Shown one piece after another: positions 1 through 64,000 of a DNA stretch of 64,000 bases (position 1 is its first letter; each line of letters starts with the position of its first letter). The stretch covers positions 1,364,001 to 1,428,000 of the forward strand of contig CM068778.1 of the NCBI GenBank assembly GCA_035084275.1, in the 5' to 3' direction. A program made the position numbers and the translations under genes. The stretch comes from Hydrolagus colliei. Its lineage: Eukaryota. The notes under the pieces were generated by a model. That model saw only the letters and a program-made list of their open reading frames with translations. It made no database searches and had not been told where the DNA came from.

Positions 1-385
1 ATACATTCATTCATCTGTACCTGTGCCTCATGTCAGTGACTGGGCTTTCAACCTTTCACCCCCTCTGCCTTTTAGGAACTCCATTCCACAATCTATTTGC
101 CTTTCTCTCTCGTTTGCCTCTTTCAAGACACAACTCTGCCTTTAACCGCCCGCCTTCCTCTCTGCCCTCCCTCATCTCAATTCTGATTCCTGAACTTTCA
201 GTGCCTTGGAAGTTCCTCCCACCAAAAATGCGCTTACACATGTAATATGTTGTTGTTGCTTTCCTGACATTAGGAAAAATAGAGTGACAATGCAAAGGCC
301 TGGAGCCCCTGTCAGTGGCAGACAATCAATCAGGAGGTGATTTGCTTTCGGGAAAATGCATCAAATTGTCAAAATAGCTTCCGAC

Positions 386-499
386 CTGTTGCAAAATTGT
401 TCCTAGCATTGGTAATATTTGTAGTTTCATTTGTAGGGAGTTGTCCTGGCTGTCCATCTCTCACTTCCAAGTTAATGGGAATTAATTGTTTCCTTATGT
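386..499 (-). CDS. Spacer exon S8 [39 protein letters not shown]
   Basis: 114 nt, tgtttccacag acceptor like that of S5; weak GTCGGA donor. Confidence 0.55.
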
Positions 500-3400
500 C
501 TGTGGAAACAGAAGGACGATTCACACATCATCATTCACCAAATCACAAGCTGACAAAAGAGGTTCCAATCTTCCACTTATTCGATCTCATTGTTAACAAA
601 TTACTCACTTTTACCGTCTTCTCATTACAGCAAAAAGTGGTGTCGGTAACGAGTCTATCGCCTAAACCAACTAGCCTTCCTGGTAACTATTTGGAGCGGA
701 TAAATACCTTTAGAGGTGTAAGATATTTCCTGGTGTTGTGAACTTGCTATCTTCAATGGGTTAACCTCTGGGACACCCCTACAAGGCTGAAGAACCCTAA
801 TATATCAATGCATTCCTTGTATTGCACATAGCAGCAATTGCCTGTGAAGCTCTTTGAAACAGTTCAACATTCCAGGTGATATAGTAAATGCAATAATCAG
901 TACTTTAATTGCATAATGTATGTTGATCATGTTTTCAGATTGCGACGAGGCTTTCGAAGTATCAATAGCACTTAATACCCAGAATAGTTTAGGAGCCAGA
1001 GAGTAAAATTAACTGTTTGGGGGAATTCTATCCCACAGATCTTACCTGCATAGCAAACAAAACGGTATGAGTGAAAGCAGTTTTCAGAAAGCCACACGCC
1101 TTTGTTGACTGCCACACATATGAAATTAGAGCGTTGATAAGCATTCTCCTGATCACTGTCCATCCAATGTTTATAACTCAATTTATCTCCATTAATCCAC
1201 GTCCACCCTGCCAATGAGCGATTCACATTCTGCAGCCCAATCCACAGAGGTGTATCTCCATCAAACAGGTGAACAGTGATACTTTGCTCTTCTGAGCTCC
1301 GAATGCTTAGAAGATCTGTATAGTAAGTGCGGCAATATTCCTGGGCATCGGTCCAGTTTTTCCATCTGTCAATCCGATGATATTCTCTGTCCAGAGATTT
1401 AAAGCTAGTGGAATAGTCTGTGAAGAGAAGATCACATAAAAAAAACACAGTTAAAGCTCCACTGGCTCCAAGTACCTTAACAGATCGATTTGAAATCCTT
1501 TTCCTCACCTTCCTTTCTATAAAATGCTACCCAGCCCTATTCTCCTACCCATACCCTCCATTATTCTGAATTTGGTCTACTGTGTTCATTGATAGGTAGA
1601 TTGATTGGTTGATAGATTGGTTGGTTGATTGATAGGTTGGTAGATAGGTTGGTTGGTAGATTGATTGGTTGGTAGATTGATTGATTGATTGATTTTCTTT
1701 CTTCGGTGCATATTTTCTTTTTAAATGCACAAAAAATGCTAAGGATGGAGGGACTGTGTTTACCTTCTGTAGATTTATTTTGAGAGCCGAGCGGATTCAA
1801 GACCATAGGTGGAGTACTTTTTACTTCCGTCAGGTTCTCTGGGTGTCGCTCACTGAAATTCAAAGGCTGCTGCACGTCTGCAGACACAAAAGAACCGTAA
1901 CATGCCAGTTAGGTGTCGGAAATCCAAACAGAAGCCCATCACCTTGCTTAGGGGTCTCCAAAGCAAGATGATAGTTCCATGCATCCCAATTACACATGGA
2001 AATCCCAGCGAGAGATTGATGAAATGGAATACACACTCACTCCGTGGAGGGACACATCCTGCTTAGCTAGTTCCGGAAATGTTTTAGCGCAGATCAGCAA
2101 GAGCCAACGCTTGGGGAGGAGCGTACATTGGTGGTAAATCCTGGAGTCTAACCAACTAAAACTACATAGCTTACCAGTGATGGTGCTGTCTGGCAAAATT
2201 AACTACTGCTTATCCAGCTTGGACCACCCTACCTTTCAGGGCTGCAGTTTGCAAAGTTAACATTGTTCAAATCACTTCATGTTTTGGCCCCTTTCAGTCC
2301 ATGCAATCACTCACAGACCATTATTCGCCCTACTATCCTAGATCTATTGCTCTATTGTAAGCAATAGGATATAACATTCTCCTTGTTATAATCTATAACT
2401 TCTTTACACTTTTAGTGGTTTCCATCTAGCTTGGCATCTCACTCTCTGATCTTGCCTTTGTAGCAAACGAAAGGGTAAGTTTCCTTGCAGTAATCACCAA
2501 ATTACTGGCCATTTCTCACAGTCACTGTGTCTATCTGTGATGTTGAAACGCCCTCCACCACCCCAATGCACACGTACCAAGCCAAAAGTTGTTGAAGATG
2601 GTGTTCCATCAAAGGGAAAAGGGGAGAGATGCTTAGGAGGAGAATTCAATTTCCTCCTTCACTATTTTAAGGCAAAGTTGTCTACCAAGCTAAGACAATG
2701 TGGTATTTCGGGTCACAAGAGTCTGCTCTAACTGCAAATGATCATTTTTAATGGTTTTATGCACTTCTATAAAGGTAATAATCAGAGGGGATATAGGAAG
2801 AAATATTTTTCCAACAGTGAGTTGCTTGGATTTGGAATGAACTGCCTGAAAGGGTGTGGAAACAGGGGCAATGGGAATAATTTGCATAGGCAGATCAGGC
2901 ATGAGTGGCAGGAATAGCCTCCTTCAGTACTGTATAATATGATTCTTTGATTTGATGAACAACAAACAACAACAACAAAATTACACTTCTTTAGCGCTTT
3001 TCATGTCAGGATGAAGAACATTCATGATTGAGAAAACATCAGCCACTTGATTCATCAATTCTGTTCCACTCTGCACTTGCTCATACAATATTCTTCATTT
3101 CATCCACAAATTATGCAGTCAACTATAGTATAGTTAGTGAAGTGCTTTGTGACGACTAGAAGATGTAATAAAGTGAAATGAAAGTAGTGGTAACATTATT
3201 GTTATTATTAGTAGTGGTATTATTATTATAATACTGCATAATAATAATATTCCTTGCATTTGATATAGCACTTTTCACATCTTCTAGACATCTCAAAGCG
3301 CTTCACAGAATATACTGTAAAGTGAATTGACTGTATATTTGTGGGCGAAACACGGCAGCCAATTGTGCACAGCCCACAAACAGTCATGGATTGAAATGAC

Positions 3401-6400
3401 CAATTTATTATAGTTTATTTTTGAGGAAACTTGCCCTGACCTGATTGGATTCGAAACGCAGGTCTCACGCTTGTAAGGCAAGTGCTCTAACCACTGAGCT
3501 ACAGGCCTCCTAATACGCTTACAACAACAAAATTACATTGATGGAGCACCTTTCACGTCAGGGGACGTCCCAAGGCGCCGAACAGTTGGTTCAGGACCCG
3601 AGCGGGTGTGGGGGAGGTCGGGGTTGGGGGAAGGGGAAGGAGCATAGGAGAGGGAGGAGAGTTTGGAGGGGAGCAGAAGCCACGGTCAAAGAGGAAAGTC
3701 TTGAGACCAGCCTTGAAGGAGGAAAGGGAGGAAGCGAGGCAAAGGGATTGCGGGATGGAGTTCCGGAGTGTGGGGGCAGAGAGGCTGAAAGCCCAGCCAT
3801 CGATGGTAGGGTGGTTTGGGTGGGGCACATGAAGCAGGCCAGAGCCCGCTGAACAGTGGTGATGGGCAGGCTGATAGAGAGACAGCAGGTGGGAGAGATA
3901 GGTGTGGGCCACGCCGTGAATGGCCTTGAAAGTGAGGACAATGATTTTGAATTCAACCCTCTGGGAGATGGGGAGCTAGTGGAGACAGGTGAGGGTGGGA
4001 GTGATGTGGTCGCGGAACCTAGTGTGGGAGAGTACACGAGCTGCAGAATTCTGAATAATCTGCAGCTTGTGAAGGGAGGAGCTGGGAAGGACAACGAGGA
4101 GAGAGTTCCCGTAGTCGAGCCTAGATGTGATGAAAGCGTGGATGGGTGTTTCAGCAGCATGGGGGATGAGGTAGTGGTGGAGTCTAGCGATGTTGCAGAG
4201 GTGGTGGAAGGCTGTACAGGTCATGGTGCGGATTTGGGGGAGGAAGGATAGTTCGGGGTTGAACGAGATGCCCAGATTCCTGACTCGCTTTGAGAGGAGA
4301 GAGCAGCTTTGAATGCTGATGGTGCCAGCGCCTGAGGTGTGGAGGCTCTGATGCAAGCCGATCAGGAGGGCCTCCATCTTGTTGATGTTAGTTGGAGGAA
4401 GATGTCCCTCGTCCAGGACTCAATGTCGGACAGACATGCAGTGGTCCTGGAGTGGAGGGTGGAAGCGGAAAGGTACAGTTAGGTGTCATCCCCATAGATG
4501 TGGAAATTTACCCCATGTCTGCGGATGATGCCACCAAGTGGGAGCATGTATAGGGTGAAGAGCAGGGGGCCAAGGACAGAGCCCTGGGGAAGGCCGCATG
4601 TGACTGCGAGGGCTGGAGGAAAAGCCATTGGAGGAGACGAAGTGAAGGCGGTGTGAGAGGTATGACCGGAACCAATCAAGGGCAGAGCCTTCAAGGTTGA
4701 GGAGGGAGGAGAGGCGGTGGAGGAGGATTGCGTGGTCTACGGTGGCAGACAGATCGAGGAGGATGAGGAGTCAGAGGGAACCCTGGTCGCAGATGGTCAG
4801 GATGTCGTTTGTCACCTTGACCAGAGCAGTTTTACTGCTGTGGGCAGCACGGAAACCCGATTGGAGGGGTTCGAAAAGTGAGTGGGTTGAGAGGAAAGAG
4901 CGGAGTTGGGAGGCAACCACTCTTTCGAGGACTTTGGACAGGAATGGGAGGTTGGAGATGGGCCGGTAGCTTGAGAGCTTTGATACATTGAGGGAAGGTT
5001 TCTTTCGGATGGGGGTGATCGTGGCAGTTTTGAGGGGAGTGGGAACGGTGCCAGATGAAAGGGACAGGTTAATAGTGGTTAAATACTATTAGTAGTCGTA
5101 TTGTTATTAATATTATAATCCAAGTGGCTGGGTTGGAATTATGCTTTGTTTTAACCAATGCATTCAAAATCTCTTATTATGAAATATCTAACCAGCTGCA
5201 ACTGGGTCCCCATTTTGAATTTTGGAAATATTTATTGTTCCATATTGCATATAGATATAATGTGCAGTGAATTTCGTTGAACATCCCGTTGGTAACAGGA
5301 ATGACTTGATGAGCTGAATTGCTTCCTGCTGTTTGGCAATCGCTATAACTGAGATCAAAGTGAAGCCTGCCACTCTGAGCATCACATCCCTGTGTCTTAC
5401 CTTTGTAGCAAGTGTAACGATAAGTCTGGTTGCAGTCGCTGTTAAACCACAGACCGTTGTTCATAGCAACACAGATCACAGAAGACACATAGACATTTGC
5501 CTCCTCTCTCCAGTGTGTGTAGTTGAATGTGTCTCCGTTTGTCCATGTCCACCCAACATTGGACTCATTATTATAGTACAGTCCAATCCAAAGAGGGATG
5601 TCAGGGGCAAACATCTGAAATATGAACCTGAGCTCCTCTGGATTCCGGATGCTGACAATATCAGTGTGATGATTGCGGCAGTAATCCCGAGCTTCAGTCC
5701 AGTTTTTCTGCTGGTTGATATGTATATATTCTCTGTCCTGGGGTTTTACAGGTTGAGACACATCTGAGAAAGAAAAACGATAATAATAATACTCGCATTT
5801 GACAAATCACTTCAAGATGTCTATAAGCATTTCATAGAATTAACTCTTAAGATCCTTGTCCTTCTATTCAAACTCCAACACCCTCTTGACCATCTCTTAC
5901 AATTTACGCTCTATCCCATTCCCTGTCTGAATGCTCTGCACTTCTAGTTGACTTGTTCTGTCCATCTCATGAAGGAAACAATAATGAAAAACAACTTGTG
6001 TAGTTGAAAATTTCCCAAATGCTTGTAATTTACCGATTTTATCTTTGTAGCAAGTAAACTGGTACGTTTGATTGCAGTCATAATGAAGCCATAGAGCATT
6101 GATCACAGCCACACAGATTCTGGGGCTTGGATTATCTGGTTCCGGAAGTTTCCAATGGTCATTGTTGAACTTGTCTCCATTTATCCACTTCCAGCCTGCA
6201 TTGGGTTGCTTATTATCATGGTACAGTCCAATCCAGACAGGTGCATCTCCTCTAAACAGCTCAGATATCCCCTCCTGCTCCTTTGGGTCGCTGATGCTGG
6301 CAAGATCTGTATAGAAATTGCGGCAGTGATCACGGGCGTCACTCCAGTTTTTTGTTTGGTTGACTCTGTGATATGTTCTGTCCTGTTGCTTTGTTCTCGG

Positions 6401-9400
6401 ATCTAATGGATCTAATAAGAGACCATCAAATTAGGAAATAGCCTAGAGATCAAATGGTTTCTATTTCTTGCAAAGGTTGTTTGGGGTGGGGGAAGAAAGC
6501 AAAGACAGTTCATATATAGTTTCGTCCCCATAATACACAGTCACTGTATACACTTTGCAGTTTATGTTGCAGAGTGATTTGAGACATCTCGATGATGTGA
6601 TGAAACATTACATCAACTGCAAAGATTACCGTAAATACCCACGTATAAGGCGCACTCGCGTATAAGGCGCACCCCCCCCCCCCCCCCCCCCCCCCCTCCA
6701 CTTTTGACCACCTCGTGGCGAAAAAAAATGAAAGCATTTTCGATGATATTGCCAGTGGAATTTTTTTTCCCACCGGCAATATCATTGGAAAAAAAAATTT
6801 CCACCGAAAAAAAATCCAGCAGCGGTGCAGTAAGAATTACCGGACATCAAAGTAGCGCCTGGTCTGCATTGCCGATCCTGGAGAGCGGGTAGTCGTACTG
6901 GCGGCGCAGTTTGATGACGTACCTCTGGGGGCTGGTCGTCTTTTCCTTGTATCTGCGTATAAGGCGCACCCCCCTCTTTCGAGACGTTACGACATGAAAA
7001 AAAGTGCGCCTTATACCCGGAGATTTACGGTACTATATTATAGCACAAATATCGTCATCAAATTGGAAACCTTATCAAAGAAACAATCAAGACAGTATAA
7101 TGTTCTCTTTGATAGAGCAAGTGTCACACATGTTTATTGAGTCTCACATATAAATAACTTAACAGAGTGAATATTTTGAGAGGAAATTTTCTGAAGGGTG
7201 TGGATGCATAGCAGGGAATTTGAGCTAAGTGGCATTGCAATTGGCTCAATGGCTTGTACCTCTAACTGATATGATTTGAGAAAGGGAAGCAATCTTCTTG
7301 ACAATCATCTCACTCCCTGATCTTACCTTGGTAGCAACTGAACCTGTACGTTTGATTGCAGTTGTCATTAAACCACACACCACTGCTTATAGCAACACAA
7401 ATCTCAGCACCTGGGTGGACATTCAGTTCATTATCTTTCCACTGTGTGTAACTGAGCTCATCTTCGTTTATCCATTTCCACCCAGTCGTGGTGCGGTTAC
7501 TGTTGTAAAGGCCAATCCAGTAAGGTTTATCTCCATCAAACATCTTAGATATGATCTCCTGCTCCTCAGTGCTCCGAATGCTGATAAGATCCATGTAATG
7601 CCTGCGGCAGTAATCCCGCGCTTCAATCCACTTTTTACGTTGGTCTATCCAGTAATAATCCCTGCGTGCTGATTTTGTGGTTGGGAATAGATCTGGTGAG
7701 TGCAAAGGCAGCAGAAAATTGGTACAAGCTCCAATGATATCCAGTTTGCAACTCCTTCAATCCTTAATCACTGAATGTTATATTAAATTCTCAGGTTTTC
7801 ATCCATACCTTGTCCTTATTCTTTCTACCTCACTTAATTCCCTCCCCCCCCCCCCACACACACACAGAATACTCCTTAACATTCAATCTCTTCAATTTTT
7901 CTTCTAGTCCAAACCAATTTCCCATTGCCTATGCAGATCCCTCCATTAAATCATTGACTGTGATTTCAGCTTCACTAAGGAAGTCGATGTTGCTGATGGT
8001 GACACTTAGCAGGAGCAAGATGGTAGCCATTGGTGGACACTAGAAATAAGTTTTTACCTGATAAATGATTGCTTTGAGAGTTCGGAGGTATCGTTGGTGT
8101 GGGCAGAGATATTTCTTTTGGAGGAAGCTTTGTGGGTTGTGGAGATGATTGCTTAAGAACTGTTAAAGCCAGAAACAGACATCATGCCATTCACTATTAG
8201 ACTGATATGTTGTTTCAATTATTGCATTGCACTGTAAAGATCATACCATAATCATAATGACTCACAGTGTGTCTCAGTGGAGATATTGAAAGAAATTTTG
8301 GAACTGTTTTAGGCAAAGGTGGCAGATTTTGTTAAAAAGGTGATCATTGCGTTGTAAAATAAGTTATCGCATAAGAAATTGGGTGCTTCACTGAAATTAA
8401 GTATATTATTCAGGGATTGTAGGGATTTCGAGGAAAGAGCAGTCAAATGGAATGAGAATGTATTGTTCCAATGCTAGATGCAACACCAGAGCAAATATGA
8501 CAAACTCACAGAAGTGAGAGAAGTAATAATAGTGCTTGCATTTTATATAGCACCTTATCAGGTCTTCTAGACATCTCAAAGCTCTTCACAGAATATACTG
8601 CAAAGTAGAATTGGCAGTATATTTTCGGACGAAATGCAGTAGCCTATTGCACATGGCAGTGTCCCACAAACCATTAAATCAGTCATTGAGTGACTGATTT
8701 ATCATTATATTATTTTATTTTTGAAGGAATGATTACCTCGGGAAAAGCGATCCACTAATCGAATAACAACCAGGTTCTTACTTCCTGATGGGTAAACCGA
8801 GGCATGTGGAGCAAGGAAATGTACCCAAAGTTTTGCCGTACTGGGAACTGAACCCAGGTCCTCTCCAATAACACAATAATAAAAATTGGTCATTTCAATC
8901 CACGACGGTTTGTGGGGACGTTGCTGTGCGCAATTGGCTGCTGCGTTGCGCCCACAAATATACAGCCAATTCACTTTACAGTATATTCTGTGAAGCGCTT
9001 TGAGACGTCGATAAGATGTGAAATTTGCTTATATGAAAGGTTTCGACAGGCTAGATAGGGAAAAGCTGTTTCCGCTGGTAGGTGTGTCTGTGACCCGTGG
9101 ACACAGTCTTAAGATATCTACCAAAAGAAGCAGAGGGGAGGTTAGAATAAAAATTTTTACTCAGTGAGTTGTTTGAATTTGGAATGATCTGCCTGAAAGG
9201 GTAGTGAGGTCCGATTCAATAGCAGCTTTTAAGAGAGAACTAGATAGGTATCTGGGGAAGACGGGTTTTCAGGGTTATGGGGAGAAAGCTGGTGATTGGG
9301 GTTAATGAAAGTGACTTGCTCGGTCAAAGAGCCGGCACAGACTTGATGGGCCGAATGGCCTCCTTCTGTGCCGTAAAAGAAAAAAAATGCAAGGATTATT

Positions 9401-12400
9401 ATTATTATTGGGAGGTGAATTCTCTAAATACTGTCTTATAGGATTCTGCCTGACAGAATATGTTTGCGTGTCTGGACAGAACTGCCGGTCGTATTAACAT
9501 CAGGCTTCCCAATCTTACCTTTGTAGCACATAAACCGGTATGTGTGATTGCAGTAATCGTCGAACCACGTCTCGTTCCCTACAGCCACACAGACCATAGC
9601 TTCTTGATAACCATTAGGCTCCTTCTCTTTCCAGTGTGTATAATTGAAGTTGTCTCCATTGATCCACTTCCAACCTGTTTCAGAGTGGTTATTATTAAAG
9701 AGTCCGATCCACAAAGCAAAGTCTCTGTAAAACATCGAAGTGAAGATTTTCTGCTCCTCTGGGTTCCGAATGCTGACAAGATCTGTGTAATGCTTGCAGC
9801 AGTAATCCCGCGCATCAGACCAGCTTTTCCTGTGGTCGATAAGGTGATACCCTCTGTCTGCAGGATTAATTTCTGGTGAGAGAAGGTAACATGAGAAAGT
9901 AAGGTATCCAAATACCATTTAGTCCTGTTATCCAAAAGATCTGATACATTTCAAATTTGAATGTCTGAGCTCTCCCAAACCAATGCCAATTCTCTCAGAA
10001 CTATTATAGAGCCCATACCCTCAAAATGTGCATTGAATCTCAGTATTTTCTTCCATTCCCACCACTAACACGATCCTTACATTCATAGATCACATTCCAA
10101 GTTACCTTTTCCTCTACTATACAAAATATTCTTATCTTTTAGACTTTGATTTCAATCAATGATTCTTCATCTCTCTTATCTCTCTTGACCTGTACCAATA
10201 TGCCTTTAAAAAGTTAGAGGGTCCTTTCTCTGTGACAATATCTTGGTCCTCACATTCAAAGCCCTCCTTGGCCTTGCCCCACTCTACCTCTGCATCCTCC
10301 TAACCCCTGACAACCTGTCTGCCCCCTGTGCTCAACAGGCTCCGGCCTCCTCCAGATCCCCTGACCCACCCGCCCCACTATTAGTGACTGAGTTTTCAGC
10401 CTCTCTGTCCCTAACCTCTGGACTGCCATCTCACAGTCCCTCTGCCTCGTCCCTCTCTGGCCTCCTTCAAGTCCCACCTCAAGACCCTCCTCTTTGATGG
10501 TCCCATTGGTCATCCCAAATCCCCCCCCCTCCCCCCCCCCCCCCCTTTCCCTCCACCCTCCCTGTCCCTGACCCCAGCTCAGGTCTGAAACAACGACTGT
10601 CCAGTGCCTTAGGACATCCTCCTGACATGAAAGGTGCTGTACAAGTGTAATTTTGTTGTTATTGTGTGAAGGTTGCTATATCAATGTACATTTACACTAA
10701 CTTAGCATGAGAGATCCTATATAAATGCCTGATATTAACATTATGGATGGGAAAATCTATATCACTATTTTTAATGTCTAAAATATGTTCTTATGCCCCG
10801 TAAAGTATCACCATCCCCACATGTCCTGTCCCAAACTATATATTGTATCCTGATATACTACTGTATTTAGTAACAGAAGTCTATCTAACTTATTCTTGGG
10901 AACATTTTAGATAGACTTCTGTTATTTTCAAAAATAAATTAGATAGATTTCTGTTGCTAAATAATATCAACACTTTCCTGCCCAATCTTACCTTTGTAAC
11001 AAGCGAACCTGTAAGTCTGATTGCAGTAGTTATCAAACCACAGACTATTGCTCATAGCAGCACAGATCACAGATCCTGGTGGAGCATTTGGCTCCTTGTA
11101 GTTCCAGTGTGTGTAGATCAATTCATCACCGTTTATCCACTCCCATATGATTGTAGTGTAGTTATTGTTGTACAGCCCAAGCCAGAGTGGTGTGTCTTTA
11201 CTGAACAGTTGAGTTATATATATATTCTCCTCTGCGCTCCGAATGCTGACAATATCCGTGTAGTAAGTGGTACAGTAACTGCGAGCTTCAGCCCATCTTT
11301 TTCTTGTTTCAATGCGGTAATACTCTCTTTTCAGGGCATTGATGGCTAGGGATGTATCTTGTGAGAGAAGATTACTTTAGTAAATAGTTCAAGCTCTGCA
11401 AGGTCCCAGTTCCCCCAATAGGAGTGATTTTGAGATCGATATTTTTAATTTTCAAATCCCTTTGTCTTGCTCTGTCCCATCTTATCCAATCTCTTCTGAG
11501 AATCTACCCTCATGAAGGGTACTTTATCAATACAAGTTGTTGTTCAGTAATATTACACTTTGCTCTTCCCACCTGACCATTGTTGATCCTTTTAACCCCC
11601 TACCAACCTGCCCCCTCCGCTTAGCAGACTCTGGCCTCCTCCATGTCCCCTGAACCACCCGCCCCACCATTAGTGAGCGAGCCTTCAGCCCCTCTGCCCC
11701 TAACCTCTGGAACTCCATCCCACAGTCCCTCCACCCCTCCCTGGTCATTGGTGATCAAATATTCAGCCACTATCAATCAATCAGCAAAAATCCCCTCACT
11801 TCCTTTCTCCACGCCTTCAAATCTTTCTTCAAACTATCTGTTGTCATTATTTTGGGCAACACCATCAAAACTTCCCTTTTTGCCCTTTATCATACCTGTA
11901 AACTGTTTTGAGATATTTATTCTCCATGAAAAGGGATGGCACAAGTCACAACTGTTGATGGGAATAACCAAGACCCAATAAGGGTTCGATTGAACTGAGA
12001 TTCTAATCAGTTGAGCAACCACTTATATTTTGTAATTCTGTCGGCTTGTTGACCCACCTGTACAGAAAATATAGTGACCGAGAAACAGTGACCAAAAGAG
12101 ATAATTAAATTAAAGATATAAACATAAAAGAAAGAGAAAACCTAGAAGAAATGCTAAAAGAAGAAGAAAAAAATTGTATTTGATAGCATCATAATGAAAT
12201 TCATGCACCAAATAGCTTCCACCTACAATGTGACTCCAGGAACGCAGTTCCACATCACATTACACATCACCCTCACTGAACTCATCTCTGTAACAACTAA
12301 AGCTTTGGTAAGTTTGATGGCAGTAATCATCAAATACATAGACCATTGCTCACAGCATCAAAGACCAAGGCTCCTGAGTCCATTTTGTCTCCTCCACTTT

Positions 12401-15400
12401 GCTGTTTGCACATTCAGACTGCTCTCCAATTATCTACTTGCACTTGGCTATTGTGGAGCTGTAATTTTCTACAACCCAGAGAGGAGTATCTTTGTCAGAT
12501 AACTGATATCTGAGAATATGCTCCTCTGAGCTCCTAACACTAATAAGATCTATACTTCAGCCCAGTTGTTTCTTAGATTAATCCTGTGATAGTCACTGCT
12601 TGTGGATTCAGTTCTCATCATTCACATTGCAGTTGTAACCAGCATATAAAACATGTTTTTTATTGCTGTACCAAATCCTCCGTTAGTGTTTCAGTGTTTT
12701 GATATACAAGTGTAATTTATGTTGAATATTGAATTCAAGGTGACAACTGCTGCTATTATCAACAGGAATGAAACAAGAAAGTGTGTTTATTTGTGGAAAT
12801 ATCTACCAAAATTAATAACAACACTCCTATAATACTTTAACTGCATGGACCTTCTTTCATCCAAACCAACCTTGGAACATTGTGAACTTGTTCCTAATAG
12901 AGAAACTTGTTACCTGCTGCAGTATTATTTTGAGAGATGGGAGAGTTCAAAGTTGAAATTGGAGTTGTTTCTGTGGCAAAAATGATTGGGGTTTGTGGAG
13001 GCGTGGATGGAGTCAATGGGACTTGAAGGTCTGGATACAGAAGGAATGTCATACATTGTTATTGACATGGCATTGAAATTGCTATACATCAAATATTAAG
13101 CTTATATAGCCCACTCATATCATACTCGCATTGAGGTGAGCAACAAGACCTTGGCAGAAATGCTCTTAATCTTGATTTTCAAACCTATGCAAGTAGCTTT
13201 AATCACTCTGGTTATTCAAAGTTCCCATAACTTCCTTCCGTTCCTGGTTGGACGAAACCTTGGGCAAGTTGCCTTACTCCACATGGTTATGATCACTCAA
13301 AAACAATAATAAAGTTGTCTTTTCAATCTATGACTATATCATTGCTGCGAGCAATTGGCTTTTGCATTCCACTGACAAATATACAGACAATTCACTTTAA
13401 AGGATCTTTTGTGAAGTGCTTTGAGATGTCTAGAAGATGCAAAAGACTTAAATCAAATACAGGTATTATTATTATTATATTCATTGATGCCACTGCTCAA
13501 ACAAAATAATCCAGTGCCATGTTGCATTGCATTTGTTTCTCTTTCACCACCTTTAAAACCATTTTATGCAAAAGAAAGCAAAAGAGAGAACAAACAGAAG
13601 AGAGGATGAAAGAAAGAGAGAACAAAATAGTTAATCAAAGAGAGAGAGGGAGAGGAAGAAAGGGAGGGAGCGAGGGAGTAAGGGAGTGAGAATGAACGAA
13701 CAAATGAACGAAGATATTTCTTCTGGAATTCTTTCATTATATCTAAATGATGCCAGAAACCTATCTGATAGACTGCACATTTGGTTTGTATAATTGCATC
13801 CCATGTTTTTCTTGATTGCATTCCATAAGATCTGCAAACCGCTTTGAGAAACCCAGGCTATATGAATGCTGCTGTACAATTGTTGGTTGGTACAAATAGG
13901 GTGGATAGAAGCCGTTTAATTGTTTATTGATTATGGGAAATACGTTTGTACCTTCTTCAGAATTGATGTTGGAGATGAGAAGATCCAAGGACGTGTTTCT
14001 TGGTGTTTCTTCTGTTGAAAAAACGATTGTATACTGTGGCCATATCAGTGATCGTTTACTCGAAGTCGAAGATTTCTGAATATCTGCAGTCACAGAAAGA
14101 GCATCACGTGCATCGTTTCTGACATAATTTACTTTGTTGTATCAGTTTCTTAATTCTACCAAACTTCTAATTGCCATGTTGACTCACACTCAGTGTTAGA
14201 AAGTGGAAATCATAACCACAAGTGAATGTGGAGGTTAAGACCTCATCAAGATTTCAAAGGCAGTTGGATAAGTGTAATCGTAATCTGCACACTTGATATT
14301 GCACCTTATCACGTTGTTGAGATGTCTCAAAGCTCATCATACCTATGTTGTAAAGTGTAGCGACTATCTATCTTGTGGGTTAAATGTGGCAGCCAATTGT
14401 ACACAGCAGTTTCCCGCAAACAGTTGTGAAGTGAGTGATCAAATTATAGGCAAATTTTGGAAGGATAAATATTGGAGAGAAACGAAGAAAAGGGTTTCAG
14501 CAGGAATTCACAGACTCTCAACTGGATTCGAAGAGCTCGTAACAGATTAAAATTATTGGTTGAATTGCTTGGCCGGTGCCATAACCACTGATTTAAAACA
14601 TAAATGCTCTCTAGTTATTGTTGTGGTGTTTCATGATTTTACCTTTGTAACACAAGAAGATATATGTTTGATTGCAGTAATGATCAACCCACTGGCCATT
14701 GCTCATAGCAACACAGTCTAGGGTCATGAGGTAATCATTTGGTTCCATAAATTTCCAGTTTGTATAATTGACCTTGTATTCATTTGTCCACATCCAATGT
14801 TGATTGGATCCATTAAGATTGTACATCCCAATCCAGAGAGGCGTAGCTCCATCAATCAGCTCAGATATAAACTTGTTCTCTTCTGGGTCCTGAATACTGA
14901 TAAGATCTTTGTAATGACTGCGGCAGAAATCCAGAGCTTCAGTCCAGTTTTTCTTTTGGTCGATTAGGTAATATTCTCTATCCTTTTGTTTATTCATCAA
15001 AGATTCATCTGATGATCAATCACATTTGTTCAAGGTGAATTACCATCAAATCTTGTACAGTCTTACCACTCCCTATAGATAAAATCTTTGCCTGTATTAA
15101 TCTCTACCGTTAGGTATATCTTACAATATTACCGGCTGAATAGTATATTTTACATGCATCTTGCAATCGGAAATTCTTAGTGAAAACTGGTATGCAAGTG
15201 TAATTTATGTTGAATATTGAATTCAAGGTGACCACTGCTGCTATTATCAACAGGAATGAAAGAACAAAGTGGGTTTATTTGTGGAAATATCTACCAAAAT
15301 TAATAACAACACTCCTACAATATTTTTACTGCATGGGCCTTCTTTCACCTAAACCAACCTTGGAATATTGTGAACTTGTTCCTAATAGAGCAACTTGTTA

Positions 15401-18400
15401 CCTGCTGCAGTATTATTTTGAGAGATGGGAGAGTTCAAAGTTGAAAATGGAGTTGTTTCTGTTGCAAAAACGATTGGGGTTTGTGGAGACGGGGATGGAG
15501 TCAGTGACACTTGAAGGTCTGGATACAGAAGGAACATCATACATTGTTATTGACATGGCATTGAAATTGCTACACAACAAACAGTAAGTTTTTTGCCCTC
15601 TCATACTCGCTTTGAGGCTAGCAAAGACCTTGGCAGAAATGCTCTTCATCTTGATAATCACCCTGTGCAAGTAGAGTTAATCACTCTTGTTATTCAAAGT
15701 TCCAATAGCTTCTTCTTCATGTTCCTAGTTGGACACAACCTTGGGCAAGGTTACTCCACATGGTAATGATTCCTCAAAAACAATAATAAAGTCGTCTTTT
15801 CAATCCATGACTGTTTGTCATCACTGCGAGCAGTTGGCTTCTGCTTTCACTGACTATGCCAACAATTCAGCACCTTGGGATGTCTTCTAGATTTCAAAGG
15901 CGCTTTACAAATATAACTTTGTATTGTATTGTAGGTGAATATGTGGAAAATGATGGACAATCTCTCAGTATTTATTTTCCTAAATTATCACGTTGGAACA
16001 GTTGGTCCAACTTTCCTTCTTCTCCTTAGAAATGCAGATGCTTGTGTTGCTGGGTTGGCCAAACAGAATTTGTAGAGCAACAGTCTTGATCCTTGCTTCC
16101 TGATTAATAATGATAGCTTAATGTACAGACATCCAATCATACTACCAATAATTTCTTCTTCTTAATGCATGACTGTTTTCTTAAAACAAGCAATTGTCTT
16201 CTCATAACATAGTAATCACTTCACCATGGTGAGGATAGTAATATCTCCACTGTTAGAAGATATTGGTGCTAGATTTCACTGATCTAACAGTTCCCCGTGT
16301 GAAATCATAACCCCGTGTTATGACATACTCAGCCATACCACAACAAGGATAGAAACTATTTCAGACCTGACAAATTTCTTCAAAGCCAAGTTGGTCATTT
16401 CAAACCATGACTGTTTGTGGGACGCTGCTGTGTACAATTGGCTGCCGCATTTTGCCCACAAATACAGTCAATTCACTTTACAGTGTATTCTGTGCAGCGC
16501 TTTGAAACGTCGATAAGACGTGAAAAGCGCTACATAAAATGTGAGGATTAGTAAACATATAGAATAATATACAGTAAATATCCAGAGCATATACTGTGAA
16601 GTGCTTTGAGATATCTATAAGATGCAAAAGAGTTATATCAAATGTAAGTATTATTCTTATTCTTATATTTGTTGATGCCATATTGTGAACTTGTTCTCAA
16701 TAGAGCAACTTGTTACCTGCTTCAGTATTATTTTGAGAGATGGGAGAGTTCATAGTTGAATTTGGAGTTGCTTCTGTTGCAAAAATGATTGGGGTTTGTG
16801 GAGACAGGGATGGAGTCGATGGCACTCGAAGGTCTGGATACAGAAGGAAAGTCATACATTGTTATTGACATGGCATTGAAATTGCTATACATCAAATATT
16901 AAGCTTTTATAGTCCACTCATACACGCTTTGAGGCGAGCAATAAGACCTTGTCAGAAATGATGTTGATCTTGATTACCAGCCATATGCAAGTAACTTTAA
17001 TCAATCTTGTTATTCAAATTTCCCATAACTTTTTCTTTATGTTCCTAGTTGGGAAAAACCTTGGGCAAGTTTCCTTACTTCGCATGGTAATGATCGCTCA
17101 AGAACAATAATAAAGTTGTCTTTTCAATCCATGACTCTTTGTGATTCCTGCGAGCAACTGGCTTCTGCAGTTCACTGACAAATATGCAGACAATTCACTT
17201 GATGGCATACTCTGTGAAGTGCTTTGAGATGTCTACAAGATGCAAAAGAGTTATATCAAATGCAAGTATTATTCTTAATATATTCTTTGATGCTATATTG
17301 TGAACTTGTTCCTAATAGAGGAATGTGTTACCTGCTGCAGTATTATTTTGAAAGGTGGGAGAGTTCATAGTTGAAATTGGAGTTATTTCTGCTGCAAAAA
17401 TAATTTGGGTTGGTGAAGATGGTGATGGAGTCAATGGCACTTGAAGATCTGGATGCAAAACGAACATCATACATTGTTATTGACATGGCATTCAAATTGC
17501 TATACATCAAATATTAACAACAACAACAACAACAACAATGCACTTTTATAGCACTTTTCACGTTGGGAGGATGTCCCAAAGCGCTGAACAGTCAGGTCAT
17601 ATCCCGAGCGGGGTGGGGGATGGTCGGGGTAGAGGGAAGGCAAAGGAGAGTGGGAGGGGGGAAGAGTTAGTGGGGGAGCCGAAGGCACGGTCGAAGAGGA
17701 AGGTCTTCAGACCAGACTTGAAGGAGCAAAAGAAAAACAAAGAAGACAATGTTAGCGAGCAACTTAGGGAGATTAATATTAGTAAAGAAATGGTTTTAGG
17801 TAAATTGTCAGGTCTTAAAACCAATAAATCAGCTGGGCCTGATGGCCTGCATCCCAGAGTTTTAAAGAGGTGGCGACTGAGATAGTGGATGGCTTGTCTA
17901 TAATCTTCCAAAATTCTCTGGATACTGGAAAAGTTCCCATTGATTGGAAGATTGCAAACATAACTCCACTATTTAAGAAGGGTGGGAGAGAACACATGGG
18001 GAACTATAGACTAGTTAGTCTGACATCAGTGGTAGGGAAAATTCTTGAGTCCTTAATTAAAGACATCGTTATGGGATACCTGGAAGACCATAACAAGATT
18101 AGGCAGAGCCAACATGGCTTTACAAAGGGAAGTCATGCTTAACTAATCTTTTAGAGTTTTTTGAGGAAATATCTAGCAGGTTGGATAGGGGGGAACCAGT
18201 AGATGTGGTATATTTAGATTTTAAGAAGGCATTTGATAAAGTGCCACACAAAAGTCAAAGCCCACGGGATAAATGGGAACATATTAACATGGATAGATGA
18301 GTGGCTAACTGGTAGAAAACAGAGAGTAGGGATAAATGGGTCATTCTCGAATTGGCAGGATGTAACTAGTGGAGTGCCACAAGGATCAGTGCTTGGGCCT

Positions 18401-21400
18401 CAGCTATTTACTATTTACATAAATGATCTAGACAAGGACATTGAATGTAATGTGTCTAAATTCGCGGAAGACACTAAACTAGGTAGGAGAGTGAGCTCTG
18501 AGGATGATGCAAAAAGATTGCAATGGGATTATAGATAGGCTAGGGGAGTGGGCGAGAAGGTGGCAGATGGAATTTAATGTGGGGAAGTATGAAATTATTC
18601 ACCTAGGTAACAAAAATAAAAGAATAGATTATTTTCTAGAGGGGGAGAGGTTAGATAGTGTTAGTATTCAAAGGGATTTGGGTGTCCTTGTACATCAGTC
18701 TCAAAAAGTTAGTTTGCAGGTGCAGCAAGCAACTAAGAAGGCAAATGGCTTCTTAGCATTCATTGCAAAAGGTTTAGAGCACAAGAGTAGGCAAGTCTTG
18801 CTGCAACTGTATAGGGCCTGGGTGAGACCACACCTAGAGTATTGTGTGCAGGTTTGGTCTCCTTATTTAATAAAGGACATACTTGCCTTAGAGGGTGTGC
18901 AGTGTAAATTCACTAAGTTAGTTCCTGGGAAAAGGGGACTGACCTATAAGTTGAGTAAACTAGGGCTGTATTCTCTAGAGTACAGAAGAACTAAGGGAGA
19001 TCTTATTGAAACATATAAGATTCTTAAAGGGCTGGATAAAGTAAACAGTGAGGAACTGTTTCCCCTGGTAGGAGAATCTATAACCAGGGGTCATAATCTT
19101 AAAATTAAGGGTCAGCCTTTCTACAGAGTTGAGGAAACATTTCTTCACTCAGAGGGTTGTGAATTTATGGAATTCACAACCCCAGAAGGCTGTAGATGCT
19201 CAGTCCTTGAACATTTTCAAGGCTGAGACTGATAGATTTTAAAAAATAGAGGAATTAGGGGATAGGGCTGGTAATTAGCGTTAGGTCAGAAGATCAGCCA
19301 TGAACTTATCAAATGTCGGGGCAGGCTCAAGGGGCCAAATGGCCTACTGCTGCTCCTAATTCTTATGTTCTTAAAGGGAGGAAGCAAGGTGAAGGGGCTG
19401 CTGGATGGAGTTCCATAGTTTGGGAGCACAGAAGCTGAAAGCCCGGCCACCAATGGTTGGGCGGTTAGGGCGGTAGATGCGGAGCTGGCTTGAGTCTGCT
19501 GAACGGAGGGTGAGGGCGGCTGATAGGGAGACAACAGGTCAGAGGGATAGGTGGGGCATGGCCGTGAATGGCCTTGAAATTGAGGACGAGGATTTTGAAT
19601 TCGATTCTCTGAGTGAAGGGGAGTCAGTGGAGACGGGCGAAGGTGGGAGTGATGTTGTCGCAAAGCCTGCTATGGGAGAGTACACGAGCTGCAGAATTCT
19701 GAATGATCTGCAGCGTGTGAAGGGAGGAGCTGGGAAGGCCGACGAGGAGAGAGTTTCCATAGTCGAGCCTGGAAGTGATAAAGTCATGGATGAGAGTTTC
19801 AGCGGCGTGGGGGGTAAGGTAGTAGCAGAGTCTGGCAATATCGCGGAGGTGGTGGAAGGCTGTACTGGTCATGGTGGATGTAGAGGAGGAAGGATAGTTC
19901 GGGGTTGAACAAGACACCCACATTCCTGATTGGCTTCGAGAGGTGGAGAGAACAGCCTTGAACGCTGATGTTGTCAGCGCCTGAGGTGCGGAGGCACTGA
20001 TGTCAGCCAATCAGGAGTGGCTCTGTTTTATTGACATTGAGCTGTAGGAAATTTGCCCTCGTCCAGGACTCAATGTCGGACAGATATGCAGTCAGAACAC
20101 TAGTGGTCCTGGAGTCGAGGGTGGACGCGGAGAGGTAGAATTGGGTATCAACCGCATACATGTGGAAATTTACCCCATGTCAGCAGATAATGTCGCCCAG
20201 GGGGAGAGTGTAGAGGGTGAAGAGCAGGGGGCCAAGGACAGAGCCTGGGAATGTTTTTAGCACTAAGCTTTCATAGTCCACTCATACTTGCTTTGAGGCG
20301 AGCAACAAGACCTTGTCACCAGCCCTATGCAAGTAGCTTTAATCACTCTTGTTATTCAAAGTTCACCTAACTTTTTCTTTATATTCCTAGTTGGGAAAAA
20401 CTTTCGGCAAGTTTCCTTACTTCGCATGGTAATGATCGCTCAAAAACAATAATAAAGTTCTTTTCAATCCATGACTGTTTGTCATTGCTACGAGCAATTG
20501 GCTTCTGCAGTTCACTGACAAATATGCAGACAATTCACTTGACCACATACTCTGTGAAGTGCTTAGAGATATCTACAAGATGCAAGAGTTATATCAAATG
20601 CAAGTATTATTCTTATTGTTATATTCGTTGATGCCATATTGTGAACCAGTTCCCAGTAGAGGAACTTATTACCTGCTGCAGTATTATTTTGAGAGATGGG
20701 AGAGTTCATAGTTGAAATTGGAATTGTTTCTGTTGCAAAAATTATTTGGGTTTGTGGAGACGGCGATGGAGTCAATGGCACTTGAAGTTCTGGATACAGA
20801 AGGAATGTCATACATTGTTATTGACATGGCATTGAAATTGCTATACGTCAAATATTAAGCTTTTATACAAAAACAGAAGCAGTTGGGAAAACTCAGCAGG
20901 TCAGGCAGCATCCATGGAGAAAGGAAAGTGAGTCAACGTTTCGGGTCCACAACCTTCCGTCAGAACTGGTTGTTTTGATTAAGCTTTAATAGCCCACTCA
21001 TATACTCGCATTGAGGCGAGCAACAAGACCTTGTCAGAAAAGCTCTTAGTCTTGATATTCAGACCATTGCAAGTGGCTTTAATCACTCTTGTTATTCAAA
21101 GTTCCCATAACTTTTTCTTTATGTTCCTAGTTGGGCACAAGCTTGGGCAAATTTCCTTACTTCACATGGTAATGATCATTCAAAATCAATAATAAAGTTG
21201 TCTTTTCAATCCATGACTGTTTGAGCAATTGGCTTCTGCGTTTTACTGACAAATATATAGACAATTCCCTTGACCACATATTCTGTGAAGTGCTTTGAGA
21301 TGTCTAGAAGAAGCAAAAGTTATATCAAATGCAAGTATTATTATGATTATTATATTCGTTGATGCCATATTGTGAACTTGTTCCTAATAGAGGAACTTGT

Positions 21401-24400
21401 TACCTGCAGCAGTATTATTTTGAGAGATGGAAGAGTTCCTAGTTGAAATTGGATTTGTTTCTGTTGCAAAAATTATTTGGGTTTGTGGAGATGGCGATGG
21501 AGTCAATGGCACTTGAAGGTCTGGATACAGAAGGAACATCATACATTGTTATTGACATGGCATTGAAATTGCTATAAATCAAACATTAAGCTTTTATAGC
21601 CCACTTATATCATACTCGCTTTGAAGCAAGTAAAAAGGCAGAAATGCTCTTAAAGTTGATATTCAGACCTATGCAAATAGAGTTAACTTGTTAACTCTTG
21701 TTATTTCAAAACTCCCATAGCTTCAGCCTTATGTTCCTAGTTGGGGAAAAAAAAACCTTCTCTAGCTCCCTCAAATCCTAACCACTACCTCCCTATTTCT
21801 AACCTGCCCTTCCTTGCCAAAGCACTCGCACGCATTGTTGCCAACCAACTCCGCGCCAACTTCTCCTCCCACTCCCTTTTTGAACCCCTCCAGTCCAGTT
21901 TCCGCCTTGCCCACAGTACAGAGACTGCACTTCTGAAAATCACAAACAATGTCCTCTCTCTCTGTGACCAGGGCTCCCTCTGTCTCCTTATCCTCCTGGA
22001 CCTGTCCGCTGTGTTTGACACAGTTGACCACACCATCATCCTCCACCGCCTGTCCTCCGTCATGCACCTCAGTGCGAACGCACTTGCCTGGTTCGAGTCC
22101 TACCATTCGAACCACCAGCAGTGCACCTCAACGAATGGCTTTTCCTCCCGCTCTCACTCAGTTACCTGCAGGGTACTCCAAGGATCCATCCTTGGCCCTC
22201 TCCTCTTCCTCATTTATATGCTCCCTCTTGGGCACGTCATCTGCAGACATGGGATATACATCCACATATATACAGATGACACCCAACTCTATTTCTCCAC
22301 CTCACTTTGCCACCCGCAGTCCCCTGATGTTCTGTCAGCCTGCTTGGCAGACATTAGGAGCTGGATGAGCGTGAACTTCCTGCAGTTGAATGTTAACAAG
22401 ATGGAATCCATATTCTTTGGCTCCCTTCAACATCTTAAATTGCACGGCTCTCACCTCCTCCACCTTCCCAGCCTGCTCCTAAAACTCTCCGAACCCATGC
22501 GCAACCTAGGCGTCAGATTCGACCCCCAACTGTCCTTCCTCCCCCACATCCGGTCCCTCATCAGCACCGCTTTTTTCCACCTCAGATGGATCCCCGTCTC
22601 TGGCAATATCTCGCCCCAAAAGCCGCTGAAACTCTGGTCCAGGCCTTTGTCACCTCTCAGCTGGACTATTCCAATGCCCTTCTTGCCGGTCCCCCCTCCA
22701 TCACAATCTGTCAAATCCAACTCATTCAAAACTCTGCCGCCCGCATTCTCACCCGCACCAAACTTTGTTCCCTCATTACCCCAGTCCTTGCCAGACTTCA
22801 CTGGCTCCCTGTCCCAGAGAGGATTAATTCAAAATCCTCAACTTTGTTTTCAAATCCCTCCACTCCTCTGCACCCCCCTACCTCTCTGACCTCCTCTCTC
22901 CTCAAACCAGCACCCATTACCTTCGCCCCACCAGGTCTGGCCTCCTTCTTTGTCCCCTAAATCCTCTGCTCCACCATCAGTGGCTGTGCCTTCAGCCACT
23001 ATGCCCCAAGTCTCTTGAATTCCCTTCCTCACTCCCTTCACCTCGCCCCTTCTCTTCCCAGTTTCAGGTCTCAATTAAAGACCTTTCTCTTCGACCATGC
23101 CTCCAGTCACCTTGCTGCCCCTGCCCCTGGCTCAGTCCCGGGATCCATTGTTGTGAAGCGCTCTGAGACGCTGTCTGGCATGGAGGGCACTATATAAATT
23201 GAAGTTGTTGTTGTTGAAAAACCTTGGGCAAGTTTCTTTACTCCACGTGGTAATGATCGCTCAAAAACAATAATAAAGTAATCTTTTCAATCCGTGACCG
23301 TATGTTATTGCTGCGATCAATCGGCTTCTGCAGTTCACTGACAAATATGCAGACAATTCACTTGACCACATACTCTGTGAAGTACTTTGAGATGTCTAGA
23401 AGGCGTGAAAGAGTTATATTGAATGCAAGTATTTTTATTATTAATAACACAAAATATCCAGAGCATTGTTGCATTGCAATGTGTGTCTCTTTTACCACCT
23501 TTGAAACCATCATGGAAGACCTGAGACAGGTTACCAAGAAGTGTGATTGATGGCAAGTCATTGGACTCATTTAAGAAAAAAACAGATTGATTCTATAACG
23601 CTAAGATGGTAGATTGAGATTCTTGAGGCATGAGCTCAGATAGACAGTGTATTTTATCAGCTTTATGCAATCAATCAATATTCCTCAATGAAAAGTGCTA
23701 CAAACGTGAAAGTTCTGGGCAATGAACAACAACATTATATTTATAGAGCACCGTTCACGTCGGGAGGACGTCACAAAGTGCTGAAAATCAACTTTGGTTG
23801 ACCTCTTGGGTAAATGCTGCTATTGTCAACGTTGAAGAGAATCCCAGAATTATGTTTTAAATAAGTAAAGTGAAAATAACTCAGTATTTTACAATGCGAG
23901 ACAGCGAAACGTAAGATCACAATCAGTAATTACCTTTCTGGCAAATAAATTGATACGTTTGATTGCAGAAATCATCAAACCACAGCCCTTTGGTTACAGC
24001 CACACAAACTGGAGAACTTAGATAACCTTTCGGCTCCAGAAATTTCCAGTGTGCATAACTAAATTGTTCTCCTGTTGACCACATCCAGTTGGTTTTAGAG
24101 CCCTTTTTATTGTACAGCCCAATCCAGAGAGGTACATGTTTTTCAAACTGTGGAAAAACGAGCTGGTTCTCCTCAAAGCTCTGAATGCTCATCAAATTTG
24201 TATAGTGGATGCGGCAAAACATCAGGGCTTCAGTCCAGTTTTTCTCTTGATCAATCAGATAATACATCCTGTTCAATGACTTATTCTTCACTCCAGGACC
24301 TAATGAGAAGCCGTGATACAAAGATTCAAACTTCAGTGGAATTCATGTAAAGATGAACTGATATAAGATACTTGTCCTTTTTATGCAATTTAACCACTCC

Positions 24401-27400
24401 CTTACTTTAATCAGACTTTAATCTGTAGCCCATCCCCTTCACTTTTCTGATGTGTTCTTCTCTGTCAGACTCACTCTTTCTTCCCTCTCTCCCTGACACC
24501 TCCCTGATCCATCATGTCTTTACTCAATTGAACCATCCCAATGGTTTATTTTCCTTTGTGTCTACTAAATTTGTCAGGTAAGGATTTTCTTCAAGTAATG
24601 TGGTAGCTCGTCACTTGAGATAAATTGTTAGCTGATTCTGGGTTCCTTTGACAGACAAAAAGTTTAAAACGTCTTTACTTTACCTGTTACAAAATCAATT
24701 GTGGATTTTGAAGGCTTGACTGTTGGTTTGCTGGGAATTGCAGATATCTGAAAGTCTGTGGAAACAGACAGAATGTATTTATTTGGTTGCGTATGCAACT
24801 ATGTTCTTTACATTGCATATCCTACATATGAGTAAGGGAGTATATATTTCGACATGAGAGTGGAGGTGAATGCTGTGTGGAATGTGTTGTGGGGAGATGA
24901 AGGTGAAACCTGTTGAGAATTGTTGACACTCTACAGAAGTTCTCACCTGTTGCCAAATTGGTGCTATTTAGAGTTATGCCTGGAGTTGTTTTTGGAGTAA
25001 AGGCTGATGGTTCTGCAGATAGCTGGTTGGTTGGTAAAGATTTCTTCCCACCTGTGGAGACATTGCACATACTATTGCACATACATACTGCAGATTGTTC
25101 TTCTGGCAGTTTGCTTGGTGTACTGTCCAGAGAGAGGGAGAAGTAAAGCAAGACAAAGTGTGAAAAAAAAGAATAATAAGGTACAAATTCATCAAACACT
25201 TTCATCTAGATTTGTCCACTAAATTTTCATTCACTTGTTACCTTTCATTCAAAGCCCTCTCTGAAAATTGCCTCTTCCATCCTGGTTAGGTTTCCACCGT
25301 TAAATATCACTCTTTTCCGGTCTGATTTCTATCAAATCTATAGAAGACTTCCTGATGGTCATCTCATATAAGATGCTTTATATTGGTGCAAGCATTTGGT
25401 ATCCTTTAATTATATAACAACAACAACAACAACTTCGATTTATATAGCACCCTCCACGCCGGACGGCGTCTCAGAGCGCTTCACAGTAGCGGATCCCGGG
25501 ACCGAGCCAGGGGCAGGGGCAGGAAGGTGACCAAAAACACTGTCGAGGAGAAAGGTCTTCAACTGTGACCTGAAGCTGGGAAGAGAGGGGGTGAGGCGAA
25601 GCGAGTGAGGAAGGGAGTTCCAGAGCCTCGGGGCATAGTGGCTAAAGGCACAGCCGCCGAGGGTGGAGCAGAGGACTCGGGGGACATGGAGGAGGCCAGA
25701 CCCAGAGGAGCGAAGGCAGCGGGTGCTGGGTTGGGGGGAGAGGAGATCAGAGAGATAGGGGGGTGCAGAGGAGTGGAGGGATTTGAAAACAAGGGTGAGG
25801 ATCTTGAAGTCGATCCTCTCTGGGATAGGGAGCCAGCAAAGTCTGGCAAGGACTGGAGTAATGGGGCAGCAAAGCTCAGAGCGTGTGAGTATGCGGGCGG
25901 CAGAGTTCTGGATAAGCTGGATTTTGTGGATTGTGGTGGAGGGGAGACCGGCGAGGAGGCCATTGCAATAGACCAGACAAGAGGTGACAAAGGCATGGAC
26001 CAAGGTTTCGGCGGCTTTTAAGGTGAGGTACTGCCAGAGACGGGCGATCCGTCAGAGGTGGTAGAAGGCAGTGCTGTTGACGGACTGGATGTGCGGGAGG
26101 AAGGACAGTTGAGGGTCGAACTTGATGCCAAGGTTGCGCACAGGTTCGGAGAGTTTTAGGGGCAGGCCGGGAAGGTGGAGGAGGTGAGAGCCGTGCGAAT
26201 GGAGACGTTGACGAGAGCCAAGGAGTATGGCCTCCGTCTTGTCAACATTCAGCTGCAAGAAATTTTTGCTCATCCAGCCCCTGATGTCTGACAGGCAGCT
26301 GACAGAACATCGGGGGACTGGGGGTCACAAAGTGAAGTGGAGATAGAGTTGGGTGTCATCCATGTACATGTGGAAGTGTGCCCCATGTCTGCGGATCACA
26401 TCCCCAAGAGAAAGCGTATAGATGAGGAAAAGGAGGGGGCCAAGGATGGATCCCTGGGGTACCCCACAGGTAACTGGGTGAGTGCGGGAGGAAAAAACAT
26501 TTGTGGAGATGTACTGCTGGCGGTTTGTGAGGTAGGACTCGAACCAGGCGAGTGCGGTCCCACTGAGGTGGCTGGCGGAGGACAGGGGGTGGAGGAGGAT
26601 GGCGTGGTCGACTATGTCAAAGGCAGCCGACAGGTCCAGGAGGATAAGGAGGCAGAAGGAGCCCTGGTCACTAGAGAGGACATCGTTTGTGACTTTCACA
26701 AGCGCAGGCTCTGTACTGTGGGCAGGGCGGAAACCGGACTGGAGGGGTTCGAAGAGGGAGTGGGAGGAGAGGTGGGCACGGAGTTGGTTTGCAACAACAC
26801 GTTCAGTGCTTTTGAGGAAGGACAGGTTTGAGATAGGGCGGTAGTGGCTGGGGTTTGAGGGATCTAGGGAGGGTTTTTTTCTCAAAATTAAATTAAAGGA
26901 AGCAGGAAACAAAGAAAGAGAGTGAATGAGAGACAGAATGAGAGAGAGAGAGATAGAGCTTCTGAAAGAGAAAGACAGAGAGAGAGACCAAATGAACAAA
27001 CAAACAACAACACAACCAGATTACATTTATAGAGTGCCTTTCATGTCGGGAGGTTGTCCCAAGATGCTGAAACAAATGAACAAATGAATTGAAAGAAAGG
27101 AAGACAAAACGGGAAAGATAAAAATAACTTCTATACAAGCATCCAGTTCAGCAAACATGGATTGTATTCCTTTCAATTTAGAAGGTGATTCAATTGGCTT
27201 GTTTAAGGTGATAAAAGATTGTGTAGTAACAGAGAAGCTATTTCCTGTGGTGGGGATCCAAAACAAGGGGTTAGAATCTTAAAGTTAAAACCAGGCGATT
27301 TAAGAGTGAAATTAGGAAGCATTTTTTTCACTCAAAATGTGGTAGAAATTTGGAACCCTCTCTCCAAAGGCTGTGGACGCTGGATCCATTCCATTCACAC

Positions 27401-30337
27401 CTTCAAATGTGTAGTTAATAGATTTTTGGCAGGTTACCATATTAAGGGATATGGAGAAAAAGTGGAAACTTGGATATGACATGATTATTTGAGGTACAGA
27501 TCAGCCATTATCTAATTAATTGGTGGAACAGGCTTGAAGGGCTGAATGGGTATTCCCGTTACTATACTCTTACGTTTCTCTGTTCCTAACCATCAGAATT
27601 ATTTACTTTCGATTTCTCTTCTTGGGCTTTCAATTGCAAAGGAATTTTTGCAGATAAGCCTCCTGAAATTATGATTGAAGCATTCAACAACAACAAAGTA
27701 CAACAAAATTACATTTATAGAGCGCCTTTCACATCAGGAGGACATCCCAAGGCCCTGAATTCAGCTCGATTGGAAGAGTTGGCAGCAGGATAGGCAGACT
27801 GTCCTCCTGTTCCGTAATTGAACATGACTCTTGGGAGGGTCCATACGGCTACACTTACCTGTGTAGCACATGAACTCGTATGTCTTATTGCAGTAGTCAT
27901 CGAACCACAGGCCATTGTTCACAGCCACACAGACGTCAGACGTAAGGTAGTCATTTGGCTCCATATGTTTCCAGTGTGTGTAGTTGACCTCCTCTCCATT
28001 TGTCCACATCCACGCAACAGTGGAACCGTTTTTACTGAACAGCCCGATCCAGAGAGTACGATCTCCGATAATCAGCTGAGATATGCGCTTGGCATCCTGT
28101 GTACTCTGGATACTGACCAGATCCATGTATTGATCTCGGCAGTAATCCCAGGCTTCAGTCCAGTTTTTCAGTTGCTCGATTGGGTAATATACTCTGTCCA
28201 CAAGTTTATTCCTCGAAGCCCAAACTAGTGAAGAAACATCACAGCAGTGACCATTTGTAGATCCAAATTTCATTACAATAACAACAACAAAATTACAGTT
28301 ATAGAGAGCTTTTCAGGTGTTAAACACTGAAAACACATTACCTTGACATCCCTTTGTATTGGTACTTCGTCCTACCTCAGTAAACTCTAAACAGAAAACT
28401 CTGTTTTCCTACAAAAGTCTTTATGTAATTTATTCCTTTTTTTCGTCCCATCATTGGTCGCCAAACTTTCAGCCACCATTTCCAAATTCTGCGGAAGTAT
28501 TGTATTTCCAAATCTCAGCCTTACTGCCATCACTTTCACCCCTACCCGCTTTTGAAAGATGTCTCTCTTAACACCACTTCTGTTATTGTTGGTCTCATCA
28601 GCAGCCTTAAATATTTTAGCTAAAGTGCTACACAACAACCAACAACAAAAATTATAATTGTATAGTGGCTTTCACATCAGGAGGGCGTCCCAAGGCACTG
28701 GACAGTCAGTGTTTCAGACACGAACTGAGGTCAGAATTGGGGAAGATGGCACAGTCTTCAGATGGGATTTGAAGGAGGCCAGAGAGGGGATGAGGTGGAG
28801 GGATTGTGGGATGGAATTCCAAAGGTTGGGAGCACAGTGGCTGAAGGCTCGCCCGCTGATAATGGGACGGGTGGGTCTGGGGCATGGAATAGCCCGGATC
28901 CTACTGAGAAAGTGGACAGGTTGGTAGGGGTTAGGAGGTTCTAGAGGTAGGGTGGGGTTTAAAGGTGAGACAAGTCCAGTGCGTGCATTGAACTCCAGAT
29001 CTCCATTTGGGGACTGGTATCAACGGAAAGAAGTAACAGATGTCAAATTATTTGTCAAAAACTAAGGTACATCACTATGTAGCCCCAGAATCAAAACTAT
29101 TGCATATCAATGAATAAACGTATGGGCAGAAATATGTAAATTTCTGAGGAAATAGTTGCAAAGCGAGGTTATTTCAAACCTGCAGGTTGAGGTTTTTCTG
29201 ATATAGCAGGTTTTGTGGGCTCTGAGGACTTGATTTCTGGTTTGATGGTGGTCGCAGCATTTTCATAATCTGTGAAAGTGGAATGAGCAAAACAATTACA
29301 AAACAAATAATAAAATTAATAATCTTTGCATTTGATATAGTGCCCCATTATGATATCGAGACGAGTCAAAGTGCTTAACACTGTAATGTACTGTTATATT
29401 TTCTGGGTAAAACCCGGCTCCCAATTGCACACAGAAGTGTCTTGACAAACAGTTATGAATGACTAATTGGTATGCTTGGAAAGCAATCCACCAATTGACT
29501 AACTCTTTACCTTCATAACAGATGAACCAATAAGTTTGATTGCAGTACTCATCAAGCCACAGCCCATTGTGCAAAGCCACACACATCTCAGAAGCTGGAT
29601 AATCATTCATCTTTTTATCTTTCCAGTTAGTATAATTGAATGTGTCTTCATTGGTCCATTGCCATCCATCAGTGGTTAGATTATTGTTGTACAACCCAAT
29701 CCAATAGGATTCTCCATCATTAATCATCTGAGCAGTGATATTAGTTTCCTCTGGGCTCCGGATGCTGACCAGATCCACATAGTGAGTCCGGCAGTGATCC
29801 AGGGCTTCAAACCATTTCTTCTTTTCATTAATTGCGTGGTACTTTCTGTCCAAGGATAGAACAGTTTGGGGCAGAGCTGCAAAGATGCAATCGCAACAAT
29901 AACAAAGATTGCATTACATAGCGCTCCTCATGTGGGTTAGTGCCCCAGCACACTTGGCAATATAAGAATACTAATCCTTACATTTGATATAGCGCTTTTC
30001 ATGTCTTCTAGATGTCTTAAAGTGCTTCGCAAAATATACTGTAAAGTGAATTGACTACATATTTGTGGGCGAAACGTGGCAGCCAATTCGGCACAGCAGC
30101 GTCCCACAGACAGATTTGAGTGACCAATTTATTATTGCCTTTTGTTTTCGAGAGATTATTATTAGGCATGTGGAGTAAGGAAACTTGCCCAAGATTTTGC
30201 CTTTCCAAGAATCAAACTCGGGTCACTCGCTGGTAAGGTGAGTGCTCTAAATACTGAGCTACAGGACTCCAGATGATAAAAATAGACTCACCTTGAGTAA
30301 GAAGGAGGAGGGAGAAGAGAACCAGCATTTTACTCAT
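386..30337 (-). CDS. Multi-C-type-lectin-domain / mucin-spacer gene (mannose-receptor-like annotation class); 3' end lies outside the window
   Basis: Leader exon plus 10 intact CTLD exons (WxxAxxxC..DL.SI..WIGL..W.W..C.A....W....C...Y.F.CY) and short spacers, all with AG/GT ends in phase 1; no TM exon or confirmed stop found in the window. Confidence 0.85.
1046..1417 (-). CDS. CTLD exon C10 (no EPN/QPD; WLS)
   Basis: 372 nt, tcttcacag/GTAAGA; matches ORF 972..1508. Confidence 0.9.
1590..1695. repeat. Compound tetranucleotide microsatellite (GATT/GGTT/GATA)n
   Basis: Read directly from the sequence. Confidence 0.9.
2175..2189 (-). CDS. Candidate 15-nt microexon (D)STIT(G)
   Basis: ttaattttgccag/ACAGCACCATCACTG/GTAAGC, phase 1-1; could be chance. 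Confidence 0.3.
3250..3512 (-). mobile_element. tRNA-derived SINE (Deu-domain-like body, L2-type tail)
   Basis: Head TAGCTCAGTGG...GTTTCGAATCC; body caattggctgccg; tail gaagcgctttgagatgtc...gctatatcaaatgcaag. Confidence 0.75.
3525..5070 (-). mobile_element. L2 LINE 3' fragment (degenerate reverse transcriptase)
   Basis: [38 protein letters not shown]. Confidence 0.85.
5401..5763 (-). CDS. CTLD exon C9 (EAN + WFN)
   Basis: 363 nt, tttctcag/GTAAGA; matches ORF 5177..5761. Confidence 0.9.
6034..6411 (-). CDS. CTLD exon C8 (EPD); canonical donor mutated, in-frame GT 9 nt downstream
   Basis: Open hand translation [17 protein letters not shown]...[11 protein letters not shown]; tcttattag acceptor; GTAAAT at 6033. 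Confidence 0.75.
6629..7030. mobile_element. Non-autonomous Tc1/mariner-superfamily MITE
   Basis: Terminal inverted repeats CCGTAAAT...TATAAGGCGCAC at both ends, flanked by TA on each side. Confidence 0.8.
7327..7692 (-). CDS. CTLD exon C7 (ELN + WFN)
   Basis: 366 nt, ctcaccag/GTAAGA; matches ORF 7310..7705. Confidence 0.9.
8058..8159 (-). CDS. Spacer exon S7 [35 protein letters not shown]
   Basis: 102 nt, ctttaacag/GTAAAA, P/S/T-rich, phase 1-1. Confidence 0.75.
9040..9378 (+). mobile_element. CR1 3'-end fragment
   Basis: Similar by eye to the 3' end of the CR1 at 19020-19370; ends gggccgaatggcctccttctgtgccgtaa. Confidence 0.65.
9519..9872 (-). CDS. CTLD exon C6 (EPN + WFD)
   Basis: 354 nt, ctcaccag/GTAAGA; matches ORF 9436..9918. 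Confidence 0.9.
10992..11357 (-). CDS. CTLD exon C5 (EPN + WFD): [29 protein letters not shown]...YRFACYKG
   Basis: 366 nt, ctcacaag/GTAAGA; hand-translated open frame, absent from the ORF track. Confidence 0.9.
12286..12625 (-). pseudogene. Decayed CTLD pseudo-exon (boundaries approximate)
   Basis: Remnants DYHRI..NWAE / [10 protein letters not shown] / KDTPLW / FDDYCHQTY with deletions, stops and no GT donor. Confidence 0.7.
12914..13030 (-). CDS. Mucin-like exon M6 [40 protein letters not shown]
   Basis: 117 nt, tgtatccag/GTAACA, open. Confidence 0.75.
13952..14083 (-). CDS. Spacer exon S6 [45 protein letters not shown]
   Basis: 132 nt, gtgactgcag/GTACAA, phase 1-1; resembles the M exons (IVFSTEETP vs IIFATETTP). 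Confidence 0.65.
14643..15008 (-). CDS. CTLD exon C4 (EPN + WVD)
   Basis: 366 nt, gatcatcag/GTAAAA; matches ORF 14611..15000. Confidence 0.9.
15402..15518 (-). CDS. Mucin-like exon M5 [40 protein letters not shown]
   Basis: 117 nt, tgtatccag/GTAACA, open. Confidence 0.75.
16717..16833 (-). CDS. Mucin-like exon M4 [40 protein letters not shown]
   Basis: 117 nt, tgtatccag/GTAACA, open. Confidence 0.75.
17332..17448 (-). CDS. Mucin-like exon M3 [40 protein letters not shown]
   Basis: 117 nt, tgcatccag/GTAACA, open. Confidence 0.75.
17515..20250 (-). mobile_element. L2 fragment interrupted by a CR1 insertion
   Basis: L2 3' end 17515-17727 resumes at about 19375; [10 protein letters not shown] motif. 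Confidence 0.8.
17728..19372 (+). mobile_element. CR1 LINE 3' fragment (degenerate reverse transcriptase)
   Basis: [52 protein letters not shown]. Confidence 0.88.
20673..20789 (-). CDS. Mucin-like exon M2 [40 protein letters not shown]
   Basis: 117 nt, tgtatccag/GTAATA; lies within ORF 20563..20811. Confidence 0.75.
21404..21520 (-). CDS. Mucin-like exon M1 [40 protein letters not shown]
   Basis: 117 nt, tgtatccag/GTAACA, open, phase 1-1. Confidence 0.75.
21745..23215 (+). mobile_element. 5'-truncated L2 LINE
   Basis: [37 protein letters not shown]; GTT-repeat tail. Confidence 0.88.
23934..24299 (-). CDS. CTLD exon C3 (EPK + WFD)
   Basis: 366 nt, tctcattag/GTAATT; matches ORF 23923..24321. 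Confidence 0.9.
24684..24755 (-). CDS. Spacer exon S5 [25 protein letters not shown]
   Basis: 72 nt, tttccacag/GTAAAG, phase 1-1. Confidence 0.7.
24947..25051 (-). CDS. Spacer exon S4 [36 protein letters not shown]
   Basis: 105 nt, tctccacag/GTGAGA, P/T/S-rich, phase 1-1. Confidence 0.7.
25415..26880 (-). mobile_element. 5'-truncated L2 LINE
   Basis: [40 protein letters not shown]; GTT-repeat tail. Confidence 0.88.
27591..27662 (-). CDS. Candidate spacer exon S3 [25 protein letters not shown]
   Basis: 72 nt, aatttcag/GTTAGG, open in phase 1-1. Confidence 0.45.
27859..28224 (-). CDS. CTLD exon C2 (EPN + WFD)
   Basis: 366 nt, ttcactag/GTAAGT; matches ORF 27761..28273. Confidence 0.9.
28342..28386 (-). 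CDS. Candidate short spacer exon S2 [16 protein letters not shown]
   Basis: 45 nt, ttctgtttag/GTAATG, open in phase 1-1. Confidence 0.5.
29180..29269 (-). CDS. Spacer exon S1 [31 protein letters not shown]
   Basis: 90 nt, ctttcacag/GTTTGA, open in phase 1-1, P/T/S-rich. Confidence 0.75.
29511..29876 (-). CDS. CTLD exon C1 ([14 protein letters not shown]...WFICYEG)
   Basis: 366 nt, tttgcag/GTAAAG, 4 core Cys, WIGL. Confidence 0.9.
29975..30272 (-). mobile_element. tRNA-derived SINE, same family
   Basis: Same head, body and tail. Confidence 0.7.
30292..30337 (-). CDS. Lectin gene signal-peptide exon [15 protein letters not shown](G)
   Basis: ATG, hydrophobic core, 46 nt ending in phase 1 at a GTGAGT donor. 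Confidence 0.8.
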
Positions 30338-33314
30338 CCTCTCAAGGGAAATTGTTTGCAGAAAAATGGAGTAAGTTGCTTGTGAGACTAAATTGGCTGC
30401 TATTCTGCAACAGCAGTGACCTGCAAATAGCATCAGATGGATATAATGATGCAGAGTGTCTGGGAGAAAAGCCCCCCACCCCGCCACATAAACCAACACG
30501 CACATACATGTATAAATTATGGGTTCTCTGAAATACTAATAGAGTAAATGTAGACCAATGTGGAATCACTAGATAAGTAGTCCTAGGTTTGAGAATTTCT
30601 TGCAAAACGAAATGACAATCTACAGTAAATGGGAATTATTATTATTATTATTACAATACTACAGCATTAAAGTACATCACTGTGCAATTGATTATTCTGA
30701 AAACAACATTCCGGGTTTCCCATTTATGCTTTAAACTGGAATTTTACACAATTCAACTTGAATTAAAATTTTAATTTAGAATTAAAATTTAGAATTTAGA
30801 ATTTAAAGAAATGCATGCTTTTGAGGATTGTTATTTTATTGATGGACCTTCATGAACATCAGCAGGATAAACCTTCTCTGTCTATAAAACCAGCCTCAGG
30901 AACAAGACTGATCTCTGGCAAAATCTATCCTCATGTAATGCACATCCCCGGTATTGCTTTAGAACACATCTCTGGGAAACCAACTGAGACATTCACTGTC
31001 ATGTTGCAAGTATTTTCCCCCCAAATCAAAGGAGACATTTTGGAACCATATGGCAAAATTATAAGCAGTCAGTGTCTCAAAGAGGTGCTTACCAGATCTC
31101 CTCCTCGTTCACTCGCCAGCTACGCTTCAATTGCAGAATTTGCCACAAAGTCCAAGTGGAGGTCTCAGCCAAGCTGAGCAGAAGTATAACAAGTGGTGAG
31201 TGTGACAGCTGATGACAGTCACTCGTGGGTTCCTTTGAGAAGCGTGTAGTAAAAAAAACGGTCAGTTTTCTGCAAACCAACGATCCCCTCTCTTCAGCAC
31301 AGATAAACAAAACAAGAAAAGGTTTCTGGGGAAAAGTTGCACTTGAGTTTATAGATCTGGGAGACAACCTCTCCCATCCTGCACTACACGGAAATCACAA
31401 GAAGACGGGAAAGGCTGATCAAAAAAAAGTCCAAGTTACATCTAGTCCACCTTCTATCATCCTGGTTGTCACGTTCTACAATAATGGGGATGTTGATAGC
31501 AATCAATTATTTATGGATTACTCTACATCACAGTGGGAAGCTTTGGGAACCTCAGATCCAAAGTTGCCTGGATCTTTGATGCATACAACACTTGTAATGT
31601 CTCAAATTACTCATATACTGTACTGTATAAATGTACCACTCATATAAAGCCGTCTTCTGGTCTGTTTTGTATAGCTCCTTCAGATACATTTTTGTGAGTG
31701 TTACTTCTGTACTTGTGGAGTGTAATTTGCCACAATTTCCTTTCCAAATGTGTCATCGAGCCAAAGAAAACAAACTAACTGTTCGTTAAGTCACAAAATC
31801 CTGTCTTAGAACAGGACCTTCTCAAGGGAAATAAAATAAACAATGTAAAAACAGGACTCATCAGCAAACAAAAGTGTTTCTACTGTTTCACTTTGTTGGG
31901 GTAGAGAAGATACAAGTGCTTGGGATGAATGGAATGTGATTTTTTTTAAGTTGAATCATGCCTTGGAATGTGATTTTTTTTTAAGTTGAATTATGCCTTA
32001 GAGGTGCTTACTGGGGATAAAATAGACAATCAACCAAAAAGCACCTTATTCAGCAATTAACCCCAGTTAATATCAACTTGGAACAGTTGTACACACATAT
32101 TTGATCTTATTTTTCTGGCAAAAGGTAGGAGGATTTTGTATTGAGATATCCCAGAAAGCAATGGAGAATAGGGGGATGGTATCATGATTACATTGATTAC
32201 ATTGATCAGTTGGTCGGGCGTGGAAAACTAGAGACAAAAGGGTTATATAGGTGGGTAGTTAGTACATTATATTAAAAAAGCCTACATTTGAAATAGCACC
32301 TTTATATGATGTCTCACAGGCATTCACAGGTACACTGTAGTGGAGTGACTGTATATTTTGGTGGCAAAACGAGGGAGCCAATTGCTCAAATCAGTGTCCC
32401 ACAAACAGCTGTAGAATGAGTGACCGATTTATTATTACTTGTTTATTTTGAAAGGATTATTACCCCCCTGGAAAAACTTTCCACTGTTGGACTAATAACC
32501 GGGTTCCTAATTACTGCAAATTAAAACAGTGTTGAGGGATGTGGAAATAATGTAACAACATGTCAGAGCAGATCTGTAGGCTGAAATGGCCATCTCGTGT
32601 GTGTTCCTACAAATTCTTAGGCACAACATGATTTGTATTTAAACTGAAGGCAACTATGAGATTAATGTAAGTACATCTGAAACCTTGGACATTTTGCTGT
32701 ATTAGTATTGTTTTACTGTGATTGCTTTCTCTGTCAAAATAAGAAAGTTGTCAGGAGAAACAAAAGTACATTCAACAACAACAACAGCGTAAAGGGAGCA
32801 TTACTGTGTCTCTAGCATTGACCTGGGAGTGTGGACCGCAGAGTAAAGGGAGCTTGTTTTTGAGACAAGTCAAGTAGTTCTTCCTCAGACTCATTGAATG
32901 TAACTTGTTCTTTACAGGAGTTCTAATCTAGTCCATTTCAGAGGCAACCATCACTCCATTTTTCCCACTGCCCACCCTGTTCAACCTTTATCTTGATATG
33001 TGATTCTGGGACTAATTTTGCTCCTGCAGTTCTCACTCAGTCCCCTAGGGGAGGCTGTGGCCTCACGGTATCAATGCCCCCGCCCCCATCTTCACATCGC
33101 ATAAAGTGCCACAAGGTGGGAGGTCCATCTGTAATGTGGTTCATACACTTTGGTGTAATTGGTAGACTAACTCGCCAGTGTTTCATGTCAGAGAGATTGT
33201 GTTTGTTTCCATGCGTGTTGTGTGTGTGTGTCTGTGTGCATGTGAGAGAGACAGATCGAGAGAGAAGTGAGCCAGAGTGTGAGGTGCCCAAGATTAATCA
33301 AGTATCTGCCATCA

Positions 33315-34451
33315 ATGAGTCTGTCCTTTCTCACTGTCTTTCTGATCTACATCCTCTGGCCCTGTGAGTATCTCTCCACATCTCCCAATTCCCCTCAGAT
33401 TCCCAATTCCATTAGGATTTCATATAATTCCCTTCTCTCTGTCTCTCTGTCTCCAGCTCTATCTCTGCCTGTTTCTTTATCTGTATGTATGCGTGTGTGT
33501 GTGTCTGTCTCATACCTCTTCATTACTTGGCTCCTGAGCCTGGAGGGGCCATAACATTCCAGACTCTAGCCTGACTGACAGGAGTATTCAAAGCAGACTG
33601 GTCACTGGGATTCTTCCCAATCAGCTCCCAATGCAAGGCTCTAACTTCAAGCTCCTCACTCTTGTGCTTAAATTCCTCCACTCCATGGCATCCCCTTACA
33701 TCTCTAATCTCTTCTCTATTCACAACATTACCCGCTCCCTCCGCTCTGGTGGGTTCAGCCTCCTCCTTGTCCCCAAGTCCTTTACTACTGTGCTTTCAGC
33801 TGCTAAGCCGCAAAACTTTGGAACTCCCTCCTTCAACCCCTTCACCGCGGACCCCCTCCTTTCCAGTCTTCAGTACCTGAAAATCTTTCTCTTTGACCGC
33901 ACTTATGATTACCTTCCCCCTCCCCTGGCTCGGCCACAGGCTCTGCCATTGTTAAGCACTCTGAGACGCCACCGAACATGATATGAATGCAAGTTGTTGG
34001 AGAAGTGTCTCTCCCAATGTCTGGCCACCAGATATAATCACTACGGCTGTTTGCCAGTTATTTTGCTGCCTTGTTGGCCCACAACACACAGTCACTACAC
34101 TTGACAGCGAGTCCCACTTTTGGTTTAACGCTCATGTTCTCTCTCAGGCTGGGCGATGGCCGAGCTGATCTATCAGTGGCCTCCGAGGCTGGTGGTCAGA
34201 GAGGGAGACCCTGTGACGTTGGGTTGCCACCAAAATGACAGCAGTAAAGAGACAATGCTCTGGTACCAGCAGAGAGATGGAGAGGGCCTGAGGCTGATCG
34301 GATATGTCTACTATCCAAACTCACCAACTATGGAGAAGGACCAGCCGGGTCAATTTGAGATCATATCACAAAGTAAGGCTACCTCCCAGCTGAACATCTC
34401 AATGGTGAGATCACCTCAGGAGGGGGTCTATTACTGTGCGGCCAGGATGAG
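33315..34451 (+). CDS. TRBV: Inverted TCR beta V segment 3' of C (leader 33315-33363, V exon 34148-34451), intact
   Basis: Leader MSLSFLTVFLIYILWPC/GTGAGT; V exon with C23, WYQQ, YYCAAR; RSS CACAGTG(34452)-23-ACATAAACC(34482-34490). Confidence 0.95.
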
Positions 34452-34744
34452 CACAGTGAGAGAGATTGACTGAAAGCTCACACATAAACCTCTCTTCTCA
34501 CACACCATTCCTGCCGTCAACTCCCCTTCCCCCCCACCAATTAGCACCAACACCTGTGCTCTCTAACAAAGTGGAGTAATTTACACACAAAGAGAGGCAG
34601 AAAGCAATAGATCATCAAACTAGCCAAAAGAGAGATCTGAACAGCGGAGGGAGGGGGTGGGGTTGTGATGTGTGTGGAGCGTTTGACCTAGTTTAGAGCA
34701 TAGAGTACAACTGATATTTGAGGTTGGGTAAACTAGCAGCAAAC

Positions 34745-34860
34745 TCTCTGCCCACGTGAGCTGTGTGTGGTTTGTGTGCAATGTGGCTATGACTGATGAC
34801 ATCCTGTTATTGTGTGGCGCTGCGCGGTGTGTCTCTGTGGGTGAGCAGGTGTCAGGCTGG
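34745..34860. promoter_or_regulatory. Candidate TRB enhancer cluster A
   Basis: CACGTG 34753, RUNX TGTGGTT 34766, ETS-like ACATCCTG 34799, E-box CAGGTG 34846; lies between C and the inverted V. Confidence 0.35.
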
Positions 34861-36349
34861 TATCTAGGTCTCCTGGCTCAGGACTCAGGGCTTCAGTTTC
34901 AACTCAATTTTGCAGAGTTTTGTGTTCACAGTCAAGGCTCTCTCTCTCTCTCTCTGCCTCTATCTATCTCTCTTTGTCTCTCTCTAATTCATGTTCTCTA
35001 TGCCTCCCTGTGTCCTCTCTCTCTCTCACTCACTGTATCTACCTCTATATAGCTTTCTTCACCTCCATAAATCTCGATTTTTCTGTCTCTTTCTCTCTGT
35101 CTATCTTTCTTTTCTTTGGCTGACTGTCTGTGTCAATCTCCGAGTCTGTTTGATTTTTTTTTAAGTTCAGTCACTCCGTCTCTGGCTCCTCCAGGATGCT
35201 CTGTGTCCTCTCCAAGCCCAGGCCTATCATGTGCGACTCCACCTCAAGAGAAGCCAGAGAAATGGAGAGCGATAGAGACCAGGAGATAGAAAGTCAGAGA
35301 GACAGAGACTGACGTAGAGACAAAGAGTGAACAAACTAGAGCCTTACTCTGCGTTCTTCAACCACAAAATCCCAATCACCAAATTGCCCCCTATTCCCTG
35401 TATGCATAGCGTACATTATCAAAAGACCTTTTGAAATACAGATATACTATACTACACAAATAGAACTGCTTAGATCTACATTTCCTGTATCTACCTCAAG
35501 TAACTATAAAGTTGGTCAAACTTGACCTGCTCTTCACAAATCCATGCCTGGAGAAAGCCTGGCCACTGGACTCATTTAAACAGCTGCTCGATGCTGTGAT
35601 GGGGGGGGGGGGTCTGATGGAGGTGCTGAAAGGAATGGATCAGATGGGCCGAATGGCTTCCTTTACCCAGACCAATCTTGTGAGTCAAAACAGACAAACA
35701 CACACACACAAATAACAATAATAATAACAACAACAACATGACACTTGTATAGGGCCTTTCACATCAGGAGGACGTCCCAAGGTGCCATCCAGTAAATGTT
35801 TCAGATCCGAGCCGAGGAGAAACATGCACACAGAGACAAACACACCCAAACATATACTGACACACACACAAAAAAAACCCAGAACAATGCAAATGCTGGA
35901 AATCTGAAATAAAAACTGAAATCACCGGGAACAAGCAGCAGGTCAGGCAGCATCTATAGAGATAGACAATGAGTTAATGTTTCAGGTTCAATGACCTTTT
36001 ATCAGAACAGATTCAACCTGAAATGCTGATTGTTCCCAGCAATTTCTGTTTTTTATTTTGTAATAATGATAATAATTTATCTAGCCTTCTTCAAGTGGAT
36101 AGTGATTGGACAAGATAGTGAAAGAAAGAGTTACATATGGGAAGAGGAAAACGGGGAGAGAGAGAGAGAGAGAGGGAAAGAGAGACAGCGAACAATGGCG
36201 AAAGAGAGAAATAAATGGAGAGAAAGAAACAGACCAACAGAAGAGACAGAAAGTGGGAGATGCAAACACAAATGCACAGACAGAGAGCAAAGTGGGGTAG
36301 GTCGAGGTTGGGGGTAGGTCGAGGAGAGATGGGGGGTGGGTGGGGGAAG

Positions 36350-36440
36350 CAAAAGCAGGTGTCTGCAAACACTCTGCTCACAGTAAAAAACACACACAAA
36401 GTGCAGAAGTTTCCACAGCTAAACCTCACCACATCCGCTT
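36350..36440. promoter_or_regulatory. Candidate TRB enhancer cluster B
   Basis: E-box CAGGTG 36356 and ETS-RUNX composite CGGATGTGGT (minus strand, 36428-36437). Confidence 0.4.
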
Positions 36441-37633
36441 GCTCTAATTCTCTCTCTCTCTCTCTCTCTCTCTGCTGTGCGCACCCGACCTCTTGCTACA
36501 ACATCAGCAGTCTTGGAAACTTGAGTCATAATCTTTCCAAGTGACTCAATGGGGAGGGGTATGATACAGAAGGGTCAACAATTGGAGACAAAGACTCACA
36601 GACAAGGCCCTGCACAATCAGACATATACAGACAGAAATATTGGCGCAGACATAGATAGACAAGTGGAGACAGAAACACAGGCAGAAAGAGCCACAAGGG
36701 AGAAATACACAGATAGACACAATCACACACTGGCAAAGGCACAAAGAGACAAAGACAAAGGCATTTACAGAGACAGGCACAGACACAACAGAAAATTACA
36801 TTGATAGAGCGTCTTTCTCGTCGGGAGAATGTCCCAAGCCGCTGAACAGTCAGGTCAAGACCTGAGCAGGCGGGAGGGGCAGGGCAGGGGGGAGGGCAGG
36901 GGAGAGGGTTGGGAGTGGGAGGGAGTGAGTTGGGAGGGGAGCAGGAGGCATCATCGAAGAGGAAGTTCTTAAGACTGGCCTTGAAGGAGACAAGGGAAGA
37001 AACGAGGCGAAGGGACTGTGGATGGAGTTCCAGAGTGTTGGGGCAGAGAGGCTGAAAGCCCGGCCACTGATGATAGGGCGGGTCGGGCAGGGGACATGGA
37101 GCAGACCAGAGCCTACTGAATGGAGGGGGTGCAGGTTCACAGGGAGACAGTAGGTCATAAAGATAGGAGGGGGCAAAGCCATGAATAGTGTTGAAAGCAA
37201 AAAAGATTAATAATTGAATGTGAATAAAAAATCAGTATTTAATAAATGAAGGAGCTATATCACTACAAATAGTAAGCAAATGATACGTTACAATAGCAAA
37301 AGCTTTGTCATAAAATAGAGGTCATTTCTCACTCACATCTCAACACACTGGAGCTCCCTACTCTAACCCCATCCCCCTGTTTTCTCTCTCTCTCTACATT
37401 TTGTTCTGTGACAGTGCTCATTCCCCCCCAAACTGAAGCTCGCTATCCTAACCTCAATCCCATTTCTCCTCTATCTCCCTCTATCTCCCCTATCGCGTGC
37501 ATGGTGGTGCTCGCTGCCCTATTCAAGCGCTCTCTGTTCTACCCCATCCACGGCCAATAACTAATTAAGATGAAAGTGATTCAGATTTGATGATCTCTTT
37601 TTGCTCTTGTTGAAAATCTTCAATGTTTCAGAA

Positions 37634-39323
37634 TCAGTCAAGTTGCTTCCTGGAAATAGACTGTGAGGACAAATAGGAAAATTCTCATTTAGTTTTAATT
37701 TAACACAAAAACTTGCATTCATCAAGCGCCACTCGCACCACACACACACATATCTCAGTTTCGCAATGTCTCACACTTATTGAGTGAAATCATTTAACAT
37801 TTACCTTGCTCTTCCAGGCAATGAAAGATACCATAACGCCATAAACAACACTTTTACAGACCAGGATTAGATAGGTCAATTTTCCAGTCACCATTCTCTC
37901 CTGTATGTCATCTGAGAAGCAACAGAAATGTGTAAGTTAATGAATCTATCCGCTGACTCCTTAATTTGCCCTTTATTGCCAGATCTCAATCTTTTGCCCA
38001 CAAATATACAGTCAATTCACTTTACAATATATACTGTGAAGTGATTTAAGATATCTAGAAGACATGCAAAAGCACTATATGCAAGGATTATTATTATTAT
38101 TATCTCACATCTCCCTTCCACCTCAAGTCTCCATCCATCTCCATCTCACACTTCAGCGACTTGTCATCCTATTATGAAATCAAATTTCTAACTGTTTTGA
38201 TTAGCCCATCTGCCTCCACAATTCTCCATCCATCTCCCTCTCACATCCCAATATCTATCTACCACTTCTACCTCAGTCCATTTGCATACTGCCCTAGTCT
38301 CCTACGCAAATGTAATTAGTTGTTGTTTATTTGTTCTCACACTACAATTCATTCGACTCCTTGAGTCTCTATCCATCTCATACCTCAATCCATTCTCTTA
38401 TCTACAACAACATACACATAGATAGCACTCTCCATAGCATCTCAGAGCGCATAACAGTGGCATGGCCTGTTAATCTAAGATGGGGGGAGGGGGACTGGTG
38501 GAGGGGAGGTGGTGGAGGGGAGGTGGCAAAGGAAGGTTTTCAGGTGAGATTTGGTAAATGGCAGAGAAGGGACAAGGCAGAGGGATTGAGGAAAAGTGGA
38601 GTGTGTTATATACAACACCACCAAAATTACATTTGTAGTCCTCCCAACTTTCACGTTGGGAGGACGTTCCAAGTCGCTGAACAGGCAGGAATCAAGACCC
38701 GAGCATGTGGGGGGAGGGAGTAGGATTGGGATGAGGGAGGGCAGAGAGGGTAAGAGGGTGACTGAAGGCAAGGTCGAAGTGGAAGGTCTTGAGACTGGTT
38801 TTGAGGGAGGCAAGGTTGGGAGAAAGGTGATGGGATTGTTCGATGGAGTTGCAGAGTGTGGGGGCAGCGAGGCCGAAAGCCTGGCTGATGATCTAGAACA
38901 TATATCCAGTCATTCCCACTCACCTTTTGTCATCGAGCTACAGATTTCTGGAGGGGAAATAAATGAGAAAAAGTTACTACATTTTGCTGCATCAACCCAA
39001 TCCTGAGTAGCTTTCAAAATAATTTGAATTTGGAAATGCTCATCATCGACAACAACTACAAAATTACATTTGTATAGGTTCAGGTTGGGATGACCCAAGG
39101 CACTGGGCAGGCAATATTTTGGACACAACCTAGCGGTTTTGGGAGTCTGTTATGGTGACGGACTCCTGTGTATGACAGGTCATAGCGATGTGTTCCTTTG
39201 TGTGTTTGAGATGTGGCTGATCACTGTGAGGGGTTTATGGGTGGGATGGACACAGATGTTAAAATTGTGTGAATCAGATGCCTGATTGATCTAATGATGG
39301 TTTTCTCTGTGGGTCAGAGAGTG

Positions 39324-39354
<31 letters not shown>

Positions 39355-41481
39355 TCTATATATATATTTACCTCCTTTTGGTTTCAAACTCTTAATAAAT
39401 GACATTTTCGCAGTTCCATTGTTGACGTAGGTGACATGACAGGTTATATCTTTGGCCGATTTCCAGTGAGGAACAGAGAGACGGAGGCGACTGCTCACAG
39501 AATATAGGGATTCTCTCTTCTTGGATTTCGAATCGGTCTGAACTCTGCTGCTGTCTTTATTATTAACCTGTGAAAATGATCCACATTAGGAAATGTCTCC
39601 GACCAGTTGCAGGGCAGAGCATTGTTCCAACACCACAACAGTTCATGTTGTCCCCTCACCCTCTGGGTTTCTGTCTCCAAATCACTGATCGATTACATGG
39701 TTGACCACAGCTCTATCTTACTGTCTAGTAACTGGCCTGCTTCGTATTCGTATTTCAACCAATCGCTCCCACAATCAATGGGTGGGATTTCAACCCTGAG
39801 CTGTACGAAGGTATATCTGTAGGTCAGATCACCAGAAAAAGAAACATCCTTGTCCTATTTTTCCCATCTTCTAGATGACTTCAATGTTTCACAGAATTTA
39901 CTATAAAGTAAATTCATTGTATATTTATGGGGAAAACGCAGAGCCACAGGAGTGTCCCACAAACACTAGTGGATTGACCAATTTATTAGGTGTTTCTTTG
40001 CAGGATTATTAGCAGGCATGTGGAGTAGGGAAATTTGCCCAAGGTTTTGCGATGCCTGGAATCGCACCCAGTTCTCTCACTTGCAAATCAAGTGCTCTAA
40101 CCGCTGAGCTACAAGACTCCACACATGTATGGAATTATATGGAGTCCTGTAGCTCAATGGTTAGAACACTCACCGTAGACGCAAGAGACTTACAGGCACA
40201 GTGAAGGGGAAGTTTGCTTACATTCCAGGCATATGGATTCAGGAAACTTGCCCAACAGGTTGCCCTGCCGGGAATCGAACCCGAGTCTCTCGTTTGCAAG
40301 GCGAGCGCACTAACTACCAATCAACAAGGCTTCACAGGCTTTTAGGAGCTTTTTGGACCCTTGTTAGTTTCTAAACTGACACGGTGTCTCGGCTTGGTTC
40401 AGTCACTCGCTCTTTCACTGCTGAAAGTTTGAATCAGAATCAGAATCTGAATCAGAAAGTTGTGCAATCAAAACACATTTTGGTGACTTTGTGATCAAAA
40501 TCTAATAATAATAATAGTTCCATTTGGTATAGCACTTTTCACAACCTATAGACCTCTCAAAGAGCTTCACAAAATATACTGTGAAGTGAATTGACTGTGT
40601 AATTGTGGGCGAAACGTGGCAGCCAATTGTGCACAGCAGTGTACAACAAATAGTCATGGATTGAAATGACCAATTTTTTTTGAGACTTGCCCAAGGTTTC
40701 TCCCTGCCTGGAATCAAACTCAGGTCTTTCGCTTGTAAGGTGGGTGCCGTAACCACTGAGCTACAGGACTCCATGGCTTATCCTCTGGTGTAGAGCCAGG
40801 GTTGGGGTTGTCGCATTGGGGAGAGAGCTGGGCAGTGCGATTGAGTTGCTCTTTTAGAAGAGCCGGCACAGACTAGATGGGCCAACTGGCCTCCTTTTGT
40901 GCCGTAAATTTCTATGATTCTATGATTGTAAGATACGTGGTCTTTTGATACAGTAAGGTATGGGAAATGTTATCTAATTTCTAACTAGTATTTTTCAGAC
41001 GTGATTAAACATTCCATGGCAGTACGTGAAAACAGAAGACAGTTTTTCTCTCGGAATGCCTTGGCCATCAATTCCCCCAAATAAAATTAATCACTCATTC
41101 ATTTGCGGTTTGTTGGACATCACTGTGTGGAACATTGGTGGCTATGTTTGCCCACAAAAGACACAGTCACTTAATTTTTTCATGAAAGCATTTGTGGACG
41201 TTCTCATGATATGAAATTATAAAATTCTACGGTCTGTACTGAAATGTGCTAAAATATGGCAAATATGGGCATTGTCCTATTAATTTTCTTGTTATAATTA
41301 CGTAGTTTAACACACTGAGAGAGACTTACTGCCACATTATTAATTTTCCACTCTATCTCAACTGTGTCCGGGTAAAAGTCAGAGACAAAACACACGAAAG
41401 TTCCCCAATTTTCCGTCCTCAGCTCCTCCTGAGATGCATCATAGAGGAAGACTTTGGGTTCGCGCATCTCATCATCTTTCC
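37634..41481 (-). CDS. TRBC: TCR beta constant gene, 5 exons: 41330-41481, 39372-39567, 38924-38947, 37805-37911, 37634-37660
   Basis: C-domain FVCFVSDFYPD..IEW and YSVSSRLRL..W...ITCHV; hinge EICSSMTK; TM TYLILVCKSVVYGVMV with the conserved Tyr/Lys/Tyr; tail SISRKQLD* (an alternative acceptor gives EAT*). Confidence 0.93.
39860..40775. mobile_element. Cluster of tRNA-derived SINEs in the intron that splits the TRBC Ig domain
   Basis: Several tagctca.tgg heads and shared bodies in both orientations. Confidence 0.65.
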
Positions 41482-42659
41482 CTGAGGGAGCAATAGGAGA
41501 GTAAGGGAGAAGGAATGAGAGAGAGAAAGAGTGAGAGTGACGGAGACCGATAGAGAGAACAAGAAACATTAAGAGAGAGAATAAAAGACGGAAAGCAAAA
41601 ATGAGAGAAAGAAGACAATGGGCGTGAGAGAGGAGAGAGAATGAGAAAGAAAATGTGTCCTTGCCTCTCACTCTTTGTGTGTGCCTCTCTCACCATTTCT
41701 ACTGACTCCTGTCCATGTCTGGTTCTCCTAATTTAAGGGTAGGAGTAGACCATCGTACCAACTTGCCATCTCCCCTCTCTGTCCAACCATGTATCTGGTT
41801 CTGGAACCAATTTCATGGTCACTTCATCAACTGCCCGAACCGTTCCCTCCGTATCTCTTAACTCTACATCAATGAACATTTTCAGGACCAGCTATAGACC
41901 CTTACTCTGTCTCACACATTCCCTGTGCTGTTACCTTGGTATCAACAACAACAACAAAATTGCACTTATATAGCGCCTTTCACTTCAGGAAATATCCTTC
42001 TATATCTACATCTCCTTATCATCGTGTATATCACACTCACTTTTTAGAGAGACTGGGAGAGAGAGCGAGACTGAGAGCAACTAAGTAGGGGAGACAAAGA
42101 GGGGAGACTGAGAAAGATACAATATGAATGCTACAGAGAAGCAGAGAGTGGGAGACAGACTGGGAGATAGATAGACATCCACAAGACAGAGAGACTGATA
42201 GAGACACCGACAGACAGAGACTGAGATAGATTTAGAGAATTAGATAGAGATACTCAGAGAAGACTGAGAGATAGGGTCCGAGAGAGACAGAGATTGAGAG
42301 ACTGAGCAAAATGAGGGATAACCAGAGAGTGGCAGAGAGCCTGAGAGTTATAGACTGACTGAGACTCAGACAAAGAGACTTAGAGGCAAAAACACGCACA
42401 GACGCAGAGAGTAAAGTATAATAGGTAGAGACTAGGGGGTAGCGACAAACCTCAGCCAGGGATAAAGGCAGACAATAACAACAACAACAAAATTATATTT
42501 GTAGAGAGCGTTTCACTTCAGGAGGACATCCCAATTTGCAGACAAGATAGATAGGGAGTGTTTGAGAGGATTAGAGATGGAAATTGAGAGAGGGAGACTG
42601 AGGTACATTGCCTTCTGACAAATACAAATTTTGAACTGGAGAAATTAACTGAAACTCAC

Positions 42660-42709
42660 CAAGAACAATTAACTTTGTTCCATCTGCAAAGTAGTTTATA
42701 TCAGAGGAG
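42660..42709 (-). CDS. TRBJ: TRBJ segment SSDINYFADGTKLIVL
   Basis: Heptamer at 42710-42716 (CACAGAG on +), weak nonamer, GTGAGT donor. Confidence 0.85.
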
Positions 42710-43180
42710 CACAGAGACAGGCGGGTGTGATATAACTTCAACACAGCGAGAGAAGCAGAGAGATAGGCAGGGAGAGACTCAGACACTGAGAGAGACACTA
42801 AGAGGGAGAGCGAGAGAGACACAGAGAGACAGAGATACTGAGAAAAGGTAAGGAAAGATGGAGATGTGGATAAATTGAGAGACAGAGACTAAGACTGAGA
42901 TAATGGATAGAATAGCGAGTTAGATAGAGAGAGAGAGAGAGACCGAGAAGGGGGGAATGAGAGAGACAGAAACAGCGAGATAGAGACAAGGCAAATGGCA
43001 GAAAGAGAAGAGTGGATAGATTGAGAGACATGGAGACTAAGACATGGAGAGAGTAGAGACTGAGGGATACACATACACAGACAGCGAGAGGCTGACAGGA
43101 CAAGTAATTAGAGATACAGAAACAGTGCGTTTCTCAGTGTTTAATGCTCGTTTTGAACCAGATAAATCAACTCAAACTCT

Positions 43181-43231
43181 CTATTAACAATTAGCTTTGT
43201 TCGATTTGAAAATTAGTTTACATCAAAGAAG
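43181..43231 (-). pseudogene. TRBJ: Pseudo-J, decayed paralog of the FADG J
   Basis: cttctttgatgtaaactaattttcaaatcgaacaaagctaattgtt aligns by eye to the J at 42660; in-frame TAA; donor lost; CACAGAT heptamer remains. Confidence 0.7.
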
Positions 43232-43628
43232 CACAGATACAGACAGGTGGATCTGTCAACAGAGAGAGAGAGACAGTTTGACACAGAAAAACGACTACGA
43301 GAGAACGAGAGCGAGACAGACAAAACGAATGATGTGGACAGACGATCAAATAGACAGACTAACAGACAGATAGACAGAGAAACAGACAGACTGACTGACC
43401 CAGAGAGTTGGTGCTGGGAGAAAAAGCATCTACTTGGACACGATGGCAGGGGGTGGGTGGGGGGGATAGACAGAGTAGGTGAATGGGATTAGAATGTCTG
43501 TTCTCTCTCTTTCTCTCTCCAGTACGGGAGAGAGAAACAGAGAGAACAGACATGGTGGGACAGAGAGCAGGGCTTGGCAGTTAGAGGAGAGAGCTTTAAC
43601 CAAATATTTCAAATATAGTTTCACTCAC

Positions 43629-43677
43629 CGAGAAAAATCAGTTTGGTGCCACCGCCAAAGTATGCTGGACTGGTGTT
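43629..43677 (-). CDS. TRBJ: TRBJ segment NTSPAYFGGGTKLIFL
   Basis: FGxG motif, CACAGCC heptamer at 43678, GTGAGT donor. Confidence 0.92.
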
Positions 43678-43996
43678 CACAGCCAGTAATGTCTGTCATA
43701 TATCTCCCAGCTGAGAGACAGTGGGACAGACAGACAGACAGAGAGAAGAGAAAGAGGGTGGTGGACAGAGAGATTGACTGATACAGAGAGAGACTGGGTT
43801 TAGAGGCTAAAGTCGGTGGGGAGAAGCTTGGTGAGGTGGGGCTGTGGGGGAGAGGGAGGGAGGCAATGGGATGAGAGTGGAGACCTCGAGTGCGGGAGAA
43901 AGAGAGAGACAACAGACTCGGGGGGGGGGAGAGAGCAGGGACTTGGGGGTTAGAGGAGAGAGTTTGGACGCAAATGTAAAATATAGTTTAACTCAC

Positions 43997-44045
43997 CGAG
44001 AAAAATCAGTTTGGTGCCACCGCCAAAGTATGCTGGATAGTTGTT
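43997..44045 (-). CDS. TRBJ: TRBJ segment NNYPAYFGGGTKLIFL
   Basis: FGxG motif, CACAGCC heptamer at 44046, GTGAGT donor; near-duplicate of the J at 43629. Confidence 0.92.
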
Positions 44046-44209
44046 CACAGCCAGTAATGTCTGTCATATATCTCCCAGCTGAGAGACAGTGGGACAGACA
44101 GACAGAGGGAGAGACAGAGAGAGGAGAGAAAGAGGGTGGTGGACAGAGAGATAGATATGGACAGAGAGAAAGAGAGAGAGACAGACCCTCACCTCCAGTC
44201 AATACTCAC

Positions 44210-44257
44210 CCAGGACCCTCAGTCTTGTTCCTTCTCCGAAATACGCAATGGTGTTTG
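44210..44257 (-). CDS. TRBJ: TRBJ segment NTIAYFGEGTRLRVL
   Basis: FGxG motif; CACATCA-12-ACGTAAACT RSS (44258-44285); GTGAGT donor. Confidence 0.92.
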
Positions 44258-44705
44258 CACATCATGTCAATGACTGACGTAAACTCTCCCACTCTCTCTT
44301 TTCTCCCCTTCTCTCATTCCCTCTCTGCTCTCTCCATCTTTGACTCTCCCTGTATCCCTGTCTCTGGCTCGCTCACCAGCTCTCTCCCACTCTCACATCT
44401 TTCCCGCCTTTGCTATCTTCTTTCTCCCATTCTCTTACTCCTCCATCTCTCTTACTCTCCCCCCCTCCCCCCTTCTCCTGTTGACTCTCTTTTCTTTTCT
44501 CTCCTGTCACTCCCTCTCTTTTAGCCTCTCACAACTTTTCTTCCAGTTCCTACCATCCCTCTCCTCTCCCTCTCCTCCCACACAACTCAAGCTAACTGGA
44601 AGTTACCCATGAACACCATCAGTCATGGACCTGCTGAGATCCCCCCCCCTCCCCCTCCCCACAGCTAGTTTTTGTACAGCTGTCAGTGAGAGATGTATCA
44701 CAGTG

Positions 44706-44720
44706 GCTCCCCCCTGTCCC
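44706..44720 (-). CDS. TRBD: TRBD segment GGGACAGGGGGGAGC
   Basis: 5' TGTTTTTGA-12-CATTGTG and 3' CACTGTG-23-ACAAAAACT; GGGACAGGGGG core characteristic of vertebrate TRBD1. Confidence 0.95.
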
Positions 44721-45377
44721 CACAATGTGAAATGCTCGTTCAAAAACACCCACCAACAGAGAGAGTGAGGGAGGGAGAGGCAGAGTAGCCACAAACCCAC
44801 AACCAACTCACCCCACCCCTTCATCTACATGGCCCAAACAGGTATAGGTATAGGATTTAGGACTTAGGAGTCCTATCGCTGGTGGTTAGAGAACGTAACC
44901 CACAAAACTTTTAGAGTCAATTCACTTTACAGTATATTCGATGAAGTGCTTTGAGACATCTAGAAGTGTAAAGCATTATATCAAATGCAACAATTATCAA
45001 TATTTAACTCTGCAGCCCCTGCACTCTCCTGCACCAGGCTCCATGACCATATCACCCCCATCCTCTTCCGACATCACTGGCTTCCCATCACACAGAGGAT
45101 ACAGTTCAAGATCCTGGACCTCACCTTCAAAGCTCCTCCATGGCCTTCGTACAACCTATCTTGATGACCTGCTAACCCCCAAGGAACCAACCATCTGCCC
45201 CCACTCGATGGGCTCTGGCCTGCTTTATGTCTCCCGCCTCACCCACCACACCATTGGTGGGCTTCTCTCCAGCCACTCTGCCCCCATCCTCTGGTGATTT
45301 TCCCGTGAATTGGATCGTCCTCCCGATGTGAAAGGCAGGATTTAAATGTAATTGTGTTGTTGGTTCTTGTTGTTGTA

Positions 45378-45887
45378 GCCGCAGCACAGTAATACGCCCC
45401 CTCGTGGGCTAGGTTCCTGATGGAGATCTCCGGGGAGGAGTTTTTGTCACTGATCTGTGTGGTGTTGTAGTCAGGTTGAACTTTTCTGATATGTTGGGTT
45501 TGAGTAACAGCTGCCAATGTGAGGCTTCCCTGTTGGAGTTACCAGAGCATCATACTAAGGGCAGTATTATCATGGTGACACCTTCAAGTCACACTCTCTC
45601 CCTCTCTGGTGATAGTCATTGGCCACAGAGTCACCAACTCTGCCAGTGACAGACCTGCAAAGACAACATAACAATGTGATTGCGCTAACATGGAATCTGG
45701 GCGGAATGTCCTAGCGGGGATTCCTTGGATTAGGCGTGGACAGAAATTGGGATCATCTCGGACAGAGAGTGGTGTGACATGAAATTACTATGGATTTGAG
45801 AGTTTACACAGAATAGAGAGATATTGAGAGTTACTCACAGGGCCAGAGGATATAGATCAGAGAAACAGTGAGAAAGGACAGACTCAT
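45378..45887 (-). pseudogene. TRBV: TRBV pseudogene (leader 45839-45887, V exon about 45378-45654), RSS lost
   Basis: Frameshift and stops (VT*, LW*); after YYCAA the sequence runs into an L2/SINE-type tail instead of a heptamer. Confidence 0.88.
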
Positions 45888-46616
45888 TGTTGGCAGAGAC
45901 TTCACAGATTCCTATAGTACAGAAGGAGACCATTTGTCTGTACTGGCATTTAAAAAAAAGATGGATTAACTTGGATTAACATTCAGACTCCGTTTCTCTC
46001 TCCCTCACTCAATCTCTCATGTGCAGTCTTCTTTTCGCTCCCATTTACACTGTGTTTCTCCTCTGCACCATCCCAGCTCTCTGAAGTAAATCCATCAGAG
46101 GTTTTCTACCAACTAAACCCAAACTGTAGGAACCACAATGTAAGTGAAGCTTCCCCTTAGTTGGATATTTTTGAAGCTGTGGAGACTTGGGGAGGAAGAT
46201 GGACTTCTGGAACTTTTTCGGAGGTTAGTTAGGTATCTGACATGAGTTGAAACCTGTCACTGTGCGATAAAGTCTCCAAACCAAATGCGATTGCCATGTA
46301 TCCCAGCTCAACGTTGAACTTCTGCTGTATTGGAGAATACCTGATCTACCCCCCAAAGGGATGTATGCTGCTTTCCTAACTCCAATGAGTATTTGGAACA
46401 TGTTCTACCCATTAGAGCTTCGACTGCATGGTTAACAGGACCTGGGTGGGAGGATTCCCTGCCCCCAGTGACCGGTCTGCCCTTCCAGGTTCTGCTGATG
46501 AGCCAGGCTGGGACTGTGCTGTCATCAGCAGTGAGAGAAAGAGCCCTGGATACATTGCAGACAAGCCTGGCCCAGGGACTGGAGTAGAAAATTCCACAGT
46601 GGGTGGACTCAGTTGT

Positions 46617-47085
46617 GGTGTCCTATAGCTCAGTGGTTAGAGCACTCAAGTGTGAGACCTGTGTTTCGAGTCCAGGCAGGTCAGGGTGAAACCTTGGGTA
46701 AGTTTCCTTACTCCACATGCCTAATAACAATCTGTCCCCCAAATAAACCTACAATAAAAAAAATTGAGTTCTGACGAAGGGTCGTGGACCCAAAAGGTTG
46801 ACTCACTTTCCTGTCCCCATGACTTGCCTGACCTGCTGAGTTGTCCCAGCAACTTCTGATTTTGTTTCAGATTTCCAGCATCTGTAGTATTTTATGTTTT
46901 GTATAATACAAAATTGGCCATTTCAATCTATGATTCTTTTTGGGGACACTGCTGTGCGCAATTGGCTGCTGCATTTCGCCCCCCAAAAAATACAGTGAAT
47001 TCATTTTACAGTATATTCTGTGAAGCGCTTTGAGAAGTCTAGAAGATGTGAAAAGTGCTACGTCAGACGCAAGGATTATCACTAT
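46617..47085 (+). mobile_element. tRNA-derived SINE carrying an internal repeat insertion (about 46765-46890)
   Basis: Head tagctcagtggttagagcac; the insert ctgacgaagggtc...cctgacctgctgag...tttccagcatctg is related to sequence at about 20870-20960 and 35885-36055. Confidence 0.6.
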
Positions 47086-47505
47086 TATTGCAAGCACATC
47101 AACATGCAGCCAGTTTGGCCCAGAGGAGACTCCACTGACCTTCAGTTTGACGCTACAAGACAGCACCCCCCACAACACCCCCCACCCTCCGCCCCCCCAC
47201 CACCACACCCACCAACTTGCACCCCAGGAAGAGAAGTTGGTGCTAGGTTCCTTGACAGAGACATGGAGTCAACAACAACAACAATAAATTGCATCGAATC
47301 GGGTCGTTTTGCATAACGCCAATAATGATGGCCATTGGGGAGACGAAGCCAATGTCCAATCATGCCCTGCAACAACAAAATTATACTGTAGCACACTCCT
47401 TCTCTCTCTCTGGGGGATACGGTGAGGGGGTGAGGGGAGGTGGGAAGCTTTGTGTAGCCTGTGTGAGGTTTATGTATGAGAGATCTGCCTATCTCTCATA
47501 CTGTG

Positions 47506-48096
47506 CCCTTTCTTAGCAGCACAATAATACACTCCCTCTCTGGTTGTGTTAAGGATGGAAATCACCAACTAGGAGTCCTTGTAGTCACCACTGTGTGTGA
47601 TGGTGTAGCCAGATTCAAAATCCTCCTCCTTCTTTGGATTAGAGTAACTGCTGTATCCGACCAATGTGAGGCCTCCCTGGTGGGGTTGGAGATACCAGAG
47701 CATTGTATCAAGGTTAGTATCTTCGTGGTGACATGTCAAAGTCACAGTCTCTCCCTCTCTGGCTGTGACTGTCCCTGGCCTCTGAGTCACCAACTCTGTC
47801 AGTGACAGACCTGCAAAGACAACATAACAATGTGATCCCGCTGACAGGGAATCTGGGCTCAATGTCCTGGGGGAGATCCTGGGATTCCACACACAACACA
47901 AAACAGACACACACACACATGCTTGCAGATAGAGAAACAGGCAAAGATAGAGCCCAAGACATAGAGACAGAGATGAGGGAATGATATAGAATCCCAGTGG
48001 GAATTGGGAGCCTAGGGGAGAATCGAGAAATGTTGAGAGATACTCACAGGGCCAGAGGGTGGAGATCAGAGAGACAGTGAGAAAGGACAAACTCAT
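47506..48096 (-). pseudogene. TRBV: TRBV V1, in-frame TAG in FR3 (leader 48048-48096, V exon 47506-47810)
   Basis: Stop at 47569-47571, otherwise in frame to YYCAAK; RSS CACAGTA-23-ACATAAACC. Confidence 0.88.
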
Positions 48097-48696
48097 TGTT
48101 GGTCAGAGACTTGGATCAACTTGAGGATCTTCACACCAGAGCTCAGCTTCCCTCCCTTCTTCGCTCTCACATACGCTCTTTCTGTATCTATCCCGCACTC
48201 CCTCACTCTCTCTGTGTGTCCTTCTAATTAACTTTCTCAACAACACTGTACTCTCTCCCAAACGTTGTGTAGCTCTACATACTCTCTCTATGCGTCTGGA
48301 ATGAAGCTCTGGCAGAGGAAAGGCCACCAACGTGTCAGCACCACATCCGAAGTCGGTGTCTCGCTTACCCCCACCCCAGAGGGGAGGAGTCTTGTGAACT
48401 TACATGTTTTAGACTGGGTACAGTGGGTCGCAAGATTAGTCCCAGATTCACGGTCAGAAACACAGAGAGAAACAGTGTGGAGAGAAGGCGAGATGGAGCC
48501 ATGTCTGAACTGATCTTGAAACTCTTCTCTCTGTCTCTCTCTTAAATGTCTTGGGCTGATGTAATATATTTTTTGCAGAAGCTGACGGCAGGTGATGGCG
48601 GCAGGAAAGGCTGGGTTGTGAGTGTGTGTGAGTGTGGCGAAGATAGACATTGTGTGAGGTTTATGTATGAGAGATCTGTCTCTCTCTCACGCTGTG

Positions 48697-49243
48697 CCCT
48701 TCTCTAGCAGCGCAGTAATACACCCCCTCCTGGGCTGTGTTGCTGATGGAGATCTCCAGTGAGGATTCCTTGTAGTCATCACTCTGTGTAATGGTGTAAT
48801 TGGCAGCAGCAAATTCCTTCTCATTCTTTGGTATTGACAAGTCGCCATATCCTATCAATGTGAGGCCTCCCTGGTGGAGTTGGAGGTACCAGAGCATCGT
48901 TTGTAGGGCTGAGGTGTTCTGGTAACATCCCAAAGTCACAGTGTCTCCCTGTCTGGCTGTGACTATCCCCGGCCACTGAGTCACCAACTCTGCCAGTGAC
49001 AGACCTGCAAAGACAACAGAGCAATGTGATCTTGCTGACAGGGAGGGAATCTGGGATGAAAGTCGTTTAGGAGATCCAGGGATTATACACACACACAATG
49101 TGGAATCATCTTCGACACAGAGTGGAATGTGAAATAAAATCCCAGTGGAATTGGGAGCCTGGCGCTGAATTGAGAGATTGTGGGAGATACTCACAGGACC
49201 AGAGAATGGAGATCAGAGAGACGGTGAGAAAGGACAGACTCAT
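48697..49243 (-). CDS. TRBV: TRBV V2 (leader 49195-49243, V exon 48697-49004)
   Basis: Open frame to YYCAAREG; CACAGCG-23-ACATAAACC. Confidence 0.93.
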
Positions 49244-49927
49244 TGTTGGTCAGAGACTTGGATCAACTTCAGGATCTTCACACTAGAGCTGAGTCTCTCT
49301 CCCTTCTTAACTCTCTCTCTCATACGCTCTTTCTGTATCTCTCCCGCACTCTCTCTCTCACTCTCTCTCTGTATCTCTGCTTCTGTTCAACTTTGTCAAC
49401 AACACTGCACTCTCTCCCAAACGTTGTGTAGCTCTATATACCACACGCTCTCACCTACATAGACACACAATTTCTATCTCACCCACACATTCCCTCACAC
49501 TCTCTCTCTCTCTGTGTGTCTGTGGAATGAAGCACACCAATGCCACCAATGTGTCAACACCACATCGGAAGTCAGTGTCTCGCCTCCCACCACCACCACC
49601 ACCCCCCCCCCACCACCCAACCCTAGAAGGGAGGGGTCCAGAGAGCTTACAGTCTCCCCATGGTATGGACTGGGAACATTGGGTCGCAAGATTGGTCCCG
49701 ATTCACGGTCAGAAGCACAGAGAGCCATGTCTAAATTGGTCTTCAATCTCTTTTTCTCTCTGTCTCTCAAACGTCTGTGTTGATGTATTTTAGTTTTTGC
49801 AGAGGCTGACGGCAGGTGTTTGTGGGGGGAAAGGCTGGTTTGTGTGTATGTGAGTGTGGCGAAGATACACATTGTGTACCCTGTGTGAGGTTTATGTATG
49901 AGAGACCTGTCTCTCTCTCACGCTGTG

Positions 49928-50488
49928 CCCTTGTCTAGCAGCACAGTAATACACCCCCTCCTGGGCTGTGTTGCTGATGGAGATCTCCAGGGAGGAATCC
50001 TTTTTCTCTGTTTTTGTGATGTTGTAGCCAGATTTAAAACCCTCCTCATACCTTGTTGGTGGGTACTGGAGATATCCTATCAATGTGAGGCCTCCCTGAT
50101 GGGGTTGGAGGTACCAGAGCATTGTATCAAGGGCAGCATTATTGTGCTGACATGTCAAAGTCACAGTCTCTCCCTCTCTGGCTGTTACTGTCCCCGGCCT
50201 CTGAGTCACCAACTCTGCCAGTGACAGACCTGCAAAGACAATGTAACAATGTGATCCTGTTGTCGGGGAATCTGGGCTCAATGTGATGGGCGGATTCATG
50301 AGATGCTTAACATACACAAAGCGGGTTCATCTCGGGCACAGGGAGAGGGTGGGGGGGGGGGGGGGGGGAGGGTGAAGATAAGAAATCCTTGTCGACTTTA
50401 GAGTTTGCAGGGAATAGAGAGATGTGGACAGATACTCACAGGGCCAGAGGATGGAGATGAGAGACACAGTGAGAAAGGACAGACTCAT
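49928..50488 (-). CDS. TRBV: TRBV V3 (leader 50440-50488, V exon 49928-50229)
   Basis: Open frame; CACAGCG-23-ACATAAACC. Confidence 0.93.
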
Positions 50489-51541
50489 TGTTGGTCAGAG
50501 ACTTGACATTAACCGTGGAATCTTCACACCAGAGCTCAGGTTTCTCCCCCTTCTCTCTCTCTCTCTCTGTCACTCTTTATACTTCATTGGCTCAAGTCCT
50601 ATTGCCTTCTCGATAGTTTTCACCGAAACGTGCGCTCTCTCCCCATCTCTCTCTCTCTCACATGCACACTCTCTGTTCCTCTGTGTCACTGTGGACCAAA
50701 GCTCTGGTAGAGTAAATTCACCAACGGCACCAAAGTTTCTGTACCATATGTGAAGTGACTGTATGCGCCCCCACCACCTATCCCCTAGTGTGACATTTGT
50801 GGGAGGTTTCAGATTGGGGAGGAAAGGGAGGTGACTTAGTTAAGCTACAGCCTCCTTCAGGGTATGGACTGTGAACAGTCAATCAGTGAAAACGTACATT
50901 TATATATCGCCGTTCACATCGAGAGGACGTCCCAAAGCGCTGTCCAGTCAGGTTGTGACAAGAGCAGGGGGAGGGGGAGGGGGAGGGGGGGCAGGATGAA
51001 GACGAGTAGGAAAATTGACTCTATATTTATGGGCAAAACGCGGCAACCAAATTGCGCTCTGCAGTGTCCCCCACAAACTGTCATGGAAATGGGATTGGGG
51101 GAAAAAGGGGGGAAGATGTCAAGGGTAGGGGTAGGGGGAAGGAGAGCAGGAAAGCCGACTGTATATTTGTGGGTGAAACATGGCAGCCAAATTACGCACA
51201 GCAGTGTCCCCCACAAACAGTCACGGAAATGGGGCAAGGGGGGAATGAGGGGAAAGAGGGTAAGGGGGGGAGAGGGAGGGAAAGTTGGGGTGGGGTAAAG
51301 TCAAGGGGGAGAAAGGGGGCTAAGGAACTGCAAGTCAGTCGCAAGATTGGTCTCGTGCCTTAATCATCTGTGTTGATGTGTTTTATTTTTCGAGATACTG
51401 AGGGCAGGTGTTGGTGGGGGAGGGGATGGATTAGTGATTCTGCGATAGTGGGGGGCGGAGGGTGGCACTGTGGTGGAGGGAGTCTTTGTGTATCTTGTGT
51501 GAGGTTTATGTATGAGAGATCTGTCTCTCTCTCACACTGTG

Positions 51542-51923
51542 CCCTTCTCTAGCAGCGCAGTAATACACCACCTCCTGGTCTGTGTTGCTGATGGAGATCT
51601 CCAGGGAGGATTCCTTGTAGTCTTCAGTCTGTGTAATGGTGTAGACAGATTTAAAATCCTTCTCATAAGTTGGCCTTGAAGCATAGGCATATCCTATCAA
51701 TGTGAGGCCTCCCTGGTGGGGTTGGAGGTACCAGAGCATTGTATTCAGGGCTGATTCATTCTGGTAACATCTCAAGGTCACAGTCTCTCCCTCTCTGGCT
51801 GTGACTGTCCCCGGCCACTGAGTCACCAACTCTGCCAGTGACAGACCTGCAAAGGCAATATAACAATGTGATCCTGTTTACAGGGAATCTGGATGTACTG
51901 AGGGTGTTCCTGGGTACAGTCCC

Positions 51924-51964
<41 letters not shown>

Positions 51965-52095
51965 GACACACACAGACACATAGTGGACCCATCGCAGCCA
52001 GACTGGGAGTCTGCGGGAGAACAGAGAGATTGTGGGAGATACTCACAGGGCCAGAGGATGGAGATCAGAGAGACGGTGAGAAACGACAGACTCAT
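51542..52095 (-). CDS. TRBV: TRBV V4 (leader 52047-52095, V exon 51542-51846)
   Basis: Open frame; CACAGTG-23-ACATAAACC. Confidence 0.93.
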
Positions 52096-52756
52096 TGTTG
52101 GTCAGAGACTTGGATCAACTTGAGGATCTTCACACTAGAGCTCAGTCTCTCTCCCTTCTCTCTCTCACATACGCTCTTTCTGTATCTCTCTCTCACTCTC
52201 TGTCTCTCCCTTCTATTCAACTTTCTCAACAACACTGCACTCTCTCCCAAACATCGTGTAGCTCTATATACCACACACTCTCACCTACATAGACACACAA
52301 TTTCTGCCTTACCCACACATTCCCTCACACTCTCTCTCTCTCTCTCTTTGTGTCTGTGGAATGAAGCACACCAATGCCACCAATGTGTCAGCATCACATC
52401 GGAAGTCAGAGTCTCTCCTCACACCCCCCACCCCCCCGCACCACCCAACCCTAGAAGGGAGGGGTCCAGAGAGCTTACAGTCTCCCCATGGTATGGACAG
52501 CGAACATTGGGTCGCAAAATTGGTCTCAGATTCACGGTCAGATGCACAGAGAGCCATGTCTAAACTGGTCTTCAATCTCTTTTTCTCTCTGTCTCTTAAA
52601 CGTCTGTGTGGATGTATTTTATTTTTTGCAGAGGCTGACGGCAGGTGTTGGTGGCGGGAAAGGCTGGTTTGTGTGTATGTGAGTGTGGCGAAGATACACA
52701 TTGTGTACCCTGTGTGAGGTTTATGTATGAGAGACCTGTCTCTCTCTCACACTGTG

Positions 52757-53315
52757 CCCTTGTCTAGCAGCACAGTAATACACCCCCTCCTGGGCTGGGT
52801 TGCTGATGGAGATCTCCAGGGAGGATTCCTTGTAGCCTTCAGTCTGTGTGATGGTGTAATTGGCAGCAGCAAATTCCTTCTCATTGCTTGGTTTTGACAA
52901 TGAGCCATATCCTATCAATGTGAGGCCTCCCTGATGGGGTTGGATGTACCAGAGCATCACAGTAAGGGCAGCATTATTGTGCTGACATGTCAAAGTCACA
53001 GTCTCTCCCTCTCTGGCTGTGACTGTCCCCGGCCTCTGAGTCACCAACTCTGCCAGTGACAGACCTGCAAAGACAACATAACAATGTGATCCTGTTGTCG
53101 GGGAATCTGGGCTCAATGTGATGAGCGGATTCATAAGATGCTTAACATACACAAAGCGGGTTCATCTCGGGCACAGGGAGAGGAGGGGGTGGGGGGGGGT
53201 GAGGATAAGAAATCCTTGCAGACTTTAGAGTTTGCAGGGAATAGAGAGATGTGGACAGATACTCACAGGGCCAGAGGATGGCGATGAGAGACACAGTGAG
53301 AAAGGACAGACTCAT
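52757..53315 (-). CDS. TRBV: TRBV V5 (leader 53267-53315, V exon 52757-53064)
   Basis: Open frame; CACAGTG-23-ACATAAACC. Confidence 0.93.
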
Positions 53316-54361
53316 TGTTGGTCAGAGACTTGACATTAACCGTGGGATCTTCACACCAGAGCTCAGGTTTCTCCCCCTTCTCTCTCTCTCTCTCTATCAC
53401 TCTTTATACTTCACTGGCTCAAGTCCTATTGCCTTCTCGATAGTTTTCACCCTCTTTCACCCAAACTTAGGCTCTCTCCCCCATCTCTCTCTCTCTCACA
53501 TGCACACTCTCTGTCTCTCTGTGTCACTGTGGACCGAAGCTCTGGTAGAGTAAATTCACCAACAGCATCAAAGTTTCTGTACCATATGTGAAGTGACTAT
53601 ATGCGCCCCCCCCCCCTATCCCCTAGTGTGACATTTGTGGGAGGTTTCAGATTGGGGAGGAAGGGGAGGTGACTTAGTTAAGCTACAGCCTCCTTCAGGG
53701 TATCGACTGTGAACAGTCAATCAGTGAAAACGTACATTTATATATCGCCGTTCACATCGAGAGGACGTCCCAAAGCGCTGTCCAGTCAGGTTGTGACAAG
53801 AGCAGGGGGAGGGAGAGGGGGGGCAGGATGAAGACGAGTAGGAAAATTGACTGTATATTTATGGGCAAAACGCGGCAACCAAATTGCGCTCAGCAGTGTC
53901 CCCCACAAACAGTCATGGAAATGGGATTGGGGGAAAAAGGGCGGAAGATGTCAAGGGTAGGGGTAGGGGGAAGGAGAGCAGGAAAGCCGACTATATTTGT
54001 GGGTGAAACGCGGCAGCCAAATTACGCACAGCAGTGTCCCCCTCAAACAGTCACGGAAATGGGGCCAGGGGGGAAGGAGGGTAAGGGGGGGAGAGGGAGG
54101 GAAAGGTGGGGTGGGGTAAGGTCAGGGGGGAGAAAAGGGGGTAAGGAACTGCAAGTCATTCGCAAGATTGGTCCCGTGCCTTAATCATCTGTGTTGACGT
54201 GTTTTATTTTTCGAGATACTGAGGGCAGGTGTTGGTGGGGGAGGGGATGGATTGTGCATCTGCGATGGTGGGGGGCGGAGGGTGGCAGTGTGGTGGAGGG
54301 ACTCTATGTGTATCTTGTGTGAGGTTTATGTATGAGAGATCTGGCTCTCTGTCACGCTGTG

Positions 54362-54891
54362 CCCTTCTCTAGCAGCGCAGTAATACACCCCCTCCTGGTC
54401 TGTGTTGCTGATGGAGATCTCCAGGGAGGAATCCTTGTTGCCACCAGTCTTTGTGATGTTGTAGCCAGATTTAAAACCCTCCTCATAAGTTGGGTTTAAC
54501 AGATAAAAATAACCGATCAATGTGAGGCCTCCCTGGTGGGGTTGGAGGTACCAGAGCATTGAATCAAGGGCTGATTCATTCTGGTAGCATCTCAAGGTCA
54601 CAGTCTCTCCCTCTCTGGCTGTGACTGTCCCCGGCCACTGAGTCACCAACTCTGCCAGTGACAGACCTGCAGAGACAATATAACAATGTGATCCTGTTGA
54701 CAGGGAATCTGGATGTACTGAGGGTGTTCCTGGGTTCAGTCCCTGTCTCTCTCTCTCTCACACACACACACAGACACATAGTGGACCCATCGCAGCCAGA
54801 CTGAGGCTGCGGGAGAACAGAGAGATTGTGGGAGATACTCACAGGGCCAGAGGATGGAGATCAGAGAGACGGTGAGAAACGACAGACTCAT
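54362..54891 (-). CDS. TRBV: TRBV V6 (leader 54843-54891, V exon 54362-54666)
   Basis: Open frame; CACAGCG-23-ACATAAACC. Confidence 0.93.
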
Positions 54892-55548
54892 TGTTGGTCA
54901 GAGACTTGGATCAACTTGAGGATCTTCACACTAGAGCTCAGTCTCTCTCCCTTCGCTCTCTCTCATACGCTCTTTCTGTATCTCTCTCTCTCTCTCCCTT
55001 CTATTCAACTTTCTCAACAACACTGCACTCTCTCCCAAATGTTGTGTGGCTCTATATAGCACACACTCTCACCTACATAGACACACAATTTCTGCCTTAC
55101 CCACACATTCCCTCACATTCTCTCTCTCTCTGTGTGTCTGTGGAATGAAGCACACCAATGCCACCAATGTGTCAGCACCACATCGGAAGTCAGTGTCTCT
55201 CCTCACACCCCCCACACGCCCGCACCCCCACACCACCCAACCCTAGAAGGGAGGGGTCCAGAGAGCTTACAGTCTCCCCATGGTATGGACTGGGAGCATT
55301 GGGTCGCAAGATTGGTCTCAGATTCACGGTCAGAAGCACAGAGAGCCATGTCTAAACTGGTCTTCAATCTCTTTTTCTCTCTGTCTCTCAAACGTCTGTG
55401 TTGATGTATTTTGTTTTTTGCAGAGGCTGACGGCAGGTGTTGGTGGGGGGAAAGGCTGGTTTGTGTGTCTGTGAGTGTGGCGACGATACACATTGTGTAC
55501 CCTGTGTGAGGTTTATGTATGAGAGACCTGTCTCTCTCTCACACTGTG

Positions 55549-56099
55549 CCCTTGTCTAGCAGCACAGTAATACACCCCCTCCTGGGCTGTGTTGCTGATG
55601 GAGATCTCCAGGGAGGAATCCTTGTCACTTGTCTTTGTGATGTTGTAGCCAGATTTAAAACCCTCCTCATAAATTGTTGGTGGGTAATAGAGATATCCAA
55701 TTAATGTGAGGCCTCCCTGGTGGGGTTGGAGGTACCAGAGCATTGTATCAAGGGCAGCATTATTGTGCTGACATGTCAAAGTCACAGTCTCTCCCTCTCT
55801 GGCTGTGACTGTCCCCGGCCTCTGAGTCACCAACTCTGCCAGTGACAGACCTGCAAAGACAACATAACAATGTGATCCTGTTGTCGGGGAATCTGGGCTC
55901 AATGTGATGGGCGGATTCATGAGATGCTTAACATACACAAAGCGGGTTCATCTCAGGCACAGGGAGAGAGGGTGTGGGGGGTGAGGATAAGAAATCCTTG
56001 TAATTTCTTTAGAGTTTGCAGGGAATAGAGAGATGTTGAGAGATACTCACAGGGCCAGAGGATGGCGATGAGAGACACAGTGAGAAAGGACAGACTCAT
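55549..56099 (-). CDS. TRBV: TRBV V7 (leader 56051-56099, V exon 55549-55850)
   Basis: Open frame; CACAGTG-23-ACATAAACC. Confidence 0.93.
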
Positions 56100-57163
56100 T
56101 GTTGGTCAGAGACTTGACATTAACCGTGGGATCTTCACACCAGAGCTCAGGTTTCTCTCCCTTCTCTCTCTCTCTCTATCACTCTTTATAATTCACTGGC
56201 TCAAGTCCTATTGCCTTCTCGATAGTTTTCACCCTCTATCACCCAAACTTAGGCTCTCTCCCCCATCTCTCTCTCTCTCACACGCACACTCTCTGTCTCT
56301 CTGTGTCACTGTGGACCGAAGCTCTGGTGGAGTAAATTCACCAACAGCATCAAAGTTTCTGTACCATATGTGAAGTGACTATATGCGCCCCCCCCAACCC
56401 CCATCCCCTAGTGTGACATTTGTGGGAGGTTTCAGATTGGGGAGGAAGGGGAGGTGACTTAGTTAAGCTACAGCCTCCTTCTGGGTATGGACTGGGAACA
56501 GTCAATCAGTGAAAACGTACATTTATGTAACGCCGTTCACATCGAGAGGACGTCCTAAAGCGCTGTCCAGTCAGGTAGTGACAAGAGCAGGGGGAGGGGG
56601 AGGGGGGGCAGGATGATGACGAGTAGGAAAATTGACTGTGTATTTATGGGCAAAACGCGGCAGCCGATTTGCGCTCAGCATTGTCCCCCACAAACTGTCA
56701 TTGAAATGGGATTCGGAGAAAAAGGGGGGAAGATGTCAAGGGTAGGGTTCGGGGTAGGGTGAAGGAGAGCAGGAAAGCCAACTATATTTGTGGGTGAAGC
56801 GCGGCAGCCAAATTACGCACAGCAGTGTCCCCCACAAACAGTCACGGAAATGGGGCCAGGGGAGAAAGAGGGTAAGGAGGGGAGAGGGAGGGAAAGGTGG
56901 GGTGTGGTAAAGTCAGGGGGGAGAAAAGGGGGAGAAAGCGGATTAAGGAACTGCAAGTCATTTGCAAGTTTGGTCCCGTGCCTTAATCATCTATGTTGAT
57001 GTGTTTTATTTTTCGAGATTATGAGGGCAGGTGTTGGTGGGGGAGGGGATGGATTGTACATCTGCGATGGTGGGGGGCGGAGGGTGGCAGTGTGGTGGAG
57101 GGAGTCTTTGTGTACCCTGGGTGAGGTTTATGTATGAGAGATCTGCCTCTCTCTCACGCTGTG

Positions 57164-57547
57164 CCCTTCTCTAGCAGCGCAGTAATACACCCCCTCCTGG
57201 GCTGTGTTGCTGATGGAGATCTCCAGGGAGGAATCCTTGTTGCCACCAATCTGTGTGATGTTGTAGCCAGATTTAAAACCCTCCTCATAAGTTGGGTTTG
57301 AGATAAAGGCATATCCGATCAATGTGAGGCCTCCCTGGTGGGGTTGGAGGTACCAGAGCATCGTTTGTAGGGCTGAGGTGTTCTGGTAACATCTCAAGGT
57401 CACAGTCTCTCCCTCTCTGGCTGTGACTGTCCCCGGCCACTGAGTCACCAACTCTGCCTGTGACAGACCTGCAAAGACAATTTAACAATGTGATCCTGTT
57501 GACAGGGAATCTGGATGTACTGAGGGTGTTCCTGGATTCAGTCCCTG

Positions 57548-57582
<35 letters not shown>

Positions 57583-57701
57583 GACACATAGTGGACCCAT
57601 CGCAGCCAGACTGAGGCTGCGGGAGAACAGAGAGATTGTGGGAGATACTCACAGGGCCAGAGGATGGAGATCAGAGAGACGGTGAGAAACGACAGACTCA
57701 T
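57164..57701 (-). CDS. TRBV: TRBV V8 (leader 57653-57701, V exon 57164-57468)
   Basis: Open frame; CACAGCG-23-ACATAAACC. Confidence 0.93.
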
Positions 57702-58355
57702 TGTTGTTCAGAGACTTGGAACAACTTGAGGATCTTCACACTAGAGCTCAGTCTCTCTCCCTTCTCTCTCTCACCTACGCTCTTTCTGTATCTCTCTCTC
57801 TCTCTGTCTCTCCCTTCTATTCAACTTTCTCAACAACACTGCACTCTCTCCCAAACGTTGTGTGGCTCTATATACCACGCACTCTCACCTACATAGACAC
57901 ACAATTTCTATCTCACCCACACATTCCCTCACACTCTCTCTCTCTGTGTGTCTGTAGAATGAAGCACACCAATGCCACCAATGTGTCAACACCACATCGG
58001 AAGTCAGTGTCTCTCCTCCCTCCCCACCCACACCTCCCACCACGCAACCCTAGAAGGGAGGGGTCCAGAGAGCTTACAGTCTCCCCATGGTATGGACTGC
58101 GAACATTGGGTCGCAAAATTGGTCCCAGATTAACGGTCAGAAGCACAGAGAGCCATGTCTAAACTGGTCTTCAATCTCTTTTTCTCTCTGTCTCTCAAAC
58201 GTCTGTGTGGATGTATTTTATTTTTTGCAGAGACTGACGGCAGGTGTTGGTGGCGGGAAAGGCTGGTTTGTGTGTCTGTGAGTGTGGCGAAGATACACAT
58301 TGTGTACCCTGTATGAGGTTTATGTATGAGAGACCTGTCTCTCTCTCACACTGTG

Positions 58356-58904
58356 CCCTTGTCTAGCAGCACAGTAATACACCCCCTCCTGGGCTGTGTT
58401 GCTGATGGAGATCTTCAGTGAGGATTCCTTGTAGTCTTCAGTCTGTGTAATGGTGTAATTGGCAGCAGCAAATTCCTTCTCATTGTTTGGTTTTGACAAG
58501 TAGCCATGTCCTATCAATGTGAGGCCTCCCTGGTGGGGTTGGAGGTACCAGAGCATCGTTTGTAGGGCTGAGGTGTTCTGGTAACATCCCAAAGTCACAG
58601 TCTCTCCCTCTCTGGCTGTGACTGTCCCCGGCCACTGAGTCACCAACTCTGCCAGTGACAGACCTGCAAAGACAACACAGTGAATGTAAACCCACTGACA
58701 GGGAATCTGAGCTGAATGTCCTGTAGAAGTTCCTAGGGTTACACAAACGCACAATAAAAAAATTGGAATCACTTTGCACAGAGTGGAATGTGATACAGAA
58801 TCCCAGTGGGAATGGGAGCCTGAGGGGGGATTGAGAGATGTGGAGAGATACTCACAGGGCCAGAGGATGGAGACCAGAGAGACAGTGAGAAAGTACAGAT
58901 ACAT
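58356..58904 (-). CDS. TRBV: TRBV V9 (leader 58856-58904, V exon 58356-58663)
   Basis: Open frame; CACAGTG-23-ACATAAACC. Confidence 0.93.
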
Positions 58905-59562
58905 TGTTGGCTGAGAGTTGGTTTAACTTTGGGATCTTCACACCAGTGCCCAGTCTCTCCCCTGTGTTCTACACTCTTTCTGTATCTCTGACAGTCACTC
59001 TTTCTACTTGACTTTCACAATTACACTCCCGTCTCCACCAAATTCTTTTCTAGTTTGGTATCTCACATACACTCTCTCGCTCTCTCTCACACACACACAC
59101 ACTCTCTCTGTCTTTCTAATGAAGCTCTGGAAGAGTTCAAGACATCAATCACAACATTAAGTTGAAACACCCAATGGAAATGATGTTTGACCCCACCCCT
59201 CGACCCAATGTGACATTGGTGGAAGCATTGAGGTGTGGGGGAGGGGTATGTGTCTTGGTGAAGCTGCAGCCTCTGCCAGGGTATGCTAGGGTGGGGGGTC
59301 ACAAAATTGGTCACAGATTCACAGTAAGACGCAGAGCACACAGTGGACAGGCGAGTTCAGATGGAGCCGTGTCTACTGTGAAGCTGAACCTCTTTGATTC
59401 TCTGTGCTGATGTGCGTAATGCTTGCAGAGGCAGGGGCCAGGTGTTGTTTGGGGAACGGCTGGTTTGCCTGTGTGTCTGTGTGTGTGTGTGTGGTGAACT
59501 GAGACGTTGTGTACCTTGTGTGAGGTTTATGTTTGAGAGATCTGTCTCTCTCTCACGCTGTG

Positions 59563-60112
59563 CCCTTGTCTAGCACCACAGTAATACACCCCCTCCTGGG
59601 CTGTGTTGCTGATGTTGAACTTCAGTGAGGAATCCTTGTAGTCATCACCCTCTGTAATGGTGTAGCCAGATTTAAAATCATTCTCATAATTTGGCCTGGA
59701 GTAGCTGCTATATCCTATCAATGTGAGGCCCCCCTGGTGGGGTTGGATGTACCAGAGCATTGTATCAAGGGCTGCATTATTGTGCTGACATATCAAAGTC
59801 ACAATCTCTCCCTCTCTGGCTGTGACTGTCCCCGGCCTCTGAGTCACCAACTCTGCCAGTGACAGACCTGCAAAGACAACGTAACAATGTGATTCTGTTG
59901 TCGGGGAATCTGGGCTCAAAGTAATGGGCGGATTCATGAGATGCTTAACATACACAAAGCGGGTTCATCTCAGGCACAGGGAGAGAGGGGGAGCGGGGGG
60001 GATAAGAAACGCCTGTTGAATTGAGAGTTGGTGGAGAATAGAGAGATGATGAGAGGTACTCACAGGGCAACAGGATGGAGATCAGAGAGACAGTGAGAAT
60101 GGACAGACCCAT
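59563..60112 (-). CDS. TRBV: TRBV V10 (leader 60064-60112, V exon 59563-59867)
   Basis: Open frame ending YYCGARQG; CACAGCG-23-ACATAAACC. Confidence 0.92.
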
Positions 60113-60985
60113 TGTTGATCAGAGACTTGAGACTAACCGTGGGTTCTTCACAACTCTCGCCCTCTCACTCTCTCTCTCTCTCCCTTACCCTCTCCCTCCG
60201 AAAAGCTCTTGATGTTTCAATGGTTGACTTCCTATTTCTTTCTCGAATAGCGCACCCTCTGTCACCCAAGCTTAGTCTCTCTCTCTCACGCTCACGTGAT
60301 CTGTTTGTCTGTGGACTGCAGTTCTGACGAGTAAAGGCACCAGTGACCAATGTGTCGGCACCGCATGAGATGTGAGTGTCCCGCCTCCAACCCTCCAGTG
60401 TGACATTGGACGGAGGTTTGAGATGTGGGGAAGAGGAGGTGACTTAGCCAAGATACAGCCTCCCTCAGGGGAAGGGTTGGGAACAGTCGGTCGCAAAATG
60501 GGTCAAAGAGTCAGAGACAGAGGGAACAGTGTGGAGAGAGATGGACCCATGTCTACTCTAGACTTGAGTATCTTTTTTATCTCTGTCCCTCAATCAGCTG
60601 AGTTCATGATCCTGTGGGAGGTTTACGTATGACTGGGAGTCGGTCGCAAGATTGGTCCGAGCATCAGGGACAGGAACACAGAGAGAGCAATGTGGAGAGA
60701 AGGCCAGATGGATCCCTATCTAATCTGACCTTGAATATCTTTTCTCCTTGCTGTCTCCCGTCTTCTCTTCTCTTTCCCCTGAACCCCTTTTTTCTCTCTG
60801 CCTCTCAATCATCTGAGTGGATGTGTTTTATTCTTCGAGATACTGAGGGCAGGTGGTGTTGGGGGAGGGGATGGATTGTGCATCTGCGATGGTGGGGGGC
60901 GGAGGGTGGCAGTGTGGAGGAGATAGTCTTTGTGTTCCCTGTGTGAGGTTTATATATGAGAGATCTGCCTCTCTCTCACGCTGTG

Positions 60986-61369
60986 CCCTTTTCTAGCAGC
61001 ACAGTAATACACCCCCTCCTGGGCTGTGTTGCTGATGGAGATCTCCAGGGACGAATCCTTGTCGTCACGTGTCTTCGTGATGTTGTAGCCAGATTTGAAA
61101 CCCTCCTCATAAGTTGGGTTTAACAGATAAAAATAACCTATCAATGTGAGGCCTCCCTGGTGGGGTTGGATGTACCAGAGCATTGAATCAAGGGCTGATT
61201 CATTCTGGTAACATCTCAAAGTCACAGTCTCTCCCTCTCTGGCTGTGACTGTCCCCGGCCACTGAGTCACCAACTCTGCCAGTGACAGACCTGCAAAGAC
61301 AATATAACAATGTGATCCTGTTGACAGGGAATCTGGATGTACTGAGGGTGTTCCTGGGTTCAGTCCCTG

Positions 61370-61411
<42 letters not shown>

Positions 61412-61555
61412 ACACACACACACACACACACACACAGACACATAGTGGACCCATCGCAGCCAGACTGAGGCTGCGGGAGAACAGAGAGATTGTGGGAGAT
61501 ACTCACAGGGCCAGAGGATGGAGATCAGAGAGACGGTGAGAAACGACAGACTCAT
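60986..61555 (-). CDS. TRBV: TRBV V11 (leader 61507-61555, V exon 60986-61290)
   Basis: Open frame; CACAGCG-23-ATATAAACC. Confidence 0.92.
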
Positions 61556-62212
61556 TGTTGGTCAGAGACTTGGATCAACTTGAGGATCTTCACACTAGAG
61601 CTCAGTCTCCCTCCCTTCTCTCTCTGTCATACGCTCTTTCTGTATCTCTCTCTCTCTCTGTCTCTCCCTTCTATTCAACTTTCTCAACAACACTGCACTC
61701 TCTCCCAAATGTTGTGTGGCTCTATATACCACACACTCTCACCTACATAGACACACAATTTCTGCCTTTCCCACACATTCCCTCACTCTCTCTCTGTGTG
61801 TCTGTGGAATGAAGCACACCAATGCCACCAATGTGTCAGCACCACATCGGAAGTCAGTGTCTCTCCTCCCTCCCCCCCACACCCCCCAACCCCCCACCAC
61901 CCAACCCTAGAAGGGAGGGGTCCAGAGAGCTTACAGTCTCCCCATGGTATGGACTGGGAACATTGGGTCGCAAGATTGGTCTCAGATTCACGGTCAGAAG
62001 CACAGAGAGCCATGTCTAAACTGGTCTTCAATCTCTTTTTCTCTCTGTCTCTTAAACGTCTGTGTTGATGTATTTTGTTTTTTGCAGAGGCTGACGGCAG
62101 GTGTTGGTGGTGGGAAAGGCTGGTTTGTGTGTCTGTGAGTGTGGCGAAGATACACGTTGTGTACCCTGTGTGAGGTTTATGTATGAGAGATCTGTCTCTC
62201 TCTCACGCTGTG

Positions 62213-62761
62213 CCCTTCTCTTAGCAGCACAGTAATACATCCCCTCCTGGGCTGTGTTGCTGATGGAGATCCTCAGTGAGGATTCCTTGTAGCCTTCAGT
62301 CTGTGTAATGGTGTAATTGGCAGCAGCAAATTCCTTCTCATTGTTTGGTGTTGACAATGAGCCATATCCTATCAATGTGAGGCCTCCCTGGTGGAGTTGG
62401 AGGTACCAGAGCATCATTTCTAGGGCTGAGGTGTTCTGGTAACATCCCAAGGTCACAGTCTCTCCCTCTTTGGCTGTGACTGTCCCCGGCCACTGAGTCA
62501 CCAACTCTGCCAGTGACAGACCTGGAAAGACAACACAGTGAATGTAAACCCACTGACAGGGAATCTGAGCTGAATGTCCTGTAGAAGTTCCCAGGGTTAC
62601 ACAAACGCACAATTAAAAATTGGAATCATTTTGCACAGAGTGGAATGTGATACAGAATCCCAGTGGGAATGGTAGCCTGAGGGGGGATTGAGAGATGTGG
62701 AGAGATACTCACAGGGCCAGAGGATGGAGACCAGAGAGACAGTGAGAAAGTACAGATACAT
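62213..62761 (-). CDS. TRBV: TRBV V12 (leader 62713-62761, V exon 62213-62521)
   Basis: Open frame; one extra nt after CAA in the junction region; CACAGCG-23-ACATAAACC. Confidence 0.9.
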
Positions 62762-63414
62762 TGTTGGCTGAGAGTTGGTTTAACTTTGGGATCTTCACAC
62801 CAGTGCCCAGTCTCTCCCCTGTGTTCTATACTCTTTCTGTATCTCTGACAGTCACTCTTTCTGCTTGACTTTCACAATGACACTCCCGTCTCCACCAAAT
62901 TCTTTTCTAGCTTGGTATCTCACATACACTCTCTCGCTCTCTCTCACACACACACACTCCCCCTCTGTCTTTCCAGTGAAACTCTGGAAGAGTTCAAGAC
63001 ATCAATCACAACATTAAGTTGGAACACCCAATGGAAGTGATGTTTGACCCCACCCCTCGACCCAATGTGACATTGGTGGGAGGATTGAGGTGTGGGGGAG
63101 GGGTATGTGTCTTGGTGAAGCTAAAGCCTCTACCAGGGTATGCTAGGGTGGGGGTCACAAAATTGGTCACAGGTTCACAGTAAGACACAGAGCACACAGT
63201 GGACAGGCAAGTTCAGATGGAGCCGTGTCTACTTTGAAGCTGAATCTCTTTGATTCTCTGTGTTGATGTGCGTAATGCTTGCAGAGGCAGGGGCCAGGTG
63301 TTGTTTGGGGAACGGCTGATTTGCCTGTGTGTCTGTGTGTGTGTGGTGAACTGAGACGTTGTGTACCCTGTGTGAGGTTTATGTATGAGAGATCTGTCTC
63401 TCTCTCACACTGTG

Positions 63415-63967
63415 CCCTTCTCTAGCAGCACAGTAATACACCCCCTCCTGGGCTGTGTTGGTGATGTTGATCTTCAGTGAGGAATCCTTGTAGTCATCAC
63501 TCTGTGTAATGGTGTAGCCAGATTTAAAATTATTCTCATAATTTGGCCTGGAGTTGCTGCTATATCCTATCAATGTGAGGCCTCCCTGGTGGGGTTGGAT
63601 GTACCAGAGCATTGTACGAAGCAAAGTATTGTCGTGGTGACATGTCAAAGTCACAGTCGCTCCCTCTCTGGCTGTGACTGTCCCCGGCCTCTGAGTCACC
63701 AACTCTGCCAGTGACAGACCTGCAAAGACAATGTAACAATGTGATCCTGTTGTCGGGGAATCTGGGCTCAATGTGATGGGTGGATTCATGAGATGCTTAA
63801 CATACACAAAGAGGGTTCATCTCGGGCACAGGGAGAGGCAGGGGATGGGATAAGCTGAGATAAACGTCTGTTGGATTGAGAGTTGGTGGAGAATAGAGAG
63901 ATGATGAGAGTTACTCACAGGTCCAAAGGATGGAGATCAGAGAGACAGTGAGAATGGACAGACCCAT
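63415..63967 (-). CDS. TRBV: TRBV V13 (leader 63919-63967, V exon 63415-63719)
   Basis: Open frame; CACAGTG-23-ACATAAACC. Confidence 0.93.
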
Positions 63968-64000
63968 TGTTGGTCAGAGACTTGAGACTAACCGTGGGTT

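Follow-up and report, generated by a model that had tools for sequence, protein, structure and literature searches.

On the minus strand of a 64,000-nt stretch of the Hydrolagus colliei genome (contig CM068778.1; this whole stretch is hereafter called the window), exons for C-type lectin-like domains (CTLDs) alternate with short spacer exons, directly beside a region that resembles the TRB locus. The question raised by this locus is whether the array encodes one very long beads-on-a-string lectin or a Dscam-like cassette array giving many lectin/stalk combinations, the two readings proposed in the initial annotation.

The whole array is on the minus strand, and no runs of N interrupt the window. 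In chain order, one signal-peptide exon (30337-30292) is followed by ten intact single-exon CTLDs and 12 short Ser/Thr/Pro-rich spacer exons, making 23 exons in total with AG/GT borders. Every internal exon that we modelled is phase 1-1 and has a length divisible by 3, as first described, and the joined exons (5,038 nt) form 1,679 open codons with no stops. The leader exon (30292..30337) starts with the ATG at 30337, encodes a signal peptide over 15 codons and ends in a phase-1 donor (CAAG/gtgagt). It is homologous to the leaders of the C. milii models P0277 and P0276/P0299 and splices in phase straight to CTLD1, with no coding exon between them. A scan from 31.5 kb to 0.3 kb revealed no signal-peptide-like exon with a phase-1 donor besides the leader at 30337, and neither tblastn nor blastn returned a second leader copy in the window, in agreement with the single leader originally described. 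Additional leader exons or promoters inside the array had been named as potential signs of several separate genes; the leader scans found none. At the other end, the last in-window exon (499-386) closes with a phase-1 donor, so the gene extends past the left edge of the window. LINE fragments are abundant throughout the introns. Other Ser/Thr/Pro-rich phase-1 exon candidates were dropped because they sit inside such fragments, and several of the spacer donors are weak (score about 3).

The ten CTLD exons (354-378 nt, divisible by 3, all AG...GT and phase 1-1) each gave a full-length Pfam Lectin_C match (E 4e-15 to 8e-22), which confirms the initial count of ten intact single-exon domains. An AF2 model of CTLD1 (pLDDT 75) compared with solved CTLDs yielded TM scores of 0.70-0.78; together with the Pfam matches of all ten, this identifies the CTLD fold in the array domains. 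All ten keep four Cys, the WIGL core, an open frame and both splice sites, and their pairwise identity of 42-59% bears out the earlier remark that they differ strongly from one another. From the leader onwards, they are CTLD1 (29511..29876, 366 nt; Lectin_C E 2.7e-18), CTLD2 (27859..28224, 366 nt), CTLD3 (23934..24299, 366 nt), CTLD4 (14643..15008, 366 nt), CTLD5 (10992..11345, 354 nt), CTLD6 (9519..9872, 354 nt; five Cys), CTLD7 (7327..7692, 366 nt), CTLD8 (6034..6411, 378 nt), CTLD9 (5401..5763, 363 nt) and CTLD10 (1046..1417, 372 nt), all on the minus strand. In CTLD8, the conserved donor GT has become AT; the modelled donor is the next GT, 9 nt downstream, which keeps phase 1.

Two further CTLD exons on the same strand have decayed, and neither appeared in the initial annotation. 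One (12287..12550) contains stops and has lost its N-terminal part, with 38% identity to CTLD5 by tblastn. The other (2457..2534) is a remnant of the C-terminal 26 codons with a stop; its sequence is similar to the end of P0271 domain 2, a domain that C. milii has kept intact.

Short spacer exons were confirmed as a class, although 12 rather than about 14 are supported: 105, 72, six times 117, 132, 102, 114 and 114 nt, all phase 1-1. Each encodes 24-44 residues with a Ser/Thr/Pro content of 22-52%, and the longest run comprises five 39-residue repeats, or 195 residues. The 105-nt spacer (24947..25051; AG/GT, phase 1-1) is 44% Ser/Thr/Pro, and the 72-nt spacer (24684..24755; 24 residues) has a homologue in C. 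milii P0276, DFQISTTPSKPSAKPPKSINDFAK, between the same two CTLDs. The six 117-nt copies lie at 21404..21520 (copy a, ending ...NNTAA), 20673..20789 (b), 17332..17448 (c), 16717..16833 (d), 15402..15518 (e) and 12914..13030 (f). The 132-nt spacer (13952..14083) is 59% identical to the P0276 spacer that follows the orthologous CTLD, and the end of the 102-nt spacer (8058..8159; Ser/Thr/Pro 52%), ...SQSNHLS, matches the N-terminus of C. milii P0272 before the CTLD7 orthologue. One 114-nt spacer (1764..1877) was modelled from splice sites and an open frame, without homologue support. The other (386..499), which ends ...NARNNFAT at its phase-1 donor, is homologous to the P0271 spacer ...NTENNFAT, which in C. 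milii is followed by one more CTLD and a Lys-rich tail. All 12 spacers lie on the minus strand. The description of the array as mucin-bearing is too strong for Ser/Thr/Pro-rich linkers this short: a mucin has a long Pro/Thr/Ser tandem-repeat domain, and the window spacers are mucin-like linkers that form no mucin domain.

The 117-nt copies are 90% identical to one another; identity falls to 65-70% over the adjoining 150 nt and to 42% beyond. Because the spacer copies outconserve their flanks, and because ten CTLDs have stayed intact beside two decayed ones, the array exons are real rather than chance open reading frames. The two decayed CTLD exons and the six 117-nt copies show that modules of this gene undergo birth-and-death turnover.

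The best matches to the array were CTLD-only proteins from Scyliorhinus, Leucoraja, Heptranchias, Mobula, Hemitrygon and Chiloscyllium, along with about 18 C. milii proteins. RefSeq names such arrays in cartilaginous fishes 'macrophage mannose receptor 1-like', 'C-type mannose receptor 2-like' or similar; the models include C. milii XP_007910097.1 and XP_007910316.1, isoforms X1-X4 of S. canicula and S. torazame, X1-X6 of M. birostris, and H. perlo XP_067829860/61. Every homologous model strings several CTLDs together (3-7), and none has a single one. CTLDs 1-9 have one-to-one partners among the C. milii domains, with the order kept within each model; the identity of these pairs, 67-85%, is low enough for the array to be that of another holocephalan species or a paralogue. 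CTLD1 is the orthologue of P0277 domain 1 (76% identity, SH-aLRT 99), CTLD2 pairs with P0276 domain 1 and P0277 domain 2, CTLD4 pairs with P0276 domain 3, and CTLD5 is 85% identical to P0128 domain 1. The P0277 chain (leader-C1-C2-spacer-C3) is the same as that of the window, P0128 spans C5-C6-C7, and P0272 spans C7-C8-C9. Differences between the window CTLDs and their C. milii orthologues are spread evenly, and we found no hypervariable loop between them. At the skate (Leucoraja) locus, the exon plan is the same, each CTLD or spacer being one phase-1 exon.

A phylogeny of the CTLDs against fish arrays and the mannose-receptor family, as proposed in the initial annotation, recovered a chondrichthyan clade (SH-aLRT 94) in which the pairings of window C1-C9 with C. 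milii have support of 91-100 and CTLD10 is placed inside the holocephalan clade without a resolved partner. MRC1 CTLDs split from all CTLD-only arrays (SH-aLRT 97); the sole mannose-receptor-family protein in the tree was S. torazame MRC1, with eight CTLDs. These sequence comparisons place the window gene in a cartilaginous-fish CTLD-only array family distinct from the mannose-receptor family, and they identify CTLDs 1-9 as one-to-one orthologues of C. milii domains in the same order. Our literature search found no paper describing a chondrichthyan CTLD-only array family, and papers on the shark-skin proteome and on catshark cartilage report other lectins only. The relatives in sharks, rays and the elephant shark are uncharacterised and known from automatic models only.

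The elasmobranch models stop right after the last CTLD (...CYKE, ...CYTG, ...CYTGE), the Lys-rich tail of C. milii P0271 is 50 residues long, and no chondrichthyan homologue model that reaches a stop codon has a hydrophobic C-terminal segment. With no transmembrane (TM) segment at the ends of the models from sharks, rays and C. milii, a secreted product without a membrane anchor appears likeliest, by homology, as the 3' end of the gene lies off-window. The label 'receptor' is doubtful for the same reason: the elasmobranch homologues and P0271 have no TM segment. A membrane-anchored type I multi-CTLD receptor would place the TM segment and cytoplasmic tail in 3' exons off-window, and more exons do follow the last in-window donor. 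The best PDB sequence matches by summed score, LY75, FcRY, PLA2R and MRC2, also seem to speak for a receptor, but these high totals are sums over many domains; per domain, the scores reach about 39 bits, similar to CD23. With the CTLDs branching apart from those of MRC1 and the homologues ending without a hydrophobic C-terminus, we regard an anchored receptor as unlikely.

The word 'lectin' is unproven in its sugar-binding sense. Placing the window residues on what we take to be the canonical WND/EPN motif of known CRD sequences, we read WFD, WLD, WVD, WFN, WLH or WLS at the WND position, with Asn replaced by F, L or V in 10/10 CTLDs. EPN is present in four of the ten (C2, C4, C5 and C6), and a complete Ca2+ site 2 (EPN or QPD, the following Glu, and the Asn-Asp of WND) is present in none. 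As none of the domains keeps the WND Asn, classical sugar binding is doubtful.

The best explanation as a whole, to which we assign a probability of roughly 0.68, is a single gene for a secreted multi-CTLD beads-on-a-string protein. Transcription of this minus-strand gene would start from one promoter and leader at about 30.3 kb. Its product would be a secreted, heavily glycosylated string consisting of a signal peptide and at least ten divergent CTLDs, each encoded by its own phase 1-1 exon and irregularly separated by Ser/Thr/Pro-rich linkers. The default mRNA would probably contain most or all modules in series, and a few isoforms may arise when single CTLD or spacer exons are skipped in frame, a pattern suggested by RefSeq models from three elasmobranchs. 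Such a protein could act as a multivalent soluble binding protein of the pattern-recognition or agglutinin type, whose ligands need not be classical Ca2+-bound monosaccharides, the canonical site being incomplete in every domain. It is the 'very long beads-on-a-string lectin' of the initial annotation that is supported here, by the single leader, by the serial CTLD/spacer models in sharks, rays and C. milii, and by the skate exon plan.

Some counter-evidence comes from C. milii, in which Ensembl splits the region into many 3-CTLD 'genes' and annotates no single long gene. Instead of one gene, the window could hold a series of small CTLD genes that have separate promoters or leaders. About 18 Ensembl proteins of 240-410 residues come from the homologous C. 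milii regions; the leader of C. milii P0277 differs from that of P0276/P0299, which makes at least two in this species; two array genes lie side by side in Heptranchias; and the frame of CTLD6 includes an ATG at 9918. However, the Ensembl models have the look of homology-based fragments, with intron read-through and truncated domains, and the ATG at 9918 sits in a translated polypyrimidine tract. Across 31 kb there is one signal-peptide exon and one leader homologue, the CTLD exons run from a phase-1 acceptor to a phase-1 donor so that none starts or ends a protein without splicing, and RefSeq models in six elasmobranchs as well as C. milii P0277 and P0271 join several modules. Several separate genes are, on this evidence, very unlikely.

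A single gene might still vary its product by splicing. Three elasmobranchs have RefSeq isoforms that differ in this way: S. canicula X2 is without exactly one 118-residue CTLD module, M. birostris X5 is without one 48-residue spacer, and S. torazame isoforms are without CTLD3, CTLD4 or a spacer; all are computational models, and the domains of these three species lack one-to-one orthology with the window CTLDs. What these isoforms omit is in each case an entire CTLD or spacer module, which makes limited skipping of cassettes plausible. We rejected one further candidate, the skipping of C1 suggested by the leader-to-C2 junction of C. milii P0276. The same leader appears in P0299, and in P0281 the SINE-like sequence of window intron 1 directly precedes the C2-like exon of the C. 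milii paralogue. Because the SINE-like sequence abuts this exon, C1 is probably absent from, rather than skipped in, the P0276 paralogue.

A Dscam-like or otherwise highly combinatorial array, in which the leader is joined to varying subsets of the CTLDs and spacers or to just one of them, goes much further. It would fit the phase 1-1 exons divisible by 3, any subset of which stays in frame, the divergence of the CTLDs (42-59% identity) and the elasmobranch isoforms lacking single modules. Phase-1 symmetry is, however, the rule for extracellular modules and is passed on by exon duplication. In a crude test for docking and selector elements, 8-mers of intron 1 were complementary to at best 2/9 of the CTLD upstream regions, equal to shuffled sequences, and the intronic sequences around the CTLD exons shared no 9-mers as conserved motifs. 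The homologous models string 3-7 CTLDs together rather than choosing one, their isoforms number only 2-6 and differ by one module, and the window and C. milii agree in the identity and order of their domains, with no hypervariable loop. The Dscam-like reading of the initial annotation is not borne out by these results, and we consider it highly improbable. Still less probable is its strongest form, in which regulated skipping would let a single gene, 3.8 kb from the last TRB V segment, yield anywhere from tens to thousands of secreted lectin-like isoforms; if true, the oldest lineage of jawed vertebrates would have a recognition repertoire that is encoded in the germline and based on splicing.

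The least credible alternative is a dying or dead gene whose exons are open only through recent duplication. In its favour are the two decayed CTLD exons, the loss of the ancestral donor in CTLD8, introns packed with LINE fragments, and 116 non-synonymous versus 44 synonymous codon changes among the spacer copies. Yet the CTLDs are old paralogues (42-59% identity) that have kept their Cys, WIGL core, frames and splice sites, C1-C9 each have a 67-85% identical C. milii orthologue, and conservation is clearly higher in the spacer exons than beside them.

The location of the gene beside TRB, as initially reported, was confirmed by TCR-beta-like V, J and C elements in the window. An inverted TCR-beta-like V segment with a 23-RSS (34156..34473, plus strand) lies 3.8 kb from the leader, and a TRB-like region with a C-like exon, J-like segments and a V-segment array occupies 41249..64000 on the minus strand. 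Its C-like exon, at about 41.6 kb, is apparently truncated; the J-like segments (YFGEGTRLRVLG and YFADGTKLIVLG) are at about 42.69 and 44.24 kb, and the array of TCR-beta-like V segments with 23-bp-spacer RSS extends from 45 to 64 kb. The S. canicula homologous gene spans 147 kb. Within 10 kb of the elasmobranch homologues, our search found neither V- nor C-like sequences, and the 3' neighbour was a histone cluster in the two species where a neighbour was seen. Elasmobranch array genes adjoin histone genes, whereas the window gene adjoins the TRB-like region, and its adjacency to TRB appears incidental.

For the preferred reading, a secreted beads-on-a-string protein from a single gene, these findings have several implications. 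Database names of the 'mannose receptor-like' type imply an endocytic macrophage receptor, whereas the evidence indicates a different architecture across cartilaginous fishes, namely a secreted protein built from CTLDs alone, with one exon per module and glycosylated linkers. For comparative immunology, the protein would be one more candidate humoral recognition molecule in chondrichthyans. The locus is also a clean case of exon-module evolution and, on present evidence, reveals no new diversification mechanism. With Dscam1-type clusters, it shares tandem homologous, divergent, in-frame exons in an extracellular protein; those clusters choose one of many, whereas the window homologues string modules in series.

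The mannose-receptor family (CTLD group VI) comprises MRC1, MRC2/Endo180, PLA2R1, LY75/DEC-205 and avian FcRY. Its members have 8-10 tandem CTLDs in one polypeptide, and the window gene has ten intact ones. A complete sugar-binding site is missing from most CTLDs of the mannose-receptor family. The ricin B-type Cys-rich domain and the FnII domain are absent from the window gene, whose leader splices to CTLD1; the homologues carry Lectin_C only, whereas MRC1 matches carry PF00652 and PF00040. Mannose-receptor-family proteins have a single TM segment and a cytoplasmic tail with endocytosis motifs; neither segment nor tail occurs in any chondrichthyan homologue whose model reaches a stop codon. 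The window gene differs in its single-exon CTLDs, some of them separated by Ser/Thr/Pro spacer exons. With no ricin or FnII exon and with CTLDs that stand apart from those of MRC1, the window gene is, judged by its predicted architecture, not a member of the mannose-receptor family, as the initial annotation had argued.

Bony fishes also have CTLD-only arrays, auto-named 'MRC1-like' or 'LY75-like', in Danio rerio (753 aa), Triplophysa rosa (1,437 aa, 12 CTLDs), Amia calva and Latimeria (H3A5Y0). They share with the window gene tandem CTLDs without ricin or FnII domains and an N-terminal motif, ...W(T/S)(E/D)A..YCR..(Y/H)TDL(V/A)(S/T)(I/V), and the window profile scores roughly 60-85 bits per domain against them versus roughly 30-55 against MRC1. 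They differ in falling outside the chondrichthyan clade and in domains that abut without Ser/Thr/Pro spacer exons in the sequences seen, and many keep WND. Fugu 'MManR-F' fragments, named as short MManR paralogues (PMC514892), can tentatively be linked to these bony-fish arrays.

The closest counterparts are the arrays of elasmobranchs and C. milii, which share with the window gene a signal peptide leading directly into a CTLD, Lectin_C as the sole Pfam domain, and short non-globular spacers. The elasmobranch models hold 4-7 CTLDs and the window gene at least ten; EPN occurs in four window domains, whereas the elasmobranch array domains are without it, and the tree indicates that the domain expansions of holocephalans and elasmobranchs were independent.

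The best reading of the window array is a single gene encoding a secreted chain of many C-type lectin-like domains (CTLDs) with glycosylated linkers. The window contains no runs of N, and all features of the gene lie on its minus strand. The leader exon, with its ATG at 30337, encodes a 15-codon signal peptide and ends at a strong phase-1 donor (CAAG/gtgagt). Downstream of it, the WIGL and four-cysteine pattern recurs in ten stretches free of stops. With the best acceptors and conserved donors, these gave ten CTLD exons (C1-C10 in transcription order) of 354-378 nt, each divisible by 3 and in phase 1-1, and all ten matched Pfam Lectin_C over its full length (E 4e-15 to 8e-22). In CTLD8 the conserved donor is now AT, and a GT 9 nt farther downstream retains the phase. 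For the short spacer exons between CTLDs, we combined a scan for phase-1-to-phase-1 exons, tblastn with the resulting candidates and homologue-guided searches. Twelve were recovered (105, 72, six of 117 [...NNTAA], 132, 102, 114 and 114 nt), all with AG/GT borders and a Ser/Thr/Pro content of 22-52%. Joined in order, the 23 exons make 5,038 nt, or 1,679 codons without a stop, whose translation contains 47 N-glycosylation sequons. Since the final exon within the window (499-386, minus strand) terminates at a donor, the gene extends left beyond the window. Two further CTLD exons on the minus strand, at 12550-12287 and 2534-2457, have decayed through stops and truncation. In Callorhinchus milii XP_007910316.1, the domain whose end matches the latter is still intact, indicating that modules have been lost as well as gained. 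The initial annotation had therefore described the exon and CTLD anatomy correctly, including the strong divergence among CTLDs (42-59% pairwise identity), but had counted about 14 spacers, against the 12 supported here, and had left out the two decayed exons.

Several observations indicate that these exons are real and belong to one gene. Among the six 117-nt spacer copies identity is 90%, compared with 65-70% in the flanking 150 nt and approximately 42% farther out, the signature of exons under constraint within old duplicates. Their codons show 116 non-synonymous and 44 synonymous differences, free peptide change as expected for linkers. Two neighbours decayed, yet the ten old paralogous CTLDs have retained frame, cysteines and both of their splice sites, which argues for selection on the ten. 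A scan of 31.5-0.3 kb revealed no second signal-peptide exon with a phase-1 donor besides the leader, and no second copy of the leader was found. With phase-1 borders at both ends, no CTLD exon can stand alone. Translation from an in-frame ATG ahead of CTLD6 (9877-9918, minus strand) resembles a signal peptide; what is being translated there is the acceptor's polypyrimidine tract, and the resemblance is probably due to chance.

Homologues share this plan. In a search with the conceptual protein, six proteins stood apart (E 1e-144 to 1e-185 vs 1e-105 for the next match), all of them CTLD-only models of Scyliorhinus canicula, S. torazame and Leucoraja erinacea named "macrophage mannose receptor 1-like" or "C-type mannose receptor 2-like". 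We also searched 1.8 billion representatives with a profile built from the ten CTLDs of the window, followed by cluster look-ups; the top per-domain scores (150-190 bits) belonged to C. milii proteins, followed by Heptranchias, Hemitrygon and Mobula models. Two more searches added Chiloscyllium and the RefSeq C. milii models XP_007910097.1 (P0277) and XP_007910316.1 (P0271), for a total of about 18 C. milii proteins. Identity between the window and C. milii was 67-85%, so that the window must represent either a different holocephalan or a paralogue missing from the annotation. P0277 has the same chain as the window gene model (leader-C1-C2-spacer-C3), and two other C. milii models, P0128 and P0272, correspond to C5-C6-C7 and C7-C8-C9, respectively. 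In C. milii P0276 the 72-nt and 132-nt spacers have homologues at the same positions, and P0271 carries a homologue of the 499-386 spacer, then one more CTLD, then a 50-residue Lys-rich tail. C. milii has at least two paralogous array genes, with different leaders. We conclude that databases mislabel a cartilaginous-fish family of CTLD arrays, to which the window gene belongs, as mannose-receptor-like; our literature searches turned up no description of it.

Mapping of the RefSeq model at a skate (Leucoraja) locus showed that each internal CTLD is a single exon of 351-363 nt; a CTLD is joined to additional sequence in two longer exons, of 489 and 516 nt, the last of which is the terminal read-through exon. 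Each skate spacer likewise occupies one exon (66-126 nt), and codons at the junctions are split 1+2, making the phase-1 modular plan ancestral to the family. Elasmobranch array proteins stop directly after the last CTLD (...CYKE, ...CYTG or ...CYTGE) and P0271 ends in its basic tail; hydrophobic segments, ricin domains and FnII domains are absent from all of them. By homology, since its 3' end lies off the window, we infer that the window gene's product is secreted.

An AlphaFold2 model of CTLD1 (pLDDT 75) gave TM scores of 0.70-0.78 to solved CTLDs of many groups, including MCL, DCAR2, CD23 and LOX-1. The scores of the top PDB sequence matches (LY75, FcRY, PLA2R and MRC2) are sums over many domains; their best single stretch reaches approximately 39 bits, similar to CD23. 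For Ca2+ site 2, a C-type carbohydrate-recognition domain requires an EPN or QPD motif with a Glu after it, together with the Asn-Asp pair of WND. In the window, EPN occurs only in C2, C4, C5 and C6, and the WND position reads WFD, WLD, WVD, WFN, WLH or WLS, with the Asn replaced in 10 out of 10 domains, making classical Ca2+-dependent monosaccharide binding doubtful. "CTLD" is thus a safer term than "lectin".

Limited cassette skipping of modules is plausible. RefSeq isoforms of elasmobranch homologues, which are computational models, differ from one another by entire modules: S. canicula X2 is without exactly one 118-residue CTLD, M. birostris X5 is without one 48-residue spacer, and S. torazame isoforms are without CTLD3, CTLD4 or a spacer, which fits in-frame skipping at low multiplicity. 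The apparent leader-to-C2 junction of P0276 might suggest skipping of C1; this protein is a paralogue in which, as model P0281 shows, the SINE-like sequence of window intron 1 directly precedes the C2-like exon, making domain loss the probable explanation. The N-termini of the Ensembl C. milii models P0281 and P0289 contain a translation of that repeat (approximately 29980-30100, minus strand; ...QSIHFTVY...KCYTK...; other window copies at 40502-40774 and 47020-47316), and these models therefore read into introns. LINE reverse-transcriptase fragments lie inside introns on both strands (3500-4400, 17500-20000, 21700-22900 and 25400-27000), and the TE-like C-terminus of P0276, similar to the candidate exon 22240-22166, hints at occasional exonisation of such a fragment. 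Dscam-like diversification, one of the two readings offered initially, is unsupported: in a crude test, no 8-mer of intron 1 was complementary to a larger number of CTLD-upstream regions than in shuffles, and no intronic 9-mers were shared.

The placement of the gene beside TRB holds for the window. The best solved matches of the V segments to its right are TCR V domains, their RSS reads CACAGTG, a 23-bp spacer and ACATAAACC, and two J-like segments (YFGEGTRLRVLG and YFADGTKLIVLG) are also present. A TRB-like constant-region exon at 41249-41750 (minus strand) resembles an Ig C1 domain at its start (...GTFVCFVSDFYPDTVEIEWKINN...), is without the second-Cys strand and reaches a stop after approximately 75 codons; this C exon may have been truncated or pseudogenised. 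At 45000-64000 (minus strand), two types of very similar V copies alternate within CT-rich simple repeats, many with identical RSS, pointing to a multi-kb unit that was recently duplicated in tandem. The leader's nearest neighbour, 3.8 kb away, is a single inverted V (34156-34473, plus strand; 23-bp-spacer RSS) downstream of the C-like exon, recalling mammalian TRB loci, whose last TRBV is inverted. Up to 10 kb from the elasmobranch homologues, a short reach for these genomes, there is no V- or C-like sequence, and within that reach a conserved TRB link has no support. In the two elasmobranch loci where the 3' neighbour was seen, those of S. canicula and Heptranchias perlo (CM068675.1, two array genes in tandem), it is a histone cluster with H3-like and H2A-like genes.

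A tree of 92 CTLDs was computed from 122 columns by a quick search with SH-aLRT as the only support measure, so its deep forks are weak. The eight shark MRC1 CTLDs split from all CTLD-only arrays (support 97), and chondrichthyan CTLD-only domains formed one group (94). Within it, holocephalan domains grouped together (88), and C1-C9 each paired with a C. milii domain (91-100); CTLD identity and order are conserved within holocephalans. Elasmobranch domains formed groups of their own, indicating that arrays expanded independently in the two lineages. Between window CTLDs and their orthologues no hypervariable loop was found, and differences were spread evenly along the domain. The CTLD-only arrays of Amia, Latimeria and teleosts fell outside the chondrichthyan clade; the short "MManR-F" fragments of a Fugu CTLD census, treated there as MManR paralogues (PMC514892), may be the bony-fish counterpart.
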